A DNA stretch of 64,000 nucleotides from Hydrolagus colliei (Eukaryota). This document shows, piece after piece, positions 1 through 64,000 of the stretch. How positions within the stretch are numbered: position 1 is the stretch's first letter; each line of letters starts with the position of its first letter. The translations under genes were made by a program, and so were the position numbers. The stretch lies in assembly GCA_035084275.1 (NCBI GenBank), contig JAYJKW010000046.1, positions 1 to 64,000 on the forward strand. The letters run 5' to 3'. The notes beneath the pieces were generated by a model. It did no database searches. It was not told where the DNA came from and was given only the letters and a program-made list of their open reading frames with translations.

Positions 1-44
1 TGGGGACGTCTGTGTGAGGAGCACAACTGGGGGCGACGGTTGAA
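1..44 (-). CDS. IGHM: Cluster A IgM CH2 exon, 5' part only (truncated by window start)
   Basis: Reads VQPSPPVVLLTQTSP, near-identical to cluster B CH2; TAGTAG acceptor at 45-50. Confidence 0.85.
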
Positions 45-522
45 CTACTACAACAACAAAATTAGATTTGTACAGATAGAGCCTTTCGTGTCTAGTAGAC
101 ATCCCAAGGAGCTGAACAGTTAGGTGGGGGGGAAAGTTAGGAAGGGGGAGAGTTAGGAGGGGAGGAGAGTTAGGAGGGCAGCAGAAGGCACGGTCGAAGA
201 GGAAGGTGTTGATACCGGCCTTGAAGGAGGAAAGGGAGGAAGCGAGTGGGAGGGTTTGCGGGACGGAGTTCCACGGCGTGGGGGGGGGGGGGGCAGAGAG
301 ACACAGAGAGAGGCTGAAAGCCCGGCCACCGATGGTAGGGCAGTTAGTGTCAGTGGAGGTGGAGCAGGCCAGAGACTGCTGAGCGGAGGGGACGGGCGGC
401 CAGATAGGGAGACAGCAGGTCGGAGAGATAAGCGGGGACAAGTCCGTGAATGTCCACACGAGGGCAACGTTGTCGTTGTTGTTGTCTGATCGCCTCTGTA
501 TCTTTGGAAACACAAAACTAAC

Positions 523-845
523 CTGGGAAACAGATGTCCCCGTCTAACCAGATGCTGCTTTTTAGATGCTGCTTTTGACCTGACAACAGAGATTGAAGAT
601 GTCCACCTGAGATGCCTCGATGGTCAGCTGGCTGCTGGCTGTGTAGAACCGGCCTTGCTTAGCACCGGGGGGTAACTCTTGACTTGGCCTTTGTTGGCGA
701 TGGGATGTCCTTTGGAGGTCCAGCTGAAAGTGGCCGGCTCGGGGGAGAAGTCGGCGGCCAGACACCCGAACGTGAGTTGGCCTTCGAGGGGGGGGCGATC
801 CGCAGGTGGGCAAGAGGGCGTAAAGACTGGGAGCTGTAGGGGTGG
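523..845 (-). pseudogene. IGHM: Cluster A IgM CH1 exon, frameshifted as assembled
   Basis: Near-identical to B CH1 (13582-13890) but has a 14-nt duplication (agatgctgcttttt), one A lost and one G gained in homopolymers; AG/GT boundaries intact. Confidence 0.75.
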
Positions 846-960
846 CTGGAAACGCGAAGAGAGCAAAGTTAGACCCCCCCAACCAGGTTTCCGCCTTGTC
901 CAATTGGGTCAGACGCCACAGATACACTGGACTAGACCTGCCACACTCGTAAATACACAC

Positions 961-1350
961 ACAGGAGTAGGCCATTCAGCCCCTCGAGCCTGCCCCGCCA
1001 TTCAATAAGATCACGGCTGATCTTCTAATCTAACTACCCCCACCCCCCGCCTTGTCCCCATGAACCCTTAATCATTTTATCCTCAAGAAATCTCACCAAT
1101 CTCGGTCTTGAATATGTCCAGGGACTGACTGAGCATCTACAGCCCTTTGGGTAGAGAATTCATTTTTTCATGTCCTCTTGAGTGAAGATGTTTTTCCTCA
1201 ACTCAGTGTGAAAAGGGCTGACCCTCATCTTCAGACTGTGACCCTCTAGTTATGGTTTCTCCAACAGGGGAGACAGTCTCCCACTGTCTACTGTGTCAAT
1301 GCCCCTTAATAATCTGATAGGTTTCTATAAGATCACCTCTGATTCTTCTA
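961..1350 (-). mobile_element. CR1-type LINE 3' fragment in J-CH1 intron (A)
   Basis: Minus strand resembles the CR1 ORF2 C-terminus (RGDLIETYQII..RGHSLK..FHTELRKNIFTQ) plus 3' UTR; degenerate. Confidence 0.75.
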
Positions 1351-1884
1351 ATCAGGTCTCACACTCAATCACAGCCTGAACCCTGACATCTCAAACGCAA
1401 ACTATTTCCGTCCAATAACACACAGGTTACTCAACACTCTCCTTCTCTCAGCCAGACGCTCTCTCTCCCTCTCTCTCTCTCTGTGTGTCCCTTTCTCTCG
1501 CTCTCGGTGACTGGCAGCCAGCTCACATTCTGTCCTTCCACGTCTCAACACGGAGCCTTCAATCTGGGTTTCGCCCACAAACGTACAGTCACTACACTTG
1601 ACAGTCTATTCTGTGAAGCGCTTTGAGACACAGTCGATCGGATGTGAAAAGCTGCCACGTCCAATGCAAGGATTGTTCTCATTACTAACACCTGGATCTC
1701 TTATACAGAGTTTACGCTGTGTGCTCGATTGAAATCAGATCTGTGTGTGTTTTCTCCGCCGATCAGTTGGTGTGAAACAGGAACCAGATGATTGTAGAGC
1801 AGCAACGGCCTCTAGTGTCTACTGTGCGCTGTGAGGAAGCCTCACTCAATTGCCGTGAAAATCAAATTGAAATTGAAATTCTGA

Positions 1885-2250
1885 GCTCCTGAAGCTCAGT
1901 GGTTAGAGACACTCACTCGCCTCGCAAGCGGGAGACCTGTGTTCGAATCCAGGCAGATCAGGTCAGGGCGAGACCTGGGGCCATATTTGCTTGTTCCACA
2001 CACACACCACACAGACACACACACACACACAAACACATATACACACACACACACCTATAGTCATCCCTCCAAAGAAAGCACAATAAGAAAAATTTTCAAT
2101 CCACGGCTGTGTGTGGGGGACGCTGCTGTGCGCAATTGGCTGCCGTGTTTCGCTCCCCCCACAAATATACAGTCACCTACACTTGACAGCCCTATTTTGT
2201 GAAGCGCTTTCAGACACAGTCCGATAAGATGTTGAAAATTATTATATTAT
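1885..2250 (+). mobile_element. tRNA-derived SINE with L2-like tail (representative copy)
   Basis: A-box AGCTCAGTGG (1893), B-box GTTCGAATCC (1941), internal (CA)n, tail GTGAAGCGCTTT(G)AGAC..(ATT)n; dozens of full or partial copies in the window. Confidence 0.8.
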
Positions 2251-2639
2251 TGTAATATCCGAGCAGTTTTAGTGACTGTATTTTCAATGACATCCCAGCA
2301 GTGTAAACCCACTTGACTCTCAGTCTCCCCCCCACCACCCCAGTCTCCCCCTCTCTCCCCCGGACGAGCCTCTTTCCTTCCTATTAAACAACCGATTGAA
2401 ATTCAGATTGGAACCGATCAGACAGCCTGCACTCGCTCATCCCACAACATTCAGGCCCTGATTCCGAACACGCGGCAAAAGTTTCAAACGTATTTATACA
2501 ATTCCCGACCCCATCGTACCCCCACAATCAGCAGCCGGCATCACCCACGATCAGACATCGCAGGAAGTCTGTCAGTGTGACTTCAGCTGTGCAGTCACTA
2601 ACCACCGAAAATATACCAGCAATAATACTAATAATATAA

Positions 2640-3200
2640 TTATAATGAAATAATTCATATAAATGTTAAATGTAACATGTGACATTTAAATTTAAAAAAG
2701 TAAATTTTTTAATTTTAAATTTAAAAATGAAAATTTTATATTTTAAATTAAAAATAATAATAATTAACAATTAACATTAATAATTGAAATAATTAATAAT
2801 TGAAATAATTATAATTAATAATTAATAATTAATAATTAATAATTAACAATTAACAATTAATAATTAATAATTAATAATTAATAATTAATAATTAATAATT
2901 AATAATTGATAATTAATAATTAATAATTAATAATAGACCATCGACAATCGACAATTGACAAGTAATAAGTAACAAGTAATGATTAATAATTAATAATTAA
3001 TAAGTAATAATTAATAACCTAAAATTTAAAATTTGAATTTTAAAATTAATATTAAAATTAAAAAATTGCATTTTTATAAATTTAAAATTGATTTACATTT
3101 TTAAAAAATGCTACATGCTACATGTTAAACGTTAAACGTTAAACTTCCAATTTTAAACTGTAACTTTAAATTGTGAACATTAAATATCAAACATTAAATA
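2640..3200. repeat. AT-rich low-complexity block with (TAATTAA)n, J-CH1 intron
   Basis: Almost pure A/T; counterparts at about 15710-16310, 28950-29230 and 48170-48430. Confidence 0.9.
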
Positions 3201-3457
3201 ATAATCATTGCATTTGATTGGCGCTTTTCACATTTTATCAACGTCTCAAAAGCTCTGCACAGAATACACTGAATTGACAATATAATTTTGTGGGAGAGAC
3301 GAACACCGCAGCCAATTGCGCACAGCAGCTTCCCACAATTAGCCGTGGATTGAAAATAACCAATTTTATTTCAGTGGGAATTTTTTTTTGGACGGATTAT
3401 TATTAAGTGAGTGAGTGAGCGCGTTCTTTCTTTCGCTCGTTCGCAATTGTTTCTTAC

Positions 3458-3506
3458 CGTCAGTCACTGTCAGCATCGTCCCTTGTCCCCAGTAGGTCAA
3501 GATAGT
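3458..3506 (-). CDS. IGHJ: Cluster A JH segment (TILTYWGQGTMLTVTD) with 23-RSS at 3507-3545
   Basis: WGQG motif, GTAAG donor, CACAGTG-23-ACAATAACT. Confidence 0.93.
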
Positions 3507-3943
3507 CACAGTGCCTCAGTCAGTGGTCTGCTCACTACAATAACTTGCTGTGAGGAAGGTCACACAAACAATCTGTTATTCAAATGGTAAATTCCCACAA
3601 AACAAAACGCAGGGAACCGTCTCTCTCTGTCATGTTCCCAACACCACCAACAACAACAAACGCACAAAACAATCTGCGTTCGCCTGTTGTTAATCGCCTG
3701 TGTCTTGCTGTGTTCCCGACAACAAAACAGCCCCCATTGCGATTGTCGCCCACGGATTTGAGATTCAAAATACGACGTTTCATGTGTTTTTAAGTCAAAT
3801 CGGCTGAAAATTCCTCAGTGGTGGGTCTCCTCATACACACGTCAACTCTCCGAGCGTTAATTGGGATCCTCACAAGCCGGCGGTGGGAGAGATTGAGTAG
3901 GTTTTGCTGTTGGAGGGTTTTTGTATTGACAGTTAACGTTGTG

Positions 3944-3953
3944 ACTCCAGCTA
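3944..3953 (-). other. Cluster A D2 segment TAGCTGGAGT, 12/12 RSS (3916-3981)
   Basis: GGTTTTTGT-12-CGTTGTG and CACAGTG-12-ACACAAACC flank 10 nt. Confidence 0.9.
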
Positions 3954-4253
3954 CACAGTGATACACACTGTGACACAAACCTCAGGCTCAGGCTGAACCC
4001 ACAAATACTGTCCTGGCCGTTTCCGACAACTCCCTCCCTCCACAGACTCTACACACACACGCGCCGATAACAATCCCTCCGAGAAAACACACACAATAAT
4101 AATAAAATGGGCCGTTTTCAACCCAACGTTGGCTGTGTGTGGGGGACGCTGCCGTGCGCCATCGGCCGCTGTGACTGTAGCTTTGAGGACAGTGGCTTGC
4201 GGAGTCTGTGGCTGAGGTTTTTGTATGAGGAAGTGGCTGTATGTAGCATTGTG

Positions 4254-4265
4254 ACCCACTGTATA
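4254..4265 (-). other. Cluster A D1 segment TATACAGTGGGT, 5' 12-RSS and 3' 22-RSS (4216-4293)
   Basis: GGTTTTTGT-22-CATTGTG and CACAGTG-12-ACAAATACT; classic shark D1 layout. Confidence 0.92.
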
Positions 4266-4929
4266 CACAGTGATACAGTCCCATACAAATACTGGCATCG
4301 GTCTCTGCTCTCTCTACACTGGCTGCCAAAAGTCACTGAAATGGGCTATTTTAATGCCGGACAGAGTCTCAGATGATAATAATAATAATGATAATAATTC
4401 TTCTATTTGATATCGTGACTTTTTCCATCTTCCAGACTGTGTCTCAAAGCGTTTCACAGGAAATACTGCAAAGTGAATTGACTGTGTGTTTGTGGGAGAG
4501 CGAAACGCTGCAGCGTCCCCCACACACAGCTAACTGTGGGTTGAAAATGTCTGTGTGTGTGGGTGGGGGTGGGGGGGGGGGGACGCAATCCAACCTCAGT
4601 CCTGAAGAACCACACAGTCACTTACCGGCTGAAATGGCGGGATATCGCAGCACAGACGCTCGTTCACTCAATCCACTCCTCACTCCCTCCTCACTCCCCT
4701 CCACCGAACCGCCGGTCACTGTCTCGGTTTGGGGAATGAGACGAGGAATCCATTCCAATTGGAAGCCCGTGTTTTCCCTCCGTCCTTCCTTTCTGTGCTG
4801 CAGACACAGTGTTGACACCATGACTTGACTTCCCCCCCAGTCAGTCAGTCAGTCAGTCAGTCGAGGGTGGGACCTCTCTTCGCTTGTGTGAGTATTTGTA
4901 GGAGGCCAGCCCAGGTTCCTCTCACTGTG

Positions 4930-5234
4930 ACTCTCTGGCACAGTAATATATGGCGGTGTCGTGAACTGTCGGACTGTTGATGGTCAGATCGAAGATGTTG
5001 TTGGAAGTGTCTTTTCTGACAGTGACACGGCTTTCAATGCCGGGGGCGTAATACTCGCTGCCTTGAGCTGTGATACCACAGGAGCCATTCCAAGCCTTTC
5101 CCAGGAACCTGCCTGACCAGCTCATCCAGGTGCTGCTGAGAGTGAACCCGCTGGTTTTACAGGTGAGTCTCACGGCCGTGCCAGGCTTCCCGGTTAGAGT
5201 CGCCGCTGTGTCAGCACCACAGCGCCCTGGACGC
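4930..5234 (-). pseudogene. IGHV: Cluster A VH exon, frameshifted as assembled; 23-RSS at 4891-4929
   Basis: [27 protein letters not shown]; three single-base indels versus B V (net -1), all in short homopolymers, so possibly sequencing error. Confidence 0.8.
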
Positions 5235-5414
5235 CTGCGAGAAACGAGAAAAACGGGACCGAGGTGTTAATTACGGCGAGAACCGAGATCCGTGGACGCG
5301 GAGACAGAGACGGAGACAGAAAGATAGAGGGACACACAGAGAGACAGAGAGAGACACACACGCCACAGACGCACGGACGCAAGCGAGACTAGGGTAGGAC
5401 GAACGCCGACTCAC

Positions 5415-5460
5415 ATGAGAAGAGAGCCAGCAAGAGGCTGAGAGATATCAGGGACCTCAT
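5415..5460 (-). CDS. IGHV: Cluster A VH leader exon ([15 protein letters not shown])
   Basis: 46-nt ATG exon with GTGAGT donor, hydrophobic signal peptide, phase matches V exon. Confidence 0.92.
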
Positions 5461-5568
5461 GGCTTCCAGACAAAGTATCAGAGTTTGACGCCTGTTGTTT
5501 GAGCCACAACAGCCAAGAGACAGAGAGCTGTCGGGTGGACAGATGGGGTCTGTTACACACTGAGCTGC

Positions 5569-5635
5569 TATTTAACCAGGGGGGACGAGGCCAGGTGTCC
5601 TGGGAATGGACCAATGAGGTATCAGGGCTGATTGG
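5569..5635 (-). promoter_or_regulatory. VH promoter: TATA-like TTAAATA, E-box CACCTG, two CCAAT boxes
   Basis: Motifs at 5569-5575, 5592-5597, 5611-5615 and 5631-5635, at the same positions upstream of all five leaders; function inferred. Confidence 0.6.
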
Positions 5636-5804
5636 CGAGGGAGGGCTGAGGGAGGGGGGAGAATGTGGGGGGAGGGAGGAGGAGGGCGGGGGGTGGGGAG
5701 AGTCCACACCTCACATTCCCTCTGACCCCCGCACTGATCATTATTTACCTTCTGCCTGGACGGCAGCAAAGTTGATTAATACGAGTGTCAATAGTGGGAG
5801 CTTT

Positions 5805-6088
5805 CTGTGGCTCGGTGGTTAGAGCACTCGCTCACTCACTCACTCGCTCTCTCTCTCGCTCGCTCGCTTGCCTTGCAAGCATGAGAGATCTGTGTGTTTC
5901 AAATCCAGCAGATCAGGTCAGGTCAGGGCGAAAGCTTGGGCAAGTTTCCCTACTCCACACAACACACACTCACACAGAGAGACACACCACATCCAGACAC
6001 ACACACCCAAATAATAATGCATCCAAAAACAAACCCACTACAATAAAAATAAAATAATAAAAATCAGTGATTTCAACCACTGTTGGCT

Positions 6089-6119
<31 letters not shown>

Positions 6120-6312
6120 TGGGGTGGGTGAGGGTGAGGGGGGACGCTGCTGTGTGCAATCGGCTGCCGATCGCGTTTCGGTCTCCCCATAAAATATATA
6201 TATACAGTCACTACACTTGACAGTCTATTCTGTGAAGCGCTTTGAGACGTGGATAAGAGGTGATGCGCCGCGATATCAAACGCGAGGATTATGAATATTA
6301 TTATTATTATTA
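5805..6312 (+). mobile_element. tRNA-derived SINE upstream of VH promoter
   Basis: GGCTCGGTGGTTAGAGC head, degenerate B-box, CA tract, L2-like tail ending (ATT)n; orthologous copy before every V. Confidence 0.75.
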
Positions 6313-6471
6313 CAAACCATACACTCAAACATACATACACTGTACACACAAATAAAACACATACACACAGACACACACACACACACGTGCACACACTCAC
6401 ACACACACAGCCGCGTGTGTCCGCCTCACAAGACCACTCCGGCTTTGATGGAACGTGAAGCGAAATTAAGC

Positions 6472-8464
6472 GGATTTAATTCAATTTAACTAATTTAACT
6501 TAATTTTTTCGCGAGTTTTAAACGGTAGAGACATAATAATAATAAATAATAATAATCCTGGCGTTTGGATATCGCGGCTTCTCACGTCTTTTCGACCGCG
6601 TCTCGAAGCGCTTCACAGGATGGACCGTCGAGTGTAGTGGACTGTGTGTATGTGTCTGGGGACCCCAAATCTGATGATGTGAGAAGGGCTCAGTTCCTTA
6701 TCCACAGGAAACACCTGCTCTCTCTGCCACTGAATTAGAGTCTCTGCCTCTTAATACTGACCTGACCTGAAAGCCGACCACTGGAGACTGGTTAAAAATA
6801 CTCCAACGAACAGCTCAAGCTTTCAACACACACACACACACACTCACACACACACTGACCCACACATACACTCGCACACATTCACACTCACTCACAGACA
6901 CACACACACTCACTCGCACACACACACACACTCATACACACACACACACTCACACATACACACACACACACACTCACGCGCATTCACATTCACTCACAGT
7001 CACACACACTCACACACACACACTCACACGCATTCACATTCACTCACAGACACACTCACACACTCACTCGCACACACAAATACGCACACACACACACGAC
7101 ACATACTCACACACACACACTCAACACACACTCACACACAAACCACACAAACACACACAAATACGCACACACACACACTCCACACATACTCACACACACA
7201 CACACACCACCACACACATTCACACACAAACTCCACACACACTCACACACAAATACGCACGCACACACTCTACACATACTCACACACACACACCGACACA
7301 CTCACACACTCAACACACTCACACACACACGCCGAATAATAATCCCTCCAAAAAAGAACCCCAATAATAAAAAATCTGTCATTGGAATCAGTGAGTGTGT
7401 GTGTGTGTGTGTGTGTGTGAGGGGGTGGGGGGGGTGTAAACGCTGCCATGCGCAATCGGCTGCCGCGTTTCTCTCTCCCACAAATATATCCATGTACACA
7501 CAGTCACTACACTTGACGGTCTATCCCGCGAAGCGCTTCGAAACGCCGTCGAGGAGACGCGAAAACAAAAACGCCGCTGTATCCAATGCCGGGATCGGTG
7601 ATTATTAACATTGATGTGATTATTAGATTTCTATATTATTCTGGGATTATTGTTTCTCTCTGGGCCTCGTCACCGATTCGAGAGACTCGCGAGTGGACGG
7701 GAGACCATCAGGGGGTGGCTGGCGGGGAGCAGGGGGTTGAGCGGCGGCCACGGCTTGTCACAGGACACAGCTGGGATTGACCCCCACCACCCCGCCACCA
7801 ATACGTGTGTGCGTATTTGTGTGTGTGTGTGTGTGTGGAGTTTGCGTGTAAATGTGTTTGTGTGTGGAGTGTGTGTGTGAAGTGTGTGTGTGAATATACG
7901 TGTGTGAGTGTGTGTGTGAATATACGTGTGTGAGTGTGTGTGTGTGGAGTTTGCGTGTGAGTGTGTGTTGATTGTGTGAGGTGTNNNNNNNNNNNNNNNN
8001 NNNNNNNNNNNNNNNNNNNNNNNNNNNNNNNNNNNNNNNNNNNNNNNNNNNNNNNNNNNNNNNNNNNNNNNNNNNNNNNNNNNNNNNNNNNNNNNNNNNN
8101 NNNNNNNNNNNNNNNNNNNNNNNNNNNNTGTTGGAGTATTTTTAACCAGTCTCCAGTGGTCGGCTTTCAGTTCAGGTCAGTATTAAGAGGCAGAGACTCT
8201 AATTCAGTGACAGAGAGAGCAGGTGTTTCCTGTGGATAAGGAACTGAGCCCTTCTCACATCATCAGATTTGGGTCCCCAGACACATACACACAGTCACTA
8301 CACTCGACGGTCTATCCTGTGAAGCGCTCGAGACACGTCGATCAGACGTGAGGAGCCGCGATATCCAAAACGCCAAGATTATTATTATTTATAATTATTA
8401 TTATGTCTCTACGGTTTAGAACTCGCGAAAAATTAAGTTAAATTAGTTAAATTGAATTAAATCC
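6472..8464. repeat. Intercluster spacer: about 335-bp inverted repeat arms (6472-6805 and 8129-8464) around CA/TG tracts and a SINE tail
   Basis: CTGGAGACTGGTTAAAAATACTCC versus GGAGTATTTTTAACCAGTCTCCAG, and onward; recurs at about 19450-21640, 32045-32950 (partial), 44085-45830 and from 62360. Confidence 0.85.
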
Positions 8465-8839
8465 TTGCATTTGATGTGTGTGTGTATGTCTTGTGTGTCT
8501 GCGTGTGTGTCTTGTGTGTGTGTGTGTCTGCATGTCTGTGTGTGTGTCTTGTGTGTGTGTCTGTGTGTGTGTGTGTCTTGTGTGTGTGTGTTTGTATGTC
8601 TGTGTATGTGTCTAACTGTGTGTGTGTGTGGAGTAAGGAAACTTGTCCCGAGGTCTCTCCTTGACCTGACCTGCCTGGATTCGAACCCAGGTCTCTCTCT
8701 CGCGGCTTGTAAGGCGAGCTAGTGCGTTGCTCTAACCCACTGAGCTGCGGAGCTCCCAGTCAGACGTCAAGACACCCACAGAACTCGAGGCTCGAGCAAC
8801 AGGAAAGAGAGGGAGTCAACAGTTCACTGAGTTCTATCG

Positions 8840-8845
8840 TTTATT
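8840..8845 (-). terminator. Membrane-form poly(A) signal, cluster B
   Basis: AATAAA about 210 nt after TM2 stop; equivalents at 22094, 34155 and 62048(+). Confidence 0.65.
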
Positions 8846-9058
8846 GAGAGTTCGAGTCCGACAAGCCGACAGTGTCTGTGGCGACAACAGGGGGGGGGGG
8901 GGGGGTGGGGGGGGGAGAGTAGGAAAGGGGGGGAGAGATAGGAGGGCAGCAGGAGGCACGGTCGATCAACACACACGCATATACATAGACACACATACAC
9001 ATATACACAGACAGACACACACACGCGAGGCTCGTCCGTGAAGCTGAGGTTAAGAGAC

Positions 9059-9067
9059 TCATTTCAC
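9059..9067 (-). CDS. IGHM: Cluster B TM2 exon (VK*)
   Basis: TTTTATTTTCAG|GTG AAA TGA. Confidence 0.9.
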   Translation of the reverse strand: MK

Positions 9068-9398
9068 CTGAAAATAAAAATGAAAGATACGATTAATAAT
9101 TCAGCCTTTATGGGTGTGTGTGTGTGTGTCTGTCTGTCTGTCTATATGTGCATGTGTCTGTCTGTCTATGTGTGTGTGTGTGTGTATGTGGAGTAAGGAA
9201 ACTTGCCCAGATTTCGCCCTGACCTGACCTGCCTGGTTCGAACCACAGGTCTCTCATTCACGCTTGTAAGGCGAGTGAGTTCACTTGTGAATGAGTTCAC
9301 TCACTCACGAGTGGGTGAGTGAGTGAGTGAGTGAGTTCATTCGTTCGTTCGTGAGTCAGTGAGTGAGTTCACTCGTGAGTGAGTTGCCGTCTCCTCAC

Positions 9399-9529
9399 CT
9401 TAATCAGAGTGACGGTGGCGCTGTAGAACATACTCAGGAAGAAGAGGATGATGAAGGTGGAAGCTGTAGGCCAGAGGTTGCCACTTTCATCTGATGAGAA
9501 ACCCTCCAGCGTCACCTCGGCTGAGGAAT
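9399..9529 (-). CDS. IGHM: Cluster B TM1 exon
   Basis: DSSAEVTLEGFSSDESGNLWPTASTFIILFFLSMFYSATVTLIK, IgM transmembrane motif; AG/GT boundaries. Confidence 0.95.
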
Positions 9530-9559
9530 CTGTGCGGATACAACCCGGAGATATATAAT

Positions 9560-10065
9560 AATATTAATATTAATAATAATAATCCTGGCGTTTGATGTCG
9601 CCGCTTCTCGCGTCTCACCGGCCGCGTCTCAAAGCGCTTCGCGGGATAGACTGTCAAGTGTAGTGACTCTGTGGATATCCGTGGGGAGAGCGAAACGCGA
9701 TCGGAAGCCGATTGCGCACGGCAGCATACCGCCCCCCCCCCCCCCACCCCCGCCCCACACACACACACACACAGCCAACAGTGGGTTGAAAATGACCGAT
9801 TTTTATTAAGAAGGGATTATTATTAGGTGTGTATGCGTGTGTGTCTGTGTGAGTGTGTCTGTGTGTGTCTATGTGTGTGTTTGTGGTGACTGTATGTGTG
9901 TGTGGTGACTGTATGTGTGTGTGTGTGTGTGGTAAGGCAACTTGCCCCAAGGTTTCCCCCTGACCTGACCTGCGTGGATTCGAACACAGGTCTCTCTCTC
10001 TCTCTCTCTCACACATTGTAAGAGCGAGCGAGCGAGTGAGTGTCTCTAACCCACTGAGCTACAGG
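9560..10065 (-). mobile_element. tRNA-derived SINE directly upstream of TM1 acceptor
   Basis: TAGCTCAGTGGGTTAGAG head, GTTCGAATCC B-box, tail ends about 30 nt before TM1. Confidence 0.75.
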
Positions 10066-10166
10066 AGCTCCCACACACTGATGTCCCCCCCGTGTGACAG
10101 TGTCCAGAGCTACACACAGTCACTCCTCTCACAATCCTGCGGACTCCACAAAGTCATTACACATGT

Positions 10167-10197
<31 letters not shown>

Positions 10198-10389
10198 GGG
10201 GAGGGGGGGCGGCTGGGGTGGGGGGTGGGGGGGTGATCAGACACTGTCCCTCACAGTCGGGGTGAAGTTTCGTATCTTAGGGAACAATGACCTGGAGTTT
10301 ATTGTCGAAAATCACTTCAGATTCACTTCAAATAAAACGCTGACTTTACTCTGTGTGTGTAACAGCGATGGAGGGAAAGGGGGAGAAGT

Positions 10390-10951
10390 GTGTGTCTGTG
10401 TGTGAGTGTGTGTGTGTGAGCTTGGGTAATGGTGAATGTGAGTGTGTAGGGTAGTGTGGGGGGGGGGGGGGTGGAGCTTCGGTGAATGTGAGTGTGTTTC
10501 GGTGTGTGTGTGGGCTGGGTGTGTGTGAGTATGTGTGTGTTTGTATGATTCAGTGTGTGTGTGAGTATGTGTGTGAGTGTGCATTTGTGAGCTGAATGGT
10601 TATGAATGTGTGCAGGTCTGGGTTATTCTGAGTAGGTGTGAGTGTATGTGTGAGTGTGTGTGTGTGTATGTGAGTGAGTGTGTGTGAGTGTATTAGTGTG
10701 AGTGTGAGTGAGTGTATGAGTGTGAGTGTGAGTGAGTGTATGAGTGGGTGCTGGGTGGCTATGTTTGTGTGTATCTGCGGGACTGGATTATTGTGAGTAG
10801 GTGAGTGTGACTGTGTGTGTGTCAGTGATTGGGTGTGGAACTGGGCTTTTGTGAATAGTTGTGAGTATGTGTGTGAGTGTGAGTGTGTGTGAGTGGGTCT
10901 GGGTTTTTGTCGGAAGATGTGAATGTGTGTGTGTGTGAGCTGGTTAATTAT

Positions 10952-10982
<31 letters not shown>

Positions 10983-10985
10983 CAT
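10390..10985. repeat. Imperfect (TG)n/(TGAG)n tract, CH4-TM1 intron
   Basis: Visible dinucleotide tract; similar tracts at 6820-7330, 19800-20310, 20790-21290, 23700-24300, 36000-37100, 53450-54300, 59360-60430 and 62670-63870. Confidence 0.9.
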
Positions 10986-11174
10986 GTTTCGCTCCCCCAC
11001 GGATATATGTACAGTCACTACACTTTACAGCCTATTCTGTGAAGCGCTTTGAGACACAGTCTAGAAGACGTGAAAAGCCGCGATATCAAACGCCGGGATT
11101 ATTATTATTATTATTACTAATTAAATGAAACCTTCCCCTCTGGGACCTTGACTCGTTACTGACAATAAAGATTT

Positions 11175-11180
11175 TTTATT
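11175..11180 (-). terminator. Secretory-form poly(A) signal, cluster B
   Basis: AATAAA about 200 nt after tailpiece stop; equivalents at 24495, 37342, 53222(+) and 59170(+). Confidence 0.7.
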
Positions 11181-11375
11181 GGATTTACTTTCTTTCCATG
11201 ACTTCAAATTGGACAAGGTACTGGCAGGGTAGGGTAGGGTTGAGAAGAGTAGGGTAGGGGAGGGTAGGATAGGGCAGGGTAGGTACGGGAGGGGAGGGGA
11301 GGGGAGAGTAGGGGAGGGGAGGAGAGGGGAAGGTGCAACAAAAGGAAGAGCGAAATTGGTAAGGCGAGTTGGGAC

Positions 11376-11770
11376 TCATTGACAAGTCTTGACTGTGTCC
11401 ACCAGGACGAGGGAAACGTTTACGAAAGTGGGTTTACCGCTGGTCTTGTTGACGTATCTGGTCAGGGTCTTGGACGAGTTGAAGGATCGGTGCCCCACCA
11501 CACAGGAGTAGGTGTTCCCTTTGTCCCAGTCTCCGGCCGAGACGGACAACATACTGTACATGGAGTAGTTGTGACTTGTGTTGGCTGCCATGGCCTCGGT
11601 GTTGGTGTATTGACTGGCATCGATCGCCTGGTCGTTGACTGCCCACTCCACGAAGATCTCTTTGGGAGCGAATTCCTTCACCAGGCATGTGAGGGTGACC
11701 CACTGATGGGCGGACAGTTCTTCAGGCGACGGGAGTAGGAGATACACTGAAGGCCTATTGGTGTCCTGGT
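11376..11770 (-). CDS. IGHM: Cluster B CH4 plus secretory tailpiece (type 1)
   Basis: PSVYLLLPS..VTLTCLVKEFAP..YSCVVGH..SGKPTFVNVSLVLVDTVKTCQ*; internal G|GTAAA donor at 11437 for TM splicing. Confidence 0.96.
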
Positions 11771-12035
11771 CTGTTGGAAGGAATACAGTCCATATCATCA
11801 ACGACAACAGGAACAGGAACATGAACTTGACACTTGTACAGACAGAGCCTTTCACGTCATGGATGTAGGGTGGAGGCGAGGTTGTGGAGGGCTTTGGGGG
11901 TGTGGGAGGCTGGAGGGAAGGGAAGGGAGGGGATTAGGAGTTGGAGGCGTAGGCGTAGGACTTCCATCGATTGAGAATGTGGGGGGGTGGGGGCACTGAA
12001 TGGCCGAAGGCTCGCTCTTCTGCCAATGGTGGGAC

Positions 12036-12250
12036 GGGTTGGGTTGGGTTGAGTTGAGTTGGATTGAGTTGAGTTGAGTTGGGTTGGGTTGGGTTGGATT
12101 GGGTTGGGTTGGGTTGAGTTGCATTGGGTTGCGTTGAGTTGGGTTGAGTTGGGTTGAGTTGGGATGAGTTGGGTTGGGTTGGGTTGGGTAGGGTTGAGGT
12201 GGGTTGGATTGAGTTGAGTTGAGTTGGGATGAGTTGGGATGAGTTGGGGT
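12036..12250 (+). repeat. (GGGTT/GAGTT)n pentamer array in CH3-CH4 intron
   Basis: Visible; second copy at about 25334-25530; absent from D/E/F. Confidence 0.9.
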
Positions 12251-12369
12251 GGGTGGGTGTTGAGCAGAGGGAGGGAGGGGAAGGGAGGGGCAGGTTGGTA
12301 AAGGTGGGGGGAGATAGGAGCTCAGTTGCAATAAGCCAAATAACTCATTTCTTGTGCTGAATCTCTCAC

Positions 12370-12663
12370 CTGGCTTCTTAGATATCGTTCCTCTCTTGGG
12401 CGTCAACATATCGACATGGTTGGCGACGCATTCAAACTCTTTGCCTCCATTCCATTCGCGTGTGGAGACGTTTAATTCACTGGTCACTCGCTGAGCAGAT
12501 CGACTCTCTCGTGCTGACTGTCGAGCCATGTGTCCTTGAGTCCAAGTCACGTTGACCCCGCTGGGAGCGTCGGTCACGACGCAGGTCAGTGTGACCGTGT
12601 CTCCCAACAACACCTGCTTCGGTGAAGGCGGCAGGAAAGAGACCTTGACCTCGCCCAGACATT
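12370..12663 (-). CDS. IGHM: Cluster B CH3 exon (type 1)
   Basis: ECLGEVKV..VTLTCVV..VNVTW..EFECVANH..ISKKP; 294 nt, phase 1/1. Confidence 0.95.
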
Positions 12664-12779
12664 CTAGACCGAGGGGAGAAGAAAAACAAAGATGACCACA
12701 ACAAAAAGACAAGCATGAGAGAGTGTGTGTGTGAGAGCGAGATCTCTGACCACTGAGCTACAGGAGACCCCAACCCTAC

Positions 12780-13097
12780 CTGGGTTCCAATTGGTGATGT
12801 TCTTGATGATGAGGGTCTGGGAAGGGTCATGGGTGACTCTGCAGGAATAAACCACGTCCCACCTCCAGTCTTTGGCCGGGATGGTCAGTCGGCTGTCAGT
12901 ACTGAAGTTCCCATTGTCTTTCAGCGAAGGGGAGGTCTCAATGCCTGAGGTTACGGCCTTCCCGTCCTTCAGCCAGTCAACGATGAGCTTGTCCGGTCTG
13001 AAGCCAGAGACTGAGCAGAGAAGGGTGGCCTGGTTGATGAGGGCGATGTCTTCGGGGGACGTCTGTGTGAGGAGCACAACTGGGGGCGACGGTTGAA
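12780..13097 (-). CDS. IGHM: Cluster B CH2 exon
   Basis: ATLLCSVSGFRP..VDWLKDGK..YSCRVTH; 318 nt. Confidence 0.95.
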
Positions 13098-13581
13098 CTA
13101 CTACAACAACAAAATTAGATTTGTACAGATAGAGCCTTTCGTGTCTAGTAGACATCCCAAGGAGCTGAACAGTTAGGTGGGGGGGAAAGTTAGGAAGGGG
13201 GGAGAGTTAGGAGGGGAGGAGAGTTAGGAGGGCAGCAGAAGGCACGGTCGAAGAGGAAGGTGTTGATACCGGCCTTGAAGGAGGAAAGGGAGGAAGCGAG
13301 TGGGAGGGTTTGCGGGACGGAGTTCCACGGCGTGGGGGGGGGGGGGGGGGGGCAGAGAGACACAGAGAGAGGCTGAAAGCCCGGCCACCGATGGTAGGGC
13401 AGTTAGTGTCAGTGGAGGTGGAGCAGGCCAGAGACTGCTGAGCGGAGGGGACGGGCGGGCAGATAGGGAGACAGCAGGTCGGAGAGATAAGCGGGGACAA
13501 GTCAGTGAATGTCCACACGAGGGCAACGTTGTCGTTGTTGTTGTCTGATCGCCTCTGTATCTTTGGAAACACAAAACTAAC

Positions 13582-13890
13582 CTGGGAAACAGATGTCCCC
13601 GTCTAACCAGATGCTGCTTTTGACCTGACAACAGAGATTGAAGATGTCCACCTGAGATGCCTCGATGGTCAGCTGGCTGCTGGCTGTGTAGAAACCGGCC
13701 TTGCTTAGCACCGGGGGGTAACTCTTGACTTGGCCTTTGTTGGCGATGGGATGTCCTTTGGAGGTCCAGCTGAAAGTGGCCGGCTCGGGGGAGAAGTCGG
13801 CGGCCAGACACCCGAACGTGAGTCGGCCTTCGAGGGGGGGCGATCCGCAGGTGGGCAAGAGGGCGTAAAGACTGGGAGCTGTAGGGGTGG
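13582..13890 (-). CDS. IGHM: Cluster B CH1 exon
   Basis: ATPTAPSLYALLPTC..FGCLAADFSP..TFSW..YTASSQLTI..LCCQV; 309 nt; shark IgM CH1-like. Confidence 0.95.
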
Positions 13891-14007
13891 CTGGAAACGC
13901 GAAGAGAGCAAAGTTAGACCCCCCCAACCAGGTTTCCGCCCTTGTCCAATTGGGTCAGACGCCACAGATACAGTGGACTAGACCTGCCACACTCGTAAAT
14001 ACACACA

Positions 14008-14400
14008 CAGGAGTAGGCCATTCAGCCCCTCGAGCCTGCCCCGCCATTCAATAAGATCACGGCTGATCTTCTAATCTAACTACCCCTACCCCCCGCCTTG
14101 TCCCCATGAACCCTTAATCACATTATCCTCAAGAAATCTCACCAATCTCGGTCTTGAATATGTCCAGGGACTGACTGAGCATCTACAGCCCTTTGGGGTA
14201 GAGAATTCCATTCATTCACTGTCCTCTTGAGTGAAGATGTTTTTCCTCAACTCAGTGTGAAAAGGGCTGACCCCTCATCTTCAGACTGTGACCCTCTAGT
14301 TATGGTTTCTCCAAGCAGGGGAGACAGTCTCCCACTGTCTACTGTGTCAATGCCCCTTAATAATCTGATAGGTTTCTATAAGATCACCTCTGATTCTTCT
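14008..14400 (-). mobile_element. CR1 LINE 3' fragment (B)
   Basis: Orthologous to 961-1350. Confidence 0.75.
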
Positions 14401-16561
14401 AATCAGGTCTCACACTCAATGACAGCCTGAACCCTGACATCTCAAACGTAAACTGTTTCCGTCCAATAACCCACAGGTTACTCAACACTCTCCTTCTCTC
14501 AGCCAGACGCTCTCTCTCCCTCTCTCTCTCTCTGTGTGTCCTTTTCTCTCGCTCTCGGTGACTGGCCAGCCAGCTCACACTCTGTCCTTCCACGTCACAA
14601 CACGGAGCCTTCAATCTGGGTTTCGCCCACAAACGTACAGTCACTACACTTGACAGTCTATTCTGTGAAGCGCTTTGAGACACAGTCGATCGGATGTGAA
14701 AAGCTGCCACGTCCAATGCAAGGATTGTTCTCATTACTAACACCTGGATCTCTTATACAGAGTTTACGCTGTGTGCTCGATTGAAATCAGATCTGTGTGT
14801 GTTTTCTCCGCCGATCAGTTGGTGTGAAACAGGAACCAGATGATTGTCGAGCACCAACGGCCTCTAGTGTCTACTGTGCGCTGTGAGGAAGCCTCACTCA
14901 ATTGCCGTGAAAATGAAATTGAAATGAAATTCTGAGCTCCTGAAGCTCAGTGGTTAGAGACACTCACTCGCCTCGCAAGCGGGAGACCTGTGTTCGAATC
15001 CATGCAGATCAGGTCAGGGCGAGACCTGGGGCCATATTTGCTTGTTCCACACACACACACACACAGACACACACACACACACAAACACATATACACACAT
15101 ACACACACACACAGACACCTATAGTCATCCCTCCAAAAGAAAGCACAATAAGAAAAATTGTGATTTTCAATCCACGGCTGTGTGTGTGAGACGCTGCTGT
15201 GCGCAATTGGCTGCCGTGTTTCGCTCCCCCACAAATATACAGTCACTACACTTGACAGCCTATTTCGTGAAGCGCTTTGAGACACAGTCGATAAGATGTG
15301 AAAATTATTATATTATTGTAATATCCGAGCAGTTTTAGTGACTGTATTTTCAATGACATCCCAGCAGTGTAAACCCACTTGACACTCAGTCTCCCCCCCC
15401 ACCACCCCAGTCTCCCCCTCTCTCCCCCGGACGAGCCTCTTTCCTTCCTATTAAACAACCGATTGAAATTCAGATTGGAACCGATCAGACAGCCTGCCAC
15501 TCGCTCATCCCACAACATTCAGGCCCTGATTCCGAACACGCGGCAAAAGTTTCAAACGTATTTATTCAATTCCCGACCCCATCGTACCCCCACAATCAGC
15601 AGCCGGCATCACCACGATCAGACATCCCAGGAAGTCTGTCAGTGTGACTTCAGCTGTGGAGTCACTAACCACCGAAAAAATACCACCAATAATACTAATA
15701 ATATAATTATAATGAAATAATTCATATAAATGTTAAATGTAACATGTGACATTTAAATTTTAAATTTAAAAAAGTAAATTTTTTAATTTTAAATTTAAAA
15801 AATGAAAATTTTATATTTTAAATTAAATAATAATAATTAACAATTAACAATTAACAATTGAAATTAATAATTAATAATTAATAACCAATAACCAATAACC
15901 AATAACCAANNNNNNNNNNNNNNNNNNNNNNNNNNNNNNNNNNNNNNNNNNNNNNNNNNNNNNNNNNNNNNNNNNNNNNNNNNNNNNNNNNNNNNNNNNN
16001 NNNNNNNNNNNNNNNNNNNNNNNNNNNNNNNNNNNNNNATAACAAATAACAAATAATAAATAATAAGTAATGATTAATAAGTAATGATTAATAAGTAATA
16101 AGTAATAAGTAATAATTAATAACCTACAATTTAAAATTTGAAATTTAAAATTAATATTAAAAATTTAAAAAATGCATTTTTATAAATTTAAAATTGATTT
16201 ACATTTTTAAAAAAATGCTACATGCTACATGTTAAACGTTAAACTTCCAATTTTAAACTTTAAACTTTAAATTATGAACATTAAATATCAAACATTAAAT
16301 AATAATCATTGCATTTGATTGGCGCTTTTCACATTTTATCAACGTCTCAAAAGCTCTGCACAGAATACACTGAATTGACAATATATTTTGTGGGAGAGAC
16401 GAACACGGCAGCCAATTGCGCACAGCAGCTTCCCAACAAAAAGCCGTGGATTGAAAATAACCAATTTTATTTCAGTGGGAATTTTTTTTGGGGGGACGGA
16501 TTATTATCGAGTGAGTGAGTGAGCGCGTGCTTTCTTTCGCTCGTTCACAATTGTTTCTTAC

Positions 16562-16609
16562 CGTCAGTCACTGTCAGCATGGTCCCTTGACCCCAGTAGC
16601 CAAGATCGT
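16562..16609 (-). CDS. IGHJ: Cluster B JH (DLGYWGQGTMLTVTD), 23-RSS at 16610-16648
   Basis: WGQG motif, GTAAG donor, heptamer-23-nonamer. Confidence 0.95.
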
Positions 16610-17049
16610 CACAGTGCCTCAGTCAGTGGTCTGCTCACTACAATAACTTGCTGTGAGGACAGGTCACACAAACAATCTGTTATTCCAAATGGTAAATTCC
16701 CCAAAAAACAAAACGCAGGGAACCGTCTCTCTCTGTAATGTTCCCAACACCAACAACAACAACAACCGCACAGCACAATCTGCGTTCGCCTGTTGTTAAA
16801 CGCCTGTGTCTTGCTGTGTTCCCGACAACAAAACAGCCCCCATTGCGATTGTCGCCCACGGATTTGAGATTCAAAATTCGACGTTTCATCTGTTTTTAAG
16901 TCAAATCGGCTGAATATTCCTCAGTGGTGGGTCTCCTCATACACACGTCAAGTCTCCGAGCGTTAATTGGGACCCTCTCAAGCCGGCGGTGGGAGAGATT
17001 GAGAAGGTTTTGCTGTTGGAGGGTTTTTGTATTGACAGTTAACGCTGTG

Positions 17050-17059
17050 ACTCCAGTTA
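17050..17059 (-). other. Cluster B D2 TAACTGGAGT, 12/12 RSS (17022-17087)
   Basis: Both RSS read directly. Confidence 0.92.
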
Positions 17060-17362
17060 CACAGTGATACACACTGTGACACAAACCTCAGGCTCAGGCT
17101 GAACCCACAAATACTGTCCTGGCGTTTCCGACAACCTTCCCTCCCTCCCACAGACTCTACACACACACGCGCCCGATAACAATCCCTCCGAGAAAACACA
17201 CACAATAATAATAAAATGGGCCGTTTTCAACCCAACGTTGGCTGTGTGTGGGGGACGCTGCCGTGCGCCATCGGCCGCTGTGACTGTAGCTGTGAGGACA
17301 GTGGCTTGCGGAGTCTGTGGCTGAGGTTTTTGTATGAGGAAGTGGCTGTATGTAGCATTGTG

Positions 17363-17374
17363 ACCCACTGTATA
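17363..17374 (-). other. Cluster B D1 TATACAGTGGGT, 12/22 RSS (17325-17402)
   Basis: Both RSS read directly. Confidence 0.92.
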
Positions 17375-18001
17375 CACAGTGATACAGTCCCATACAAATA
17401 CTGGCCTCGGTCTCTGCTCTCTCTACACTGGCTGCCAAAAGTCACTGAAATTGGCTATTTTAATGCCGGACAGAGTCTCAGATAATAATAGTGATAATAA
17501 TAATAATAATAATAATAATAATTCTTCTATTTGATATCGTGACTTTTTGCATCTTCCAGACTGTGTCTCAATGCGTTTCACAGGAAATACTGTAAAGTGA
17601 ATTGACTGTGTGTTTGTGGGAGAGCGAAACGCGGCAGCGTCCCCCACACACAGCCAACTGTGGGTTGAAAATGTCTGTGTGTGTGTGGGGGGGGGGGGGA
17701 ACGCTGAAATGGCGGGATATCGCAGCACAGACGCTCCTTCACTCAATCCCCTCCTCACTCCCCTCCTCACTCTCCCCCATCGAACCGCCAGTCACTGTCT
17801 CGGTTTGGGGAATGAGACGAGGAATCCATTCCAATTCGAAGCCCGTGTTTTCCCCCCCGTCCTTCCTTTCTGTGCTGCAGACACAGTGTTGACACCATGA
17901 CTTGACTTCCCCCCAGTCAGTCAGTCAGTCAGTCGAGGGTGGGACCTCTCTTCGCTTGTGTGAGTATTTGTAGGAGGCCAGCCCAGGTTCCTCTCACTGT
18001 G

Positions 18002-18307
18002 ACTCTCTGGCACAGTAATATATGGCCGTGTCGTGAACTGTCGGACTTTTGATGATCAGATCGAAGATGTTGTTGGAATCCTCTTTGATGACAGTGACAC
18101 GGCTTTCAATGCCGGGCGCGTAACCATTGCTGCTTGAGGTGTAATAATGCAGGAGCCATTCCAAGCCTTTCCCAGGAACCTGCCTGACCCAGTACATGCG
18201 GTAGCTGCCGAGATTGAACCCGCTGGTTTTACAGGTGAGTCTCACGGCCGTGCCAGGCTTCCCGGTTAGAGTCGCCGGCTGTGTCAGCACCACAGCGCCC
18301 TGGACGC
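18002..18307 (-). CDS. IGHV: Cluster B VH exon, intact; 23-RSS at 17963-18001
   Basis: [56 protein letters not shown]. Confidence 0.96.
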
Positions 18308-18377
18308 CTGCGAGAAACGAGAAAAACGGGACCCGAGGTTAATTACGGCGAGAACCGAGATCCGTGGACGCGGAGAC

Positions 18378-18408
<31 letters not shown>

Positions 18409-18478
18409 CAGAGACAGAGAGAGACACACGGACGCACGCGAAAACAGCGAGACTAGGGTAGGACGAACGCCGACTCAC

Positions 18479-18524
18479 ATGAGAAGAGAGCCAGCAAGAG
18501 GCTGAGAGGTATCAAGGAACTCAT
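18479..18524 (-). CDS. IGHV: Cluster B leader exon ([15 protein letters not shown])
   Basis: 46 nt, GTGAGT donor. Confidence 0.92.
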
Positions 18525-18898
18525 GGCTTCCCAGACAAAGTATCAGAGTTTGACGCCCTGTTTGTTTGAGCCACAACAGCCGAGAGACAGACAGCTGTCT
18601 GGTGGACAGATGGGGTCTGTTACACACTGAGCTGCTATTTAACGACGGGGGACGAGGCCAGGTGTCTAGGCAACAGACCAATCAGGTATCAGGACTGATT
18701 GGGGAGGGGGGGGAGTGGAGGGACGGGGGAGAAGGTTGGGGGTGGGGAGGGTCACACCTCACATTCCCTCTGACCCCCGCACTGATCATTAATTTACCTT
18801 CTGCCTGGACGGCAGCAAATTTCATATTAATTAATACGAGTGTCAATAGTGGGAGCTTTCTGTGGCTCGGTGGTTAGAGCACTCGCTCACTCACTCAC

Positions 18899-18945
<47 letters not shown>

Positions 18946-20372
18946 CGCTTGCCTTGCAAGCATGAGAGATCTGTGTGTTTCAAATCCAGGCAGATCAAGG
19001 TCAGGTCAGGGCGAAAGCTTGGGCAAGTCTCCCTACTCCACACAAACACACACGCACACAGAGAGACACACACACACCCCAAATAATAATGCATCCAAAA
19101 ACAAACCCACTACAATAAAAATAAAATAATAAAAATCAGTCATTTTCAACCCACTGCTGTGTGCAATCGGCTGCCGATCGCGTTTCGGTCTCCCCATAAA
19201 CTATATATATACAGTCACTACACTTGACAGTCTATTCTGTGAAGCGCTTTGAGACGTGGATAAGAGGTGATGCCGCGATATCAAACGCGAGGATTATTAA
19301 TATTATTATTATTACAAACATACACTCAAACATACATACACTGTACACACAAATAAACACATACACACAGACACACACACACACACACACAGCCGCGTGT
19401 GTCCGCCTCACAAAACCACTCCGGCTTTGATGGAACGTGAAGCGAAATTAAGCGGATTTAATTCAATTTAACTAATTTAACTTAATTTTTTCGCGAGTTT
19501 TAAACGGTAGAGACATAATAATAATAAATAATAATAATCCTGGCGTTTGGATATCGCGGCTTCTCACGTCTTTTCGACCGCGTCTCGAAGCGCTTCACAG
19601 GATGGACCGTCGAGTGTAGTGACTGTGTGTATGTGTCTGGGGACCCAAATCTGATGATGTGAGAAGGGCTCAGTTCCTTATCCACAGGAAACACCTGCTC
19701 TCTCTGCCACTGAATTAGAGTCTCTGCCTCTTAATACTGACCTGACCTGAAAGCCGACCACTGGAGACTGGTTAAAAATACTCCAACGAACAGCTCAAGC
19801 TTTCAACACACACGCACACACACTCACACACACACTGACCCACACATACACTCGCACACATTCACACTCACTCACAGACACACACACACTCACTCGCACA
19901 CACACACACACTCATACACACACACACACTCACACATACACACACACACACACTCACGCGCATTCACATTCACTCACAGTCACACACACTCACACACACA
20001 CACTCACACGCATTCACATTCACTCACAGACACACTCACACACTCACTCGCACACACAAATACGCACACACACACACGACACATACTCACACACACACAC
20101 TCAACACACACTCACACACAAACCACACAAACACACACAAATACGCACACACACACACTCCACACATACTCACACACACACACACACACCACCACACACA
20201 TTCACACACAAACTCCACACACACTCACACACAAATACGCACGCACCCACTCTACACATACTCACACACACACACCGACACACTCACACACTCAACACAC
20301 TCACACACACACGCCGAATAATAATCCCTCCAAAAAAGAACCCCAATAATAAAAAATCTGTCATTGGAATCA

Positions 20373-20404
<32 letters not shown>

Positions 20405-22388
20405 GGGGGTGGGGGGGGTGTAACGCTGCCATGCGCAATCGGCTGCCGCGTTTCTCTCTCCCACAAATATATCCATGTACACACAGTCACTACACTTGAC
20501 GGTCTATCCCGCGAAGCGCTTCGAAACGCCGTCGAGGAGACGCGAAAACAAAACGCCGCTGTATCCAATGCCGGGTTCAGTGATTATTAACATTAATGTG
20601 ATTATTAGATTTCTATATTATTCGGGGGATTATTGTTTCTCTCTGGGCCTCGTCACCGATTCGAGAGACTCGCGAGTGGACGGGAGACCATTAGGGGGTG
20701 GCTGGCGGGGAGCAGGGGGTTCGAGCGGCGGGCACGGCTTGTCATAGGATACAGCTGGGATTGACCCCACCCCACCCCCCCCCCACCAATACGTGTGTGC
20801 GTATTTGTGTGTTTGTGTGAGTGTGTGGAGTTTGCGTGTGACTGTGTGTGTTGAGTGTGTGAGTGTGTGTGTGTGAGTGTGTGGAGTTTTGTGTGATTGT
20901 GTGTTGAGTGTGTGAGTGTGTATGTGGAGTGTGTGAGTGTGTATGTGGAGTGTGTGAGTGTGTATGTGGAGTGTGTGTGTGTGAGTATGTGTGGAGTGTG
21001 TGTGTGCGTATTTGTGTGTGCGTGTAGTTTGTGTTTGAGTGTGTGAGTGTGTGTGTGAGTGAGTGTGTATGAGCGTGTGTGTGTGTGGAGGTTGTTTGTG
21101 AGTGTGTGTTGAGTTTGTGTGCGTATTTGTGTGTGTGTGTATTTGTGTGTATTTGTGTGAGTGTGTGTGTGTGTGTGCGAGCGTGTGTGTGCTGGCGCGT
21201 GAGTGTATGTGTCTGTGTGAGTGAATGTGAATACGTGTGGGTGTGTGTGCGTGTGTGTGAGTGTGTGTGTGTGCGTGTGTGTGTTGAAAGCTTGAGCTGT
21301 TTGGTGGAGTATTTTTAACCAGTCTCCAGTGGTCGGCTTTCAGGTCAGGTCAGTATTAAGAGGCAGAGACTCTAATTCAGTGGCAGAGTGAGCAGGTGTT
21401 TCCTGTGGATAAGGAACTGAGCCCTTCTCACGTCATCAGATTTGAGTCCCCAGACACATACACACAGTCACTACACTCGACGGTCTATCCTGTGAAGCGC
21501 TTCGAGACACGGTCGATAAGACGTCAGAAGCCGCGATATCCAACACGCCAGGATTATTATTATTTATAATTATTATTATGTCTCTACCGTTTAGAACTCG
21601 CGAAAAAATTAAGTTAATTAGTTAAATTGAATTAAATCCTTGCATTTGATGTGTGTCTGTGTGTGTTTCTTGTGCGCGTGTGTGTCTGCATGTCTGTGTG
21701 TGTGTTTGTGTGTGTGTGTCTTCACGCTTGTAAGGCGAGTGAGTGAGCGAGCGAGTTCACTCGTGAGTCAGTGAGTTCACAAGTGAGTGAGTGAGTTCAC
21801 TCGTCAGTGAGTTCACTTGTGAATGAGTTCACTCACTCACTCGTGTGTATGTCTGTGTGTGTGTCTAACTGTGTGTGTGTGTGGAGTAAGGAAACTTGTC
21901 CCGATGTCTCTCCCTGACCTGACCTGCCTGGATTCGAACCCAGGTCTCTCTCTCGCGGCTTGTAAGGCGAGCTAGTGCGTTGCTCTAACCCACTGAGCTG
22001 CGGGAGCTCCCAGTCAGACGTCAAGACACCCACAGAACTCGAGGCTCGAGCAACAGGAAAGAGAGGGAGTCAACAGTTCACTGAGTTCTATCGTTTATTG
22101 AGAGTTCGAGTCCGACAAGCCGACAGTGTCTGTGGCGACAACAACGACAATAGCAACACAACCACACTGGTACAGAGCCTCTCACGTCAGGGGGACGTGA
22201 GGGGGGGGGGGGGGGGGAGAGTAGGAAAGGGGGGGAGAGATAGGAGGGCAGCAGGAGGCACGGTCGATCAACACACACGCATATACATAGACACACATAC
22301 ACATATACACAGACAGACACACACACACACATATACACAGACACACACACACACGCGAGGCTCGTCCGTGAAGCTGAGGTTAAGAGAC

Positions 22389-22397
22389 TCATTTCAC
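22389..22397 (-). CDS. IGHM: Cluster C TM2 exon (VK*)
   Basis: TTTTCCAG|GTGAAATGA. Confidence 0.9.
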   Translation of the reverse strand: MK

Positions 22398-22738
22398 CTG
22401 GAAAATAAAATGAAAGATACGATTAATAATTTCAGCCTTTATGGGTGTGTGTGTGTGTGTCTGTCTGTCTGTCTATATGTGCATGTGTCTGTCTGTCTAT
22501 GTGTGTGTGTGTGTGTATGTGGAGTAAGGAAACTTGCCCAGATTTCGCCCTGACCTGACCTGCCTGGGTTCGAACCACAGGTCTCTCATTCACGCTTGTA
22601 AGGCGAGTGAGTTCACTTGTGAATGAGTTCACTCACTCACTCACTCACGAGTGGGTGAGTGAGTGAGTGAGTGAGTTCATTCGTTCGTTCGTGAGTCAGT
22701 GAGTGAGTTCACTCGTGAGTGAGTTGCCGTCTCCTCAC

Positions 22739-22869
22739 CTTAATCAGAGTGACGGTGGCGCTGTAGAACATACTCAGGAAGAAGAGGATGATGAAGGTGG
22801 AAGCTGTAGGCCAGAGGTTGCCACTTTCATCTGATGAAAAACCCTCCAGCGTCATCTCGGCTGAGGAAT
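22739..22869 (-). CDS. IGHM: Cluster C TM1 exon
   Basis: 131 nt, as B but with V to M. Confidence 0.95.
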
Positions 22870-24672
22870 CTGTGCGGATACAACCCGGAGATATATAATA
22901 ATATTAATATTAATAACAATAATCCTGGCGTTTGATGTCGCCGCTTCTCGCGTCTCACAGGCCGCGTCTCAAAGCGCTTCGCGGGATAGACTGTCAAGTG
23001 TAGTGACTCTGTGGATATCCGTGGGGGGAGCGAAACGCGATCGGAAGCCGATTGCGCACCGCAGCATACACCCCCCCACCCCCCCACACACACACACACA
23101 GCCAACATTGGGTTGAAAATGACCGATTTTTATTAACAAGGGATTATTATTAGATGTGTGTGCGTGTGTGTCTGTGTGAGTGTGTCTGTGTGTGTCTATG
23201 TGTGTGTCTGTGGTGACTGTATGTGTCTTTGGTGACTGTATGTGTGTGTGTGTGTGGTAAGGCAACATGCCCCAAGGTTTCCCCCTGACCTGACCTGCGT
23301 GGATTCGAACACAGGTCTCTCTCTCTCTCTCTCTCTCTCACACATTGTAAGAGCGAGCGAGCGACTGAGTGTCTCTAACCCACTGAGCTACAGGAGCTCC
23401 CACACACTGATGTCCCCCCCGTGTGACAGTGTCCAGAGCTACACACAGTCACTCCTCTCACAATCTTGCGGACTCCACAAAGTCATTACACATGTGTGTG
23501 TGTGTGTGTGTGGGGGGAGGGGGGGCGGCTGGGGTGGGGGGTGGGGGGGTGATCAGACACTGTCCCTCACAGTCGGGGTGAAGTTTCGTATCTTAGGGAA
23601 CAATGACCTGGAGTTTATTGTCGAAAATCACTTCAGATTCACTTCAAATAAAACGCTGACTTTACTCTGTGTGTGTAACAGCGATGGAGGGAAAGGGGGA
23701 GAAGTGTGTGTCTGTGTGTGAGTGTGTGTGTGAGTGTGAGTGTGTGTGTGTGTGAGCTTGGGTAACGGTGAATGTGAGTGTGTAGGGCAGTGTGGGGGGG
23801 GTGGAGCTTCGGTGAATGTGAGTGTGTTTCGGTGTGTGTGTGGGCTGGGTGTGTGTGTGTGTGTGTGTTTGTATGATTCAGTGTGTGTGTGAGTATGTGT
23901 GTGAGTGTGCATTTGTGAGCTGAATGGTTATGAATGTGTGCAGGTCTGGGTTATTCTGAGTAGGTGTGAGTGTATGTGTGAGTGTGTGTGTGTATGTGTG
24001 TGAGTGTGTGTGAGTCTATGAGTGTGAGTGTGAGTGAGTGTATGAGTGTGAGTGTGAGTGAGTGTATGAGTGGGTGCTGGGTGGCTATGTTTGTGTGTAT
24101 CTGCGGGACTGGGTTATTGTGAGTAGGTGAGTGTGACTGTGTGTGTGTCAGTGATTGGGTGTGGAACTGGGCTTTTGTGAATAGTTGTGAGTATGTGTGT
24201 GAGTGTGAGTGTGTGTGAGTGGGTCTGGGTTTTTGTAGGAAGATGTGAATTTGTGTGTGTGTGAGCTGGTTAATTATGTGTGTGTGTGTGTGTGTGTGTG
24301 TGCATGTTTCGCTCCCCCACGGATATATGTACAGTCACTACACTTTACAGCCTATTCTGTGAAGCGCTTTGAGACACAGTCTAGAAGACGTGAAAAGCCG
24401 CGATATCAAACGCCGGGATTATTATTATTATTATTACTAATTGAATGAAACCTTCCCCTCTGGGACCTTGACTCGTTACTGACAATAAAGATTTTTTATT
24501 GGATTTACTTTCTTTCCATGACTTCAAATTGGACAAGGTACTGGCAGGGTAGGGTAGGGTAGAGAAGAGTAGGGTAGGGGAGGGTAGGATAGGGCAGGGT
24601 AGGTACGGGAGGGGAGGGGAGGGTAGAGTAGGGGAGGGGAGGAGAGGGGAAGGTGCAACAAAAGGTTGGGAC

Positions 24673-25067
24673 TCATTGACAAGTCTTGACTGTGTCCACC
24701 AGGACGAGGGAAACGTTTACGAAAGTGGGTTTACCGCTGGTCTTGTTGACGTATCTGGTCAGGGTCTTGGACGAGTTGAAGGATCGGTGCCCCACCACAC
24801 AGGAGTAGGTGTTCCCTTTGTCCCAGTCTCCGGCCGAGACGGACAACATACTGTACATGGAGTAGTTGTGACTTGTGTTGGCTGCCATGGCCTCGGTGTT
24901 GGTGTATTGACTGGCATCGATCGACTGGTCGTTGACTGCCCACTCCACGAAGATCTCTTTGGGAGCGAATTCCTTCACCAGGCATGTGAGGGTGACCAAC
25001 TGATGGGCGGACAGTTCTTCAGGCGACGGGAGTAGGAGATACACTGAAGGCCTATTGGTGTCCTGGT
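24673..25067 (-). CDS. IGHM: Cluster C CH4 plus secretory tail (type 1)
   Basis: Near-identical to B; ends TVKTCQ*. Confidence 0.96.
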
Positions 25068-25652
25068 CTGTGGGAAGGAATACAGTCCATATCATCAACG
25101 ACAACAGGAACAGGAACATGAACTTGACACTTGTACAGACAGAGCCTTTCACGTCATGGATGTAGGGTGGAGGCGAGGTTGTGGAGGGCTTTGGGGGTGT
25201 GGGAGGCTGGAGGGAAGGGAAGGGAGGGGATTAGGAGTTGGAGGCGTAGGCGTAGGACTTCCATGGATTGAGAATGTTGGGGGGGTGGGGGCACTGAATG
25301 GCCGAAGGCTCGCCCTTCTGCCAATGGTGGGACGGGTTGGGTTGGGTTGAGTTGAGTTGGATTGAGTTGAGTTGGGTTGGGTTGGATTGGGTTGGGTTGG
25401 GTTGAGTTGCATTGGGTTGCGTTGAGTTGAGTTGGGTTGAGTTGGGTTGAGTTGGGATGAGTTGGGTTGGGTTGGGTTGGGTAGGGTTGAGGTGGGTTGG
25501 ATTGAGTTGAGTTGAGTTGGGATGAGTTGGGGTGGGTGGGTGTTGAGCAGAGGGAGGGAGGGGAAGGGAGGGGCAGGTTGGTAAAGGTGGGGGGAGATGG
25601 GAGCTCAGTTGCAATAAGCCAAATAACTCATTTCTTGTGCTGAATCTCTCAC

Positions 25653-25946
25653 CTGGCTTCTTAGATATCGTTCCTCTCTTGGGCGTCAACATATCGACAT
25701 GGTTGGCGACGCATTCAAACTCTTTGCCTCCATTCCATTCGCGTGTGGAGACGTTTAATTCACTGGTCACTCGCTGAGCAGATCGACTCTCTCGTGCTGA
25801 CTGTCGAGCCATGTGTCCTTGAGTCCAAGTCACGTTGACCCCGCTGGGAGCGTCGGTCACGACGCAGGTCAGTGTGACCGTGTCTCCCAACAACACCTGC
25901 TTCGGTGAAGGTGGCAGGAAAGAGACCTTGACCTCGCCCAGACATT
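25653..25946 (-). CDS. IGHM: Cluster C CH3 (type 1)
   Basis: Same protein as B CH3; 294 nt. Confidence 0.95.
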
Positions 25947-26062
25947 CTAGACCGAGGGGAGAAGAAAAACAAAGATGACCACAACAAAAAGACAAGCATG
26001 AGAGAGTGTGTGTGTGAGAGCGAGATCTCTGACCACTGAGCTACAGGAGACCCCAACCCTAC

Positions 26063-26380
26063 CTGGGTTCCAATTGGTGATGTTCTTGATGATGAGGGTC
26101 TGGGAAGGGTCATGGGTGACTCTGCAGGAATAAACCACGTCCCACCTCCAGTCTTTGGCCGGGATGGTCAGTCGGCTGTCAGTACTGAAGTTCCCATTGT
26201 CTTTCAGCGAAGGGGAGGTCTCAATGCCGAAGGTTACGGCCTTCCCGTCCTTCAGCCAGTCAACGATGAGCTTGTCCGGTCTGAAGCCAGAGACTGAGCA
26301 GAGAAGGGTGGCCTGGTTGATGAGGGCGATGTCTTCGGGGGACGTCTGTGTGAGGAGCACAACTGGGGGCGACGGTTGAA
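26063..26380 (-). CDS. IGHM: Cluster C CH2
   Basis: As B but with S to F; 318 nt. Confidence 0.95.
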
Positions 26381-26873
26381 CTACTACAAGAACAAAATTA
26401 GATTTGTACAGATAGAGCCTTTCGTGTCTAGTAGACATCCCAAGGAGCTGAACAGTTAGGTGGGGGGGAAAGTTAGGAAGGGGGGAGAGTTAGGAGGGGA
26501 GGAGAGTTAGGAGGGCAGCAAAAGGCACGGTCGAAGAGGAAGGTATTGATACCGGCCTTGAAGGAGGAAAGGGAGGAAGCGAGTGGGAGGGTTTGCGGGA
26601 CGGAGTTTCACGGCGTGCGGGGGTGGGGTGGGGGGGGGGGGTGGCAGAGAGACACAGAGAGAGGCTGAAAGCCCGGCCACCGATGGTAGGGCGGTTAGTG
26701 TCAGTGGAGGTGGAGCAGGCCAGAGACTGCTGAGCGGAGGGGACGGGCGGGCAGATAGGGAGACAGCAGGTCGGAGAGATAAGCGGGGACAAGTCCGTGA
26801 ATGTCCACACGAGGGCAACGTTGTCGTTGTTGTTGTCTGATCGCCTCTGTATCTTTGGAAACACAAAACTAAC

Positions 26874-27182
26874 CTGGGAAACAGATGTCCCCGTCTGACC
26901 AGATGCTGCTTTTGACCTGACAACAGAGATTGAAGATGTCCACCTGAGATGCCTCGATGGTCAGCTGGCTGCTGGCTGTGTAGAAACCGTCCTTGCTTAG
27001 CACCGGGGGGTAACTCTTGACTTGGCCTTTGTTGGCGATGGGATGTCCTTTGGAGGTCCAGCTGAAAGTGGCCGGCTCGGGGGAGAAGTCGGCGGCCAGA
27101 CACCCGAACGTGAGTTGGCCTTCGAGGGGGGGCGATCCGCAGGTGGGCAAGAGGGCGTAAAGACTGGGAGCTGTAGGGGTGG
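26874..27182 (-). CDS. IGHM: Cluster C CH1
   Basis: 309 nt, open, B-like. Confidence 0.95.
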
Positions 27183-27299
27183 CTGGAAACGCGAAGAGAG
27201 CAAAGTTAGACCCCCCCAACCAGGTTTCCGCCCTTGTCCAATTGGGTCAGACGCCACAGATACACTGGACGAGACCTGCCACACGCGTCAATACACACA

Positions 27300-27690
27300 C
27301 TGGATTAGGCCATTCAGCCCCTTGAGCCTGCCCCGCCATTCAATAAGATCACGGCTGATCTTCTAATCTAACTCCCCCGACCCCCCTCCTTGTCCTGATC
27401 AACCCTTAATCACTTTATCCTCAAGAAATCTCATCAATCTCAGTCTTGAATATGTCCAGGGACTGACTGAGCATCTACAGGCCTTTGGGGTAGAGAATTC
27501 CATCCATTCACTATCCTCTTGAGTGAAGATGTTTTTCCTCAACTCAGTGTGAAAAGGCTGACCCCTCATCTTCAGACTGTGACCCTCTAGTTATGGTTTC
27601 TCCAACCAGGGGAGACAGTCTCCCACTGTCTACTGTGTCAATGCCCCTTAATAATCTGATAGGTTTCTATAAGATCACCTCTGATTCGTC
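27300..27690 (-). mobile_element. CR1 LINE 3' fragment (C)
   Basis: Orthologous intron copy. Confidence 0.72.
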
Positions 27691-29485
27691 AAACCAGGTC
27701 TCACACTCAATCACAGCCTGAACCCTGACATCTGAAACGCAAACTGTTTCCGTCCAATAACCCACAGGTTACTCAACACTCTTCTTCTCTAAGCCAGACG
27801 CTCTCTCTCCCTGTGTCCGTTTCTCTCGCTCACACTCTGTCCTTTCACGTCACAACACGGAGCCTTCAAACTGCGTTTCGCCCACAAACGTACAGTCACT
27901 ACACTTGACAGTCTATTCTGTGAAGCGCTTTGAGACACAGTCGATCGGATGTGAAAAGCCGCCACGTCTAACGCAAGGATTGTTCTCATTACTAACACCT
28001 GGATCTCTATATACAGAGTTTACGCTGTGTGTTCGATTGAAATCAGATCTGTGTGTGTTTTCTCCGCCGATCAGTTGGTGTGAAACAGGAACCAGATGAT
28101 TGTAGAGCAGCAACCGCCTCCAGTGTCTACTGTGCGCTGTGAGGAAGCCTCACTCAATTGCCGTGTAAATCAAATTGAAATGAAATTCTGAGCTCCTGAA
28201 GCTCAGTGGTTAGAGACACCCACTCGCCTCGCAATCGCGAGACCTGTGTTCGAATCCAGGCAGATCAGGTCAGGGCGAGACGTGGGGCCACGTTTGCTTG
28301 TTCCACACACACACACACAGACACACACACAAACACATATATACACACACACACAGACACCTATATTCATCCCTCCAAAAGAAACCACAATAAGAAAAAT
28401 TGTGATTTTCAATCCACAGCTGTGTGTGGGGGACGCTGCTGTGCGCAATTGGCTGCCGTGTTTCGCTCCCCCACAAATATAAAGTCACTACACTTGACAG
28501 TCTATTCTGTGAAGCGCTTTGAGACACAGTCGATAAGATGTGAAAATTATTATATTATTGTAATATCCGAGCAGTTTTAGTGACTGTATTTTCAATGACA
28601 TCCCAGCAGTGTAAACCCACTTTACTCTCAGTCTCCCCCCCACCATCCCAGTCTCCTCTCCTCTATCCCGGACGAGCCTCTTTCCTTCCTATTAAACAAC
28701 CAATTGAAATTCAGATTGGAACCGATCAGACAGCCTGCCACTCGCTCATCCCATAACATTCAGGCCCGGATTCCTAACACGCGGCAAAAGTTTCAAGCGT
28801 ATTTATACAATTCCCGACCCCATCGTACCCCCACAATCAGCAGCCGGCATCACCACGATCTGGCATCGCAGGAAGTCTGTCAGTGTGACTTCAGCTGTGC
28901 AGTCACGAACCACCGAAAATATACAAGCAATAATACTGATAATATAATTATAATGAAATAATTCATATAAATGTTAAATGTAACATGTAACATGTGACAT
29001 GTGACATGTAAAATTTTAAATTCTAAATTCTAAATTTTAAATTTGTAATGGAAAATGGAAAATGGAAAATACAAAATTAAACATTAAAAATTAAAAATTT
29101 CCATTTTTTAAATTTAAAATTCTTTTGTTTAAGTTTTAAATGCTGCATGCTACATGTTAAACGTTAAACTTCCAATTTTAAACTTTAAACTTTAAATTGT
29201 GAACATTAAATATCAAACATTAAATAATAATCATTGCATTTGACTTCGCGCTTTTCACATTTTATCAACGTCTCAAAAGCTCTGCACAGAATACACTGAA
29301 TAGACTATATATTTTGTGGGAGAGCCGAACACGGCAGCCAATTGCGCACAGCAGCTTCCCCACAAATAGCCGTGCATTGAAAATAACCAATTTTATTTCA
29401 GTGGGATTTTTTTTTTGGTACGGATTATTATTGAATGAGTGAGTGAGCGCGTTCTTTCTTTCCCTCGTTCGCAATTGTTCCTTAC

Positions 29486-29533
29486 CGTCAGTCACTGTCA
29501 GCATGGTCCCTTGTCCCCAGTAGTCAATATAGT
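29486..29533 (-). CDS. IGHJ: Cluster C JH (YIDYWGQGTMLTVTD), 23-RSS at 29534-29572
   Basis: WGQG motif; nonamer variant GCAATAACT. Confidence 0.94.
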
Positions 29534-29916
29534 CACAGTGCCTCAGTGTGTGGTCTGCTCACTGCAATAACTTGCTGTGAGGACAGGTCACACAAACAAT
29601 CTGTTATTCCAAATGGAAAATTCCCCCCAAAACAAAACGCAGGGAACCGTCTCTCTCTGTTGTTAAACGCCTGTGTCTTGCTGTGTTCCCGACAACAAAA
29701 CAGCTCCCATTGCGATTGTCGCCCATGGATTTGAGATTCAAAATACGACGTTTCATGTGTTTTTAAGTCAAATCGGCTGATAATTCCTCAGTGGTGGGTC
29801 TCCTCATACACACGTGAACTCTCCGAGCGTTAGTTGGGACCCTCACAAGCCGGCGGTGGGAGAGATTGAGAAGGTTTTGCTGATGGAGGGTTTTTGTATT
29901 GACAGTTAACGCTGTG

Positions 29917-29930
29917 ACCGTAGTTGTATA
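29917..29930 (-). other. Cluster C germline-fused D1D2 segment TATACAACTACGGT, 12/12 RSS
   Basis: D1-type 5' RSS (heptamer CATAGTG) and D2-type 3' RSS flank one 14-nt core; D1-D2 interval absent. Confidence 0.88.
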
Positions 29931-30511
29931 CATAGTGATACAGTCCCATACAAATACTGGCCTCGGTCTCTGCTCTCTCTACACTGGCTGCCAAAAGTCA
30001 CTGAAATGGGCTATTTTATTGCAGGACAGATTCTCAGATAATAATAATAATAATAATAATTCTTCTATTTGATATCGTGACTTTTCACGTCTTCCAGACT
30101 GTGTCTCAAAGCGTTTCACAGGAAATACTGGGTGGGGGGGGGGGGGGAGGGGTGGGGAACGCAATCCAACCTCAGTCCTGAAGAACCACACAGTCACTTA
30201 CCGGCTGAAATGGCGGGATATCGCAGCACAGGCAGGCAGCTCTTTCACTCACTTCCCTCCTCACTGCCCTCCTCACTTCCCTCCTCACTACCCTCCATCG
30301 AACCGCCGGTCACTGTCTCGGTTTGGGGAATGAGACGAGGAATCCATTCCAATTCGAAGCCCGTGTTTTCCCCCCCGTTCTTCCTATCTGTGCTGCAGAC
30401 ACAGTGTTGACACCATGAATCGACTTCCCCCCAGTCAGTCAGTCGAGGGTGGGACCTCTCTTCGCTTGTGTGATTATTTGTAGGAGGCCAGCCCAGGTTC
30501 CTCTCACTGTG

Positions 30512-30817
30512 AGTCTCTGGCACAGTAATATATGGCGGTGTCGTGAACTGTCTGACAGTTGATGGTCAGATCGCAAATGTTGTTGGAATTCTCTTTGGTG
30601 ACAGTGACACGGCTTTCAATGCCGGGCGCGTAATATTGGTAGCTTGAGCTATGATAGGCAAGGAGCCATTCCCAGCCTTTCCCAGGAACCTGCCTGACCC
30701 AGTGCATGTAGTAGCTGCTGAGGTCGAACCCGCTGGTTCTGCAGGTGAGTCTCACGGCCGTGCCAGGATTCCCGGTAAGAGTGGCCGGCTGTGTCAGTAC
30801 CACAGCGCCCTGGACGC
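30512..30817 (-). CDS. IGHV: Cluster C VH exon, open; 23-RSS at 30473-30511
   Basis: ..[52 protein letters not shown]. Confidence 0.95.
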
Positions 30818-31031
30818 CTGCGAGAAACGAGAAAAACGGGACCCGAGGATAATTACGGCGAGAACCGAGATCCGTGGACGCGGAGACAGAGAGAGAGACG
30901 GAGACAGAAAGAGTGAGGGCACACAGAGAGACAGAGAGAGACAGAGAAAGAGAGAAAGTCACAGAGAGAAACACGGAAGCACGGACGCAAGCGAAAACAC
31001 GGAGACTAGGGTAGGACGAACGCCGACTCAC

Positions 31032-31077
31032 ATGAGAAGAGAGCCAGCAAGAGGCTGAGAGATATCAGGGACCTCAT
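31032..31077 (-). CDS. IGHV: Cluster C leader exon
   Basis: 46 nt, ATG to GTGAGT. Confidence 0.92.
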
Positions 31078-34000
31078 GGCTTCCCAGACAAATTATCAGA
31101 GTTTGACGCCCTGTTTGTTTGAGCCACAACGGCCGAGAGACAGAGAGCTGTCGGGTGGACAGATGGGGTCTGTTGCACACTGAGCTGCTATTTAGCGAGG
31201 GGGGACGAGGCCAGGTGTCTGGGGAACGGACCAATGATGTATTAGGGCTGATTGGGGAGGAAGGGGAGGGAGGGAGGGGGTGGGGGTGGGTCAGGGAGTG
31301 AGGGGGGGCAGTGAAGGAGGCGGGGGGTGGGGGGGAGAGTCACACCTCACATTCCCTCTGACCCCCGCACTGATCGTTAATTTACCTTCTACCTGGACGG
31401 CAGCAAAGTTCATATTAATTAATACGAGTGTCAATAGTGGGAGCTTTCCGTGGCTCGGTGGTTAGAGCAGTCGCTCACTCACTCACTCGCTCTCTCTCTC
31501 TCTTGCTCTCTCTCTCTCTCTTGCTCTCTCTCTCGCTCGCTTGCCTTGCAAGCATGAGAGATCTGTGTGTTTCAAATCCAGGCAGATCAGGTCACGTCAG
31601 GGCGAAAGCTTGGGCAAGTTTCCTTACTCCACACACAAACACACACACAGACACACACACATGCCTAATAATAATGCCTCCAAAAACAAACCCACTGCAA
31701 TAAAAATAAAACAATAAAAATCAGTCATTTTCAACCCTATATATGTTTTGTGGGGAGAGCGTTTCGCTCTCCCCACAAAACATATATACAGTCTCTACAC
31801 TTGACAGTCTATTCTGTGAAGCGCTTTGAGACGTGGATAAGAGGTGATGAGCCGCGATATCAAACGCGAGGATTATTATTATGATTATTATTACAAACAT
31901 ATACTCAAACATGTATACACTATACACACAAATAAACACATACACACAGACACACTCACACACACGTCCACACACACACAGCCGCGTGTGTCCCCCTCAC
32001 AAAACCACTCCGGCTTTGATCGAACGTGAAGCGAAATTAAGCGGATTTAATTCAATTTAACTAATTTAACTTAATTTTTTAGCGCGGTTTAAACGGTAGA
32101 GACAATATATCCATGTACACACAGTCACTACACTTGACGGTCTATCCCGCGAAGCGCTTCGAGACGCCGTCGACGAGACGCGAAAACAAAACGCCGCCGT
32201 ATCCAATGCCGGGATCGGTGATTATTAACATTAATGTGATTATTAGATTTCTATATTATTCGGGGGATTATTGTTTCTCTCTGGGCCTCGTCACCGATTC
32301 GAGAGACTCGCGAGTGGACGGGAGACCATCAGGGGGTGGCTGGCGGGGAGCAGGGGGTTCGAGCGGCGGCCGCGGCTTGTCACAAGACGCAGCTGGGATT
32401 GAGCCCCCCCACCCCCCCTCCGCCTCCCCCCCACCACCGCTCCCCCCCACCACCGCACCCCCCCACCAATACGTGTGTGCGTATTTGCGTGTGTGTGTGT
32501 GTGTTGAGTGTGTGAGTGTATGTGGAGTGTGTCTTGATTGTGTGTGGAGTGTGTCTGTGCGTATGTTTGTGTTTGGGTGAGTGTGTGTGTGTGTGTTGAA
32601 AGTTTGAGCTGTTTGTTGGAGTATTTTTAACCAGTCTCCAGTGGTCGGCTTTCAGGTCAGGTCAGTATTAAGAGGCAGAGACTCTAATTCAGTGGCAGAG
32701 AGAGCAGGTGTTTCCTGTGGATAAGGAACTGAGCCCTTCTCACATCATCAGATTTGGGTCCCCAGACACATACACACAGTCACTACACTCGACGGTGTAT
32801 CCTGTGAAGCGCTTCGAGACACGGTCGATAAGACGTGAGAAGCCGCGATATCCAAACGCCAGGATTATTATTATTATTTATTATTATTATGACTCTACCG
32901 TTGAAAACTCGCGAAAAAATTAAGTTAAATTAGTTAAATTGAATTAAATCCTTGCATTTGATGTCTGTGTGTGTGTCTCTCTGTGTGTGTGTTATATGTG
33001 TGTGCGTCTGTGTCTTGTGTGTCTGTGTCTTGTGTGTGTGTGTCCTGTGTGTCTGTGTGTGCGTGTGTCTGTGTGTTTCTTGTGTGTCACACCGTGTCCG
33101 AGGTGCCAGGGCCATCACAGAGTCCCCGGGTTCATCAACTGAGGAGCCGGTTGGTTTTGGGGCCTGACACCACACTGGGCCCTTTTTCCGCGCCCTTTTT
33201 TTCCCGCCATCTCAGGGATCGTCCGGGCGGGCGGCGAGGACAGGGAATGGTTGCTGGACGATTGTTGGACGATTGTTGGTTATTGTTTGTTGCTGTTTTT
33301 GTTGCTAACATTATTGCTTTTGTTGTTTATTATTGTTTATTATTGTTGTTTGATTCCCCCCACCCCTGACCCCATCTTCTTCCCTCACTCCCTTTCCCCA
33401 CTTTCTCTCCTCCCTTTTCCCCTTCCCTCCCTCTTCCTGATCTTGCCCCCTCCCATCTTTCCCTCTCTTCCTTGCCCCCCTTTCTCCCCCCTCTTCCTCC
33501 CTAACCCTAACCCATCCCACCTTTCCCTCCCTCTCCCCCCTTACCCTCTTTTCCCCCTTCCTCCCCTGGCTCAATTTTCGCGATTGTTTGTGGGGACACT
33601 GCTGTGCGCAATTTGGCTGCCGCGTTTCGCCCACAAATATACAGTCGATTTTCCTGCCTTTCTTCCCCCTGCCTCGACCCCTCCCCTTTTGCTTCTTTAC
33701 CCCCTTTTGCCCCTAGTCCCACTTCCGTGACTGATTGTGGGACACTGCTGTGCGCAATTTGGCTGCCGCGTTTCGCCCACTAATATACAGTTACTTTTCC
33801 TACTATGCTTTATCCTGCCCTGATCCTCCCCCCACTGCTCTTGTCCTACCTGACTGTACAGCGCCTTTGGATGTCCTCTCGACGTGACAGGCACTATATA
33901 AATGTAAGTTTTGTTTGTTGTTTGTTTGTGTCTGTGTGTGTGTGGAGTAAGGAAACTTGTCCCGAGGTCTCTCCCTGACCTGACCTGCCTGGATTCGAAC

Positions 34001-34679
34001 CCAGGTCTCTCTCTCGCGGCTTGTAAGGCGAGCTAGTGCGTTGCTCTAACCCACTGAGCTGCGGGAGCTCCCAGTCAGACGTCAAGACACCCACAGAACT
34101 CGAGGCTCGAGCAACAGGAAAGAGAGGGAGTCAACAGTTCACTGAGTTCTATCGTTTATTGAGAGTTCGAGTCCGACAAGCCGACGGTGTCTGTGGCGAC
34201 AACAACGACAACAGCAACACAACCACACTGGTACAGACAGAGCCTCTCACGTCAGGGGGACGTCCCGAGGGTCTGGACAGTCAGGGCTGGGCCCTGGGGG
34301 GGGGGGGGGGGGGAGGGGTGGTGCGGGGTGAGGGCGTGGTAGATTAGGAAAGGGTGGGAGAGATAGGAGAGCAGCAGGAGGCACGGTCGATGAACACACA
34401 CGCACACACATATATACAGACACACACATATACACACATATGTACACACACACACAGAGGCTGAAATTATTAATCGTATCTTTTATTTTATTTTCCAAGT
34501 GAAATGAGTCTCTTCACCTCAGCTTCACGGACGAGCCTCGCGTGTGTATATATGTGTGTGTGTCTGTGTATATGTGTGTGTCTGTGTATATGTGTGTGCG
34601 CGTGTGTTGATCGACCGTGCCTATATACCATGCACATATACACTCGAGAGCCTCGTCCGTGAAGCTGAGGTTAAGCGAG

Positions 34680-34688
34680 TCATTTCAC
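34680..34688 (-). CDS. IGHM: Cluster D TM2 exon (VK*)
   Basis: TTTTCCAG|GTGAAATGA; an inverted degenerate copy lies at about 34459-34620. Confidence 0.88.
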   Translation of the reverse strand: MK

Positions 34689-35161
34689 CTGGAAAATAAA
34701 ATGAAAGATACGATTAATAATTTCAGCCTATGTGTGTGTGTGTGTGTGTGTGTGTCTGTCTGTGTGTGTGTGTCTGTGTGGAGTAAGGAAACTTGCCCAA
34801 AGGTTCGCCCTGACCTGACCTGCCCTGGATTCGAACACAGGTCTCTCACACTTGTAAAGCGAGTGAGTGAACGAGTTCACTCGTTTGTTCGTTCGCGAAT
34901 GAGTGGGTGGGTGGGTGGGTGGGTGAGCGAATTCACTCCTGAGTTCATTCGTGAGTTCGTTCGTTCGTTCATTCGCTCGCTCGTTCGTTCACTTGTTCAT
35001 TCGCTTGTTCGTTCGCGAATGTGTGAGTGAGTGTGTGAGCGAGCGAGCGATGGAGAGAGGGGGGGTAGGGAGGGAGTGTGTGGGAGTGAGTGAGTGAGTG
35101 AGTGAATTCACATGTTTGTTTGTTCATTCGTTCGTGAGTTCGTGAGTTGCCGTCTCCTCAC

Positions 35162-35292
35162 CTTAATCAGAGTGACGGTGGCGCTGTAGAACATACTCAG
35201 GAAGAAGAGGATGATGAAGGTGGAAGCTGTAGGCCAGAGGTGGCCACTTTCATCTGATGAGAAACCCTCCAGCGTCATCTCGGCTGAGGAAT
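35162..35292 (-). CDS. IGHM: Cluster D TM1 exon
   Basis: DSSAEMTLEGFSSDESGHLWPTASTFIILFFLSMFYSATVTLIK. Confidence 0.95.
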
Positions 35293-37528
35293 CTGTGCGG
35301 ATACAACCCGGAGATATATAATAATATTAATATTAATAACAATAATCCTGGCGTTTGATGTCGCCGCTTCTCGTGTCTCACCGGCCGCGTCTGAAAGCGC
35401 TTCCCGGGATAGACTGTCTAGTGTAGTGACTGTGTGTATATCTGTGGGGAGAGCAAAACGCGATCGGCAGCCGATTGCGCACGGCAGCGTCCCCCCCCCC
35501 CCCCCCCCCACACACACACACAGAGCCAACAGTGGGTTGAAAATGACCGATTTGTATCAAAAAGGGATTATTATTAGGTGTGAGTGTGTGTCTGTGTGTG
35601 TGAGTGTGTCTGCGTGTGTGGTGACTGTATGTGTGTGTGTGCGTGTGTGGAGTAAGGAAACTTGTCCCAAGGTCTCCCCCTGACCTGACCTGCTTGGATT
35701 CGAACCCATGTCTCTCTCTCTCTCTCTCTCTCTCACGGCTTGTAAGAGTGAGTGAGTGAGTGTCTCTAACCCGCTGTGCTACAGGACTTTGCTGCCTGTG
35801 GGTTGTGTGGCTGATTTGGGGGGTGGGGGGTGGGGGGGTGGTGAGATGATCAGACACTGTCCCTCACAGTCGAGGTGAAGTTTCGTATCTTAGGGAACAA
35901 TGACGTGGAGTTTATTGTCGAAAATCACTTCAGATTCACTTCAAATAAAACGCTGACTTTACTCTGTGTGTCTAACAGCGATGGAGGGAAAGTGGTATGT
36001 GTGTGTCTGTGTGTGTGAGGGTGTGTGAGCTTGGGTAATTGTGATTGTTAGTGTGTGTGTGAGTGACTTTGTGTTAGTGACCTTGTGTGTGAGTGTATGA
36101 GTGTGCGTGTGTGAGTTTGTGTGGGCTGGGGGATTATGATTGTGTGTGTGGGAGTGACTGTATGCATGTGTGCGTGTGTGTGCGAGCTTGGGTAATTGTG
36201 AATGTTTGTGTGTTAGAGTGTGTGAGTGACTGTGTATTCGAGTGTGTGAGTGACTGTGTGTTAGAGTGAGTGAGTGACTGTGTGAGTGAGTGACTGTGTG
36301 TGTGAGTGACTGAGTGAATGACTGTGAGTAAGTGAGTGAATGTGTGAGTGAGTGAGTGTACGAGTGTGTGTGTGTGCTGGGTGATTAGGATTGCGTGTAT
36401 AGGGGACTGGGTTATTGTGAGTAGGTGTGAGTGTGTGAGTGTGTGTGAGTGTGAAATGGTTGATAGTGTGTGTGGGTGTGTGTAGGCTTTCATAATCGCG
36501 AGTCTGTGTGTGTGTGATCCTAGCTGTGTGTGTGTGAATGTGTGTAAATCTGGATGGATAGGAGAGTATGTGTGTATTGGCCTGTGTGTGTGTGTATTAT
36601 TGTATGTGGCCCTGGTAGATGAGATTGCCTGTGAGCGTATATGTGATTGTGTGAGTGAGTGAGAGTCTGTGCGTGTGTGTGATTGTGTGTGCCTCGCTGG
36701 TCATGGGTCCACAGCAGTGTGTGTGACTGTGTGTAAGTTGAGACGGATGCGAGTGTGTGTGAGCCTGTGTGTGTGTGAGTGTATTATTGTGGGTGTGAGC
36801 CTGGGTGGGGATGTGAGTGTGTGTGAGAGTACAGGTGAGTGTGTGAATGAGTGTGATTCTCTGTGAGTGTGTGCACGCGCGTGCGTGTGTGTGTGACCCT
36901 AGCTGGGCATGCGTAAACAGTAGTGTGTGTGAATGTGTGTCAATCTGGATGGATCGGAGTGTGTTTGGGTGAACGCGTGTTTGTGTGTGTGTGTGTGTGC
37001 GCGAGTATGCGTCTGTGTGTGTGTGTCTGTGGGTGATTGTGAATCGGTGTGTTTATTTGACTATGTCCGAGTGTGGCTGAGTGTGTGTGTAAAGCTGTTT
37101 GCGTGTGGTGGGTGGGAGGGGTGGGGTGTGGGGGGGGGGAAGCTGCTGTTTCGCTCTCCCACAAATATATGTACAGTCACTACACTTTACGATATATCCT
37201 GTGAAGCGCTTTGAGACACAGTCTTGAAGACGTGAAAAGCCGCGATATCAAACGCCGGGATTATTATTATTATAATTATTACTAATTGAATGAAACATTC
37301 CCCTCTGGGACCTTGACTCAAATCTTACAATAAAAAGATGTTTTATTGGAGTTACCGGTACTTTCTTTCCATGACTTCAAATTGGTCAAGTTTAGGGAGG
37401 GGGGGAGGTGGGAAGAGAGGGAGGGGAGAGGGGAGGGGAGGGGAGGAGGTTAGGGTAAGGGTAAGGGGTAGTAGGAGAGAGTTGCCGACAAAAGGAGCAG
37501 CCAACGGATGAAGCCAATGGGAAACATG

Positions 37529-37914
37529 TCATTGGCAGCCATTGACGTTGTCCATCAGGACGAGAGAGGGATTTACGAAACAGGGTTTACCGCTGAACTT
37601 GTTGATTGATCTGGTCTTGGGCTGGTCCATGGATTCGTGTCTGACCACACAGGAGTACGTGCTCCCCTGCTCCCACTCGGAGCTCGAGATGGACAACAGA
37701 CTGTACATGGAGTGTTTGAGTCCGGTCTCGGTTCCCATGACCTCCGTGTTGGAGTAGTCGCACTCGCTCATGGCCTGGCCGTTGACCGTCCACTCCACCA
37801 GGATCTCCTTGGGGGCGAAGTCCTTCACCAGGCACGTGAGGTTGACCGATTGGTGAGAGTAGAGCTCCTCGGCCAACAGGAGGAGGAGATACACTGAAGG
37901 CTGCTCTGGGGAGA
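37529..37914 (-). CDS. IGHM: Cluster D CH4 plus secretory tail (type 2)
   Basis: VSPEQPSVY..LTCLVKDFAP..YSCVVRH..SGKPCFVNPSLVLMDNVNGCQ*. Confidence 0.93.
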
Positions 37915-38470
37915 CTGTGGGGAGAGTCGACACTCGAATCAACGGCGGCGACAAAACGGACGACGCTCGTAGAGACACTTTCACCTCAGGAGGACCTCCC
38001 ATGGCGAGGGACAGTCACTGTGTCAGATCCGAGTGATGGTAAGACGGGACATGGGGTGGGGTGAGGGTGAGGGGAGGGGAGGGGAGGGGAGGGGAGAAAT
38101 CTCTCCCCTCCCCTCCCCTCACCCTCCCAATCGGGAGTTGCCGATGGGTGCATCGAAGAGGAGAGTCTTGAGGTGGGACTCGAAGGGAAGCCAGTGAGGG
38201 AGGGAGGGGACGAGTGAGCGAGGTGGAGGGAATGTGGGTTGTGGGGAGGGAGGGAGGGAGGGAGGGTGGGAAGGAAGTGAGTGAGGGAGTGAGGGGGCGA
38301 GTGATCGAGGTGGAGGGAATGTGGGATGTAGGTAGGGAGGGAAGGAAGGGAGGGAGCTTGTGAGCGTGCGAGGGAGGGAGCGGGAGCAGGTTGGGATAAG
38401 GAGTTCCAGTTGCCAATAAGTCAAAGAAACCATTCCTTGGTCCCGAAAACCCCTGGCGTCCTTTGCTCAC

Positions 38471-38782
38471 CTTCGCTCTTGGATATCTCTGCGCGCTTGG
38501 GAGAGGCCATGGTTGGGTGGCTGGCCTGGCAGGCGTATCTCTTCCTACTAGCCCAGTCTTGGGCGGGAATATCCAACTCGCTGACCGCTCGCCGAGCCGA
38601 GCGATTCTCGTGCGTCGACTGTATGGCCGTCTGTCCTCGAGTCCAACTCACGGTGACGTCGCTGGGGGCGTTGGTCACGACGCAGGTCAGGGTGACGGTG
38701 GCCTGCGTCAGTAGCTGCCTCGCTGAGGGCGGCAGCAGAGACACGCAGACTTCTGGCACGGCAGGCGGACAATCGGGAGATC
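38471..38782 (-). CDS. IGHM: Cluster D CH3 (type 2); acceptor at 38782 or in-frame alternative at 38752
   Basis: (GSPDCPPAVP)EVCVSLLPPS..VTLTCVV..YACQASH..ISKSE; GTGAGC donor. Confidence 0.88.
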
Positions 38783-39270
38783 CTGCGGTTCGAATCCGGG
38801 CAGATCAGGTCAGGGTCCAGGGCAGGGCAGGGCAGGGGGAGACCCTGGGAAAGTTTCGGTACTCTTCACCCTCAACACACACACACGTACGCACACACAC
38901 GCAACACACACGTAGCACACACAACACACAATGTGAGTGTGTGTGTGGGGGGGGGGGCTGGGTGATTCTAATTGTGCGTATGTGTGTGGGGGACTGGGNN
39001 NNNNNNNNNNNNNNNNNNNNNNNNNNNNNNNNNNNNNNNNNNNNNNNNNNNNNNNNNNNNNNNNNNNNNNNNNNNNNNNNNNNNNNNNNNNNNNNNNNNN
39101 NNNNNNNNNNNNNNNNNNNNNNNNNNNNNNNNNNNNNNNNNNNNNNNNNNNNNNNNNNNNNNNNNNNNNNTGTGAGTGTGTGTGGGGACAGGATTATTGT
39201 GAGTGTGTGTGTGTCTGCGAGAGAGATCGAGTGCTCTGTACCACTGAGCTACAGGAGACCCCAACCCTAC

Positions 39271-39570
39271 CTGGGCTCCAATTGGTGATGTTTATGATGA
39301 TGAGGGTCTGGGAGGGGTCATGGGTGACTTTGCAGGCATAAATCACGTCTTTCGTCCAGTCTGTGGCCGGGATGGTCAGTCGGCTGTCAGTACTGAAGTT
39401 CCCATTGTCATTGAGCGAAGCGGAGGTCTCAATGCCTGAGGCCAAGGCCTTCCCGTCCTTCAGCCAGTCAACCCTGAGCTTGTCTGGACTGAAGCCAGAG
39501 ACTGAGCAGAGAAGCGTGGCCTGGTTGGCGAAGGCGATGTCTTTGGGGGACGTCTGTGTGAGGGGCACAA
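39271..39570 (-). CDS. IGHM: Cluster D CH2 (usual acceptor missing; next in-frame AG assumed)
   Basis: VVPLTQTSPKDIAFANQATLLCSV..YACKVTH..NWSP; 5' boundary inferred. Confidence 0.82.
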
Positions 39571-40075
39571 CTGGGGGCGACGGCGACAACAACAAGGACA
39601 AAATTAGACACGCACAGACAGGGGCTTTCGCGTCAGGAGGACGTCCCAAGGCGCTGGACAGTCACTGCTTCAGAACCAAGCTGAGGACAATGTGATGGGG
39701 TGGGGGAGGAGAGGGGGTGTGGGGTGTGGTGTGGGGGGGAGTCAGGTGGAGGGAGTGGGGGGTGGGGGAGATTAGGATTTGCGGAAGGGCCCATCGAAGA
39801 GGAGGGTCTTGAGGCGAGACTTGAAGGAGTCCAGTGAGGGAGAGAGGGAGGGAGCGAGGCGTAGGGACTGAGGGATGGAGTTCCCGAGTTTGCGGGGAGG
39901 TAGGCGGACGGATAGAGTGGCTGAAGCCTGGCCCATTAGGCTCACCGTCATACGAGCGTAAGCATTAGGAGCAGAAGTAGGCCATTCAGCCCCTCGAGCC
40001 TCGCGTGAAAGGCTCTACGCAGGGGGTAATGTTGTTGTCTGATTGCCTCTGTACCTTTGGAAACACAAAACTAAC

Positions 40076-40384
40076 CTGGGAAAGTGACATTCTCGCCTGA
40101 CCAGCTGCTGCTTTTGACCTGACAACAGAGATTGGAGATGTCCACCTGAGATGCCTGGATGGTCAGCTGGCTGCTGGCTGTGTAGAGACCGGCCTTGCTG
40201 AGCACCGAGGGGTAAATCTTGATTTGGCCTTCGTTGGCGATGGGACGTCCATTGGAGGTCCAGCTGAAAGTGGCCGGCTCGGGGGCGTAGTCGGCGGCCA
40301 GACACCCGAACGTGAGTCGGCCTGCGGGGGTGGGCGATTCGCAGGTGGGCCGGAGGGTGTAAAAACTGGGAGCTCTAGGGGTGT
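40076..40384 (-). CDS. IGHM: Cluster D CH1 (type 2)
   Basis: DTPRAPSFYTLRPTC..GCLAADYAP..LCCQVKSSSWSGENVTFP; 309 nt. Confidence 0.93.
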
Positions 40385-40499
40385 CTGGAAACGCGAAGAG
40401 AGCAAAGTTAGACCCCACCCACCAGGTTTCCGCCCTTCTCCAATTGGGTAAGACGCCACAGATACACTGGACTAGACCTGCCGCACGCGTCATTACACC

Positions 40500-40895
40500 C
40501 ACAGGAGTAGGCCATTCAGCCCCTCGAGCCCGCCCCTCCCATTCAATAAGATCACGGCTGATCTTCTAATCTAACTCCCCCGACCCCCCGCCTTGTCCCC
40601 ATCTCCCCTTAATCCCTTTATCCTCAAGAAATCTCATCAATCTCAGTCTTGAATATGTCCAGGAACTGACTGAGCATCTACAGCCCTTTGGGGTAGAGAA
40701 TTCCATCCATTCACTATCCTCTTGAGCGAAGATGTTTTTCCTAAAATCAGTGTGAAAATGCTGACCCCTCATCTTCAGACTGTGACTCTCTAGTTATGGT
40801 TTCTCCAACCAGGGGACACAGTCTCCCACTGTCCACTGTGTCAATGCCCCTTAATAATCTGATACATTTCCATAAGATCACCTCTGATTCTTCCA
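40500..40895 (-). mobile_element. CR1 LINE 3' fragment (D)
   Basis: Orthologous intron copy. Confidence 0.72.
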
Positions 40896-41569
40896 ATCAG
40901 GTCTCACACTCAATCACAGCCTGAACCCTGACATCTCAATCGCAAACTGTTTCCGTCCAATAAACCACGGGTTACTAAACACTCTCCTTCTGTCGGCCAG
41001 ACGCTCTCTCTCCCTCTCTCTCCCTGTGTCCGTTTCTCTCGCTCTCGGTGGCTGGCCAGCCAGCTCACACTCTGTCCTTCCACGTCACAACACGGAGCCT
41101 TCAATCTGCGTTTCGCCCACAAACGTACAGTCACTACACTTGACAGTCTATTCTGTGAAGCGCTTTGAGACACAGTCGATCGGATGTGAAAAGCCGCCAC
41201 GTCTAACTCAAGGATTGTTCTCATTACTAACACCTGGATCTCTTGTACAGAGTTTACGCTGTGTGACGTAAACTCTGTACATAACTCAAACATTAAATAA
41301 TAATCATTGCATTTGATATCGCGCTTTTCACATTTTATCAACGTCTCAAAAGCTGTGCACAGAATACACTGAATTGACAATATATTTTGTGCGAGAGACG
41401 AACGCGGCAGCCAATTGCGCACAGCAGCTTCCCCACAAATAGCCGTGGATTGAAAATAACCAATTTTATTCCAGTGGGAATTTGTTTTTGGACGGATTAT
41501 TATTGAGCGAGTGAGTGAGCGCGTTCTTTCGCTCATTCTTTCGTTCGTTCATTCGCAAATGTTTCTTAC

Positions 41570-41624
41570 CGTCAGTCACTGTCAGCCTGGTCCCTTGTCC
41601 CAGAAGTTAAGAACTCCAGTTGTG
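41570..41624 (-). pseudogene. IGHJ: Cluster D germline-joined D(D)J with D1-type 12-RSS (41625-41652)
   Basis: CAC-AACTGGAGT(D2)-TCTTAACTTCTGGGACAAGGG..GACG|GTAAG; in-frame TAA as assembled; open (TTGVLNFWGQGTRLTVTD) if one G is restored. Confidence 0.85.
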
Positions 41625-42298
41625 CACAGTGATACAGTCCCATACAAATACTGGCCTCGGTCTCTGCTCTCTCTACACTGGCTGCCAAAAGTCACTGAAA
41701 TGGGCTATTTTAATGCCGGACAGAGTCTCAGATAATAATAATAACAACAATAATAATTATTCTATTTGATATCGTGACTTTTCGCGTCTTCCTGACTGTC
41801 TCAACGCGTTTCACAGGAAATACTGTAAAGTGAATTGACTGTGTGTTTGTGGGAGAGCGAAACGCGGCATCGTCCCACACACAGCCAACTGTGGGTTGAA
41901 AATGTCTGTGTGGGTGGGGGGTGGGGGTGGGGGGGGGGGTGGAACGCAATCCAACCTCAGTCCTGAGGAACCACACAGTCACTTACCGGCTGAAATGGCG
42001 GGATATCGCAGCACAGACTCGTTCACTCACTCCCCTCCTCACTCCCCTCCTCAGTCCCCTCCTCACTCCCCTCCATCGAACCGCCGGTCACTGTCTTAGT
42101 TTGGGGAATGAGACGAGGAATCCATTCCAATTCGAAGCCCGTGTTTCCCCCCGTCCTTCCTTTCTGTGCTGCAGACACAGTGTTGACACCATGACTTGAC
42201 TTCCCCCCAGTCAGTCAGTCAGTCAGTCAGTCGAGGGTGGGACCTCTCTTCGCTTGTGTGAGTATTTGTAGGAGGCCAGCCAGGTTCCTCTCACTGTG

Positions 42299-42606
42299 CT
42301 AGGCGCTGGCACAGTAATATATGGCGGTGCCGTGAACTGTCGGACTGTTGATGATCAGATCGAAGATGTTGTTGGAAGTGTCTTTGATGACAGTGACACG
42401 GCTTTCAATGCCGGGCGCGTAAGAATTGAAGGATGAGCTGTAATAATACAGGAGCCATTCCAAGCCTTTCCCAGGAACCTGCCTGACCCAGTGCATGTAA
42501 TAGCTGCTGAGATCAAACCCGCTGGTTGTACAGGTGAGTCTCACGGCCGTGCCAGGCTTCCCGGTTAGAGTCGCCGGCTGTGTCAGCATCACAGCGCCCT
42601 GGACGC
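42299..42606 (-). CDS. IGHV: Cluster D VH exon ending CASA* at the RSS; RSS at 42261-42298 with 22-nt spacer
   Basis: Open frame to terminal TAG; conserved DTA changed to GTA. Confidence 0.88.
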
Positions 42607-42795
42607 CTGCGAGAAACGAGAAAAACGGGACCCGAGGTTAATTGCGGCGAGAACCGAGATCCGTGGACGCCGAGACAGAGAGAGAGACAGAGGCAGAGAC
42701 AGAGAGAATCAAAGAGGCAGAGACAGAGAGAGACACACGGACGCACGGACGCAAGCGAAAACAGCGAGACTAGGGTAGGACGAACGCCGACTCAC

Positions 42796-42841
42796 ATGAG
42801 AAGAGAGCCAGCAAGAGGCTGAGAGATATCAGGGACCTCAT
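42796..42841 (-). CDS. IGHV: Cluster D leader exon
   Basis: 46 nt, ATG to GTGAGT. Confidence 0.92.
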
Positions 42842-45800
42842 GGCTTCCCAGACAAAGTATCAGAGTTTGACGCGCCCTGTTTGTTTGAGCCACAACAGCC
42901 GAGAGACAGAGAGCTGTCGGGTGGACAGATGGGGTCTGTTACACACTGAGCTGCTATTTAACGAGGGGGGACGAGGCCAGGTGTCTGGGGAACGGACCAA
43001 TGAGGTATCAGGGCTGATTGGGGAGGAAGGGAGGGGAGGGGGTGAAGGAGGTGGGGGGGCGGGGGGAGAGTCACACCTCACATTCCCTCTGACCCCCGCA
43101 CTGATAATTAATTTACCTTCTGCCTGGATGGCAGCAAAGTTCGTATTAATTAATACGAGTGTCAATAGTGGGAGCTTTCTGTGGCTCGGTGGTTGGAGCA
43201 ATCGCTCACTCACTCACCCTCTCTCTCTCTCTCTCGCTCGCTCGCCTTGCAAACATGAGATATCTGTGTGTGTTCAAATCCAGGCAGATCAGGTCACGTC
43301 AGGGCGAAAGCTTGGGCAAGTTTCCTTACTCCACGCACACAAACACACAAACAGACACAGAGACACACGCGCACACACACACACACGCCTAATAATAATG
43401 CCTCCAAACACCACACCCACTATAACAAAAATAAAATAATATAAATTGGTCATTTTCAAACCACTGTTGGCTGTGTGTGTGGGGAGGGAGGGAGGGGGGG
43501 TGGGGACGCTGCTGTGTGCAATTGGCTCCCAGATCGTGTTTCGCTCTCCCCACAAAACATATATACAATCACTACACTTGACAGTCTATTCTCTGAAGTG
43601 CTTTGAGACGTGGATAAGAGGTGATGAGCCGCGATATCAAACGCGAGGATTATTATTATTATTATTACATACACTCAAACATACATACACTGTACACACA
43701 AAAACACATACACACAAACACACACACACACACACAGCCGCGTGTGTCCGCCTCACAAAGCCACTCTGGCTTTGATGGAACGTGGAGCGAAATTATCGTT
43801 TCATTTTCTGTTCGAATCGACATCACTGATGGTTCTCCCTCCGGAAGGCGTTTTGTGACCTGAACAAGGTATTTACTGGCTGAACGTGAGGACGCACAGT
43901 CTGGCGGTCGGTCGCTCGGCGACGTTTCTATTTCGGTGAAGAAACGAGACGTTTGACGCGTTTCGAACGACGCCAAATAACGGAACGATATAAATATGAC
44001 AACAGCGTTTCATCCGTTCGAGGATTTCTGGGAATTTCTAGAAATAAGATATTTTCTTCCACGTCTGCGCCTTCGAACGATAATTATAATCCTGGCGTTT
44101 GGATATCGCGGCTTCTCACGTCTTATCGACCGTGTCTCGACGCGCTTCACAGGATAGACCGTCGAGTGTAGTGACTGTGGGTCCCCACACATACAGTGTC
44201 TGGGGACCCAAATCTGATGATGTGAGAAGGGCTCAGTTCCTTATCCACAGGAAACACCTGCTCTCTCTGCCACTGAATTAGAGTCTCTGCCTCTTAATAC
44301 TGACCTGACCTGAAAGCCGACCACTGGAGACTGGTTAAAAATACTCCAACAAACAGCTCAAGCTTTCAACACACACACACTCTCACACACACTCACACTA
44401 GCACACACACACACACACTCACACGCATTCACATTCACTCACACACACACTCACTCGCACACACAAATACGCACACACACNNNNNNNNNNNNNNNNNNNN
44501 NNNNNNNNNNNNNNNNNNNNNNNNNNNNNNNNNNNNNNNNNNNNNNNNNNNNNNNNNNNNNNNNNNNNNNNNNNNNNNNNNNNNNNNNNNNNNNNNNNNN
44601 NNNNNNNNNNNNNNNNNNNNNNNNNNNNNNNNNNNNNNNNNNNNNNNNNNNNNNNNNNNNNNNNNNGGGGGGGGTCAATCCCAGCTGCGTCCTGTGACAA
44701 GCCGTGCCCGCCGCTCGAACCCCCTGCTCCCCGCCAGCCACCCCCTGATGGTCTCCCGTCCACTCGCGAGTCTCTCGAATCGGTGACGAGGCCCAGAGAG
44801 AAACAATAATCCCCCGAATAATATAGAAATCTAATAATCGCATTAATGTTAATAATCACCGATCCGGCATTGGATACGGCGGCGTTTTGTTTTCGCGTCT
44901 CGTCGACCGGGTCTCGAAGCGCTTCGCGGGATAGACCGTCAAGCGCAGTGACTGTGTGTACATGGATATATTTGTGGGAGAGAGGAACGCGGCAGCCGAT
45001 TCCGCACGACAGCGTCACCCCCACGCACCCCCCCCCCCACACACACACACTCATAGATTGAAATGACAGATTTTTTATTATTGTGTGTGTGTGAGTATGT
45101 GTATATCGTGTGTGCGTATTTGTGTTGTGTGTGGAGTNNNNNNNNNNNNNNNNNNNNNNNNNNNNNNNNNNNNNNNNNNNNNNNNNNNNNNNNNNNNNNN
45201 NNNNNNNNNNNNNNNNNNNNNNNNNNNNNNNNNNNNNNNNNNNNNNNNNNNNNNNNNNNNNNNNNNNNNNNTGTGTGTCTGTTTGAGTGTGTGTGTGAGT
45301 ACGTGTATGAGTGTGTGTGTTGAGTATGTGTGTGCGTATTTGTGCGTGAGTGAGCGTGTGACTGAGTGCGTGTGTGTGTGTGCGAGTGAGTGCGTGTGTG
45401 TGTGTCTGTGTGAGTGAATGTGAATACGTGTGAGTGTGTGTGTGTGTATGTGAGTGTGTGTGTGAGTGTGTGTGTGTGTTGAAAGCTTGAGCTGTTTGTT
45501 GGAGTATTTTTAATCAGTCTCCAGTGGTCGGCTTTCAGGTCAGGTCAGTATTAAGAGGCAGAGACTCTAATTCAGTGGCAGAGAGAGCAGGTGTTTCTTG
45601 TGGATAAGGAACTGAGCCCTTCTCACATCATCAGATTTGGGTCCCCAGACACATACACACAGTCACTACACTCGACGGTCTATCCTGTGAAGCGCTTCGA
45701 GACACGGTCGATAAGACGGGAGAAGCCGCGATATCCAAACGCCAGGATTATTATTCTTTATTATGATTATGTCTCTACCGTTTAAAACTCGCGAAACAAT

Positions 45801-46879
45801 TAACTTAAATTAGTTAAATTTAATTAAATCTGCTTAATTTCGCTTCACGTTCCTTTAAAGCCGGAGATGTTTTGTGAAGCGGACACACGCGGCTGTGTGT
45901 GTGTGTGTGTGTGTGTGAGTGTGTCTGTGTGTATGTGTTTATTTGTGTGTACAGTGTATGTATGTTTGAGTGTATGTTTGTAATAATAATAACAATAATA
46001 ATCCTCGCGTTTGATATCGCGGCTCATCACCTCTTATCCGCGTCTCAAAGCGCTTCACAGAATAGACTGTCAAGTGTAGTGACTGTATATATGTTTTGTG
46101 CGGAGAGCGAAACGCGATCGGCAGCCGATTGTACACAGCAGCCCCCCCCCCCACCCCCCCCCCCCCACACACACAGCCAACAGTCGGTTGAATATGACCA
46201 ATTTTTATTATTTTATTTCTATTATAGTGGGTTTGTTTTTGGAGGCATTATTATTAGGCGTGTGTTTGTCTGTCTGTCTGTGTGTGTGTCTCTGTGTACG
46301 TGTGTGTGTGGCTCTGTGTGCGTGTGTGTCTGTGTGTGTCTATCAGTGTGTGTGGCTGTGTGCGTGGAGTAAGGAAACTTGCCCATGGTTTCGCCCTGAC
46401 CTGACTTGATCTGCCTGGATTTCAAACACACAGATCTCTCATGCTTGCAAGGCGAGCGAGAGAGAGAGTGAATGCTCTAACCACCGAGCCACAGAAAGCT
46501 CCCACTATTGACACTCATATTTATTAATATGAACTTTGCTGCCGTCCAGGCAGAAGGTAAATTAATGATCAGTGCCGGGGTCAGAGGGAATGTGAGGTGT
46601 GACTCTCACCCCCCCCCCCCTCCCTCCCTGTCCCCCCTCCCACCTCCTTCACCCCCCCCCCCTCCCTCCCTGTCCCCCCTCCCTGCCTCCGCCCCCCCCT
46701 CCCCAATCAGCCCTGATACCTCATTGGTCCGTTCCCCAGACACCTGGCCTCGTCCCCCTCGTTAAGTAGCAGCTCAGTGTGTAACAGACCCCATCTGTCC
46801 ACCCGACAGCTCTCTGTCTCTCGGCTGTTGTGGCTCAAACAAACAGGGCGTCAAACTCTGATACTTTGTCTGGGAAGCC

Positions 46880-46925
46880 ATGAGGTCCCTGATATCTCTC
46901 AGCCTCTTGCTGGCTCTCTTCTCAT
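46880..46925 (+). CDS. IGHV: Cluster E leader exon ([15 protein letters not shown])
   Basis: 46 nt, GTGAGT donor. Confidence 0.93.
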
Positions 46926-47101
46926 GTGAGTCGGCGTTCGTCCTACCCTAGTCTCGCTTGCGTCCGTGCGTGTGTGTCTCTCTCTCTGTCTCTCTCTGTC
47001 TCTGTCTCTCTCTGTCTCCGTCTCTCTCTCTGTCTCCGCGTCCACGGATCTCGGTTCTCGCCGTAATTAACCTCGGGTCCCGTTTTTCTCGTTTCTCGCA
47101 G

Positions 47102-47433
47102 GCGTCCAGGGCGCTTGGATGCTGACACAGCCGGCGACTCTAACCGGGAAGCCTGGCACGGCCGTGAGACTCACCTGTAAAACCAGCGGTTTCGATCTCA
47201 GCGGCTGGTACATAGACTGGGTCAGGCAGGTTCCTGGGAAAGGCTTGGAATGGCTCCTGCGTTATCACACTCCAACCGCTAGCAACACTGCTTATGCACC
47301 CGGCATTCAAAGCCGTGTCACTGTCATCAAAGAGAATTCCAACAACATCTGCGATCTGATCATCAACAGTCCGACAGTTCACGACACCGCCATATATTAC
47401 TGTATCAGAGGATATACAGTGGACCACTACGGT
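47102..47433 (+). CDS. IGHV: Cluster E germline-joined V-D1-D2 exon, in frame; D2-type 12-RSS at 47434-47461
   Basis: ..DTAIYYCIRGYTVDHYG then CACAGTG-12-ACAAAAACC; no V 23-RSS. Confidence 0.93.
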
Positions 47434-47873
47434 CACAGTGTTAACTGTCAATACAAAAACCCTCCAACAGAAAAACCTTCTCAATCTCTCCCACCGCCGG
47501 CTTGTGAGGGTCCCAATTAACGCTCGGAGAGTTGACGTGTGTATGAGGAGACCCACCACTGAGGAATTTTCAGCCGATTTGACTTAAAAACACATAAAAC
47601 GTCGAATTTTGAATCTCAAATACATGGGCGACAATCGCAATGGGGGCTGTTTTGTTGTCGGGAACACAGCAAGACACAGGCGTTTAACACCAGGCGAACG
47701 CAGATTGTTCTGTGCGGTTGTTGTTGTTGTTGTTGTTGGGAACATGACAGAGAGAGACGGTTTCCTGCGTTTTGTTTTGGGGGAAATTTACCATTTGGAA
47801 TAACAGATTGTTTGTGTGACCTGTCCTCACAGCAAGTTATTGTAGTGAGCAGACCACTGACTGAGGCACTGTG

Positions 47874-47922
47874 ACATATCTTCACAACTGGGCACAAGGG
47901 ACCATGCTGACAGTGACTGACG
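47874..47922 (+). CDS. IGHJ: Cluster E JH (TYLHNWAQGTMLTVTD), 23-RSS at 47835-47873
   Basis: AGTTATTGT-23-CACTGTG; GTAAG donor; WAQG instead of WGQG. Confidence 0.92.
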
Positions 47923-49739
47923 GTAAGAAACAATTGCGAACGAGCGAAAGAAAGAACGCGCTCACTCACTCACTTAATAATAATCCGTCCAAGAAAAAAA
48001 AATTCCCACTGAAATAAAATTGGTTATTTTCAATCCACGGCTATTTGTGGGGAAGCTGCTGTGCGCAATTGGCTGCAGCGTTCGTCTCTCCCACAAAGTA
48101 TATTGTCAATTCAGTGCATTCTGTGCAGAGCTTTTGAGACGTTGATAAACTGTGAAAAGCGCGAAGTCAAATGCAATGATTATTATTTAATGTTTGATAT
48201 TTAATGTTTACTGTTTAAAGTTTAGAGTTTAAATTTGACAGTTCAGCAGGTAGCATGTAGAAAGTAACATTTAAAATTAAAAATGTAAATTTTAAATTTA
48301 AAAATGGAAAATTTTAGACTTTAAATTTAAAAATGGAAAATGATTAATTTAAAATTTAAAAATTTTAATTTAATGTCACCTGTTACATTTAACATTTATA
48401 TGAATTATTTCATTATAATTATATTATTAGTATTATTGCTGGTATATTTTCGGTGGTTAGTGACTCCACAGCTGAAGTCACACTGACAGACTTCCTGCGA
48501 TGTCTGATCATGGTGATGCCGGCTGCTGATTGTGGGGGTACGATGGGGTCGGGAATTGTATAAATACGTTTGAAACTTTTGCCGCGTGTTGGGAATCAGG
48601 GGCTGAATGTTGTGGGATGAGCGAGTGGCAGCCTGTCTGATCGGTTCCAATCTGAATTTCAATTGGTTGTTTATTAGGAAGGAAAGAGGCTCGTCCGGGA
48701 TAGAGGGGAGGAGACTGGGGTGGTGGGGGGGAGACTGAGAGTAAAGTGGGTTTACACTGCTGGGATGTCATTGAAAATACAGTCACTAAAACTGCTCGGA
48801 TATTACAATAATATAATAATTTTCACATCTTATCGACTGTGTCTCAAAGCGCTTCACAGAATAGACTGTCAAGTGTAGTGACTGAATATTTGTGGGAGAG
48901 CGAAACACCGCAGCCAATTGCGCACACGCAGCCGTGGATCGTAAATCACAATTTTTATTATTGTGATTTCTTTTGGAGGGATGACTATTGGTGTCTGTGT
49001 GTGTGTGTGTGTGTGTCTGTCTGTCTGTTTTTGTGTGTGTGTGTGACTGTGTGTATGTGTATGTATGTGTGTCTGTGTGTGTGTTTAGCAAGCAAATTTG
49101 GCCCCAGGTCTCGCCCTGACCTGATCTGCCTGGATTCGAATACAGGTCTCACACTTGCGAAGCGAGTGAGTGCCTCTAACCATTGAGCTTCAGGAGCTCA
49201 GATTTTCATTTCAATTTGATTTTCACGGCAATTGAGTGAGGCTTCCTCACAGCGCACAGTAGACACGATAGGCCGTTGCTGCTCTACAATCATCCGGTTC
49301 CTGTTTCACACCAACTGACCAGCGGAGAAAACACACACAGATCTGATTGCAATCGAACACACAGCGTAAACTCTGTATAAGAGATGCAGGTGTTCGTAAT
49401 GAGAACAATCCTTGCGTTAGACGTGGCGATTTTCACATCCGATCGACTGTGTCTCAAAGCGCTTCACAGAATAGACTTTCAAGTGTAGTGACTGTACGTT
49501 TGTGGGCGAAACCCAGATTGAAGGCTCCGTGTTGTGACGTGGAAGGACAGAGGGTGAGCTGGCTGGCCAGTCACCGAGAGCGAGAGAAAGGGACACAGAG
49601 AGAGAGAGAGAGAGAGAGAGGGAAATAGAGCGTCCGGCTGAGACAAGGAGAGTGTCGAGTAACCTGTGGTTTATTGGACGGAAACAGTTTGCGTTTGAGA
49701 TGTCAGGGTTCAGGCTGTGATTGAGTGTGAGACCTGATT

Positions 49740-50130
49740 AGAAGAATCAGAGGTGATCTTATAGAAACCTATCAGATTATTAAGGGGCATTGACACAGTA
49801 GACAGTGGGAGACTGTCTCCCCTGGTTGGAGAAGCCATAACTAGAGGGTCACAATCTGAAGATGAGGGGTCAGCATTTCACACTGAGTTGAGGAAAAACA
49901 TCTTCACTCAAGAGGGCAGTGAATGGATGGAATTCTCTACCCCAAAGGGCTGCAGATGCTGAGTCAGTCCCTGGACATATTTAAGACTGAGATTGATGAG
50001 ATTTCTTGAGGATAAAGGGATTAAGGGGAGATGGGGACAAGGCGGGGGGTGGGGGGAGTAAGATTAGAAGATCAGTCGTGATCTTAGTGAATGGCAGGGC
50101 GGGCTCGAGGGGCTGAATGGCCTACTCCTT
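49740..50130 (+). mobile_element. CR1 LINE 3' fragment (E)
   Basis: RRIRGDLIETYQIIKG..RGHNLKMRG..FHTELRKNIFTQ. Confidence 0.75.
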
Positions 50131-50247
50131 TGTGTGTATTGACGCGTGTGGCAGGTCTAGTCCAGTGTATCTGTGGCGTCTGACCCAATTGGACAAGGGC
50201 GGAAACCTGGTGGGCGGGGTCTAACTTTGCTCTTTTCGCGTTTCCAG

Positions 50248-50556
50248 ACACCCCTAGAGCTCCCAGTCTTTACGCCCTCCGGCCCACCTGCGGATCGCCC
50301 CCCCTCGAAGGCCAACTCACGTTCGGGTGTCTGGCCGCGGACTACTCCCCCGAGCCGGCCACTTTCAGGTGGACCTCCAATGGACGTCGCATCGCCAACG
50401 AAGGCCAAGTCAAAAGTTATCCCCCGGCGCTAAACAAGGCCGGTTTCTACACAGCCAGCAGCCACCTGACCATCCAGGCATCTCAGGTGGACATCTCTAA
50501 TCTCTGTTGTGAGGTCAGAAGCAGCAGCTGGTCAGGCGAGGCCATCTGTATCCCAG
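50248..50556 (+). CDS. IGHM: Cluster E CH1 (type 2)
   Basis: Translated by hand, open: DTPRAPSLYALRPTC..GCLAADYSP..LCCEVRSSSWSGEAICIP. Confidence 0.93.
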
Positions 50557-51018
50557 GTTAGTTTTGTGTTTCCAAAGGTACAGAGACGATCAGACAACAA
50601 CACCAACATTACCCCTGTGCAGAGCCTTTCACGCGAGGCTCGAGGAGCTGAATGGACTACTTCTGCTCCTAATGCTTATGCTCGTATGACGGTGAGCCTA
50701 ATTGGCCAGCCTTCAGCCACTCTATGCATCCGCCCACCCCCCCCCAATCTCTGGAACTCCATCCCTCAGTCCCTCCGCCTCGCTCCCTCCCTCCCTCTCT
50801 CCCTCGCTGGCCACCTTCAAATCTCGCCTCAAGACCCTCCTCTTCGATGCGCCCATCGGAAAATCCTAATCTCCCCCCACCACCCCCCCCTCCCCACCCG
50901 CCCCCACCCCCCACCCCCCCACCCCATCACATTGTCCTCCGCCTTGGGACGTCCTTCTGACGTGAAAGTCCCTGTCTGTGCCTGTCTAATTTTGTCCTTG
51001 TTGTTGTTGCGGTTGTAG

Positions 51019-51342
51019 CGGAGCCACCGTCGTCGCCCCCAGTTGTGCTCCACACACAGACGTCCCCCGAAGACATCGCGTTCGCCAACCAGGCCACCCT
51101 TCTCTGCTCAGTCTCTGGCTTCAGTCCGGACAAGCTCAGGGTTGACTGGCTGAAGGACGGGAAGGCCTTGGCCTCAGGCTTCAAGAGCTCCCCTTCACTC
51201 AATGACAATGGGACCTTCAGAACTGACAGCCGGCTGATCATCCCGGCCACAGACTGGACGAAAGACGTGGTGTATTCCTGCAAAGTCACCCATGACCCCT
51301 CCCAGACCCTCATCATCAAGAACATCACAAATTGGAGCCCAG
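51019..51342 (+). CDS. IGHM: Cluster E CH2
   Basis: TTGTAG|AEPPSSPPVV..YSCKVTH..NWSP|GTAGGG; 324 nt. Confidence 0.92.
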
Positions 51343-51830
51343 GTAGGGTTGGGATCTCCTGTAGCTCAATGGTACAGAGCACTCGCTCTCTCTCGCACAC
51401 ACACACTCACACACACACACTCACACATACACTCACAATAACCCATTCCCCACACTCACTCACACAAACTCACTCATGCACACACGCACACAAACACACT
51501 CTCACACATGCACACACACAAACTCACAAATGCACACATGCACACTCACATAAACACACTCACACACACACATGCACACTCACATACACACACACCTACT
51601 CACAATAACCCAGCCCTACACACACACACACGCACAACTAGAATCACCCAGCCCACCCCACCCCCACACACACTCACACTACGTGTTTTGTGTGTGCTAC
51701 GTGTGTGATGCGTGTGTGTGCGTACGTGTGTGTCTGTGTTGGGGGGGAGAGTATCGAAACGTGCCCAGGGTCTCCCCCTGCCCTGCCCTACCCTTGACCC
51801 TGACCTGATCTGCCCGGATTCGAACCGCAG

Positions 51831-52142
51831 GACCTCCCGATTGTCCGTCTGCTGTGCCAGAAGTCGGCGTGTCTCTGCTGCAGCCCTCACCGAGGCAGCT
51901 GCTGACGCAGCCCACCGTCACCTTGACCTGCGTCGTGAACAACGCCCCCAGCGACGTCAACGTGAGTTGGACTCGAGGACTGACGGCCTTACAGTCGACG
52001 CACGAGAGTCGCTCGGCTCGGCGAGCGGTCAGCGAGTTGGAGATTCCCGCCCAAGACTGGATGAGTAGGAAGAGATACGCCTGCCAGGCCAGCCACCCAA
52101 CCATGGCCTCTCCCAAGCGCGCAGAGATATCCAAGAGCGAAG
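51831..52142 (+). CDS. IGHM: Cluster E CH3 (type 2); alternative in-frame acceptor at 51861
   Basis: (GPPDCPSAVP)EVGVSLLQPS..YACQASH..ISKSE|GTGAGC. Confidence 0.88.
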
Positions 52143-52666
52143 GTGAGCAAAGGACGCCAGGGGTTTTCGGGACCAACGGGCTTATTGGCAACTGGAACTC
52201 CTTATCCCAACCTGCTCTCGCTCCCTCCCTCCCTCCCTCCCTCCCTCCCTCGCACCGTCCGTCCCTCCTTCCCTCCCTCCCCACATCCCACATTCCCTCC
52301 ACCTCCCTCCCTCCCTCGCCCCCTCCCACCCTCCCTCGCCCCCTCCCTCCCTCCCTCGCCCCCTCCCTCCCTCCCTCGCTCGCCCCCTCCCTCCCTCCCT
52401 GGCCTCCCTTCGAGTCGCACCTCAAGACTCTCCTCTTCGATTCACCCATCGGCAACTCCTAATATCCCCCCTACCCTCCCCCTCCCCCACATCCCCCCCC
52501 CCCCCCTCCCCCCACCCCACCCTACCCCACTACACGTCTTACCCTCACTCGGGTCTGACACAGTGAGTGTCCCTCGCCATGGGACTGCCTCCTGACGTGA
52601 AAGTGTCGCTGCGACCGTTGTCCGTTTTGTCGCGGAGGTTGATTCGAGTGTCGACTCTCCCCACAG

Positions 52667-53052
52667 TCTCCCCAGAACAGCCTTCAGTGTATCTCCTCCT
52701 CCCGTCGGCCGAGGAGCTCTCCTCTCACCAATCGGTCACCCTCACGTGCCTGGTGAAGGACTTCGCCCCCGAGGAGATCCTGGTGGAGTGGACGGTCAAC
52801 GGCCAGGCCATGAGCGAGGGCAACTACTCCAACACGGAGGTCATGGGAACCGAGGCCGGACTCAAACACTCCATGTACAGTCTGTTGTCCATCTCGAACT
52901 CCGAGTGGGAGCAGGGGAACACCTACTCCTGTGTGGTCAGACACGAATCCATGGACCAGCCCAAGACCAGATCAATCAAGAAGTCCAGCGGTAAACCCAG
53001 TTTCGTAAACCTCTCACTCGACCTGATGGACAACGCCAATGGCTGCCAATGA
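52667..53052 (+). CDS. IGHM: Cluster E CH4 plus secretory tail (type 2)
   Basis: Open; ends SGKPSFVNLSLDLMDNANGCQ*. Confidence 0.94.
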
Positions 53053-55741
53053 CGAGTTTCCCATTGGCTTCACCCGTTGGCTGCTCCTTTTGTTGGCACC
53101 TCTCTCCCCCTACCCCTTACCCTCCCCCTACCCTCCTCTCCTCCCCTCCCCTCCCTCTCCTCCCACCTCCCCCCCATCCCTAACATTGACCAATTTGAAT
53201 TCATGGAAAGAAAGTAACTCCAATAAAAAATCTTTATTGTAAGTTATGAGTCAAGGTCCCAGAGGGGAAGGTTTCATTCAATTAGTAATAATTATAATAA
53301 TAATAATAATCCCGGCGTTTGATATCGCGGCTTTTCACATCTTCTAGAATGTGTCTCAAAGCGCTTCACAGGATATACCGTAAAGTGTAGTGACTGTACA
53401 TATATTTGTGGGAGAGGGAAACAGCAGCTTCCCGCCACCTCCTGCCCGTCCCACCCACCACACGCAAAGAGCTTTACACACACACTCAGCCACACTCGAA
53501 AATAGTCAAATAAACACACCGATTCACACACAGACACACTCACACAGAGACACACTCGCACACATACACACACGCGTTCACCCAAACACTCTCCGATCCA
53601 TCCAGATTGACACACGTTCACACACACTACTGTTTACGCATGCCCAGCTAGGGTCACACACACACACACGCTCGCGTGCGCACACAATCACAGAGACTCA
53701 CACTTATTCACACACACCCGTACTCTCACACACACTCTCAGCCACCCAGGCTCACACCCACAATACATTCACACACACTCACATACGTCTCACCTTACAC
53801 ACAGTCTCACACACTGCTGTGGACCCATGACCAGCGAGGCTCACACACACACACACATACACTCGCACAGACTCTCACTCACTCACACACTCACCCATAC
53901 GCTCACAAGCAATCTCATCTACCAGGGCCACATAAAATAATACAAACACACACACAGGCCAAAATACACATACTCTCCTATCCATCCAGATTTACACACA
54001 TTCACACACACACCCAGCTAGGATCTCACACACAGACACACACACAGACTCACGATTATGAAAGCCTACACACACCCACACACACTATCAATCGTTTCTC
54101 ACTCACACACATTCACACCTACTCACAATAACCCAGTCCCCCATGCACACAAACTTAATCACTCAGCACACACACACACACTCGCACACTCACTCACTCT
54201 AACACACAGTCACTCACACACACACTCACACACTAACATTCACAACTACCCAAGATCGCAGACACACACGCACACATACATACAGTCACACCCACACACA
54301 CAANNNNNNNNNNNNNNNNNNNNNNNNNNNNNNNNNNNNNNNNNNNNNNNNNNNNNNNNNNNNNNNNNNNNNNNNNNNNNNNNNNNNNNNNNNNNNNNNN
54401 NNNNNNNNNNNNNNNNNNNNNNNNNNNNNNNNNNNNNNNNNNNNNNNNNNNNNNNNNNCTCCATCGCTGTTACACACACAGAGTAAAGTCCGCGTTTTAT
54501 TTGAAGTGAATCTGAAGTGATTGTCGACAATAAACTCCACGTCATTGTTCCCTAAGATACGAAACTTCACCTCGACTGTGAGGAACAGTGTCTAATCATC
54601 TCCCCCGCACCCCCCAGTCCCCCCACCCCCACATCCCCCACTCCCCCCACCCACCAAATCAGCCTCACACAACCCACAGGCAGCAAAGTCCTGTAGCTCA
54701 GTGGCTTAGAGACACTCACTCACTCACTCACTCACTCTTACAAGCGTGAGAGAGAGAGAGAGACCTGGGTTCGAATCCAGTCAGGTCAGGTCAAGGGGAG
54801 ACCTTGGGACAAGTTTCCTAACTCCACACANNNNNNNNNNNNNNNNNNNNNNNNNNNNNNNNNNNNNNNNNNNNNNNNNNNNNNNNNNNNNNNNNNNNNN
54901 NNNNNNNNNNNNNNNNNNNNNNNNNNNNNNNNNNNNNNNNNNNNNNNNNNNNNNNNNNNNNNNNNNNNNNNNNNNNNNNNNNNNNNNNNNNNNNNNNNNN
55001 NNNNNNNNNNNNNNNNNNNNNNNNNNNNNNTACAACTAAGTGAACTGTTGACTCCCTCTCTTTCCTGTTGCTCGAGCCTCGAGTTCTGTGGGTGTCTTGA
55101 CGTTTGACTGGGAGCTCCCGCAGCTCAGTGGGTTAGAGCAACGCACTAGCTCGCCTTACAAGCCGCGAGAGAGAGACCTGGGTTCGAATCCAGGCAGGTC
55201 AGGTCAGGGAGAGACCTCGGGACAAGTTTCCTTACTCCACACACACAGACACACACAGACACATACAAGACACACACACAGACACCACAAGACACATGCA
55301 CACAGACACACGCACACACACAAACATACAGACACACACACAGACAGACAGACAGACACAGACAGACAGACAGACAGACAGACACACGAATAATATAGAA
55401 ATCTAATAATCACATTAATGTTAATAATCACCGATCCCGGCATTGGATACGGCGGCGTTTTGTTTTCGCGTCTCGTCGACGGCGTCTCGAAGCGCTTCGC
55501 GGGATAGACCGTCAAGCGCAGTGACTGTGTGTACATGGGTATATTTGTGGGATAGAGAAACAGAGTGTGAGCTGGCTGGCCAGTCACCGAGAGCGAGAGA
55601 AAGCGACAGAAAGAGAGAGAGAGGGAAATAGAGCGTCCGGCTGAGACAAGGAGAGTGTCGAGTAACCTGTGGTTTATTGGACGGAAACAGTTTGCGTTTG
55701 AGATGTCAGGGTTCAGGCTGTGATTGAGTGTGAGACCTGAT

Positions 55742-56130
55742 TAGAAGAAACAGAGGTGATCTTACAGAAACCTATCAGATTATTAAGGGGCATTGACACA
55801 GTAGACAGTGGGAGACTGTCTCCCCTGGTTGGAGAAACCATAACTAGAGGGTCACAGTCTGAAGATGAGGGGTCAGCATTTCACACTGAGTTGAGGAGAA
55901 ACATCTTCACTCAAGAGGATAGTGAATGGATGGAATTCTCTACCCCAAAGGGCTGTGGATGCTCAGTCAGTCCCTGGACATATTCAAGACTGAGATTGAT
56001 GAGATTTCTTGACGATAAAGGGATTAAGGGGAGATGAGGACAAGGCAGGGGTTGGGCGGAGTTAGATTAGAAGATCAGCCGTGATCTTATTGAATGGCGG
56101 GGCGGACTCGAGGGGCTGAATGGCCCACTC
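55742..56130 (+). mobile_element. CR1 LINE 3' fragment (F)
   Basis: Overlaps ORF 55756-56037 with CR1-like peptides. Confidence 0.72.
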
Positions 56131-56253
56131 CTGTGTGTGTATTGACGCGTGTGGCAGGTCTAGTCCAGTGTATCTGTGGCGTCTGACCCAATTGGACAAG
56201 GGCGGAAACCTGGTGGGGGGGGGGGTCTAACTTTGCTCTCTACGCGTTTCCAG

Positions 56254-56562
56254 CCACCCCGAGAGCTCTCAGTCTTTACGCCCTCTGGCGCACCTGCGGA
56301 TCGCCCCCCCTCGAAGGCCGACTCACGTTCGGGTGTCTGGCCATTGACTACTCCCCCGAGCCGGCCACTTTCAGCTGGACCTCCAATGGATGTCCCATCG
56401 CCAACGAAGGCCAAGTCAAGAGTTACCGCTCGGTGCTCAGCAAGGCCGTTCTCTACACAGCCAGCAGCCAGCTGACCATCCAGGCATCTCAGGTGGACAT
56501 CTCCAATCTCTGTTGTCAGGTCAAAAGCAGCAGCTGGTCATTCGAGGACATCTGTGTCCCAG
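56254..56562 (+). pseudogene. IGHM: Cluster F CH1 (open, but no upstream V/D/J)
   Basis: 309 nt, ATPRALSLY..GCLAIDYSP..LCCQV. Confidence 0.85.
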
Positions 56563-57023
56563 GTTAGTTTTGTGTTTCCAAAGGTAAAAAGACGATCAGA
56601 CAACAACAACGACAACATTACCCCTGTGTAGAGCCTTTCACGCGAGGCTCGAGGGGCTGAATTGCCTATTGCTGCTCCTAATGCTTATGCTCTTATGACG
56701 GTGAGCCTAATGGGCCAGCCTTCAGCCACTCTAACCGTCCGCCCACCTCCCCCCAATCTCTGGAACTCCATCCCTCAGTACCTCCGCCTCGCTCTCTCCC
56801 TCTCTCCCTCCCTTCCTGGCTTCCTTCAAGTCTCGCCTCAAGACCCTGCACTTCGATGCGCCCATCGGCAAATCCTAATCTTCCCCCCCCCCACCCCATC
56901 ACATTGTCCTCATCTTGGTTCTGAAGCAGTGACTGTGCAGCGCCTTGGGATGTCCTCCTGACGCGAAAGCCCCTGTCTGTGCGTGTCTAATTTTGTCCTT
57001 GTTGTTGTCGCCATCGCCCCCAG

Positions 57024-57322
57024 TTGTGCTCCTCACACAGACGTCCCCCGAAGTCATCGCCTTCGCCAAGCAGGCCACCCTTCTCTGCTCAGTACTGGCT
57101 TCAGTCCAGACAAGCTCAGGGTTGACTGGCTGAAGGACGGGAAGGCCTTGGCATCAGGCTTCAAGAGCTCCCCTTCGCTCAATGACAATGGGACCTTCAG
57201 TACTGACAGCCGGCTGACCATCCCGGCCACAGACTGGAAGAAAGACGTGGTTTATTCCTGCAAAGTCACACATGACCCCTCCCAGACCCTCATCATCAAG
57301 AACATCACCAATTGGCGCCCAG
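57024..57322 (+). pseudogene. IGHM: Cluster F CH2, 1-nt frameshift
   Basis: AGTACTGGC versus AGTCTCTGGC; 299 nt. Confidence 0.82.
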
Positions 57323-57774
57323 GTAGGGTTGGGGTCTCCTGTAGCTCAGTGGTACGGAGCACTCGCTCTCTCTNNNNNNNNNNNNNNNNNNNNNNNNNNN
57401 NNNNNNNNNNNNNNNNNNNNNNNNNNNNNNNNNNNNNNNNNNNNNNNNNNNNNNNNNNNNNNNNNNNNNNNNNNNNNNNNNNNNNNNNNNNNNNNNNNNN
57501 NNNNNNNNNNNNNNNNNNNNNNNNNNNNNNNNNNNNNNNNNNNNAATAACCCAGTCCCCCCCACACACACGCACAATTAGAATCACCCAGCCCCCCCCCC
57601 CCACACACTCACACTGTGTGTGTTGTGTGTGCTACTTGTGTTTTGCGTGTGTGTGCGTACGTGTGTGTGTGTGTGCGTACGTGTGTGTGTGTTGGGGGGG
57701 AGAGTACGGAAACTTGCCCAGGGTGTCCGCCCTGCCCTGGAACCTGACTTGATTTGCCCGGATTCGAACCGCAG

Positions 57775-58086
57775 GATCTCCCGATTGCCCGCCTGCCGTG
57801 CCAGAAGTCGGCGTGTCTCTGCTGCCGCCCTCACCGAGGTAGCTGCTGACGCAGGCCACCATCACCCTGACCTGCGTCGTGACGAACGCCCCCAGCGACG
57901 TCGCCGTGAGTTGGACTCGAGGACAGACGGCCTTACAGTCGACGCACGAGAGTCGCTCGGCTCGGCGAGCGGTCAGCGAGTTGGAGATTCACGCCCAAGA
58001 CTGGACCAGTAGGAAGAGATACGCCTGCCAGGCCAGCCACCCAACCATGGCCTCTCCCAAGCGCGCAAAGATATCCAAGAGCGAAG
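57775..58086 (+). pseudogene. IGHM: Cluster F CH3, donor mutated GT to CT
   Basis: AGCGAAG|CTGAGC versus |GTGAGC in D and E. Confidence 0.85.
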
Positions 58087-58624
58087 CTGAGCAAAGGACG
58101 CCACGGGTTTTCGGGACCAACGAATAGTTTATTTGGCTTATTGGCAACTGGAACTCCTTATCCCAACCTGCTCTCGCTCCCTCCCTCCCTCGCACGCTCA
58201 CACGCTCCCTCGCTCCCTTCCCTCCCTCCGTCCCTTCCCTCCCTCCCTACATCCCACATTCCCTCCACCTCGCTCGCTCGCTCAATCGTCCCCTCCCTCC
58301 CTCACTCACTCCCTTCCCTCCCTCCCTCCATCCATCCCTCCCCACCTACCACATTCCCTCCACCTCGCTCACTCGCCTCCTCCCTCCCTCCCTGGCCTCC
58401 CTTCGAATCCCACCTCAAGACTCTCCTCTTCGATGCACCCATCGGCAACTCCCAATCTCCCTCCTTCCCTCCCCTCCCCCTCATCCGAACCCCGTCTTAC
58501 CCTCACTCGGGTCTGACACAGTGACTGTCCATCGCCATGGGACGTCCTCCTGACTTGAAAGTGTCTCTACGAGCTTCGTCCGTTTTGTCGCCGCCGTTGA
58601 TTCGAGTGTCGACTCTCCCCACAG

Positions 58625-59007
58625 TCTCCCCAGAACAGCCTTCAGTGTATCTCCTCCTGTTGGTCGAGGAGCTCTCCTCTCACCAATCGGTCAACCTCAC
58701 GTGCCTGGTGAAGGATTTCGCCCCCGAGTAGATCCTGGTGGAGTGGACGGTCAACGGCCAGGCCATGAGCGAGGGCAACTACTCCAACACGGAGGTCATG
58801 GGAACCGAGACTGGACTCAAACACTCCATGTACAGTCTGTTGTCCATCTCGAGCTCCGAGTGGGAGCAGGGGAGCACCTACTCCTGTGTGGTCAGACACG
58901 AATCCATGGACCAGAACAAGACCAGATCAATCAACAAGTCCAGCGGTAAACCCTGTTTCCTAAACCCCTCTCTCGTCCGGATGGACAACGTCAATGGCTG
59001 CCAATGA
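58625..59007 (+). pseudogene. IGHM: Cluster F CH4 plus tail, premature TAG at 58729-58731
   Basis: FAPE* then EWTVNG..MDNVNGCQ*; one codon shorter than D and E. Confidence 0.88.
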
Positions 59008-61134
59008 CGTGTTTCCCATTGGCTTCACTCGTTGGCTGCTCCTTTTGTCGGCACCTCTCTCCTCCTACCCCTTATCCTTACCCTACCCTCCTCTCCTCCT
59101 CTCTCCCCTCCCTCTCCTCCCACCTCCCTAAACCTGACTAATTTGAAGTCATGGAAAGAAAGTAACTCCAATAAAAAATCTTTATTGTAAGTTATGAGTC
59201 AAGGTCCCAGAGGGGTCGGTTTCATTCACTAATAATAATTATAATAATAATAATAATCCCGGCGTTTGTTATCGCGGCTTTTCACGTCTTCTAGACTGTG
59301 TCTCAAAGCACTTCACAGGATATAACGTAAAGTGTAGTGACTGTAAATATATTTGTGGGAGAGCGAAACACAGAGAACACACTCACACAGAGACACACTC
59401 GAACACACACACGCATTCACCCAAACACCCTCCGATCCATCCAGATTGACACACATTCACACACACTACTGTTTACGCATGCCCAGCTAGGGTCACACAC
59501 ACACACACGCGCGTGCGTGCACACACACTCAAAGAGACTCACACTCATTCACACACTCATCTGTACTCTCACACACACTCACAGCCACCCAGGCTCACAC
59601 CCACAATGATACACTCACACACACACAGGCTCACACACACTCACATCCGTCTCAATTTACACACAGTCTCACACACTGCTGTGGACCCATGACCAGCGAG
59701 GCGCACACACACACACAGACTCACACTCACTCACACACTCACCCATACGCTCACAAGCAATCTCAACTACTAGGGCCACATACAATAATACACACACACA
59801 CACACATAGGCCAATACACACATACTCTCCTATCCATCCAGATTTACACACATTCACACACACACCCAGCTAGGATCACACACACACACACAGACTCACG
59901 ATTATGAAAGCCTACACACACCCACCCACACTATCAACCATTTCACGCTCACACACACTCACACCTACTCACAATAACCCAGTCCCCTATACACACAATC
60001 TTAATCACACAGCACATACACACACTCTCGTTCACTCACTCACTCACTCACACAGTCACTCACTCACTCTAACACACAGTCACTCACACACTCTAACACA
60101 CATTCACTCACAAACTCTAACACACAGTCACTCACAAACTATAACCCACAGTCACTCACACACTCTAACACACAATCACTCACACACTCACACACTAACA
60201 TTCACAATTACCCAAGCTCGCACACACACGCACACATACAGTCGGTCACACCCACACACACAATCATAATCCCCCAGCCCACACAAACTAACACACACAC
60301 TCATACACTCACACACACTGTCACTAACACAAAGTCACTCACACACACACACACACTAACATTCACAATTACCCAAGCTCACACACCCTCACACACACTC
60401 AAACACACACACACTCACACAGACACACACATCCTCCCTTTCCCTCCATCTCTGTTACACACACAGAGTAAAGTCAGCGTTTTATTTGAAGTGAATCTGA
60501 AGTGATTTTCGACAATAAACTCCAAGTCATTGTTCCCTAAGATACGAAACTTCACCTCGACTGTGAGGGACAGTGTCTGATCACCCTCCCAACCCCCCTC
60601 CCCCCCCCCACCCCCCAAATCAGCCTCACACAAACCCACAGGCAGCAAAGTCCTGTAGCTCTGTGGGTTTGAGACACTCACTCACTCACTCTTACAAGAC
60701 CTGAGAGAGAGAGAGAGAGACCTGGGTTCGCATCCAGGCAGGTCAGGTCAGGGGGAGACCTTGGGACAAGTTTCCTTACACCACACACGCACACACAGAC
60801 ACATACAGTCACCACACACACAGACGCACGCACACAGACACACACACCTAATAATAATCCCTTTTTAATAAACATCGGCCATTTTCAACCCACTGTTGGC
60901 TCTGTGTGTGTTTGTGTGTGTGGGGGGGGGGGGGCTACGCTGCCGTGCGCAATCGGCTGCGGATCGCGTTTTGCTCTCCCCACAGATATACACACTGTCA
61001 CTACACTTGACAGTCTATCCCGCGAAGCGCTTTGAGACGCGGCCGGTGAGACGCGAGAAGCGGCGACATCAAACGCCAGGATTATTGTTATTAATATTAA
61101 TATTATTATATATCTCCGGGTTGTATCCGCACAG

Positions 61135-61265
61135 ATTCCTCAGCCGAGATGACGCTGGAGGGTTTCTCATCAGATGAAAGTGGCAACCTCTGGCCTACAG
61201 CTTCCACCTTCATCATCCTCTTCTTCCTGAGTATGTTCTACAGCGCCACCGTCACTCTGATTAAG
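61135..61265 (+). CDS. IGHM: TM1 exon after cluster F, intact
   Basis: DSSAEMTLEGFSSDESGNLWPTASTFIILFFLSMFYSATVTLIK. Confidence 0.92.
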
Positions 61266-61806
61266 GTGAGGAGACGGTAACTCACGAACGAACGAACGAA
61301 TGAACAAACAAACAAGTGAACTCAAGCACTCACTCCCTCCCCCCCCCACTCCCTCCCTCCCCCCCCTCTCTCCCTCGCTCGCTCACACACTCACTCACAC
61401 ATTCACGAATGAACGAGCGAACGAACAAGCGAATGAACAAGTGAACGATCGAGCGAACGAATGAACGAACGAACGAACGAACTCACGAGTGAACTCAGGA
61501 GTGAACTCGCTCACCCACCCACCCACCCACTCACTCGCGAACGAACGAACAAACGAGTGAACTCGTTCACTCACACGCCTTACAAGTGTGAGGGACCTGT
61601 GTTCGAATCCAGGGCAGGTCAGGTGAGGGTCAAACTTNNNNNNNNNNNNNNNNNNNNNNNNNNNNNNNNNNNNNNNNNNNNNNNNNNNNNNNNNNNNNNN
61701 NNNNNNNNNNNNNNNNNNNNNNNNNNNNNNNNNNNNNNNNNNNNNNNNNNNNNNNNNNNNNNNNNNNNNNNNNNNNNNNNNNNGTATCTTTCATTTTATT
61801 TTCCAG

Positions 61807-61815
61807 GTGAAATGA
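61807..61815 (+). CDS. IGHM: TM2 exon after cluster F (VK*)
   Basis: TTTTCCAG|GTGAAATGA; AATAAA at 62048. Confidence 0.88.
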   Translation: MK

Positions 61816-64000
61816 GTCTCTTCACCTCAGCTTNNNNNNNNNNNNNNNNNNNNNNNNNNNNNNNNNNNNNNNNNNNNNNNNNNNNNNNNNNNNNNNNNNN
61901 NNNNNNNNNNNNNNNNNNNNNNNNNNNNNNNNNNNNNNNNNNNNNNNNNNNNNNNNNNNNNNNNNNNNNTCCTGCTGCCCTCCTATCTCTCCCCCCCAAC
62001 CGCACCCCCCCCCCCCCCCACTGTCGGCTTGTCGGACTCGAACTCTCAATAAACGATAGAACTCAGTGAACTGTTGACTCCCTCTCTTTCCTGTTGCTCG
62101 AGCCTCGAGTTCTGTGGGTGTCTTGACGTCTGACTGGGAGCTCCCGCAGCTCAGTGGGTTAGAGCAACGCACTAGCTCGCCTTACAAGCCGCGAGAGAGA
62201 GACCTGGGTTCGAATCCAGGCAGGTCAGGTCAGGAAGAGACCTCGGGACACGTTTCCTTACTCCACACACATACACACAGACACACACACACATGCAGAC
62301 ACACACACATACAGACTACATAGACACACACACAGACAGACACACACAGACACACACGCGAGTTTTAAACGGTAGAAACATAAGAACAATAATAAAGAAT
62401 AATAATCCTGGCGTTTGGATATCGCGGCTTCTCCCATTTTATCGACCGTGTCTCGAAGCTCTTCACGGGATAGACCGTCGAGTGTGGTGACTGTGTGTAT
62501 GTGTCTGGGGACCCAAATCTGATGATGTGAGAAGGGCTCAGTTCCTTATCCACAGGAAACACCTGCTCTCTCTGCCACTGAATTAGAATCTGTGCCTCTT
62601 AATACTGACCTGACCTGAAAGCCGACCACTGGAGACTGGTTAAAAATACTCCAAGAAACAGCTCAAGCTGTGAACACACACACTCACACACACTCACACA
62701 CACACTCACACTCTCACTCACTCACACACACACTCACACACACACTCACACTCACTCACATTCACTCACACAGCCACACACACACACTCACTCGCACACA
62801 CAGATACGCACACACACACCACACATACTCACGCACACACTCAACACACAGTCACACACAAACCATACACACAAATACACACACACGCACACTCCACACA
62901 TACACACTCACACGCAAACCACACACACACACACACACCACACAGACTCACACGCAAACTCCACACACACACACACACTCCACACACACACACAAACACA
63001 AATACGCACACACGTATTGGTGAGGGGGGTGGGGGTCAATCCCAGCTGTGTCCTGTGACAAGCCGTGGCCGCCGCTCGAACCCCCTGCTCCCCGCCAGCC
63101 ACCCCCTGATGGTCTCCCGTCCACTCGCGAGTCTCTCGAATCGGTGACGAGGCCCAGAGAGAAACAATAATCTCCCGAATTATATAGAAATCTAATAATC
63201 ACATTAATGTTAATAATCACCGATCCCGGCATTGGATACGGCGGCGTTTTGTTTTCGACGGCGTCTAGAAGCGCTTCGCGGGATAGACCGTCAAGTGTAG
63301 TGACTGTATGTACATGGATATATTTGAGGGAGAGAGAAACGCGGCAGCCGATTGCGCACGGCAGCGTCACCCACCCCCCCCCCCCCACACACACACACAC
63401 ACACACTCACTCACAGATTGAAATGACAGATTTTTTATCATAGGGGTATTTTTGGAGGGATTATTATTAGGCGTGTGTGTGTGAGTGAGTGTGTGTGTGT
63501 GTTGAGTGTGTCGGTGTGTGTGTGTCCAAGTGTGTGTGTGTGGAGTGTGAGTATGTGTAGAGTGTCTGTGTGCATATTTGTGTGTGTGTGTGGAGTTTGT
63601 GTGTGAGTATGTGTGTGTGTGTCTGTTTGAGTGCGAGTGAGTGTGAGTGCGTGCGAGTGTGTGTGTGTCTGTATGAGTGTGTGTGAGTATGTATATGAGT
63701 GTGTGTGTGCGTATTTGTGTGTGAGTGGGTGTGTGACTGAGTGCTTGTGTGTGTGTGTGTGCGAGTGAGTGTGTGTGTGTCTGTGTGAGTGAATGTGAAT
63801 GCGTGTGAGTGTGTGTAGTGTGTGTGTCTATGTGTGTGTGTGTGTGTGTATGTGCGAGTGTGTGTGTGTGTTGAAAGCTTGACCTGTTTGTTGGAGTATT
63901 TTTAACCAGTCTCCAGTGGTCGGCTTTCAGGTCAGGTCAGTATTAAGAGGCAGAGACTCTAATTCAGTGGCAGAGAGAGCAGGTGTTTCCTGTAGATAAG

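Follow-up and report, generated by a model that had tools for sequence, protein, structure and literature searches.

Adjacent IgM heavy-chain miniclusters in a Hydrolagus colliei assembly carry differing partial V(D)J joins, probably of germ-line origin

The window analyzed here, a 64-kb stretch of one contig of the Hydrolagus colliei (spotted ratfish) assembly, belongs by its coding content to the IgM heavy-chain miniclusters of this species or a very close chimaerid. In a protein search, the spliced Cmu of the cluster designated B matched the cDNA "immunoglobulin heavy chain [Hydrolagus colliei]" with 99% identity over 435 aa; the V region of that cDNA is nearly identical to the cluster B V, and the B constant region has, besides its four C exons, both a secretory tail and a transmembrane (TM) exon. 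Our analysis confirmed five adjacent clusters, three of which are joined in part, each differently: the arrangement is V/D1D2/J in C, V/D1D2J in D, and VD1D2/J in E, as against V/D1/D2/J in the unjoined A and B. These four configurations (A/B, C, D, E) had been described in an earlier note on this DNA, and both an RSS scan and collinearity with B bear them out; the end points given there, 3458 and 47922, mark the ends of the J segments in clusters A and E. Complete miniclusters (V, two D, J, four Cmu, secretory tail, TM, within ~13 kb) are present at B, C, and D, while A is truncated by the window edge and E has four Cmu exons, with no TM exon for E found between it and an extra constant-region copy, F. 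Constant regions are of two kinds, type 1 (B, C) and type 2 (D, E, F), and the type-2 Cmu is 65% identical to the sole H. colliei IgH cDNA returned by the protein search. A self-contained V-D1-D2-J-Cmu cluster normally requires three RAG-mediated joins in the B cell.

Strong RSSs, defined by a heptamer match of at least 6/7, a nonamer match of at least 7/9, and a spacer of 12 or 22/23, number 16 in the window, every one at a V, D, or J border, as compared with 0.28 expected from first-order Markov simulation. The bare heptamer CACAGTG is about as frequent as chance would make it (25 observed against 28.5 expected), and it is thus the complete RSS, read in its context, that carries information. 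Segments follow the order V-RSS23 / RSS12-D1-RSS22 / RSS12-D2-RSS12 / RSS23-J; the spacer pattern V-23, 12-D1-22/23, 12-D2-12, 23-J is present in A and B, each of which keeps all six RSSs, and the RSSs retained in C, D, and E fit the same V-23/12-D1-22/12-D2-12/23-J scheme. Clusters A-D lie on the minus strand, where YYCAR followed by RSS23 and WGQG followed by a splice donor are read, and E lies on the plus strand. Rfam and tRNA scans of the window returned zero matches, and no octamer ATGCAAAT with up to one mismatch was found within 340 bp upstream of any leader. The unjoined clusters A and B comprise the following features:

3458-5460, minus: cluster A, V to J, unjoined V/D1/D2/J
5415-5460, minus: A leader
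4930-5234, minus: A V exon
4891-4929, minus: A V-RSS23
4266-4293, minus: A D1 5' RSS12
4254-4265, minus: A D1, TATACAGTGGGT
4216-4253, minus: A D1 3' RSS22
3954-3981 and 3916-3943, minus: A D2 RSS12s
3944-3953, minus: A D2, TAGCTGGAGT
3507-3545, minus: A J-RSS23
3458-3506, minus: A J
2-846, minus: A constant region, with Cmu1 at 524-846 (at least two frameshifts) and the start of Cmu2 at 2-42, truncated by the window edge
16562-18524, minus: cluster B, V to J, unjoined
18479-18524, minus: B leader
18002-18307, minus: B V exon
17963-18001, minus: B V-RSS23
17375-17402, minus: B D1 5' RSS12
17363-17374, minus: B D1
17325-17362, minus: B D1 3' RSS22
17060-17087 and 17022-17049, minus: B D2 RSS12s
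17050-17059, minus: B D2, TAACTGGAGT
16610-16648, minus: B J-RSS23
16562-16609, minus: B J
9396-13891, minus: B constant region, type 1
13583-13891, minus: B Cmu1
12775-13095, minus: B Cmu2
~12369-12664, minus: B Cmu3
11376-11770, minus: B Cmu4 and secretory tail
9396-9491, minus: B TM exon

The open reading frame of cluster B is intact. Cluster A, with 1-nt deletions in FR1 and FR2 of its V exon, is a probable pseudogene; this call, like that for cluster D below, is provisional because every one of the single-base deletions falls within a short homopolymer and may be an error of assembly.

Cluster C is fused between its two D segments:

29486-31077, minus: cluster C, V to J
31032-31077, minus: C leader
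30512-30817, minus: C V exon
30473-30511, minus: C V-RSS23
29931-29958, minus: C D1 5' RSS12, heptamer CATAGTG, third base mutated
29917-29930, minus: C fused D1D2, in gene sense TATACA/ACTACGGT
29889-29916, minus: C D2 3' RSS12
29534-29572, minus: C J-RSS23
29486-29533, minus: C J
22736-27183, minus: C constant region, type 1
26875-27183, minus: C Cmu1
26058-26378, minus: C Cmu2
25652-25947, minus: C Cmu3
24673-25067, minus: C Cmu4
22736-22831, minus: C TM exon

The D1 3' RSS, the D1-D2 spacer DNA, and the D2 5' RSS are all missing from this cluster, a deletion corresponding approximately to B 17369-17071 with collinear flanks. Its V and C regions are open, and its constant region is 98-99% identical to that of B, introns included. 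Two further joins would be required, and the heptamer for the V join appears crippled.

In cluster D, the fusion extends through J:

41570-42841, minus: cluster D, V to J
42796-42841, minus: D leader
42299-42606, minus: D V exon, ending ...TGTGCCAGCGCCTAG
42261-42298, minus: D V-RSS with 22-nt spacer
41625-41652, minus: D D1 5' RSS12
41570-41624, minus: D fused D1D2J, CACA / ACTGGAGT / TCTTAACTTCTGGGACAAGGG...
35159-40385, minus: D constant region, type 2, no stops
40077-40385, minus: D Cmu1
39266-39583, minus: D Cmu2
38999-39170: gap in the D Cmu2-Cmu3 intron
38445-38783, minus: D Cmu3
37529-37915, minus: D Cmu4
35159-35254, minus: D TM exon
44481-44666: gap at which orientation switches from minus (A-D) to plus (E, F)

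Everything between D1 and J, including the intervening RSSs and DNA, has been lost from cluster D, with 23 nt standing in place of B 17374-16594. The coding flank beside its intact D1 RSS12 reads CACA, as compared with TATACA in the germline arrangement; such a flank beside an uncut RSS appears anomalous, in that a simple one-step model would not predict it. The CACAAC that follows the D1 heptamer was considered as the heptamer remnant of a signal or hybrid joint, a reading rejected because the next bases are D2 coding sequence and not RSS spacer. One G of the WGQG motif is missing from the D J segment, producing a TAA in the spliced frame, and the V ends in a terminal TAG. The V-to-DDJ join would be the sole one still required, but the cluster carries a stop as assembled.

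Cluster E, in the opposite orientation, is joined from V to D2, and is followed by F:

46880-47922, plus: cluster E, V to J
46880-46925, plus: E leader
47102-47433, plus: E V-D1-D2 exon
to 47410, plus: end of E V, ...TGTATCAGAG
47411-47412, plus: GA
47413-47422, plus: E D1, TATACAGTGG
47423-47425, plus: ACC
47426-47433, plus: E D2, ACTACGGT
47434-47461, plus: E consensus RSS12
47835-47873, plus: E J-RSS23
47874-47922, plus: E J (WAQG)
50247-53049, plus: E constant region, type 2, open
50247-50558, plus: E Cmu1
~51003-51347, plus: E Cmu2
51830-52168, plus: E Cmu3
52666-53049, plus: E Cmu4 and secretory tail
56253-61268, plus: F, extra type-2 Cmu copy, no V or J ahead
56253-56561, plus: F Cmu1
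57011-57333, plus: F Cmu2 (frameshift)
57774-58112, plus: F Cmu3 (one stop)
58624-59007, plus: F Cmu4 (one stop)
61173-61268, plus: sole plus-strand TM exon

Cluster E lacks everything between V and D2, intervening RSSs and DNA included, with 21 nt in place of B 18004-17052. Its frame is open (...YYCIRGYTVDHYG) and it looks intact; a single VDD-to-J join would be left, for which a perfect RSS12 and an RSS23 are available, and the product would carry a CDR3 almost wholly encoded in the germline. A protein search with the E V-D-D exon returned V regions of Callorhinchus and sharks only, with no Hydrolagus entries, and exact-product look-ups of the E V-D-D and B Cmu4 open frames returned no records. 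The D and E Cmu regions, compared with each other, yield a dN/dS of 0.95, and purifying selection on the type-2 clusters is thus not apparent, though both frames are open.

Facing RSSs and the DNA between them are gone from C, D, and E, with flanks collinear with B, and comparison with B places the deletion end points within a few nucleotides of coding/RSS borders. Within the window, A and B alone retain the D1-D2 intersegment DNA at full length; D lacks the D2-J DNA and E the V-D1 DNA. The window contains neither signal joints nor re-inserted excision products, the lost intersegment DNA is absent elsewhere in it, and the joins retain no trace of a heptamer. The lost RSS pairs, D1 3' (22)/D2 5' (12), D2 3' (12)/J (23), and V (23)/D1 5' (12), are all 12/23-compatible, so that the earlier note's statement that 12/23 pairing is respected stands for all three kinds of join. 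Its description of the junctions as precise at RSS borders does not: all joins are trimmed (D1 by 2 to 9 nt, J by 4 nt in D, V by ~3 nt), the flank in D has changed, and E includes 2-3 extra, unexplained nucleotides at both joins (GA, ACC), reading AGAG+GA+TATACAGTGG+ACC+ACTACGGT. D1 measures 12 nt in A and B, 10 in E, 6 in C, and at most 4 in D. In these respects the junctions resemble the coding joints of ordinary V(D)J recombination.

At least three joins (D1-D2, D2-J, and V-D1) would be required to produce these clusters. Three independent events had been proposed; the need for three different joins holds, while the D1-D2 fusions of C, D, and E may go back to one event or to three, the V-J regions being about equidistant and the few informative sites in conflict. 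Identities among V-J regions are star-like (88-96%), and grouping by counts of parsimony-informative splits found too little signal, with just 2-6 informative sites per segment, conflicting. C and D could have a common ...ACA/ACT... breakpoint.

We consider it probable, on the structure of the clusters, that the partial joins of this IgM minicluster array resulted from RAG recombination in the germ line and were then inherited. On this view, which follows Lee et al. (2000), 12/23-compatible RSS pairs would have been cleaved by RAG in a cell of the germ line, with the signal ends and intervening DNA lost thereafter; coding ends would have been repaired by end-joining with the usual trimming and the addition of a few bases, and the joined products inherited, diverging as separate paralogues. 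For joined shark Ig genes, RAG action that reached the germ line is the accepted account (PMC2193156), and the attribution made in the earlier note is in keeping with this and with the coding-joint-like junctions. Joining order in shark IgH miniloci is not fixed, V-DD-J, V-DDJ, and VDD-J all arising somatically (PMC2435157).

This last observation also bears on an alternative, that the joins are somatic and reached the assembly consensus from lymphocyte DNA (spleen, thymus, blood), the germline loci being unjoined. In sharks, partial IgH rearrangements of just these kinds are plentiful in the thymus and occur in the spleen (PMC2435157). Here, however, the V-J region of every joined cluster is 4-12% different from that of any other cluster in the window, and none is simply a rearranged copy of A or B; a somatic intermediate would have flanks identical to its unjoined locus, and the best match within the window was 88-96%. 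Private changes in the retained RSSs and J segments (heptamer CATAGTG in C; WAQG in the E J), along with the 22-nt spacer and terminal TAG of the D V, are what a long period of independent divergence should produce; C lies within a 23-kb gap-free contig together with B (16039-38998); and somatic junctions should not win a consensus because they vary from cell to cell. A somatic source is thus improbable.

Scarcely better prospects, and if anything slightly poorer, attach to the possibility that contigs were chimaeric or collapsed among tandem paralogues of 88-99% similarity, making the series or its order an artefact. The window contains ten N runs, and the 98-99% identity of B and C downstream of Cmu1 makes the region hard to assemble. 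Every V-to-J interval and every exon is free of gaps, and reading frame is therefore not an issue; each junction is well within its contig, with 2 kb or more between it and any gap. At four of five gaps (7985, 15910, 38999, and 45138), the flanking sequence is collinear with paralogous copies that have no gap, where the matching blocks are 338, 124, 205, and 338 bp apart, respectively. At the remaining gap (44481-44666), 44080-44480 is a direct match to A 6546-6941, while 44667-45083 is an inverted match to A 7788-7362, and the contig beyond (44667-45137) is only 471 bp long; the regions upstream of these two clusters, D and E, are a pair of inverted arms that have diverged (~42311-44480 / 47403-45374, 86-91% identity). 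Because the orientation flip falls exactly in this gap, the head-to-head placement of D and E rests on scaffolding. The earlier note spoke of one tandem array, with C, D, and E within about 18 kb; the array is not uniformly tandem, as E is inverted, and the step from D to E depends on that scaffolding. Misassembly cannot, however, make RSS-less coding joints with trimmed D segments, and the D1 and D2 flanks have no long k-mer in common; an artefact of this type would affect the order and orientation of clusters, not the joined states themselves.

Ordinary deletion of intersegment DNA, by replication slippage or non-RAG breaks, is very improbable. Nothing specific favors it beyond the frequency of indels in repeat-rich spacers, whereas all five end-point pairs lie within a few nucleotides of coding/RSS borders and every deletion takes exactly one 12-RSS and one 22/23-RSS, an outcome that we estimate (rather than simulated) to be vanishingly unlikely for random hits in a 1.5-kb interval. 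Hardly credible is the old idea, discussed and rejected in PMC2193156 and PMC3308330, that joined forms are ancestral and were later split by insertion of RSS-flanked DNA, as D segments are complete in A and B but truncated in the joined clusters, and splitting would need identical re-creation of the missing D bases.

Germline-joined antibody genes are the main evidence that RAG has acted on the vertebrate germ line and, given evolutionary time, can remodel antigen-receptor loci. The majority of heavy-chain examples were obtained as isolated phage clones; a joined cluster of nurse shark, IgM1gj, is functional and expressed. The horned-shark minicluster has the layout V-23 / 12-D1-22 / 12-D2-12 / 23-J-Cmu, the same as in ratfish. 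Horned shark (Heterodontus francisci) IgM clusters are described in later papers as partly or fully germline-joined, as VD-J, VDD, or VDJ (Kokubu et al., 1988, via PMC3308330, PMC5192425, and PMC2193156), and reviews list VD-J, VD-DJ, VDD, and VDJ for IgM. As in ratfish, joined and unjoined clusters of one isotype are mixed there and germline recombination is blamed. However, the reviewed states start from V, whereas ratfish C (V/DD/J) and D (V/DDJ) keep V unjoined, and the shark clusters came from separate phage clones, whereas the states here are physically linked in one assembly of a holocephalan.

Germline-joined NS4 light-chain genes of nurse shark (Lee, Fitch, Flajnik, and Hsu, 2000, PMC2193156) similarly coexist with split genes in one family and have RAG-like junctions; for the shark genes, several independent events in the germ line were deduced. 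Phylogeny could count five events among these VJ genes because joined genes are up to 99% identical to split relatives (PMC2193156), in contrast to the roughly equidistant ratfish heavy-chain clusters (88-96%). In the nurse shark IgNAR type III cluster, D1 and D2 are germline-fused, CDR3 diversity is restricted, and expression is neonatal (PMC4622739); V and J are still unjoined, as in ratfish cluster C, but the isotype is another, there are three D segments, and in C the V-side heptamer is mutated. A VDJ germline-joined IgM gene, Hyco-gjH, has been reported from H. colliei itself (Rast et al., 1998, Immunogenetics, as cited in PMC12227049); it is likewise a germline-joined heavy-chain V region of the same species and isotype, though by that account fully joined, as compared with 0/5 clusters in the window. 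As to the literature check called for in the earlier note, arrangements of this kind are well known from IgM reviews, the IgNAR type III D1-D2 fusion, and ratfish VDJ-joined IgM. When nurse shark IgH miniloci rearrange somatically, always within one cluster (Malecek et al., 2008, PMC2435157), they show V-DD-J, V-DDJ, and VDD-J states identical to those of the ratfish clusters; however, the shark states arise cell by cell, in thymocytes and B cells, whereas each ratfish state belongs to a distinct, diverged paralogue in an assembly.

Clusters C, D, and E are therefore examples of a known cartilaginous-fish peculiarity in an unusually complete side-by-side series, and the known picture of germline-joined Ig genes is unchanged by them. 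A single holocephalan locus presents unjoined, D-D, DD-J, and V-DD states adjacent to one another, along with unjoined reference segments. Heavy-chain joined junctions have been said to be too varied to interpret (PMC2193156); this array permits them to be read base by base. It indicates that germline events are not ordered D-J then V-DJ, and provides cluster-specific sequences for asking whether pre-joined clusters are expressed, serve an early-life "innate-like" role, or are decaying by-products. Beyond the germ-line origin of the joins, it is conceivable, albeit doubtful, that RAG acted repeatedly and in no set order on a single accessible chromosomal neighborhood in germ cells, leaving these neighbors as the record, and that E is a working gene of an innate-like lineage. 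If so, the array would be a germline mirror of unordered somatic joining in sharks, and E would place a near-germline CDR3 (CIRGYTVDHYG...) on the second Cmu type, as an innate-like antibody lineage in chimaeras.

A scan of the window for recombination signal sequences (RSSs; heptamer, 12- or 22/23-nt spacer and nonamer, with expectations from first-order Markov simulations) recovered 16 strong RSSs against 0.28 expected, while the bare heptamer occurs at chance level (25 observed, 28.5 expected). As read from the sequence of the window, V ends take the form ...YYCAR followed by CACAGTG-23-nonamer, and J segments read ...WGQGTMLTVTD followed by GTAAG. The gene order is V-RSS23 / RSS12-D1-RSS22 / RSS12-D2-RSS12 / RSS23-J (RSS numbers denote spacer length), on the minus strand in clusters A-D and on the plus strand in the fifth cluster, E. 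Each J is followed by four Cmu exons and by a secretory tail (GKPTFVNVSLVLVDTVKTCQ in cluster B) and a TM exon, except that Cmu1 of A is truncated and that no TM exon was found directly behind Cmu4 of E. Over 435 aa, the spliced Cmu of cluster B shares 99% identity with the cDNA 'immunoglobulin heavy chain [Hydrolagus colliei]', and the V of that cDNA is a nearly exact match to the V of cluster B; the DNA therefore comes from the spotted ratfish or a closely allied chimaerid, and the locus is its IgM minicluster array. The segments of its five clusters are joined to different degrees.

Joining states of the five neighbouring IgM heavy-chain miniclusters
3458-3506 (J) to 5460 (leader), minus: cluster A, V/D1/D2/J, with all four segments and all six RSSs
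16562-18524, minus: cluster B, V/D1/D2/J, with four segments and six RSSs complete
29917-29930, minus: D1-D2 fusion of cluster C, V/D1D2/J, with V and J still separate
41570-41624, minus: D1-D2-J fusion of cluster D, V/D1D2J, with V separate
47102-47433, plus: V-D1-D2 exon of cluster E, VD1D2/J, with J separate at 47874-47922

In pairwise comparison with B, the flanks of the joined clusters are collinear with B right up to the junctions. Cluster C lacks approximately B 17369..17071; cluster D lacks B 17374..16594, with 23 nt in its place; and cluster E lacks B 18004..17052, with 21 nt in its place. Within the window, D1-D2 intersegment DNA is retained at full length only in A and B, V-D1 DNA is present in A-D, and D2-J DNA is present in A, B, C, and E. 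An earlier note, made from the sequence alone, had described these joining states as lying side by side, with precise junctions that respect 12/23 pairing. Collinearity with B and the distribution of intersegment DNA bear out its cluster labels, joining states and coordinates, and every lost RSS pair is indeed 12/23-compatible; its observation is confirmed, its interpretation in part only.

The claim of precision does not hold at the joins themselves. In A and B, germline V ends in ...TGTGCCAGAGAGT and D1 reads TATACAGTGGGT; D2 reads TAGCTGGAGT in A and TAACTGGAGT in B, and J begins with ACTATCTTGACC... in A. The corresponding junctions are TATACA|ACTACGGT in cluster C, CACA + ACTGGAGT + TCTTAACTTCTGGG... 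in cluster D, and ...TGTATCAGAG + GA + TATACAGTGG + ACC + ACTACGGT in cluster E. D1 has been trimmed by 2 nt in E, 6 in C and 8-9 in D, J by 4 nt and V by about 3 nt, and both joins of E carry 2-3 bases each of unexplained origin. Because of this trimming and these additional bases, the joins carry the signature of V(D)J coding joints. Retained RSSs meet coding sequence just as they do in A and B, D being the sole exception: at 41621-41624, CACA stands beside an intact D1 5' RSS12, where germline TATACA would be expected at an uncut border. This CACA may reflect a mutation acquired later, an open-and-shut event or an ancestral D1 that differed. Neither signal joints nor re-inserted excision products were found in the window.

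Judged from these sequence comparisons, germline RAG joining appears the best explanation for C, D, and E. RAG would cut RSS pairs in a germ-line cell, end-joining would then seal the coding ends, and the joined product would be passed on by inheritance; germline RAG cutting with inheritance is the accepted explanation of such joined genes (Lee et al. 2000, PMC2193156). The joining states also match the range of somatic states in shark lymphocytes, where any segment pair may join first (Malecek et al. 2008, PMC2435157). Somatic junctions vary from cell to cell, and each joined cluster here is 4-12% different from every other cluster in the window and has private changes of its own, making a somatic origin unlikely. 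Production of the fusions by non-RAG deletions, or descent of the split forms from joined ancestors, is contradicted by the RSS-exact end points and the truncated D segments.

Germline RAG joining would have acted more than once. The V-J regions are roughly equidistant among clusters (89-92% identity across the upstream region, leader and V, 93-95% in the V-D1 spacer and about 96% in the D2-J spacer), and their parsimony-informative sites are few and mutually conflicting. B and C differ by 5-12% from 5' of V to midway through the J-Cmu1 intron and are 98-99% identical, introns included, from Cmu1 to past the TM exon; the switch falls at about 14000-14500 in B and about 27300-27800 in C. The V-J part and the C part thus have different histories, and the pattern suggests that recent gene conversion or unequal crossing-over homogenised the B and C constant regions and spared the V-J parts. 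D2 type does not track C type, with ACTGGAGT in B and D and ACTACGGT in C and E. Given this equidistance, conflict and mixed history, the number of joins required can be placed only between a minimum of three (one D1-D2, one D2-J, one V-D1) and a maximum of five. The D1 bases GTGG are kept in E and missing from C and D, so the D-D join of E cannot derive from that of C or D; C and D could have a common ...ACA|ACT... breakpoint or have reached the same breakpoint twice. The earlier note's minimum of three independent germline events is supported only as a minimum of three joins.

Germline-joined Ig clusters are an already known kind, to which the clusters here add examples. Reviews describe germline IgM clusters of VD-J, VD-DJ, and VDJ form, which make up about half of those in the horned shark (PMC5192425, PMC4279169, PMC3308330); germline VD and VDD genes are mentioned by Lee et al. 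(PMC2193156), a germline D1-D2 fusion is present in nurse-shark IgNAR type III (PMC4622739), and a VDJ-joined IgM of H. colliei is cited in PMC12227049. In the literature outside the primary ratfish, horned-shark and skate papers, we came across no account of germline IgM clusters in the V/DD/J or V/DDJ state, and none of adjacent joining states assembled as a series. The value of the present array lies not in any new mechanism but in a clean linked set of junctions beside unjoined references, together with testable cluster-specific sequences.

The window contains ten N runs, none of which falls within an exon or a V-to-J interval, so reading-frame continuity is not at stake. At four gaps, both flanks recur, with order and orientation preserved, in a paralogous copy that has no gap.

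Gaps with a gap-free paralogous copy
7985-8128: copy in the B/C spacer, matching blocks 338 bp apart there
15910-16038: copy in A, matching blocks 124 bp apart there
38999-39170: copy in the Cmu2-Cmu3 intron of E, matching blocks 205 bp apart there
45138-45271: copy in A, matching blocks 338 bp apart there

Clusters B and C lie on one gap-free contig (16039-38998), the V-J region of D on contig 39171-44480 and that of E on contig 45272-54303. At gap 44481-44666 the left flank is in D's orientation and the right flank in E's, the head-to-head junction itself being unread. The D and E upstream regions form inverted arms whose divergence (86-91% identity) speaks against a fold-back artefact.

B, C, and E each have an open frame through leader and V. 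The VDD frame of E is likewise open and in phase with J, and a perfect consensus RSS12 (CACAGTG-12-ACAAAAACC) faces a good J RSS23. The D1 5' heptamer of C reads CATAGTG; because RAG cleavage requires the third heptamer base, the V-to-DD join of this cluster is probably disabled. In D, V is open and ends in TAG right at the coding end, the V-RSS spacer is 22 nt, and J lacks one G of TGGGGA, so that TAA falls in the spliced frame; were all four Gs present, the frame would read ...TTGVLNFWGQG. In cluster A, single nucleotides are deleted in FR1 and FR2 of V and again just 5' of the ATG, and Cmu1 is frameshifted at least twice (window 4930-5460 and 524-846, all in 2-3-base homopolymers). Assembly error may account for the single-base losses in A and D, since all sit in short homopolymers, and A may be a dead cluster or may lie on a poorly polished contig. 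That B, C, and E show no single-base loss in about 1.7 kb of coding sequence apiece makes real decay the favoured reading for A.

Two types of constant region are present: type 1 in A, B, and C, and type 2 in D, E, and F, an extra Cmu copy with no V or J ahead of it.

Constant regions compared
11376-13891: cluster B, type 1
24673-27183: cluster C, type 1
37529-40385: cluster D, type 2
50247-53049: cluster E, type 2
56253-59007: F, type 2

Within type 1, B and C share 99% identity in their Cmu exons (95% for the truncated Cmu1 of A), and type 1 is 99% identical to the H. colliei cDNA. Type 2 shares about 90% of nucleotides with type 1 in Cmu1 and Cmu2 and only about 75% in Cmu3 and Cmu4; its whole C region has 65% aa identity to the cDNA, and a protein database search returned no closer match. 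The dN/dS of 0.95 between D and E gives no sign of purifying selection. Open Cmu frames are nonetheless kept in both, whereas the V-less F is frameshifted in Cmu2 and carries two stops, in Cmu3 and Cmu4. F arises from a direct duplication of about 6 kb (49547-54221 and 55560-60067) that provides a second constant region for cluster E. No TM exon was found between E Cmu4 and F Cmu1, an interval that includes gaps 54304-54458 and 54831-55030; the sole plus-strand TM exon (61173-61268) is located after F. Between types, dN exceeds dS in Cmu1 (0.132/0.035 for B-D and 0.107/0.064 for B-E; exons B 13583-13891, D 40077-40385, E 50247-50558), and dN/dS is about 0.4-0.6 in Cmu3 and Cmu4.

The 190 bp 5' of the leader ATG are nearly identical across all five clusters (5461-5650, 18525-18715, 31078-31270, 42842-43030, 46690-46879) and contain a CCAAT motif and a TTAAATA box (TTAAGTA in E); the Ig octamer ATGCAAAT was not found within 340 bp 5' of any of the five leaders, one mismatch allowed. 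A dispersed repeat of about 140 bp, without an Rfam or tRNA match, is probably a SINE or MITE. It occurs in the window in 31 copies of at least 90 bp (63-81% identity, both strands; for example, 17463-17702, 4354-4577, 41713-41930, 53283-53438, 37135-37284, and 59230-59369), including copies within V-D1 and D1-D2 intersegment DNA and J-C introns.

What the first reader, a model, noticed from the sequence alone, without database searches (positions are those of the whole stretch)
27183..27300. Cluster C is a chimera with a breakpoint just upstream of CH1 (switch-like exchange in the germline)
Seen: C's CH1-TM block is nearly identical to B. From about 100 nt upstream of the CH1 acceptor, diagnostic variants match E instead: CACACGCGTCAATAC versus A/B CACACTCGTAAATAC; CTCATCAATCTCAG versus CTCACCAATCTCGG; TTTACTCTCAG..CTATCCCGG; TTTGACTTCGCGC; D2 end ACTACGGT; V FR3 ENSNNIC. 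D carries an A/B-like D2 on a type 2 constant region. Inference: VDJ and C modules were reassorted through the J-CH1 intron, the interval where somatic inter-cluster switching has been reported in nurse shark.
Basis: partly seen in the sequence, partly recalled or inferred. Interest (0 to 1): 0.7.

Follow-up and report, generated by a model that had tools for sequence, protein, structure and literature searches.

The report
Antibody gene cluster with homogenised constant region
One of six neighbouring chimaera (ratfish-type) IgM antibody gene clusters switches abruptly, about 30-90 bases before its first constant exon, from about 4-5% to about 1% divergence from its two neighbours. This is an ordinary footprint of gene conversion or unequal crossing-over between tandem copies, not a splice of an "E-type" variable half onto a "B-type" constant half.

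Summary
The change point is real. Cluster C (minus strand) differs from both A and B at 68 of 1665 sites (4.1%) in the J-CH1 intron, but at only 8 of 917 (0.9%) from there through CH1 into CH2. The B-C block stays about 99% identical for 5.4 kb (21899-27269). The most likely break lies at 27270/27271 (support interval 27209-27285), 26-102 nt upstream of the CH1 acceptor at 27183 (MaxChi p 0.0005-0.0025).

The "E-like" reading does not hold.
- Upstream of the break C is still closer to B than to E (58 versus 34 sites).
- The unrooted tree is the same on both sides (AB | C | DEF).
- C as sister of E is rejected (AU p=0.013).
- No C-E conversion fragment is detectable.

The junction is colinear, with no indel and no switch-like repeats, so it was made by homology.

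Best reading: concerted evolution of the type 1 constant block among A, B and C, with its 5' edge just before CH1. A-B and E-F also change divergence within about 100 nt of this spot. This is an ordinary mechanism in a new locus.

The parts
27209..27285 (-). Support interval of the divergence change point. The most likely break is 27270/27271, which is 87-88 nt 5' of the CH1 acceptor at 27183.
   Evidence: Two-rate likelihood; MaxChi C-A at 27270/27271 and C-B at 27264/27265; AIC scan best at 27225.
21899..27269 (-). Constant-region block of cluster C (CH1 to TM and 3' flank), about 99% identical to cluster B at 8646-13977. It is also about 99% identical to A where A is in the window (A 1-931).
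   Evidence: Pairwise window profiles; multiple alignment.
26869..27183 (-). CH1 exon of cluster C (C1-set domain).
   Evidence: ORF and tblastn; Pfam C1-set E=1.3e-10.
27270..29485 (-). The older part of the J-CH1 intron of cluster C. C differs from A or B by 5.0-5.1% (pairwise) and from both at 4.1% of sites. It carries many substitutions private to C and ancestral states shared with D, E and F.
   Evidence: Site patterns; J donor located at 29485/29486.
29486..29533 (-). JH segment of cluster C (WGQGT motif), with its RSS heptamer at 29534-29540.
29917..29936 (-). Germline-fused D1-D2 of cluster C. Its D2 3' end, CTACGG, is shared only with E.
   Evidence: Alignment; motif search.
30513..30809 (-). 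VH exon of cluster C (V-set). It is a mosaic: the FR3 motif is shared with E and CDR1 is identical to D.
21650..21890 (.). (TG)n and (GTGA)n microsatellite region where the B-C near-identity appears to end on the 3' side of the gene.
   Evidence: Tandem Repeats Finder; alignment A1; window profiles.
8646..13977 (-). Constant-region block of cluster B, the counterpart of the C block. B position 13977 corresponds to C position 27269.
1..931 (-). Part of cluster A's constant region (CH1 and the CH1-CH2 intron). It is 99.5% identical to B, and A position 931 corresponds to C position 27269. A single-base gap inside CH1 breaks the frame.

Best explanation
The window holds six chimaera-type IgM heavy-chain clusters. 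A, B, C and D lie on the minus strand and E and F on the plus strand. A, B and C repeat about every 13 kb and share a 'type 1' constant region.

Cluster C's VDJ region and almost all of its 2.3-kb J-CH1 intron belong to an older lineage that is the sister of A and B, about 4-5% diverged from them. The block from about 30-90 nt upstream of CH1, through CH1-CH4 and the TM exon, to the microsatellite just 3' of the gene (about 5.4 kb) was made nearly identical (about 1%) to the same block of A and B much more recently. The cause was homologous exchange between misaligned tandem clusters in the germline: interlocus gene conversion or unequal crossing-over, that is, concerted evolution of the constant-region module.

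Shown here: the abrupt, significant step in divergence; its position; the in-register junction; the absence of any specific affinity to E.

Inferred: the mechanism (homology-directed repair or meiotic exchange), and that the constant block was overwritten. The direction of the exchange is not determined. The same pattern arises if C's VDJ-plus-intron part was imported from a cluster outside the window.
For: - Step in divergence at 27264-27271. C-A falls from 5.9% to 1.1% and C-B from 5.2% to 1.2% (p = 0.001-0.002).
- The Cμ introns are as similar as the exons (98.5-99.75% per 400 nt), so selection on exons is not the cause.
- D, E and F show no such drop in their constant regions: they differ by 8-12% there against 4-7% in the intron. 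An intrinsically low mutation rate in Cμ is therefore unlikely.
- The order ((A,B),C) holds on both sides of the break, with very different depths.
- C has no indel at the junction.
- The A-C identical run 27265..26996 is significant in a GENECONV-like permutation (p = 0.0005).
- Near-identity appears to end near a (TG)n/(GTGA)n microsatellite at about 21.65-21.89 kb.
- Mosaicism is pervasive elsewhere in the array. A-B are 99.75% identical upstream of V, 93.5-94% across V and 99.5% in Cμ. All quartet splits occur inside the V region.
Against: - There is no change of tree topology, so the recombination inference rests on depth alone (branch lengths), with only six sequences.
- The donor and the direction of exchange are unknown.
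- Beyond the 3' microsatellite, B-up versus A-up identity is alignment-dependent: 90-96% over the first 400-430 nt depending on the alignment and about 97% on my reading of alignment A1. A single unequal crossover followed by further events is therefore not excluded.
Confidence: 0.68

Rival explanations
1. Cluster C is a B x E (type 1 x type 2 lineage) chimera, made when a VDJ module of E type was joined to a B-type constant region by a germline, switch-like break-and-join in the J-CH1 intron.
For: - The motifs shared by C and E are real.
- The D2 3' end CTACGG (three adjacent bases) and the FR3 motif ENSNNIC are shared only by C and E.
- C-E identity is 98.5% in 28499-28694.
- The break does lie in the J-CH1 intron.
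Against: - Where D or F can be scored, the 'E' states are also D and F states: 7 AB|CDEF sites and 0 CE-specific sites in 27270-27800.
- Upstream C equals B at 58 sites and E at 34, and the proportion is the same with D or F as the second parent.
- C+E as sisters is rejected (AU p = 0.013).
- No significant C-E fragment was found (p = 0.14-0.28).
- Five ABC|DEF sites persist upstream of the break.
- C's V protein is closest to D.
- The junction is colinear with no indel and the intron has no switch-type repeats.
Confidence: 0.06
2. Same boundary, opposite direction. A, B and C were recent whole-unit duplicates, and C's upstream region, VDJ and most of its J-CH1 intron were later overwritten by conversion from a diverged IgM cluster that is not in this window.
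For: - There are 12 substitutions private to C in 531 nt just upstream of the break, against 1 in 401 nt just downstream (Fisher p = 0.009).
- More clusters exist next to and outside this window (earlier notes).
- Far upstream (32105-32500) C returns to 96-97% identity with A and B.
Against: - A-B themselves are more diverged in the intron (2.3-2.9%) than in Cμ (0.3-0.6%). This is more simply explained by homogenisation of Cμ in all three clusters.
- No donor sequence is available to test.
Confidence: 0.16
3. No exchange at all. The constant-region block simply accumulates substitutions about five times more slowly than the J-CH1 intron, through constraint or repair.
For: The ratio of A-B to C-AB divergence is similar on both sides of the break (about 0.4-0.5), as a pure rate scaling would give.
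Against: - D, E and F are more diverged in CH1 and in the CH1-CH2 intron than in the J-CH1 intron.
- The Cμ introns and microsatellite-rich spacers are as similar as the exons.
- The step is abrupt. Upstream of 27271 C differs from both A and B about every 25 nt; downstream the next such site is 281 nt away, at 26990.
Confidence: 0.04
4. Assembly artefact: a misjoin, or over-polishing of near-identical tandem copies.
For: - The array is a 13-kb tandem repeat with 99% identical blocks.
- Cluster A carries single-base gaps that break V and CH1, which could be consensus errors.
- Reads could not be examined.
Against: - There is no N run between 16038 and 38999.
- C's constant block keeps its own private variants, including a 9-nt insertion at 26624-26632, so it was assembled as a distinct copy.
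- A misjoin inside an identical block cannot create a sharp edge of identity.
Confidence: 0.06

Closest known systems
Concerted evolution of tandem multigene families by interlocus gene conversion or unequal crossing-over. The textbook case is the human fetal globin genes, where a (TG)n tract lies at the conversion boundary (recalled from memory, not checked here).
   Same: - Abrupt edge of near-identity between paralogues.
- In-register homologous junction.
- One edge apparently at a (TG)n-type microsatellite.
- Mosaic relationships along the repeat unit.
   Different: Here the homogenised unit is a whole 5.4-kb immunoglobulin constant-region gene block. Its 5' edge separates it from the rearranging VDJ module.
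Somatic inter-cluster 'switching' in nurse shark B cells. A VDJ of one cluster is expressed with the C region of another, and the process is thought to be AID-driven (review PMC4279169). That the junctions lie in the J-C intron is my recollection of Zhu et al. 2012, which is not held in the library.
   Same: The exchange boundary lies in the J-CH1 intron, so a VDJ module and a C module end up with different histories.
   Different: - This one is germline, not somatic.
- The junction is perfectly homologous and the intron length is unchanged.
- No second parental cluster can be identified.
- There is no evidence for AID or end joining.
Cartilaginous-fish IgM cluster families, including germline-joined clusters made by RAG activity in germ cells (Lee et al. 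2000, PMC2193156) and the ratfish IgM gene types described in 1998 (the latter from earlier scan notes and memory).
   Same: - VH-D1-D2-JH-Cμ1-4-TM cluster organisation.
- Partial germline joins in C (D1D2), D (DDJ) and E (VDD).
   Different: The feature studied here is a homologous exchange boundary, not a RAG join.

Membership tests
Cartilaginous-fish IgM heavy-chain cluster | VH exon (V-set) followed by a heptamer RSS. | tested here: met
   Pfam V-set E = 3.9e-14. CACAGTG follows ...YYCARD.
Cartilaginous-fish IgM heavy-chain cluster | D segment(s) and a JH with the WGxG motif, an RSS and a splice donor. | tested here: met
   Fused D1D2. J at 29486-29533 with its heptamer at 29534-29540.
Cartilaginous-fish IgM heavy-chain cluster | Four C1-set constant exons, a secretory tail and a TM exon. 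| tested here: met
   Four C1-set hits. Tail ...GKPTFVNVSLVLVDTVKTCQ. TM-like hydrophobic exon near 22.8 kb.
Interlocus gene conversion / unequal crossing-over tract | Significant, abrupt change of paralogue divergence along the sequence. | tested here: met
   MaxChi p = 0.0005-0.0025. 2dlnL = 25.7. GENECONV-like p = 0.0005 for A-C.
Interlocus gene conversion / unequal crossing-over tract | Homologous, in-register junction. | tested here: met
   C has no gap between 27100 and 27500 in the six-cluster alignment.
Interlocus gene conversion / unequal crossing-over tract | A second boundary that delimits a tract (conversion) rather than open-ended identity (single crossover). | tested here: inconclusive
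   Identity falls from about 99% at the microsatellite (21.65-21.89 kb). Beyond it the value is 90-97% depending on the alignment. That region is A-upstream versus B-upstream, which are themselves recent duplicates.
Interlocus gene conversion / unequal crossing-over tract | Phylogenetic incongruence between the segments. | tested here: not met
   The unrooted topology AB|C|DEF is the same on both sides of the break; only the branch lengths differ.
Shark-type inter-cluster switch recombination | Junction inside the J-C intron. | tested here: met
   The break lies at 27209-27285, within the intron 27184-29485.
Shark-type inter-cluster switch recombination | VDJ from one identifiable cluster joined to the C region of another. 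| tested here: not met
   The upstream part is not E-, D- or F-derived. It remains nearest to A and B.
Shark-type inter-cluster switch recombination | Non-homologous or microhomology join that changes the intron length. | tested here: not met
   The junction is colinear and the intron has no S-like repeats.
Shark-type inter-cluster switch recombination | Somatic, AID-associated event in B cells. | not testable with these tools

The most novel reading that the evidence does not exclude
The last 100-200 nt of the J-CH1 intron may be a recurrent germline exchange boundary in this array. Three independent pairs change divergence there: C versus A/B at 27264-27271, A versus B at about 27378, and E versus F at about 27196, the last in the opposite direction. 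If so, VDJ-plus-intron modules and Cμ modules are homogenised separately and can be reassorted. That would be a germline counterpart of somatic inter-cluster switching, helped by the 13-kb spacing of the clusters and by dispersed repeat copies shared by the introns and the spacers.
Probability: 0.2. Interest if true: 0.6.

Novelty: new member of a known kind. Interest (0 to 1): 0.3.

Why it matters
The finding shows, at base-pair resolution, that the constant-region module and the rearranging VDJ module of tightly packed chimaera IgM clusters do not share one history. This bears on how cluster-type antibody loci keep or lose V-C pairing. It also removes the more exciting claim, a germline 'class switch' between two isotypic cluster types, which the sequence does not support. 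The possible recurrence of boundaries just 5' of CH1 is the only part worth a specialist's follow-up.

Tried and rejected
- **E-specific affinity of C upstream of the break.** I tested site patterns, triplets, AU tests and a GENECONV-like run test. All were negative. Only the D2 end and two FR3 residues are CE-specific.
- **Topology change.** None was found.
- **Switch-region-like repeats in the intron.** None was found.
- **Pure rate effect and exon constraint.** Rejected, because the Cμ introns are equally similar and D, E and F behave the opposite way.
- **One-step unequal crossover with B as the recombinant.** Not favoured. In the 930 nt of Cμ available for all three clusters, A and B are sisters: C differs from both A and B at 8 sites, and at two of them (26897, 26390) A and B share a derived base against C, D, E and F. 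About one site groups B with C.
- **Literature.** Lee et al. 2008 (PMC2590587) and Zhu et al. 2012 are not held. Searches for ratfish IgH cluster papers, and for gene conversion between shark IgM clusters, gave only reviews.
- **Conserved 3' element.** ARAGORN and Rfam found nothing there.
- **Other clusters.** IgM clusters outside the window could not be fetched with these tools.

Full report
**Layout.** Self-comparison of the window, ORFs, tblastn with cluster C's exons and Pfam show six IgM heavy-chain clusters.
- A (1 to about 7984, cut by the window edge inside its constant region), B (about 8.6-21 kb), C (about 21.9-32.5 kb) and D (about 34.8-44.5 kb) lie on the minus strand.
- E (about 45.3-54.8 kb) and F (about 55.0-61.6 kb) lie on the plus strand.
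- A, B and C repeat every 13.05-13.3 kb and share one constant-region type. D, E and F share another. Between the types, CH1 is 74-80% identical in protein, CH2 about 81%, and CH3 and CH4 54-59%.
- Cluster C has:
  - a V exon at 30513-30809;
  - a germline-fused D1D2;
  - JH at 29486-29533;
  - a 2302-nt J-CH1 intron (27184-29485);
  - CH1 at 26869-27183;
  - CH2, CH3 and CH4 with a secretory tail;
  - a TM exon near 22.8 kb.
- Earlier notes of this scan call the genome a ratfish or chimaera. I did not verify the species.

- A MAFFT alignment of the six clusters shows C at 98-100% identity to A and B from CH2 through CH1 up to about 27290, and 93-97% upstream. A-B stay at 97-99.5% in the intron.
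- B and C remain about 99% identical over the whole constant gene, 21899-27269 against 8646-13977, introns included.
- MaxChi with permutation puts the change point at 27270/27271 for C-A and 27264/27265 for C-B. Divergence is 5.0-5.9% upstream against 1.1-1.2% downstream, with p = 0.0005-0.0025.
- Counting sites where C differs from both A and B gives 68 of 1665 upstream and 8 of 917 downstream. The likelihood break is 27270/27271, with support interval 27209-27285 and 2dlnL = 25.7.
- A GARD-like two-partition AIC scan is best at 27225, with dAIC 64. Part of that gain may reflect exon/intron heterogeneity.

**Is the upstream half E-like?** No.
- In 27270-27800, where all six clusters align, the splits are AB|CDEF 7, ABC|DEF 5, C-private 12 and CE-specific 0.
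F also carries both motifs and D the second. A and B share a derived base there, and C keeps the state common to all the others.
- The remaining intron motifs lie where D and F have no sequence. There a four-sequence split AB|CE cannot separate 'C is E-like' from 'A and B share a change'.
- Triplet counts upstream of the break are C=B 58 against C=E 34, C=B 27 against C=D 18, and C=B 19 against C=F 13. The share is the same whichever type 2 cluster is used, and C is always nearer to B.
- Maximum-likelihood trees have the same unrooted topology, AB | C | (D,E,F), on both sides. Only the lengths change: the A/B-to-C path is 0.005 in CH1 and 0.046 in the intron.
- Making C the sister of E, of F, or of E+F is rejected in 27270-27800 (AU p = 0.013, 0.009 and 0.013).
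- A GENECONV-like permutation finds no C-E fragment (p = 0.14-0.28). It does recover the A-C run 27265..26996 (p = 0.0005).
- Genuinely CE-specific states are few. They are three adjacent bases at the D2 3' end (CTACGG against CTGGAG in A, B and D) and two FR3 residues (ENSNNIC).
- C's CDR1 is identical to D's, and C's V protein is closest to D: 82%, against 79% for B and 77% for E.
- Inside V all possible splits occur, so V is reticulate in every cluster.

**What it most likely is.**
- The branching order ((A,B),C) is the same in Cμ and in the intron, but Cμ is about five times shallower.
- Exon constraint cannot explain this, because the Cμ introns are just as similar.
- A low local mutation rate cannot explain it either. 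D, E and F are more diverged in CH1 and the CH1-CH2 intron (8-12%) than in the J-CH1 intron (4-7%).
- The junction is colinear: C has no indel between 27100 and 27500. The intron has no switch-type repeats.
- On the 3' side, near-identity appears to end at a (TG)n/(GTGA)n microsatellite at about 21.65-21.89 kb. How far identity falls beyond it depends on the alignment, 90-97%.
- The simplest reading is homology-driven exchange between misaligned tandem clusters. Interlocus gene conversion or unequal crossing-over has homogenised the type 1 constant block of A, B and C, with its 5' edge just before CH1.
- The direction is not determined. Import of C's VDJ and intron from a cluster outside the window gives the same pattern.
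- A-B also drop from 2.9% to 0.5% at about 27378 (p = 0.02), which favours homogenisation of Cμ in all three clusters. E-F change from 4.0% to 9.6% at about 27196 (p = 0.0055).
- Three pairs with a boundary within about 100 nt of the same place is suggestive of a recurrent module boundary. With six sequences it is only a lead.

**Artefact?**
- No N run lies between 16038 and 38999.
- C's constant block has private variants of its own, including a 9-nt insertion at 26624-26632.
- A misjoin inside an identical block would not make a sharp edge.

**Comparison with known systems.**
- The feature here shares only its location in the J-C intron. It is germline, homologous, and has no identifiable second parent.
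- It therefore works like concerted evolution of a tandem gene family, not like a switch join.
- I found no paper in the held library describing germline chimeric IgM clusters in chimaeras. The two most relevant papers are not held.

**Verdict.** The specific B x E, switch-like interpretation is not. The mechanism is ordinary, and this is a new example of it in an interesting locus.

Noticed in passing
window 8623-8836, 21890-22150, 33933-34263, 55031-55330, 62019-62357: A tRNA-like or SINE-like element (it contains GGTTCGAATCC on the gene strand) sits just 3' of every cluster. It is almost invariant among B, C, D, E and F, with about 8 variable columns in about 214. The adjacent constant exons, by contrast, are only 77-88% identical between the two types. 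ARAGORN and Rfam give no hit. It may be a constrained boundary or regulatory element, or a very recently homogenised one.
   Followed up: partly
window 55300-55760 (5' end of cluster F): Cluster F has no V, D or J. Its homology to the other clusters starts inside the J-CH1 intron. The junction falls within a dispersed repeat that occurs both in the inter-cluster spacer and in the J-CH1 intron (C about 27880-27970). F carries spacer-type bases at its 5' side and intron-type sequence at its 3' side. This looks like a repeat-to-repeat homologous deletion of the whole VDJ part.
   Followed up: partly
window 565-846 and 4931-5203 (cluster A): Cluster A has a single-base gap inside CH1 and a frame shift in FR2 of its V exon. 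It is either a pseudogene or carries consensus errors.
   Followed up: no
window 4633-7466 versus 17708-20449: A and B are 99.75% identical upstream of V and 99.5% in Cμ, but only 93.5-94% across the V exon, leader and promoter. This is a second mosaic patch, suggesting conversion from other clusters or selection on V.
   Followed up: partly
window 26457-26827 versus 39663-40029 and 50603-51000: Type 1 and type 2 clusters are 90-96% identical from V through CH1. They lose alignable similarity about 40-50 nt into the CH1-CH2 intron. Identity then resumes at about 88% in CH2 and about 77% in CH3 and CH4. This graded mosaic suggests that the 5' half of all the clusters is homogenised across the two constant-region types.
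   Followed up: partly
window 29917-29925, 47418-47433, 4040-4050, 17140-17150, 41614-41621: There are two D2 3'-end variants, CTACGG (C and E) and CTGGAG (A, B and D). Their distribution is discordant with the constant-region type. Both carriers of CTACGG are germline-joined at D2.
   Followed up: partly
window 27297-27700 and the equivalent positions in all six clusters: A roughly 400-nt interspersed-repeat-like insert occupies the proximal J-CH1 intron of every cluster, so it predates their duplication. The break interval in C ends just 3' of it, on the gene strand.
   Followed up: no

Follow-up and report, generated by a model that had tools for sequence, protein, structure and literature searches.

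Cluster D of the spotted ratfish (Hydrolagus colliei) IgM heavy-chain genes has its D1, D2, and J segments fused into a single exon in the assembled genome, with V still split from them. This arrangement is very likely a germline join of the RAG type and most likely sits in a pseudogene. As assembled, the cluster D copy is unable to make a canonical heavy chain.

The window analyzed here, i.e., the whole 64-kb stretch of spotted ratfish IgM heavy-chain DNA, holds five tandem V-bearing clusters (A to E) and a set of C exons without V (set F). The cluster map combines an RSS scan, a five-way MAFFT alignment of clusters A to E, and a tblastn exon map. The minus strand carries clusters A, B, C, and D, whose V RSSs are at 4929, 18001, 30511, and 42298, respectively; cluster E and set F (56.2 to 59.0 kb; 56259 to 59004) lie on the plus strand. 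The locus is of the cluster type found in cartilaginous fish. A full cluster consists of leader, V, D1 (12-RSS/22-RSS), D2 (12-RSS/12-RSS), J (23-RSS), and C, with the C part made up of four C1-set exons with an IgM secretory tail, followed by TM exons. Pfam called four C1-set domains and one V-set domain, in agreement with a V-D1-D2-J-Cmu cluster. The best database match for the C region of cluster D was a B-type cDNA, "immunoglobulin heavy chain [Hydrolagus colliei]" (64% identity). This ratfish cDNA, P0001, differs hardly at all from cluster B in the leader, V, J (WGQGTMLTVTD), and the four C domains, which identifies the DNA as spotted ratfish IgM and B as an expressed type of cluster.

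The five clusters occur in four joining states: V-D-D-J (A and B), V-DD-J (C), V-DDJ (D), and VDD-J (E). Clusters D and E stand head to head, with leader ATGs on opposite strands and approximately 4 kb apart (42841 to 46880). This arrangement marks an inversion point in the array, and two N runs lie in between. The window also contains 37 copies (with up to three mismatches) of a SINE-like core, CCTGTGAARCGCTTTGAGAC, whereas chance would give 0.01; each cluster has about seven copies, and examples are at 41152 to 41171, 41798 to 41817, and 37198 to 37217.

Anatomy of the fused D1-D2-J exon

The fused element of cluster D runs from 41652 to 41570 on the minus strand, in the order D1-type RSS, CAC, D2 core, J, and splice donor. 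The initial annotation had placed here a D1-type RSS on CAC plus AACTGGAGT, fused to a J lacking its RSS, and all of these parts are present, exact to the base. The retained D1-type 5′ RSS (41625 to 41652, minus strand) has a 12-bp spacer and reads CACAGTG-ATACAGTCCCAT-ACAAATACT on the plus strand, in RSS orientation; along the minus strand, it consists of the nonamer AGTATTTGT, the spacer ATGGGACTGTAT, and the heptamer CACTGTG. This 28-mer is identical at 28 of 28 positions to the D1 5′ RSSs of cluster A (4266 to 4293) and cluster B (17375 to 17402) and has one mismatch with that of cluster C (chance expectation, 0.00).

The D1 coding position (41622 to 41624, minus strand) holds CAC, where clusters A and B have TATACAGTGGGT. 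With only CAC, or CACA, left of it, D1 coding sequence is indeed almost erased, as had been annotated. The D2 core AACTGGAGT follows (41613 to 41621, minus strand) and equals the cluster B D2 without its first T; as first proposed, it matches the cluster B core, and its only other occurrence in the window is that D2 (17050 to 17058). The 9-mer is not significant in itself, as at least two matches were found in 28 of 100 shuffles, and it owes its weight to its placement between the D1 RSS and J. The J part, TCTTAACTTCTGGGACAAGGGACCAGGCTGACAGTGACTGACG (41570 to 41612, minus strand), has no J RSS and is about 4 nt short at its 5′ end relative to the other Js. It is followed by the GT of the splice donor (41569 to 41568, minus strand). 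Past the heptamer, the coding order is thus CAC AACTGGAGT TCTTAACTTCTGGGACAAGGGACCAGGCTGACAGTGACTGACG and then gtaag.

Aligned with the other clusters, cluster D is without D1 coding sequence and the D1 3′ RSS, the spacer DNA on either side of D2 (D1-D2 and D2-J), both D2 RSSs, and the J RSS. Approximately 750 bp of the unjoined clusters is gone, and the edges of the loss fall exactly at heptamer/coding borders. The flanks, in contrast to this gap, are co-linear with those of the other clusters at ∼90 to 95% identity, both in the J-C intron downstream and in the unrearranged V-D1 spacer DNA upstream (41653 to 42260, minus strand), which is co-linear with A, B, and C and includes the SINE-like core at 41798 to 41817. 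Trimming amounts to about 4 nt of J and about 1 nt of D2; there are no added bases at the D2-J junction and CAC alone at the D1-D2 junction. The loss of DNA between heptamer borders, apparently light trimming, and an outer RSS left intact together form the signature of V(D)J recombination, and we infer RAG to be the maker of the join. The joined pairs also obey the 12/23 rule: in A and B, where the segments are unjoined, spacer lengths are 22 bp (D1 3′), 12 bp (D2 5′), 12 bp (D2 3′), and 23 bp (J). Joining of D1 (22) to D2 (12) and of D2 (12) to J (23) is legal and direct joining of D1 to J is not, which accounts for the retention of D2. What remains is a D1-D2-J coding join with the outer D1 5′ 12-RSS alone, and the annotated view of a pre-joined element that needs only one V cut is upheld.

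The fusion could have come about without a recombinase, through an ordinary deletion or through gene conversion by another, already joined copy in the array. Exchange of sequence among the clusters is evident from their mosaic structure, and the CAC, together with a GTG|CAC palindrome, is unexplained by simple trimming. The 5′ end of D1 is uncut in a D1-D2 join, so that TATACA... would be expected beside the heptamer. The palindrome (GTGCAC) is formed by the heptamer end and the first coding bases (41619 to 41631) and may represent P nucleotides, an atypical joint, or chance. The CAC itself may consist of N/P nucleotides, i.e., complete trimming with added bases, or may be a remnant that mutated later. 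Two separate deletions, each bounded by heptamers and leaving D2 in place, would be very unlikely if random, and conversion merely shifts the question to the donor. We therefore regard an origin without the recombinase as highly improbable.

We infer the germ-line timing of the join from the assembly consensus. V-DDJ intermediates are documented in nurse shark thymocytes and B cells (PMC2435157), and the assembler might conceivably have caught such a somatic intermediate from lymphocytes of the sequenced tissue, with the germline really unjoined. Polyclonal lymphocyte rearrangements, however, do not win an assembly consensus, and three clusters within the 64 kb carry different joins. The J of cluster D has diverged through substitutions and a deletion, which points to age rather than a fresh event, and germline-joined clusters are normal in cartilaginous fishes (PMC5192425). 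A somatic origin is accordingly very doubtful.

For a germline origin through RAG, we propose that V(D)J-type recombination would have joined D1 to D2 in the germ line of an ancestor (22/23-RSS with 12-RSS) and that D2 would have been joined to J in the same ancestral germ line (12-RSS with 23-RSS). Both signal pairs and ∼750 bp would have been removed and the coding ends trimmed, leaving a single D1D2J exon that kept only the outer D1 5′ 12-RSS. A single join of V (22/23) to DDJ (12) in a lymphocyte would then complete the gene, with CDR3 diversity limited to one junction. A 1-bp deletion in the J Trp-Gly codons would account for the TAA in the splice frame.

Reading frame and decay of cluster D

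The defect in the fused exon lies in a G run at 41599 to 41601 (minus strand), where cluster D has TGGGAC, one base fewer than the TGGGG of A, B, and C; E has TGGGC at this site. As in the initial annotation, a TAA stop (41607 to 41609, minus strand) is in frame when the exon is spliced to CH1, the splice frame reading HNWSS*LLGQGTRLTVTD. Stops occur before the donor in all three frames, because the three-base G run shifts the frame of WGQG (the Trp-Gly codons), and cluster D consequently lacks the open J with WGXG of a functional cluster. Rescue of the frame by trimming would require the loss of ∼16 nt, and the J Trp would be lost even so. With one G added, the remaining J substitutions are mild (Asp to Asn, Tyr to Phe, and Met to Arg). 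The J of cluster D differs from each of the other Js by several substitutions in addition to the deletion. An extra C in the J of cluster A was considered as a lesion and ruled out, as the splice frame there still reads WGQGTMLTVTD.

Sequencing errors most commonly take the form of a one-base change in the length of such a run, and the quality of the surrounding sequence thus bears on the result. The exons of clusters B to E (6.4 kb) contain 268 homopolymer runs of at least three bases, and none of these runs has a frame-breaking indel. Between clusters B and C, which are 3.6% divergent, only five 1-bp indels occur in 4.8 kb, and most of these are not in long runs. An assembly miscall at the G run is therefore unlikely, and the 1-bp deletion in J appears to be real rather than an assembly error. 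Exact look-ups in public assemblies of the CH4 open reading frame and of the antisense open reading frame spanning the join, sought as an independent copy of the G run, found neither on record.

Upstream of the join, cluster D is well preserved. The leader exon (42796 to 42841, minus strand) was mapped by tblastn and has its ATG at 42841; it encodes 15 residues and the first base of a Cys codon, and its end was derived from the cluster alignment and cDNA P0001. A conserved CCAAT/ATTGG pair and a TAAATA box precede the leader, and the cluster D promoter is close to the consensus in the promoter alignment. The exact octamer ATGCAAAT does not occur in the window, and promoter integrity was therefore judged by conservation of the CCAAT/TAAATA region. 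The V exon (42299 to 42606, minus strand; tblastn) is open, matches the Pfam V-set domain (E = 3e-15), and retains Cys23, Trp41, and Cys104. It ends in ...YYCASA followed by a TAG directly at the heptamer, where the stop can be trimmed. The V 3′ RSS (42261 to 42298, minus strand) consists of CACAGTG, a 22-bp spacer, and ACAAATACT. The spacer is 23 bp in the other clusters, with cluster D one G short in a GGG run; we ruled this out as a lesion, because a 22-bp spacer is also found in cluster B, which is of an expressed type, at the D1 3′ RSS.

The constant region is likewise open, with CH1 (40076 to 40384; acceptor and donor present), CH2 (39271 to 39570; in-frame ccccag acceptor), CH3 (38471 to 38752), and CH4 with the secretory tail and stop (37529 to 37914), all on the minus strand. 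Transmembrane exon 1 follows at 35140 to 35290 (minus strand; approximate bounds) and ends in ...LWPTASTFIILFFLSMFYSATVTLIKV. All splice sites of cluster D are usable, both RSS heptamers are perfect, and CH1 to CH4 and TM are open, such that the promoter, RSSs, splice sites, and C exons are intact apart from changes at a CH1 Cys and a tail site.

These changes are among several signs of relaxed constraint. The FR3 of the cluster D V has HGTA, versus HDTA in the other clusters; of 14 VH sequences aligned, ranging from chimaera to mammal, 13 have the Asp, and only cluster D has Gly. The C-terminal Cys of CH1 is replaced in cluster D (NVTFP versus D/A-ICxP) and kept by B, C, E, and F. In CH4 and the tail, LLLPS has become LLLLL and the N-glycosylation site NLS/NVS has become NPS, both changes being common to cluster D and the pseudogene F. 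CH2 of B, C, and E has an alternative acceptor upstream, and both D and F have lost it by deletion. Because of such further signs, the most plausible view of cluster D is that of a pseudogene joined in the germline, which would preserve a trace of past RAG activity in germ cells.

The initial annotation had offered two readings of the element, a dead join and a functional pre-joined DJ with a homopolymer miscall. The evidence favors a dead join with good confidence, given the absence of indels in the 268 runs and the marks of decay, and disfavors the miscalled functional gene. If the true sequence were GGGG and the assembly had dropped one G, cluster D would be a working gene with its DDJ already joined in the germline, and the CDR3 tail of its heavy chains, ...TTGVLNFWGQGTRLTVTD, would hardly vary. 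The defect is, after all, a single 1-bp homopolymer change; the promoter, leader, V frame, RSSs, splice sites, four C exons, and TM exon are intact; and the changes in J are conservative in the +1G frame. One error in ∼270 runs would also be compatible with the clean homopolymer count. Nevertheless, no other frame-breaking homopolymer indel occurs in the 6.4 kb of B to E exons, and the few B/C indels fall mostly outside long runs. Cluster D, moreover, lacks the near-invariant FR3 Asp and the CH1 Cys and has the derived tail and CH4 changes in common with the dead set F. No D-type chain was found among public proteins, which counts only weakly, as ratfish is almost absent there. Taken together, a functional gene with a dropped G is unlikely.

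The protein searches behind this last point recovered neither a D-type C region nor a D-type V among public proteins, where ratfish is represented by a single cDNA; the V query of public proteins returned no ratfish entries, and ratfish genomic open reading frames are absent from that collection. Transcripts of cluster D, if it were used, would carry the D-type CH1 spliced to ...FWGQGTRLTVTD, with V joined to ...NFWGQGTRLTVTD-CH1. It is quite improbable that cluster D is a working single-cut gene in which the lack of one G reflects a polymorphism or an assembly error. Were it so, the inherited D1D2J exon would fix most of CDR3 and only the V-DDJ junction would vary. Cluster D would then represent a semi-innate antibody class, complementary to the known fully joined VDJ gene of ratfish, and the 64-kb array would be a graded series of pre-joined states, all in use.

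Neighboring clusters and the history of the array

Cluster C has a germline D1-D2 join (29888 to 29958, minus strand) that reads TATACA|ACTACGGT. The heptamer of its 5′ RSS is CATAGTG, in which the essential CAC is lost, and V-to-DD joining in this cluster is consequently probably crippled. Cluster E (47104 to 47940, plus strand) is a germline VD1D2 join that is open in frame (...YYCIRGYTVDHYG) and is followed by a 12-RSS at 47434 to 47461; its J reads NWAQGTMLTVTD, with Ala replacing the first Gly of WGXG. Either the breakpoints or the D2 types differ between the joins of C (DD) and E (VDD) and that of D, and several independent join events are therefore recorded within 64 kb. A common origin of the DD joins of C and D was judged less likely, despite the ...ACA|ACT... 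found in both, as the D2 types differ (ACTACGGT versus ACTGGAGT).

Cluster A (568 to 840 and 4937 to 5460, minus strand) is an unjoined pseudogene with two 1-bp deletions in the V exon and a frameshifted CH1. In set F, CH2 has a 1-bp deletion, the CH3 donor reads CT instead of GT, and CH4 contains a TAG. No V match was found by tblastn upstream of set F, but a V could be hidden in the N runs that immediately precede the set. Clusters A and F each carry several lesions, substitutions included, which shows that real pseudogenes exist in the array.

Along its length (35000 to 43300), cluster D is a mosaic: from the promoter through CH1, it is 90 to 95% like all clusters, and from CH2 onward, it is 94 to 96% like E and F, with CH3 and CH4 only 74 to 76% like those of B and C. 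These identities imply two C subtypes and one common type of V-J region. Cluster D has 11 derived sites in common with F and 3 in common with E. Lineage-specific changes on the C exons number S9/N34 in D, S10/N32 in E, and S6/N27 in F, against a neutral ratio of ∼3.3, and dN/dS is close to 1 in cluster D and also in E. We rejected C-exon dN/dS as a test of dead versus live copies, as D, E, and F are all near neutral. The values in D and E point to a decaying D/E/F subfamily, with D not singled out.

Relation to known joined genes

Germline-joined IgH clusters are a known class, which includes the VD-J and VDJ genes of horned shark, VD-DJ and VDD forms, the nurse shark IgM1gj, and a ratfish IgM V. 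RAG activity in germ cells has been held responsible for genomic joins in sharks (PMC2193156), and reviews describe the germline forms VD-J, VD-DJ, and VDJ (PMC5192425 and PMC4279169). Ratfish is already known to have a VDJ gene that is fully joined, as well as an IgM lacking CH1 (PMC3149040 and PMC12227049), and PMC12227049 cites a germline-joined ratfish IgM V. Cluster D resembles this class in belonging to a cluster-type locus, in a genomic fusion exactly at RSS borders, and in the coexistence of joined and split clusters. It differs in that V is still split and the whole of D1-D2-J is fused. Furthermore, cluster D is apparently dead, whereas the nurse shark IgM1gj is expressed in neonates. 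The V-DDJ form is absent from the lists of germline forms in PMC5192425 and PMC4279169; the germline DDJ thus adds a configuration unnamed in these two reviews to a class that is itself well known.

The same configuration, with two rearrangements done and V-to-D pending, is known as a somatic V-DDJ intermediate in nurse shark (Malecek et al. 2008, PMC2435157) and is evidence there that the segments of a cluster can be joined in variable order. The nurse shark intermediate is somatic, from thymocytes and B cells, while cluster D is in the assembled genome, among fixed partial joins, and has acquired substitutions since. The mammalian DJH intermediate is also similar in that D is joined to J first, and the 12-RSS 5′ of D is left for a single V-to-DJ step; it is, however, somatic and transient and contains one D, whereas the join of cluster D is inherited and contains two. 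Chicken VD-fused pseudo-VH genes and catfish germline VDJ genes with defective C exons are discussed in PMC2193156. These joined pseudogenes are, like cluster D in its most likely reading, recombinase products fixed in the germ line that encode no chain alone. The chicken pseudogenes serve as gene-conversion donors, a role that nothing suggests for cluster D.

As the copy is probably dead, cluster D is useful as an annotated example and an evolutionary marker; no new mechanism is involved. Activity of the V(D)J recombinase in germ cells, and the remodeling of antigen-receptor loci that it brought about in the course of evolution, is documented in genomes chiefly by antibody genes joined in the germline. 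This holocephalan window sets an unjoined cluster beside three different partial joins (DD, DDJ, and VDD), which indicates that repeated, unordered germline events lie behind the partial joins, mirroring the unordered somatic joining seen in nurse shark.
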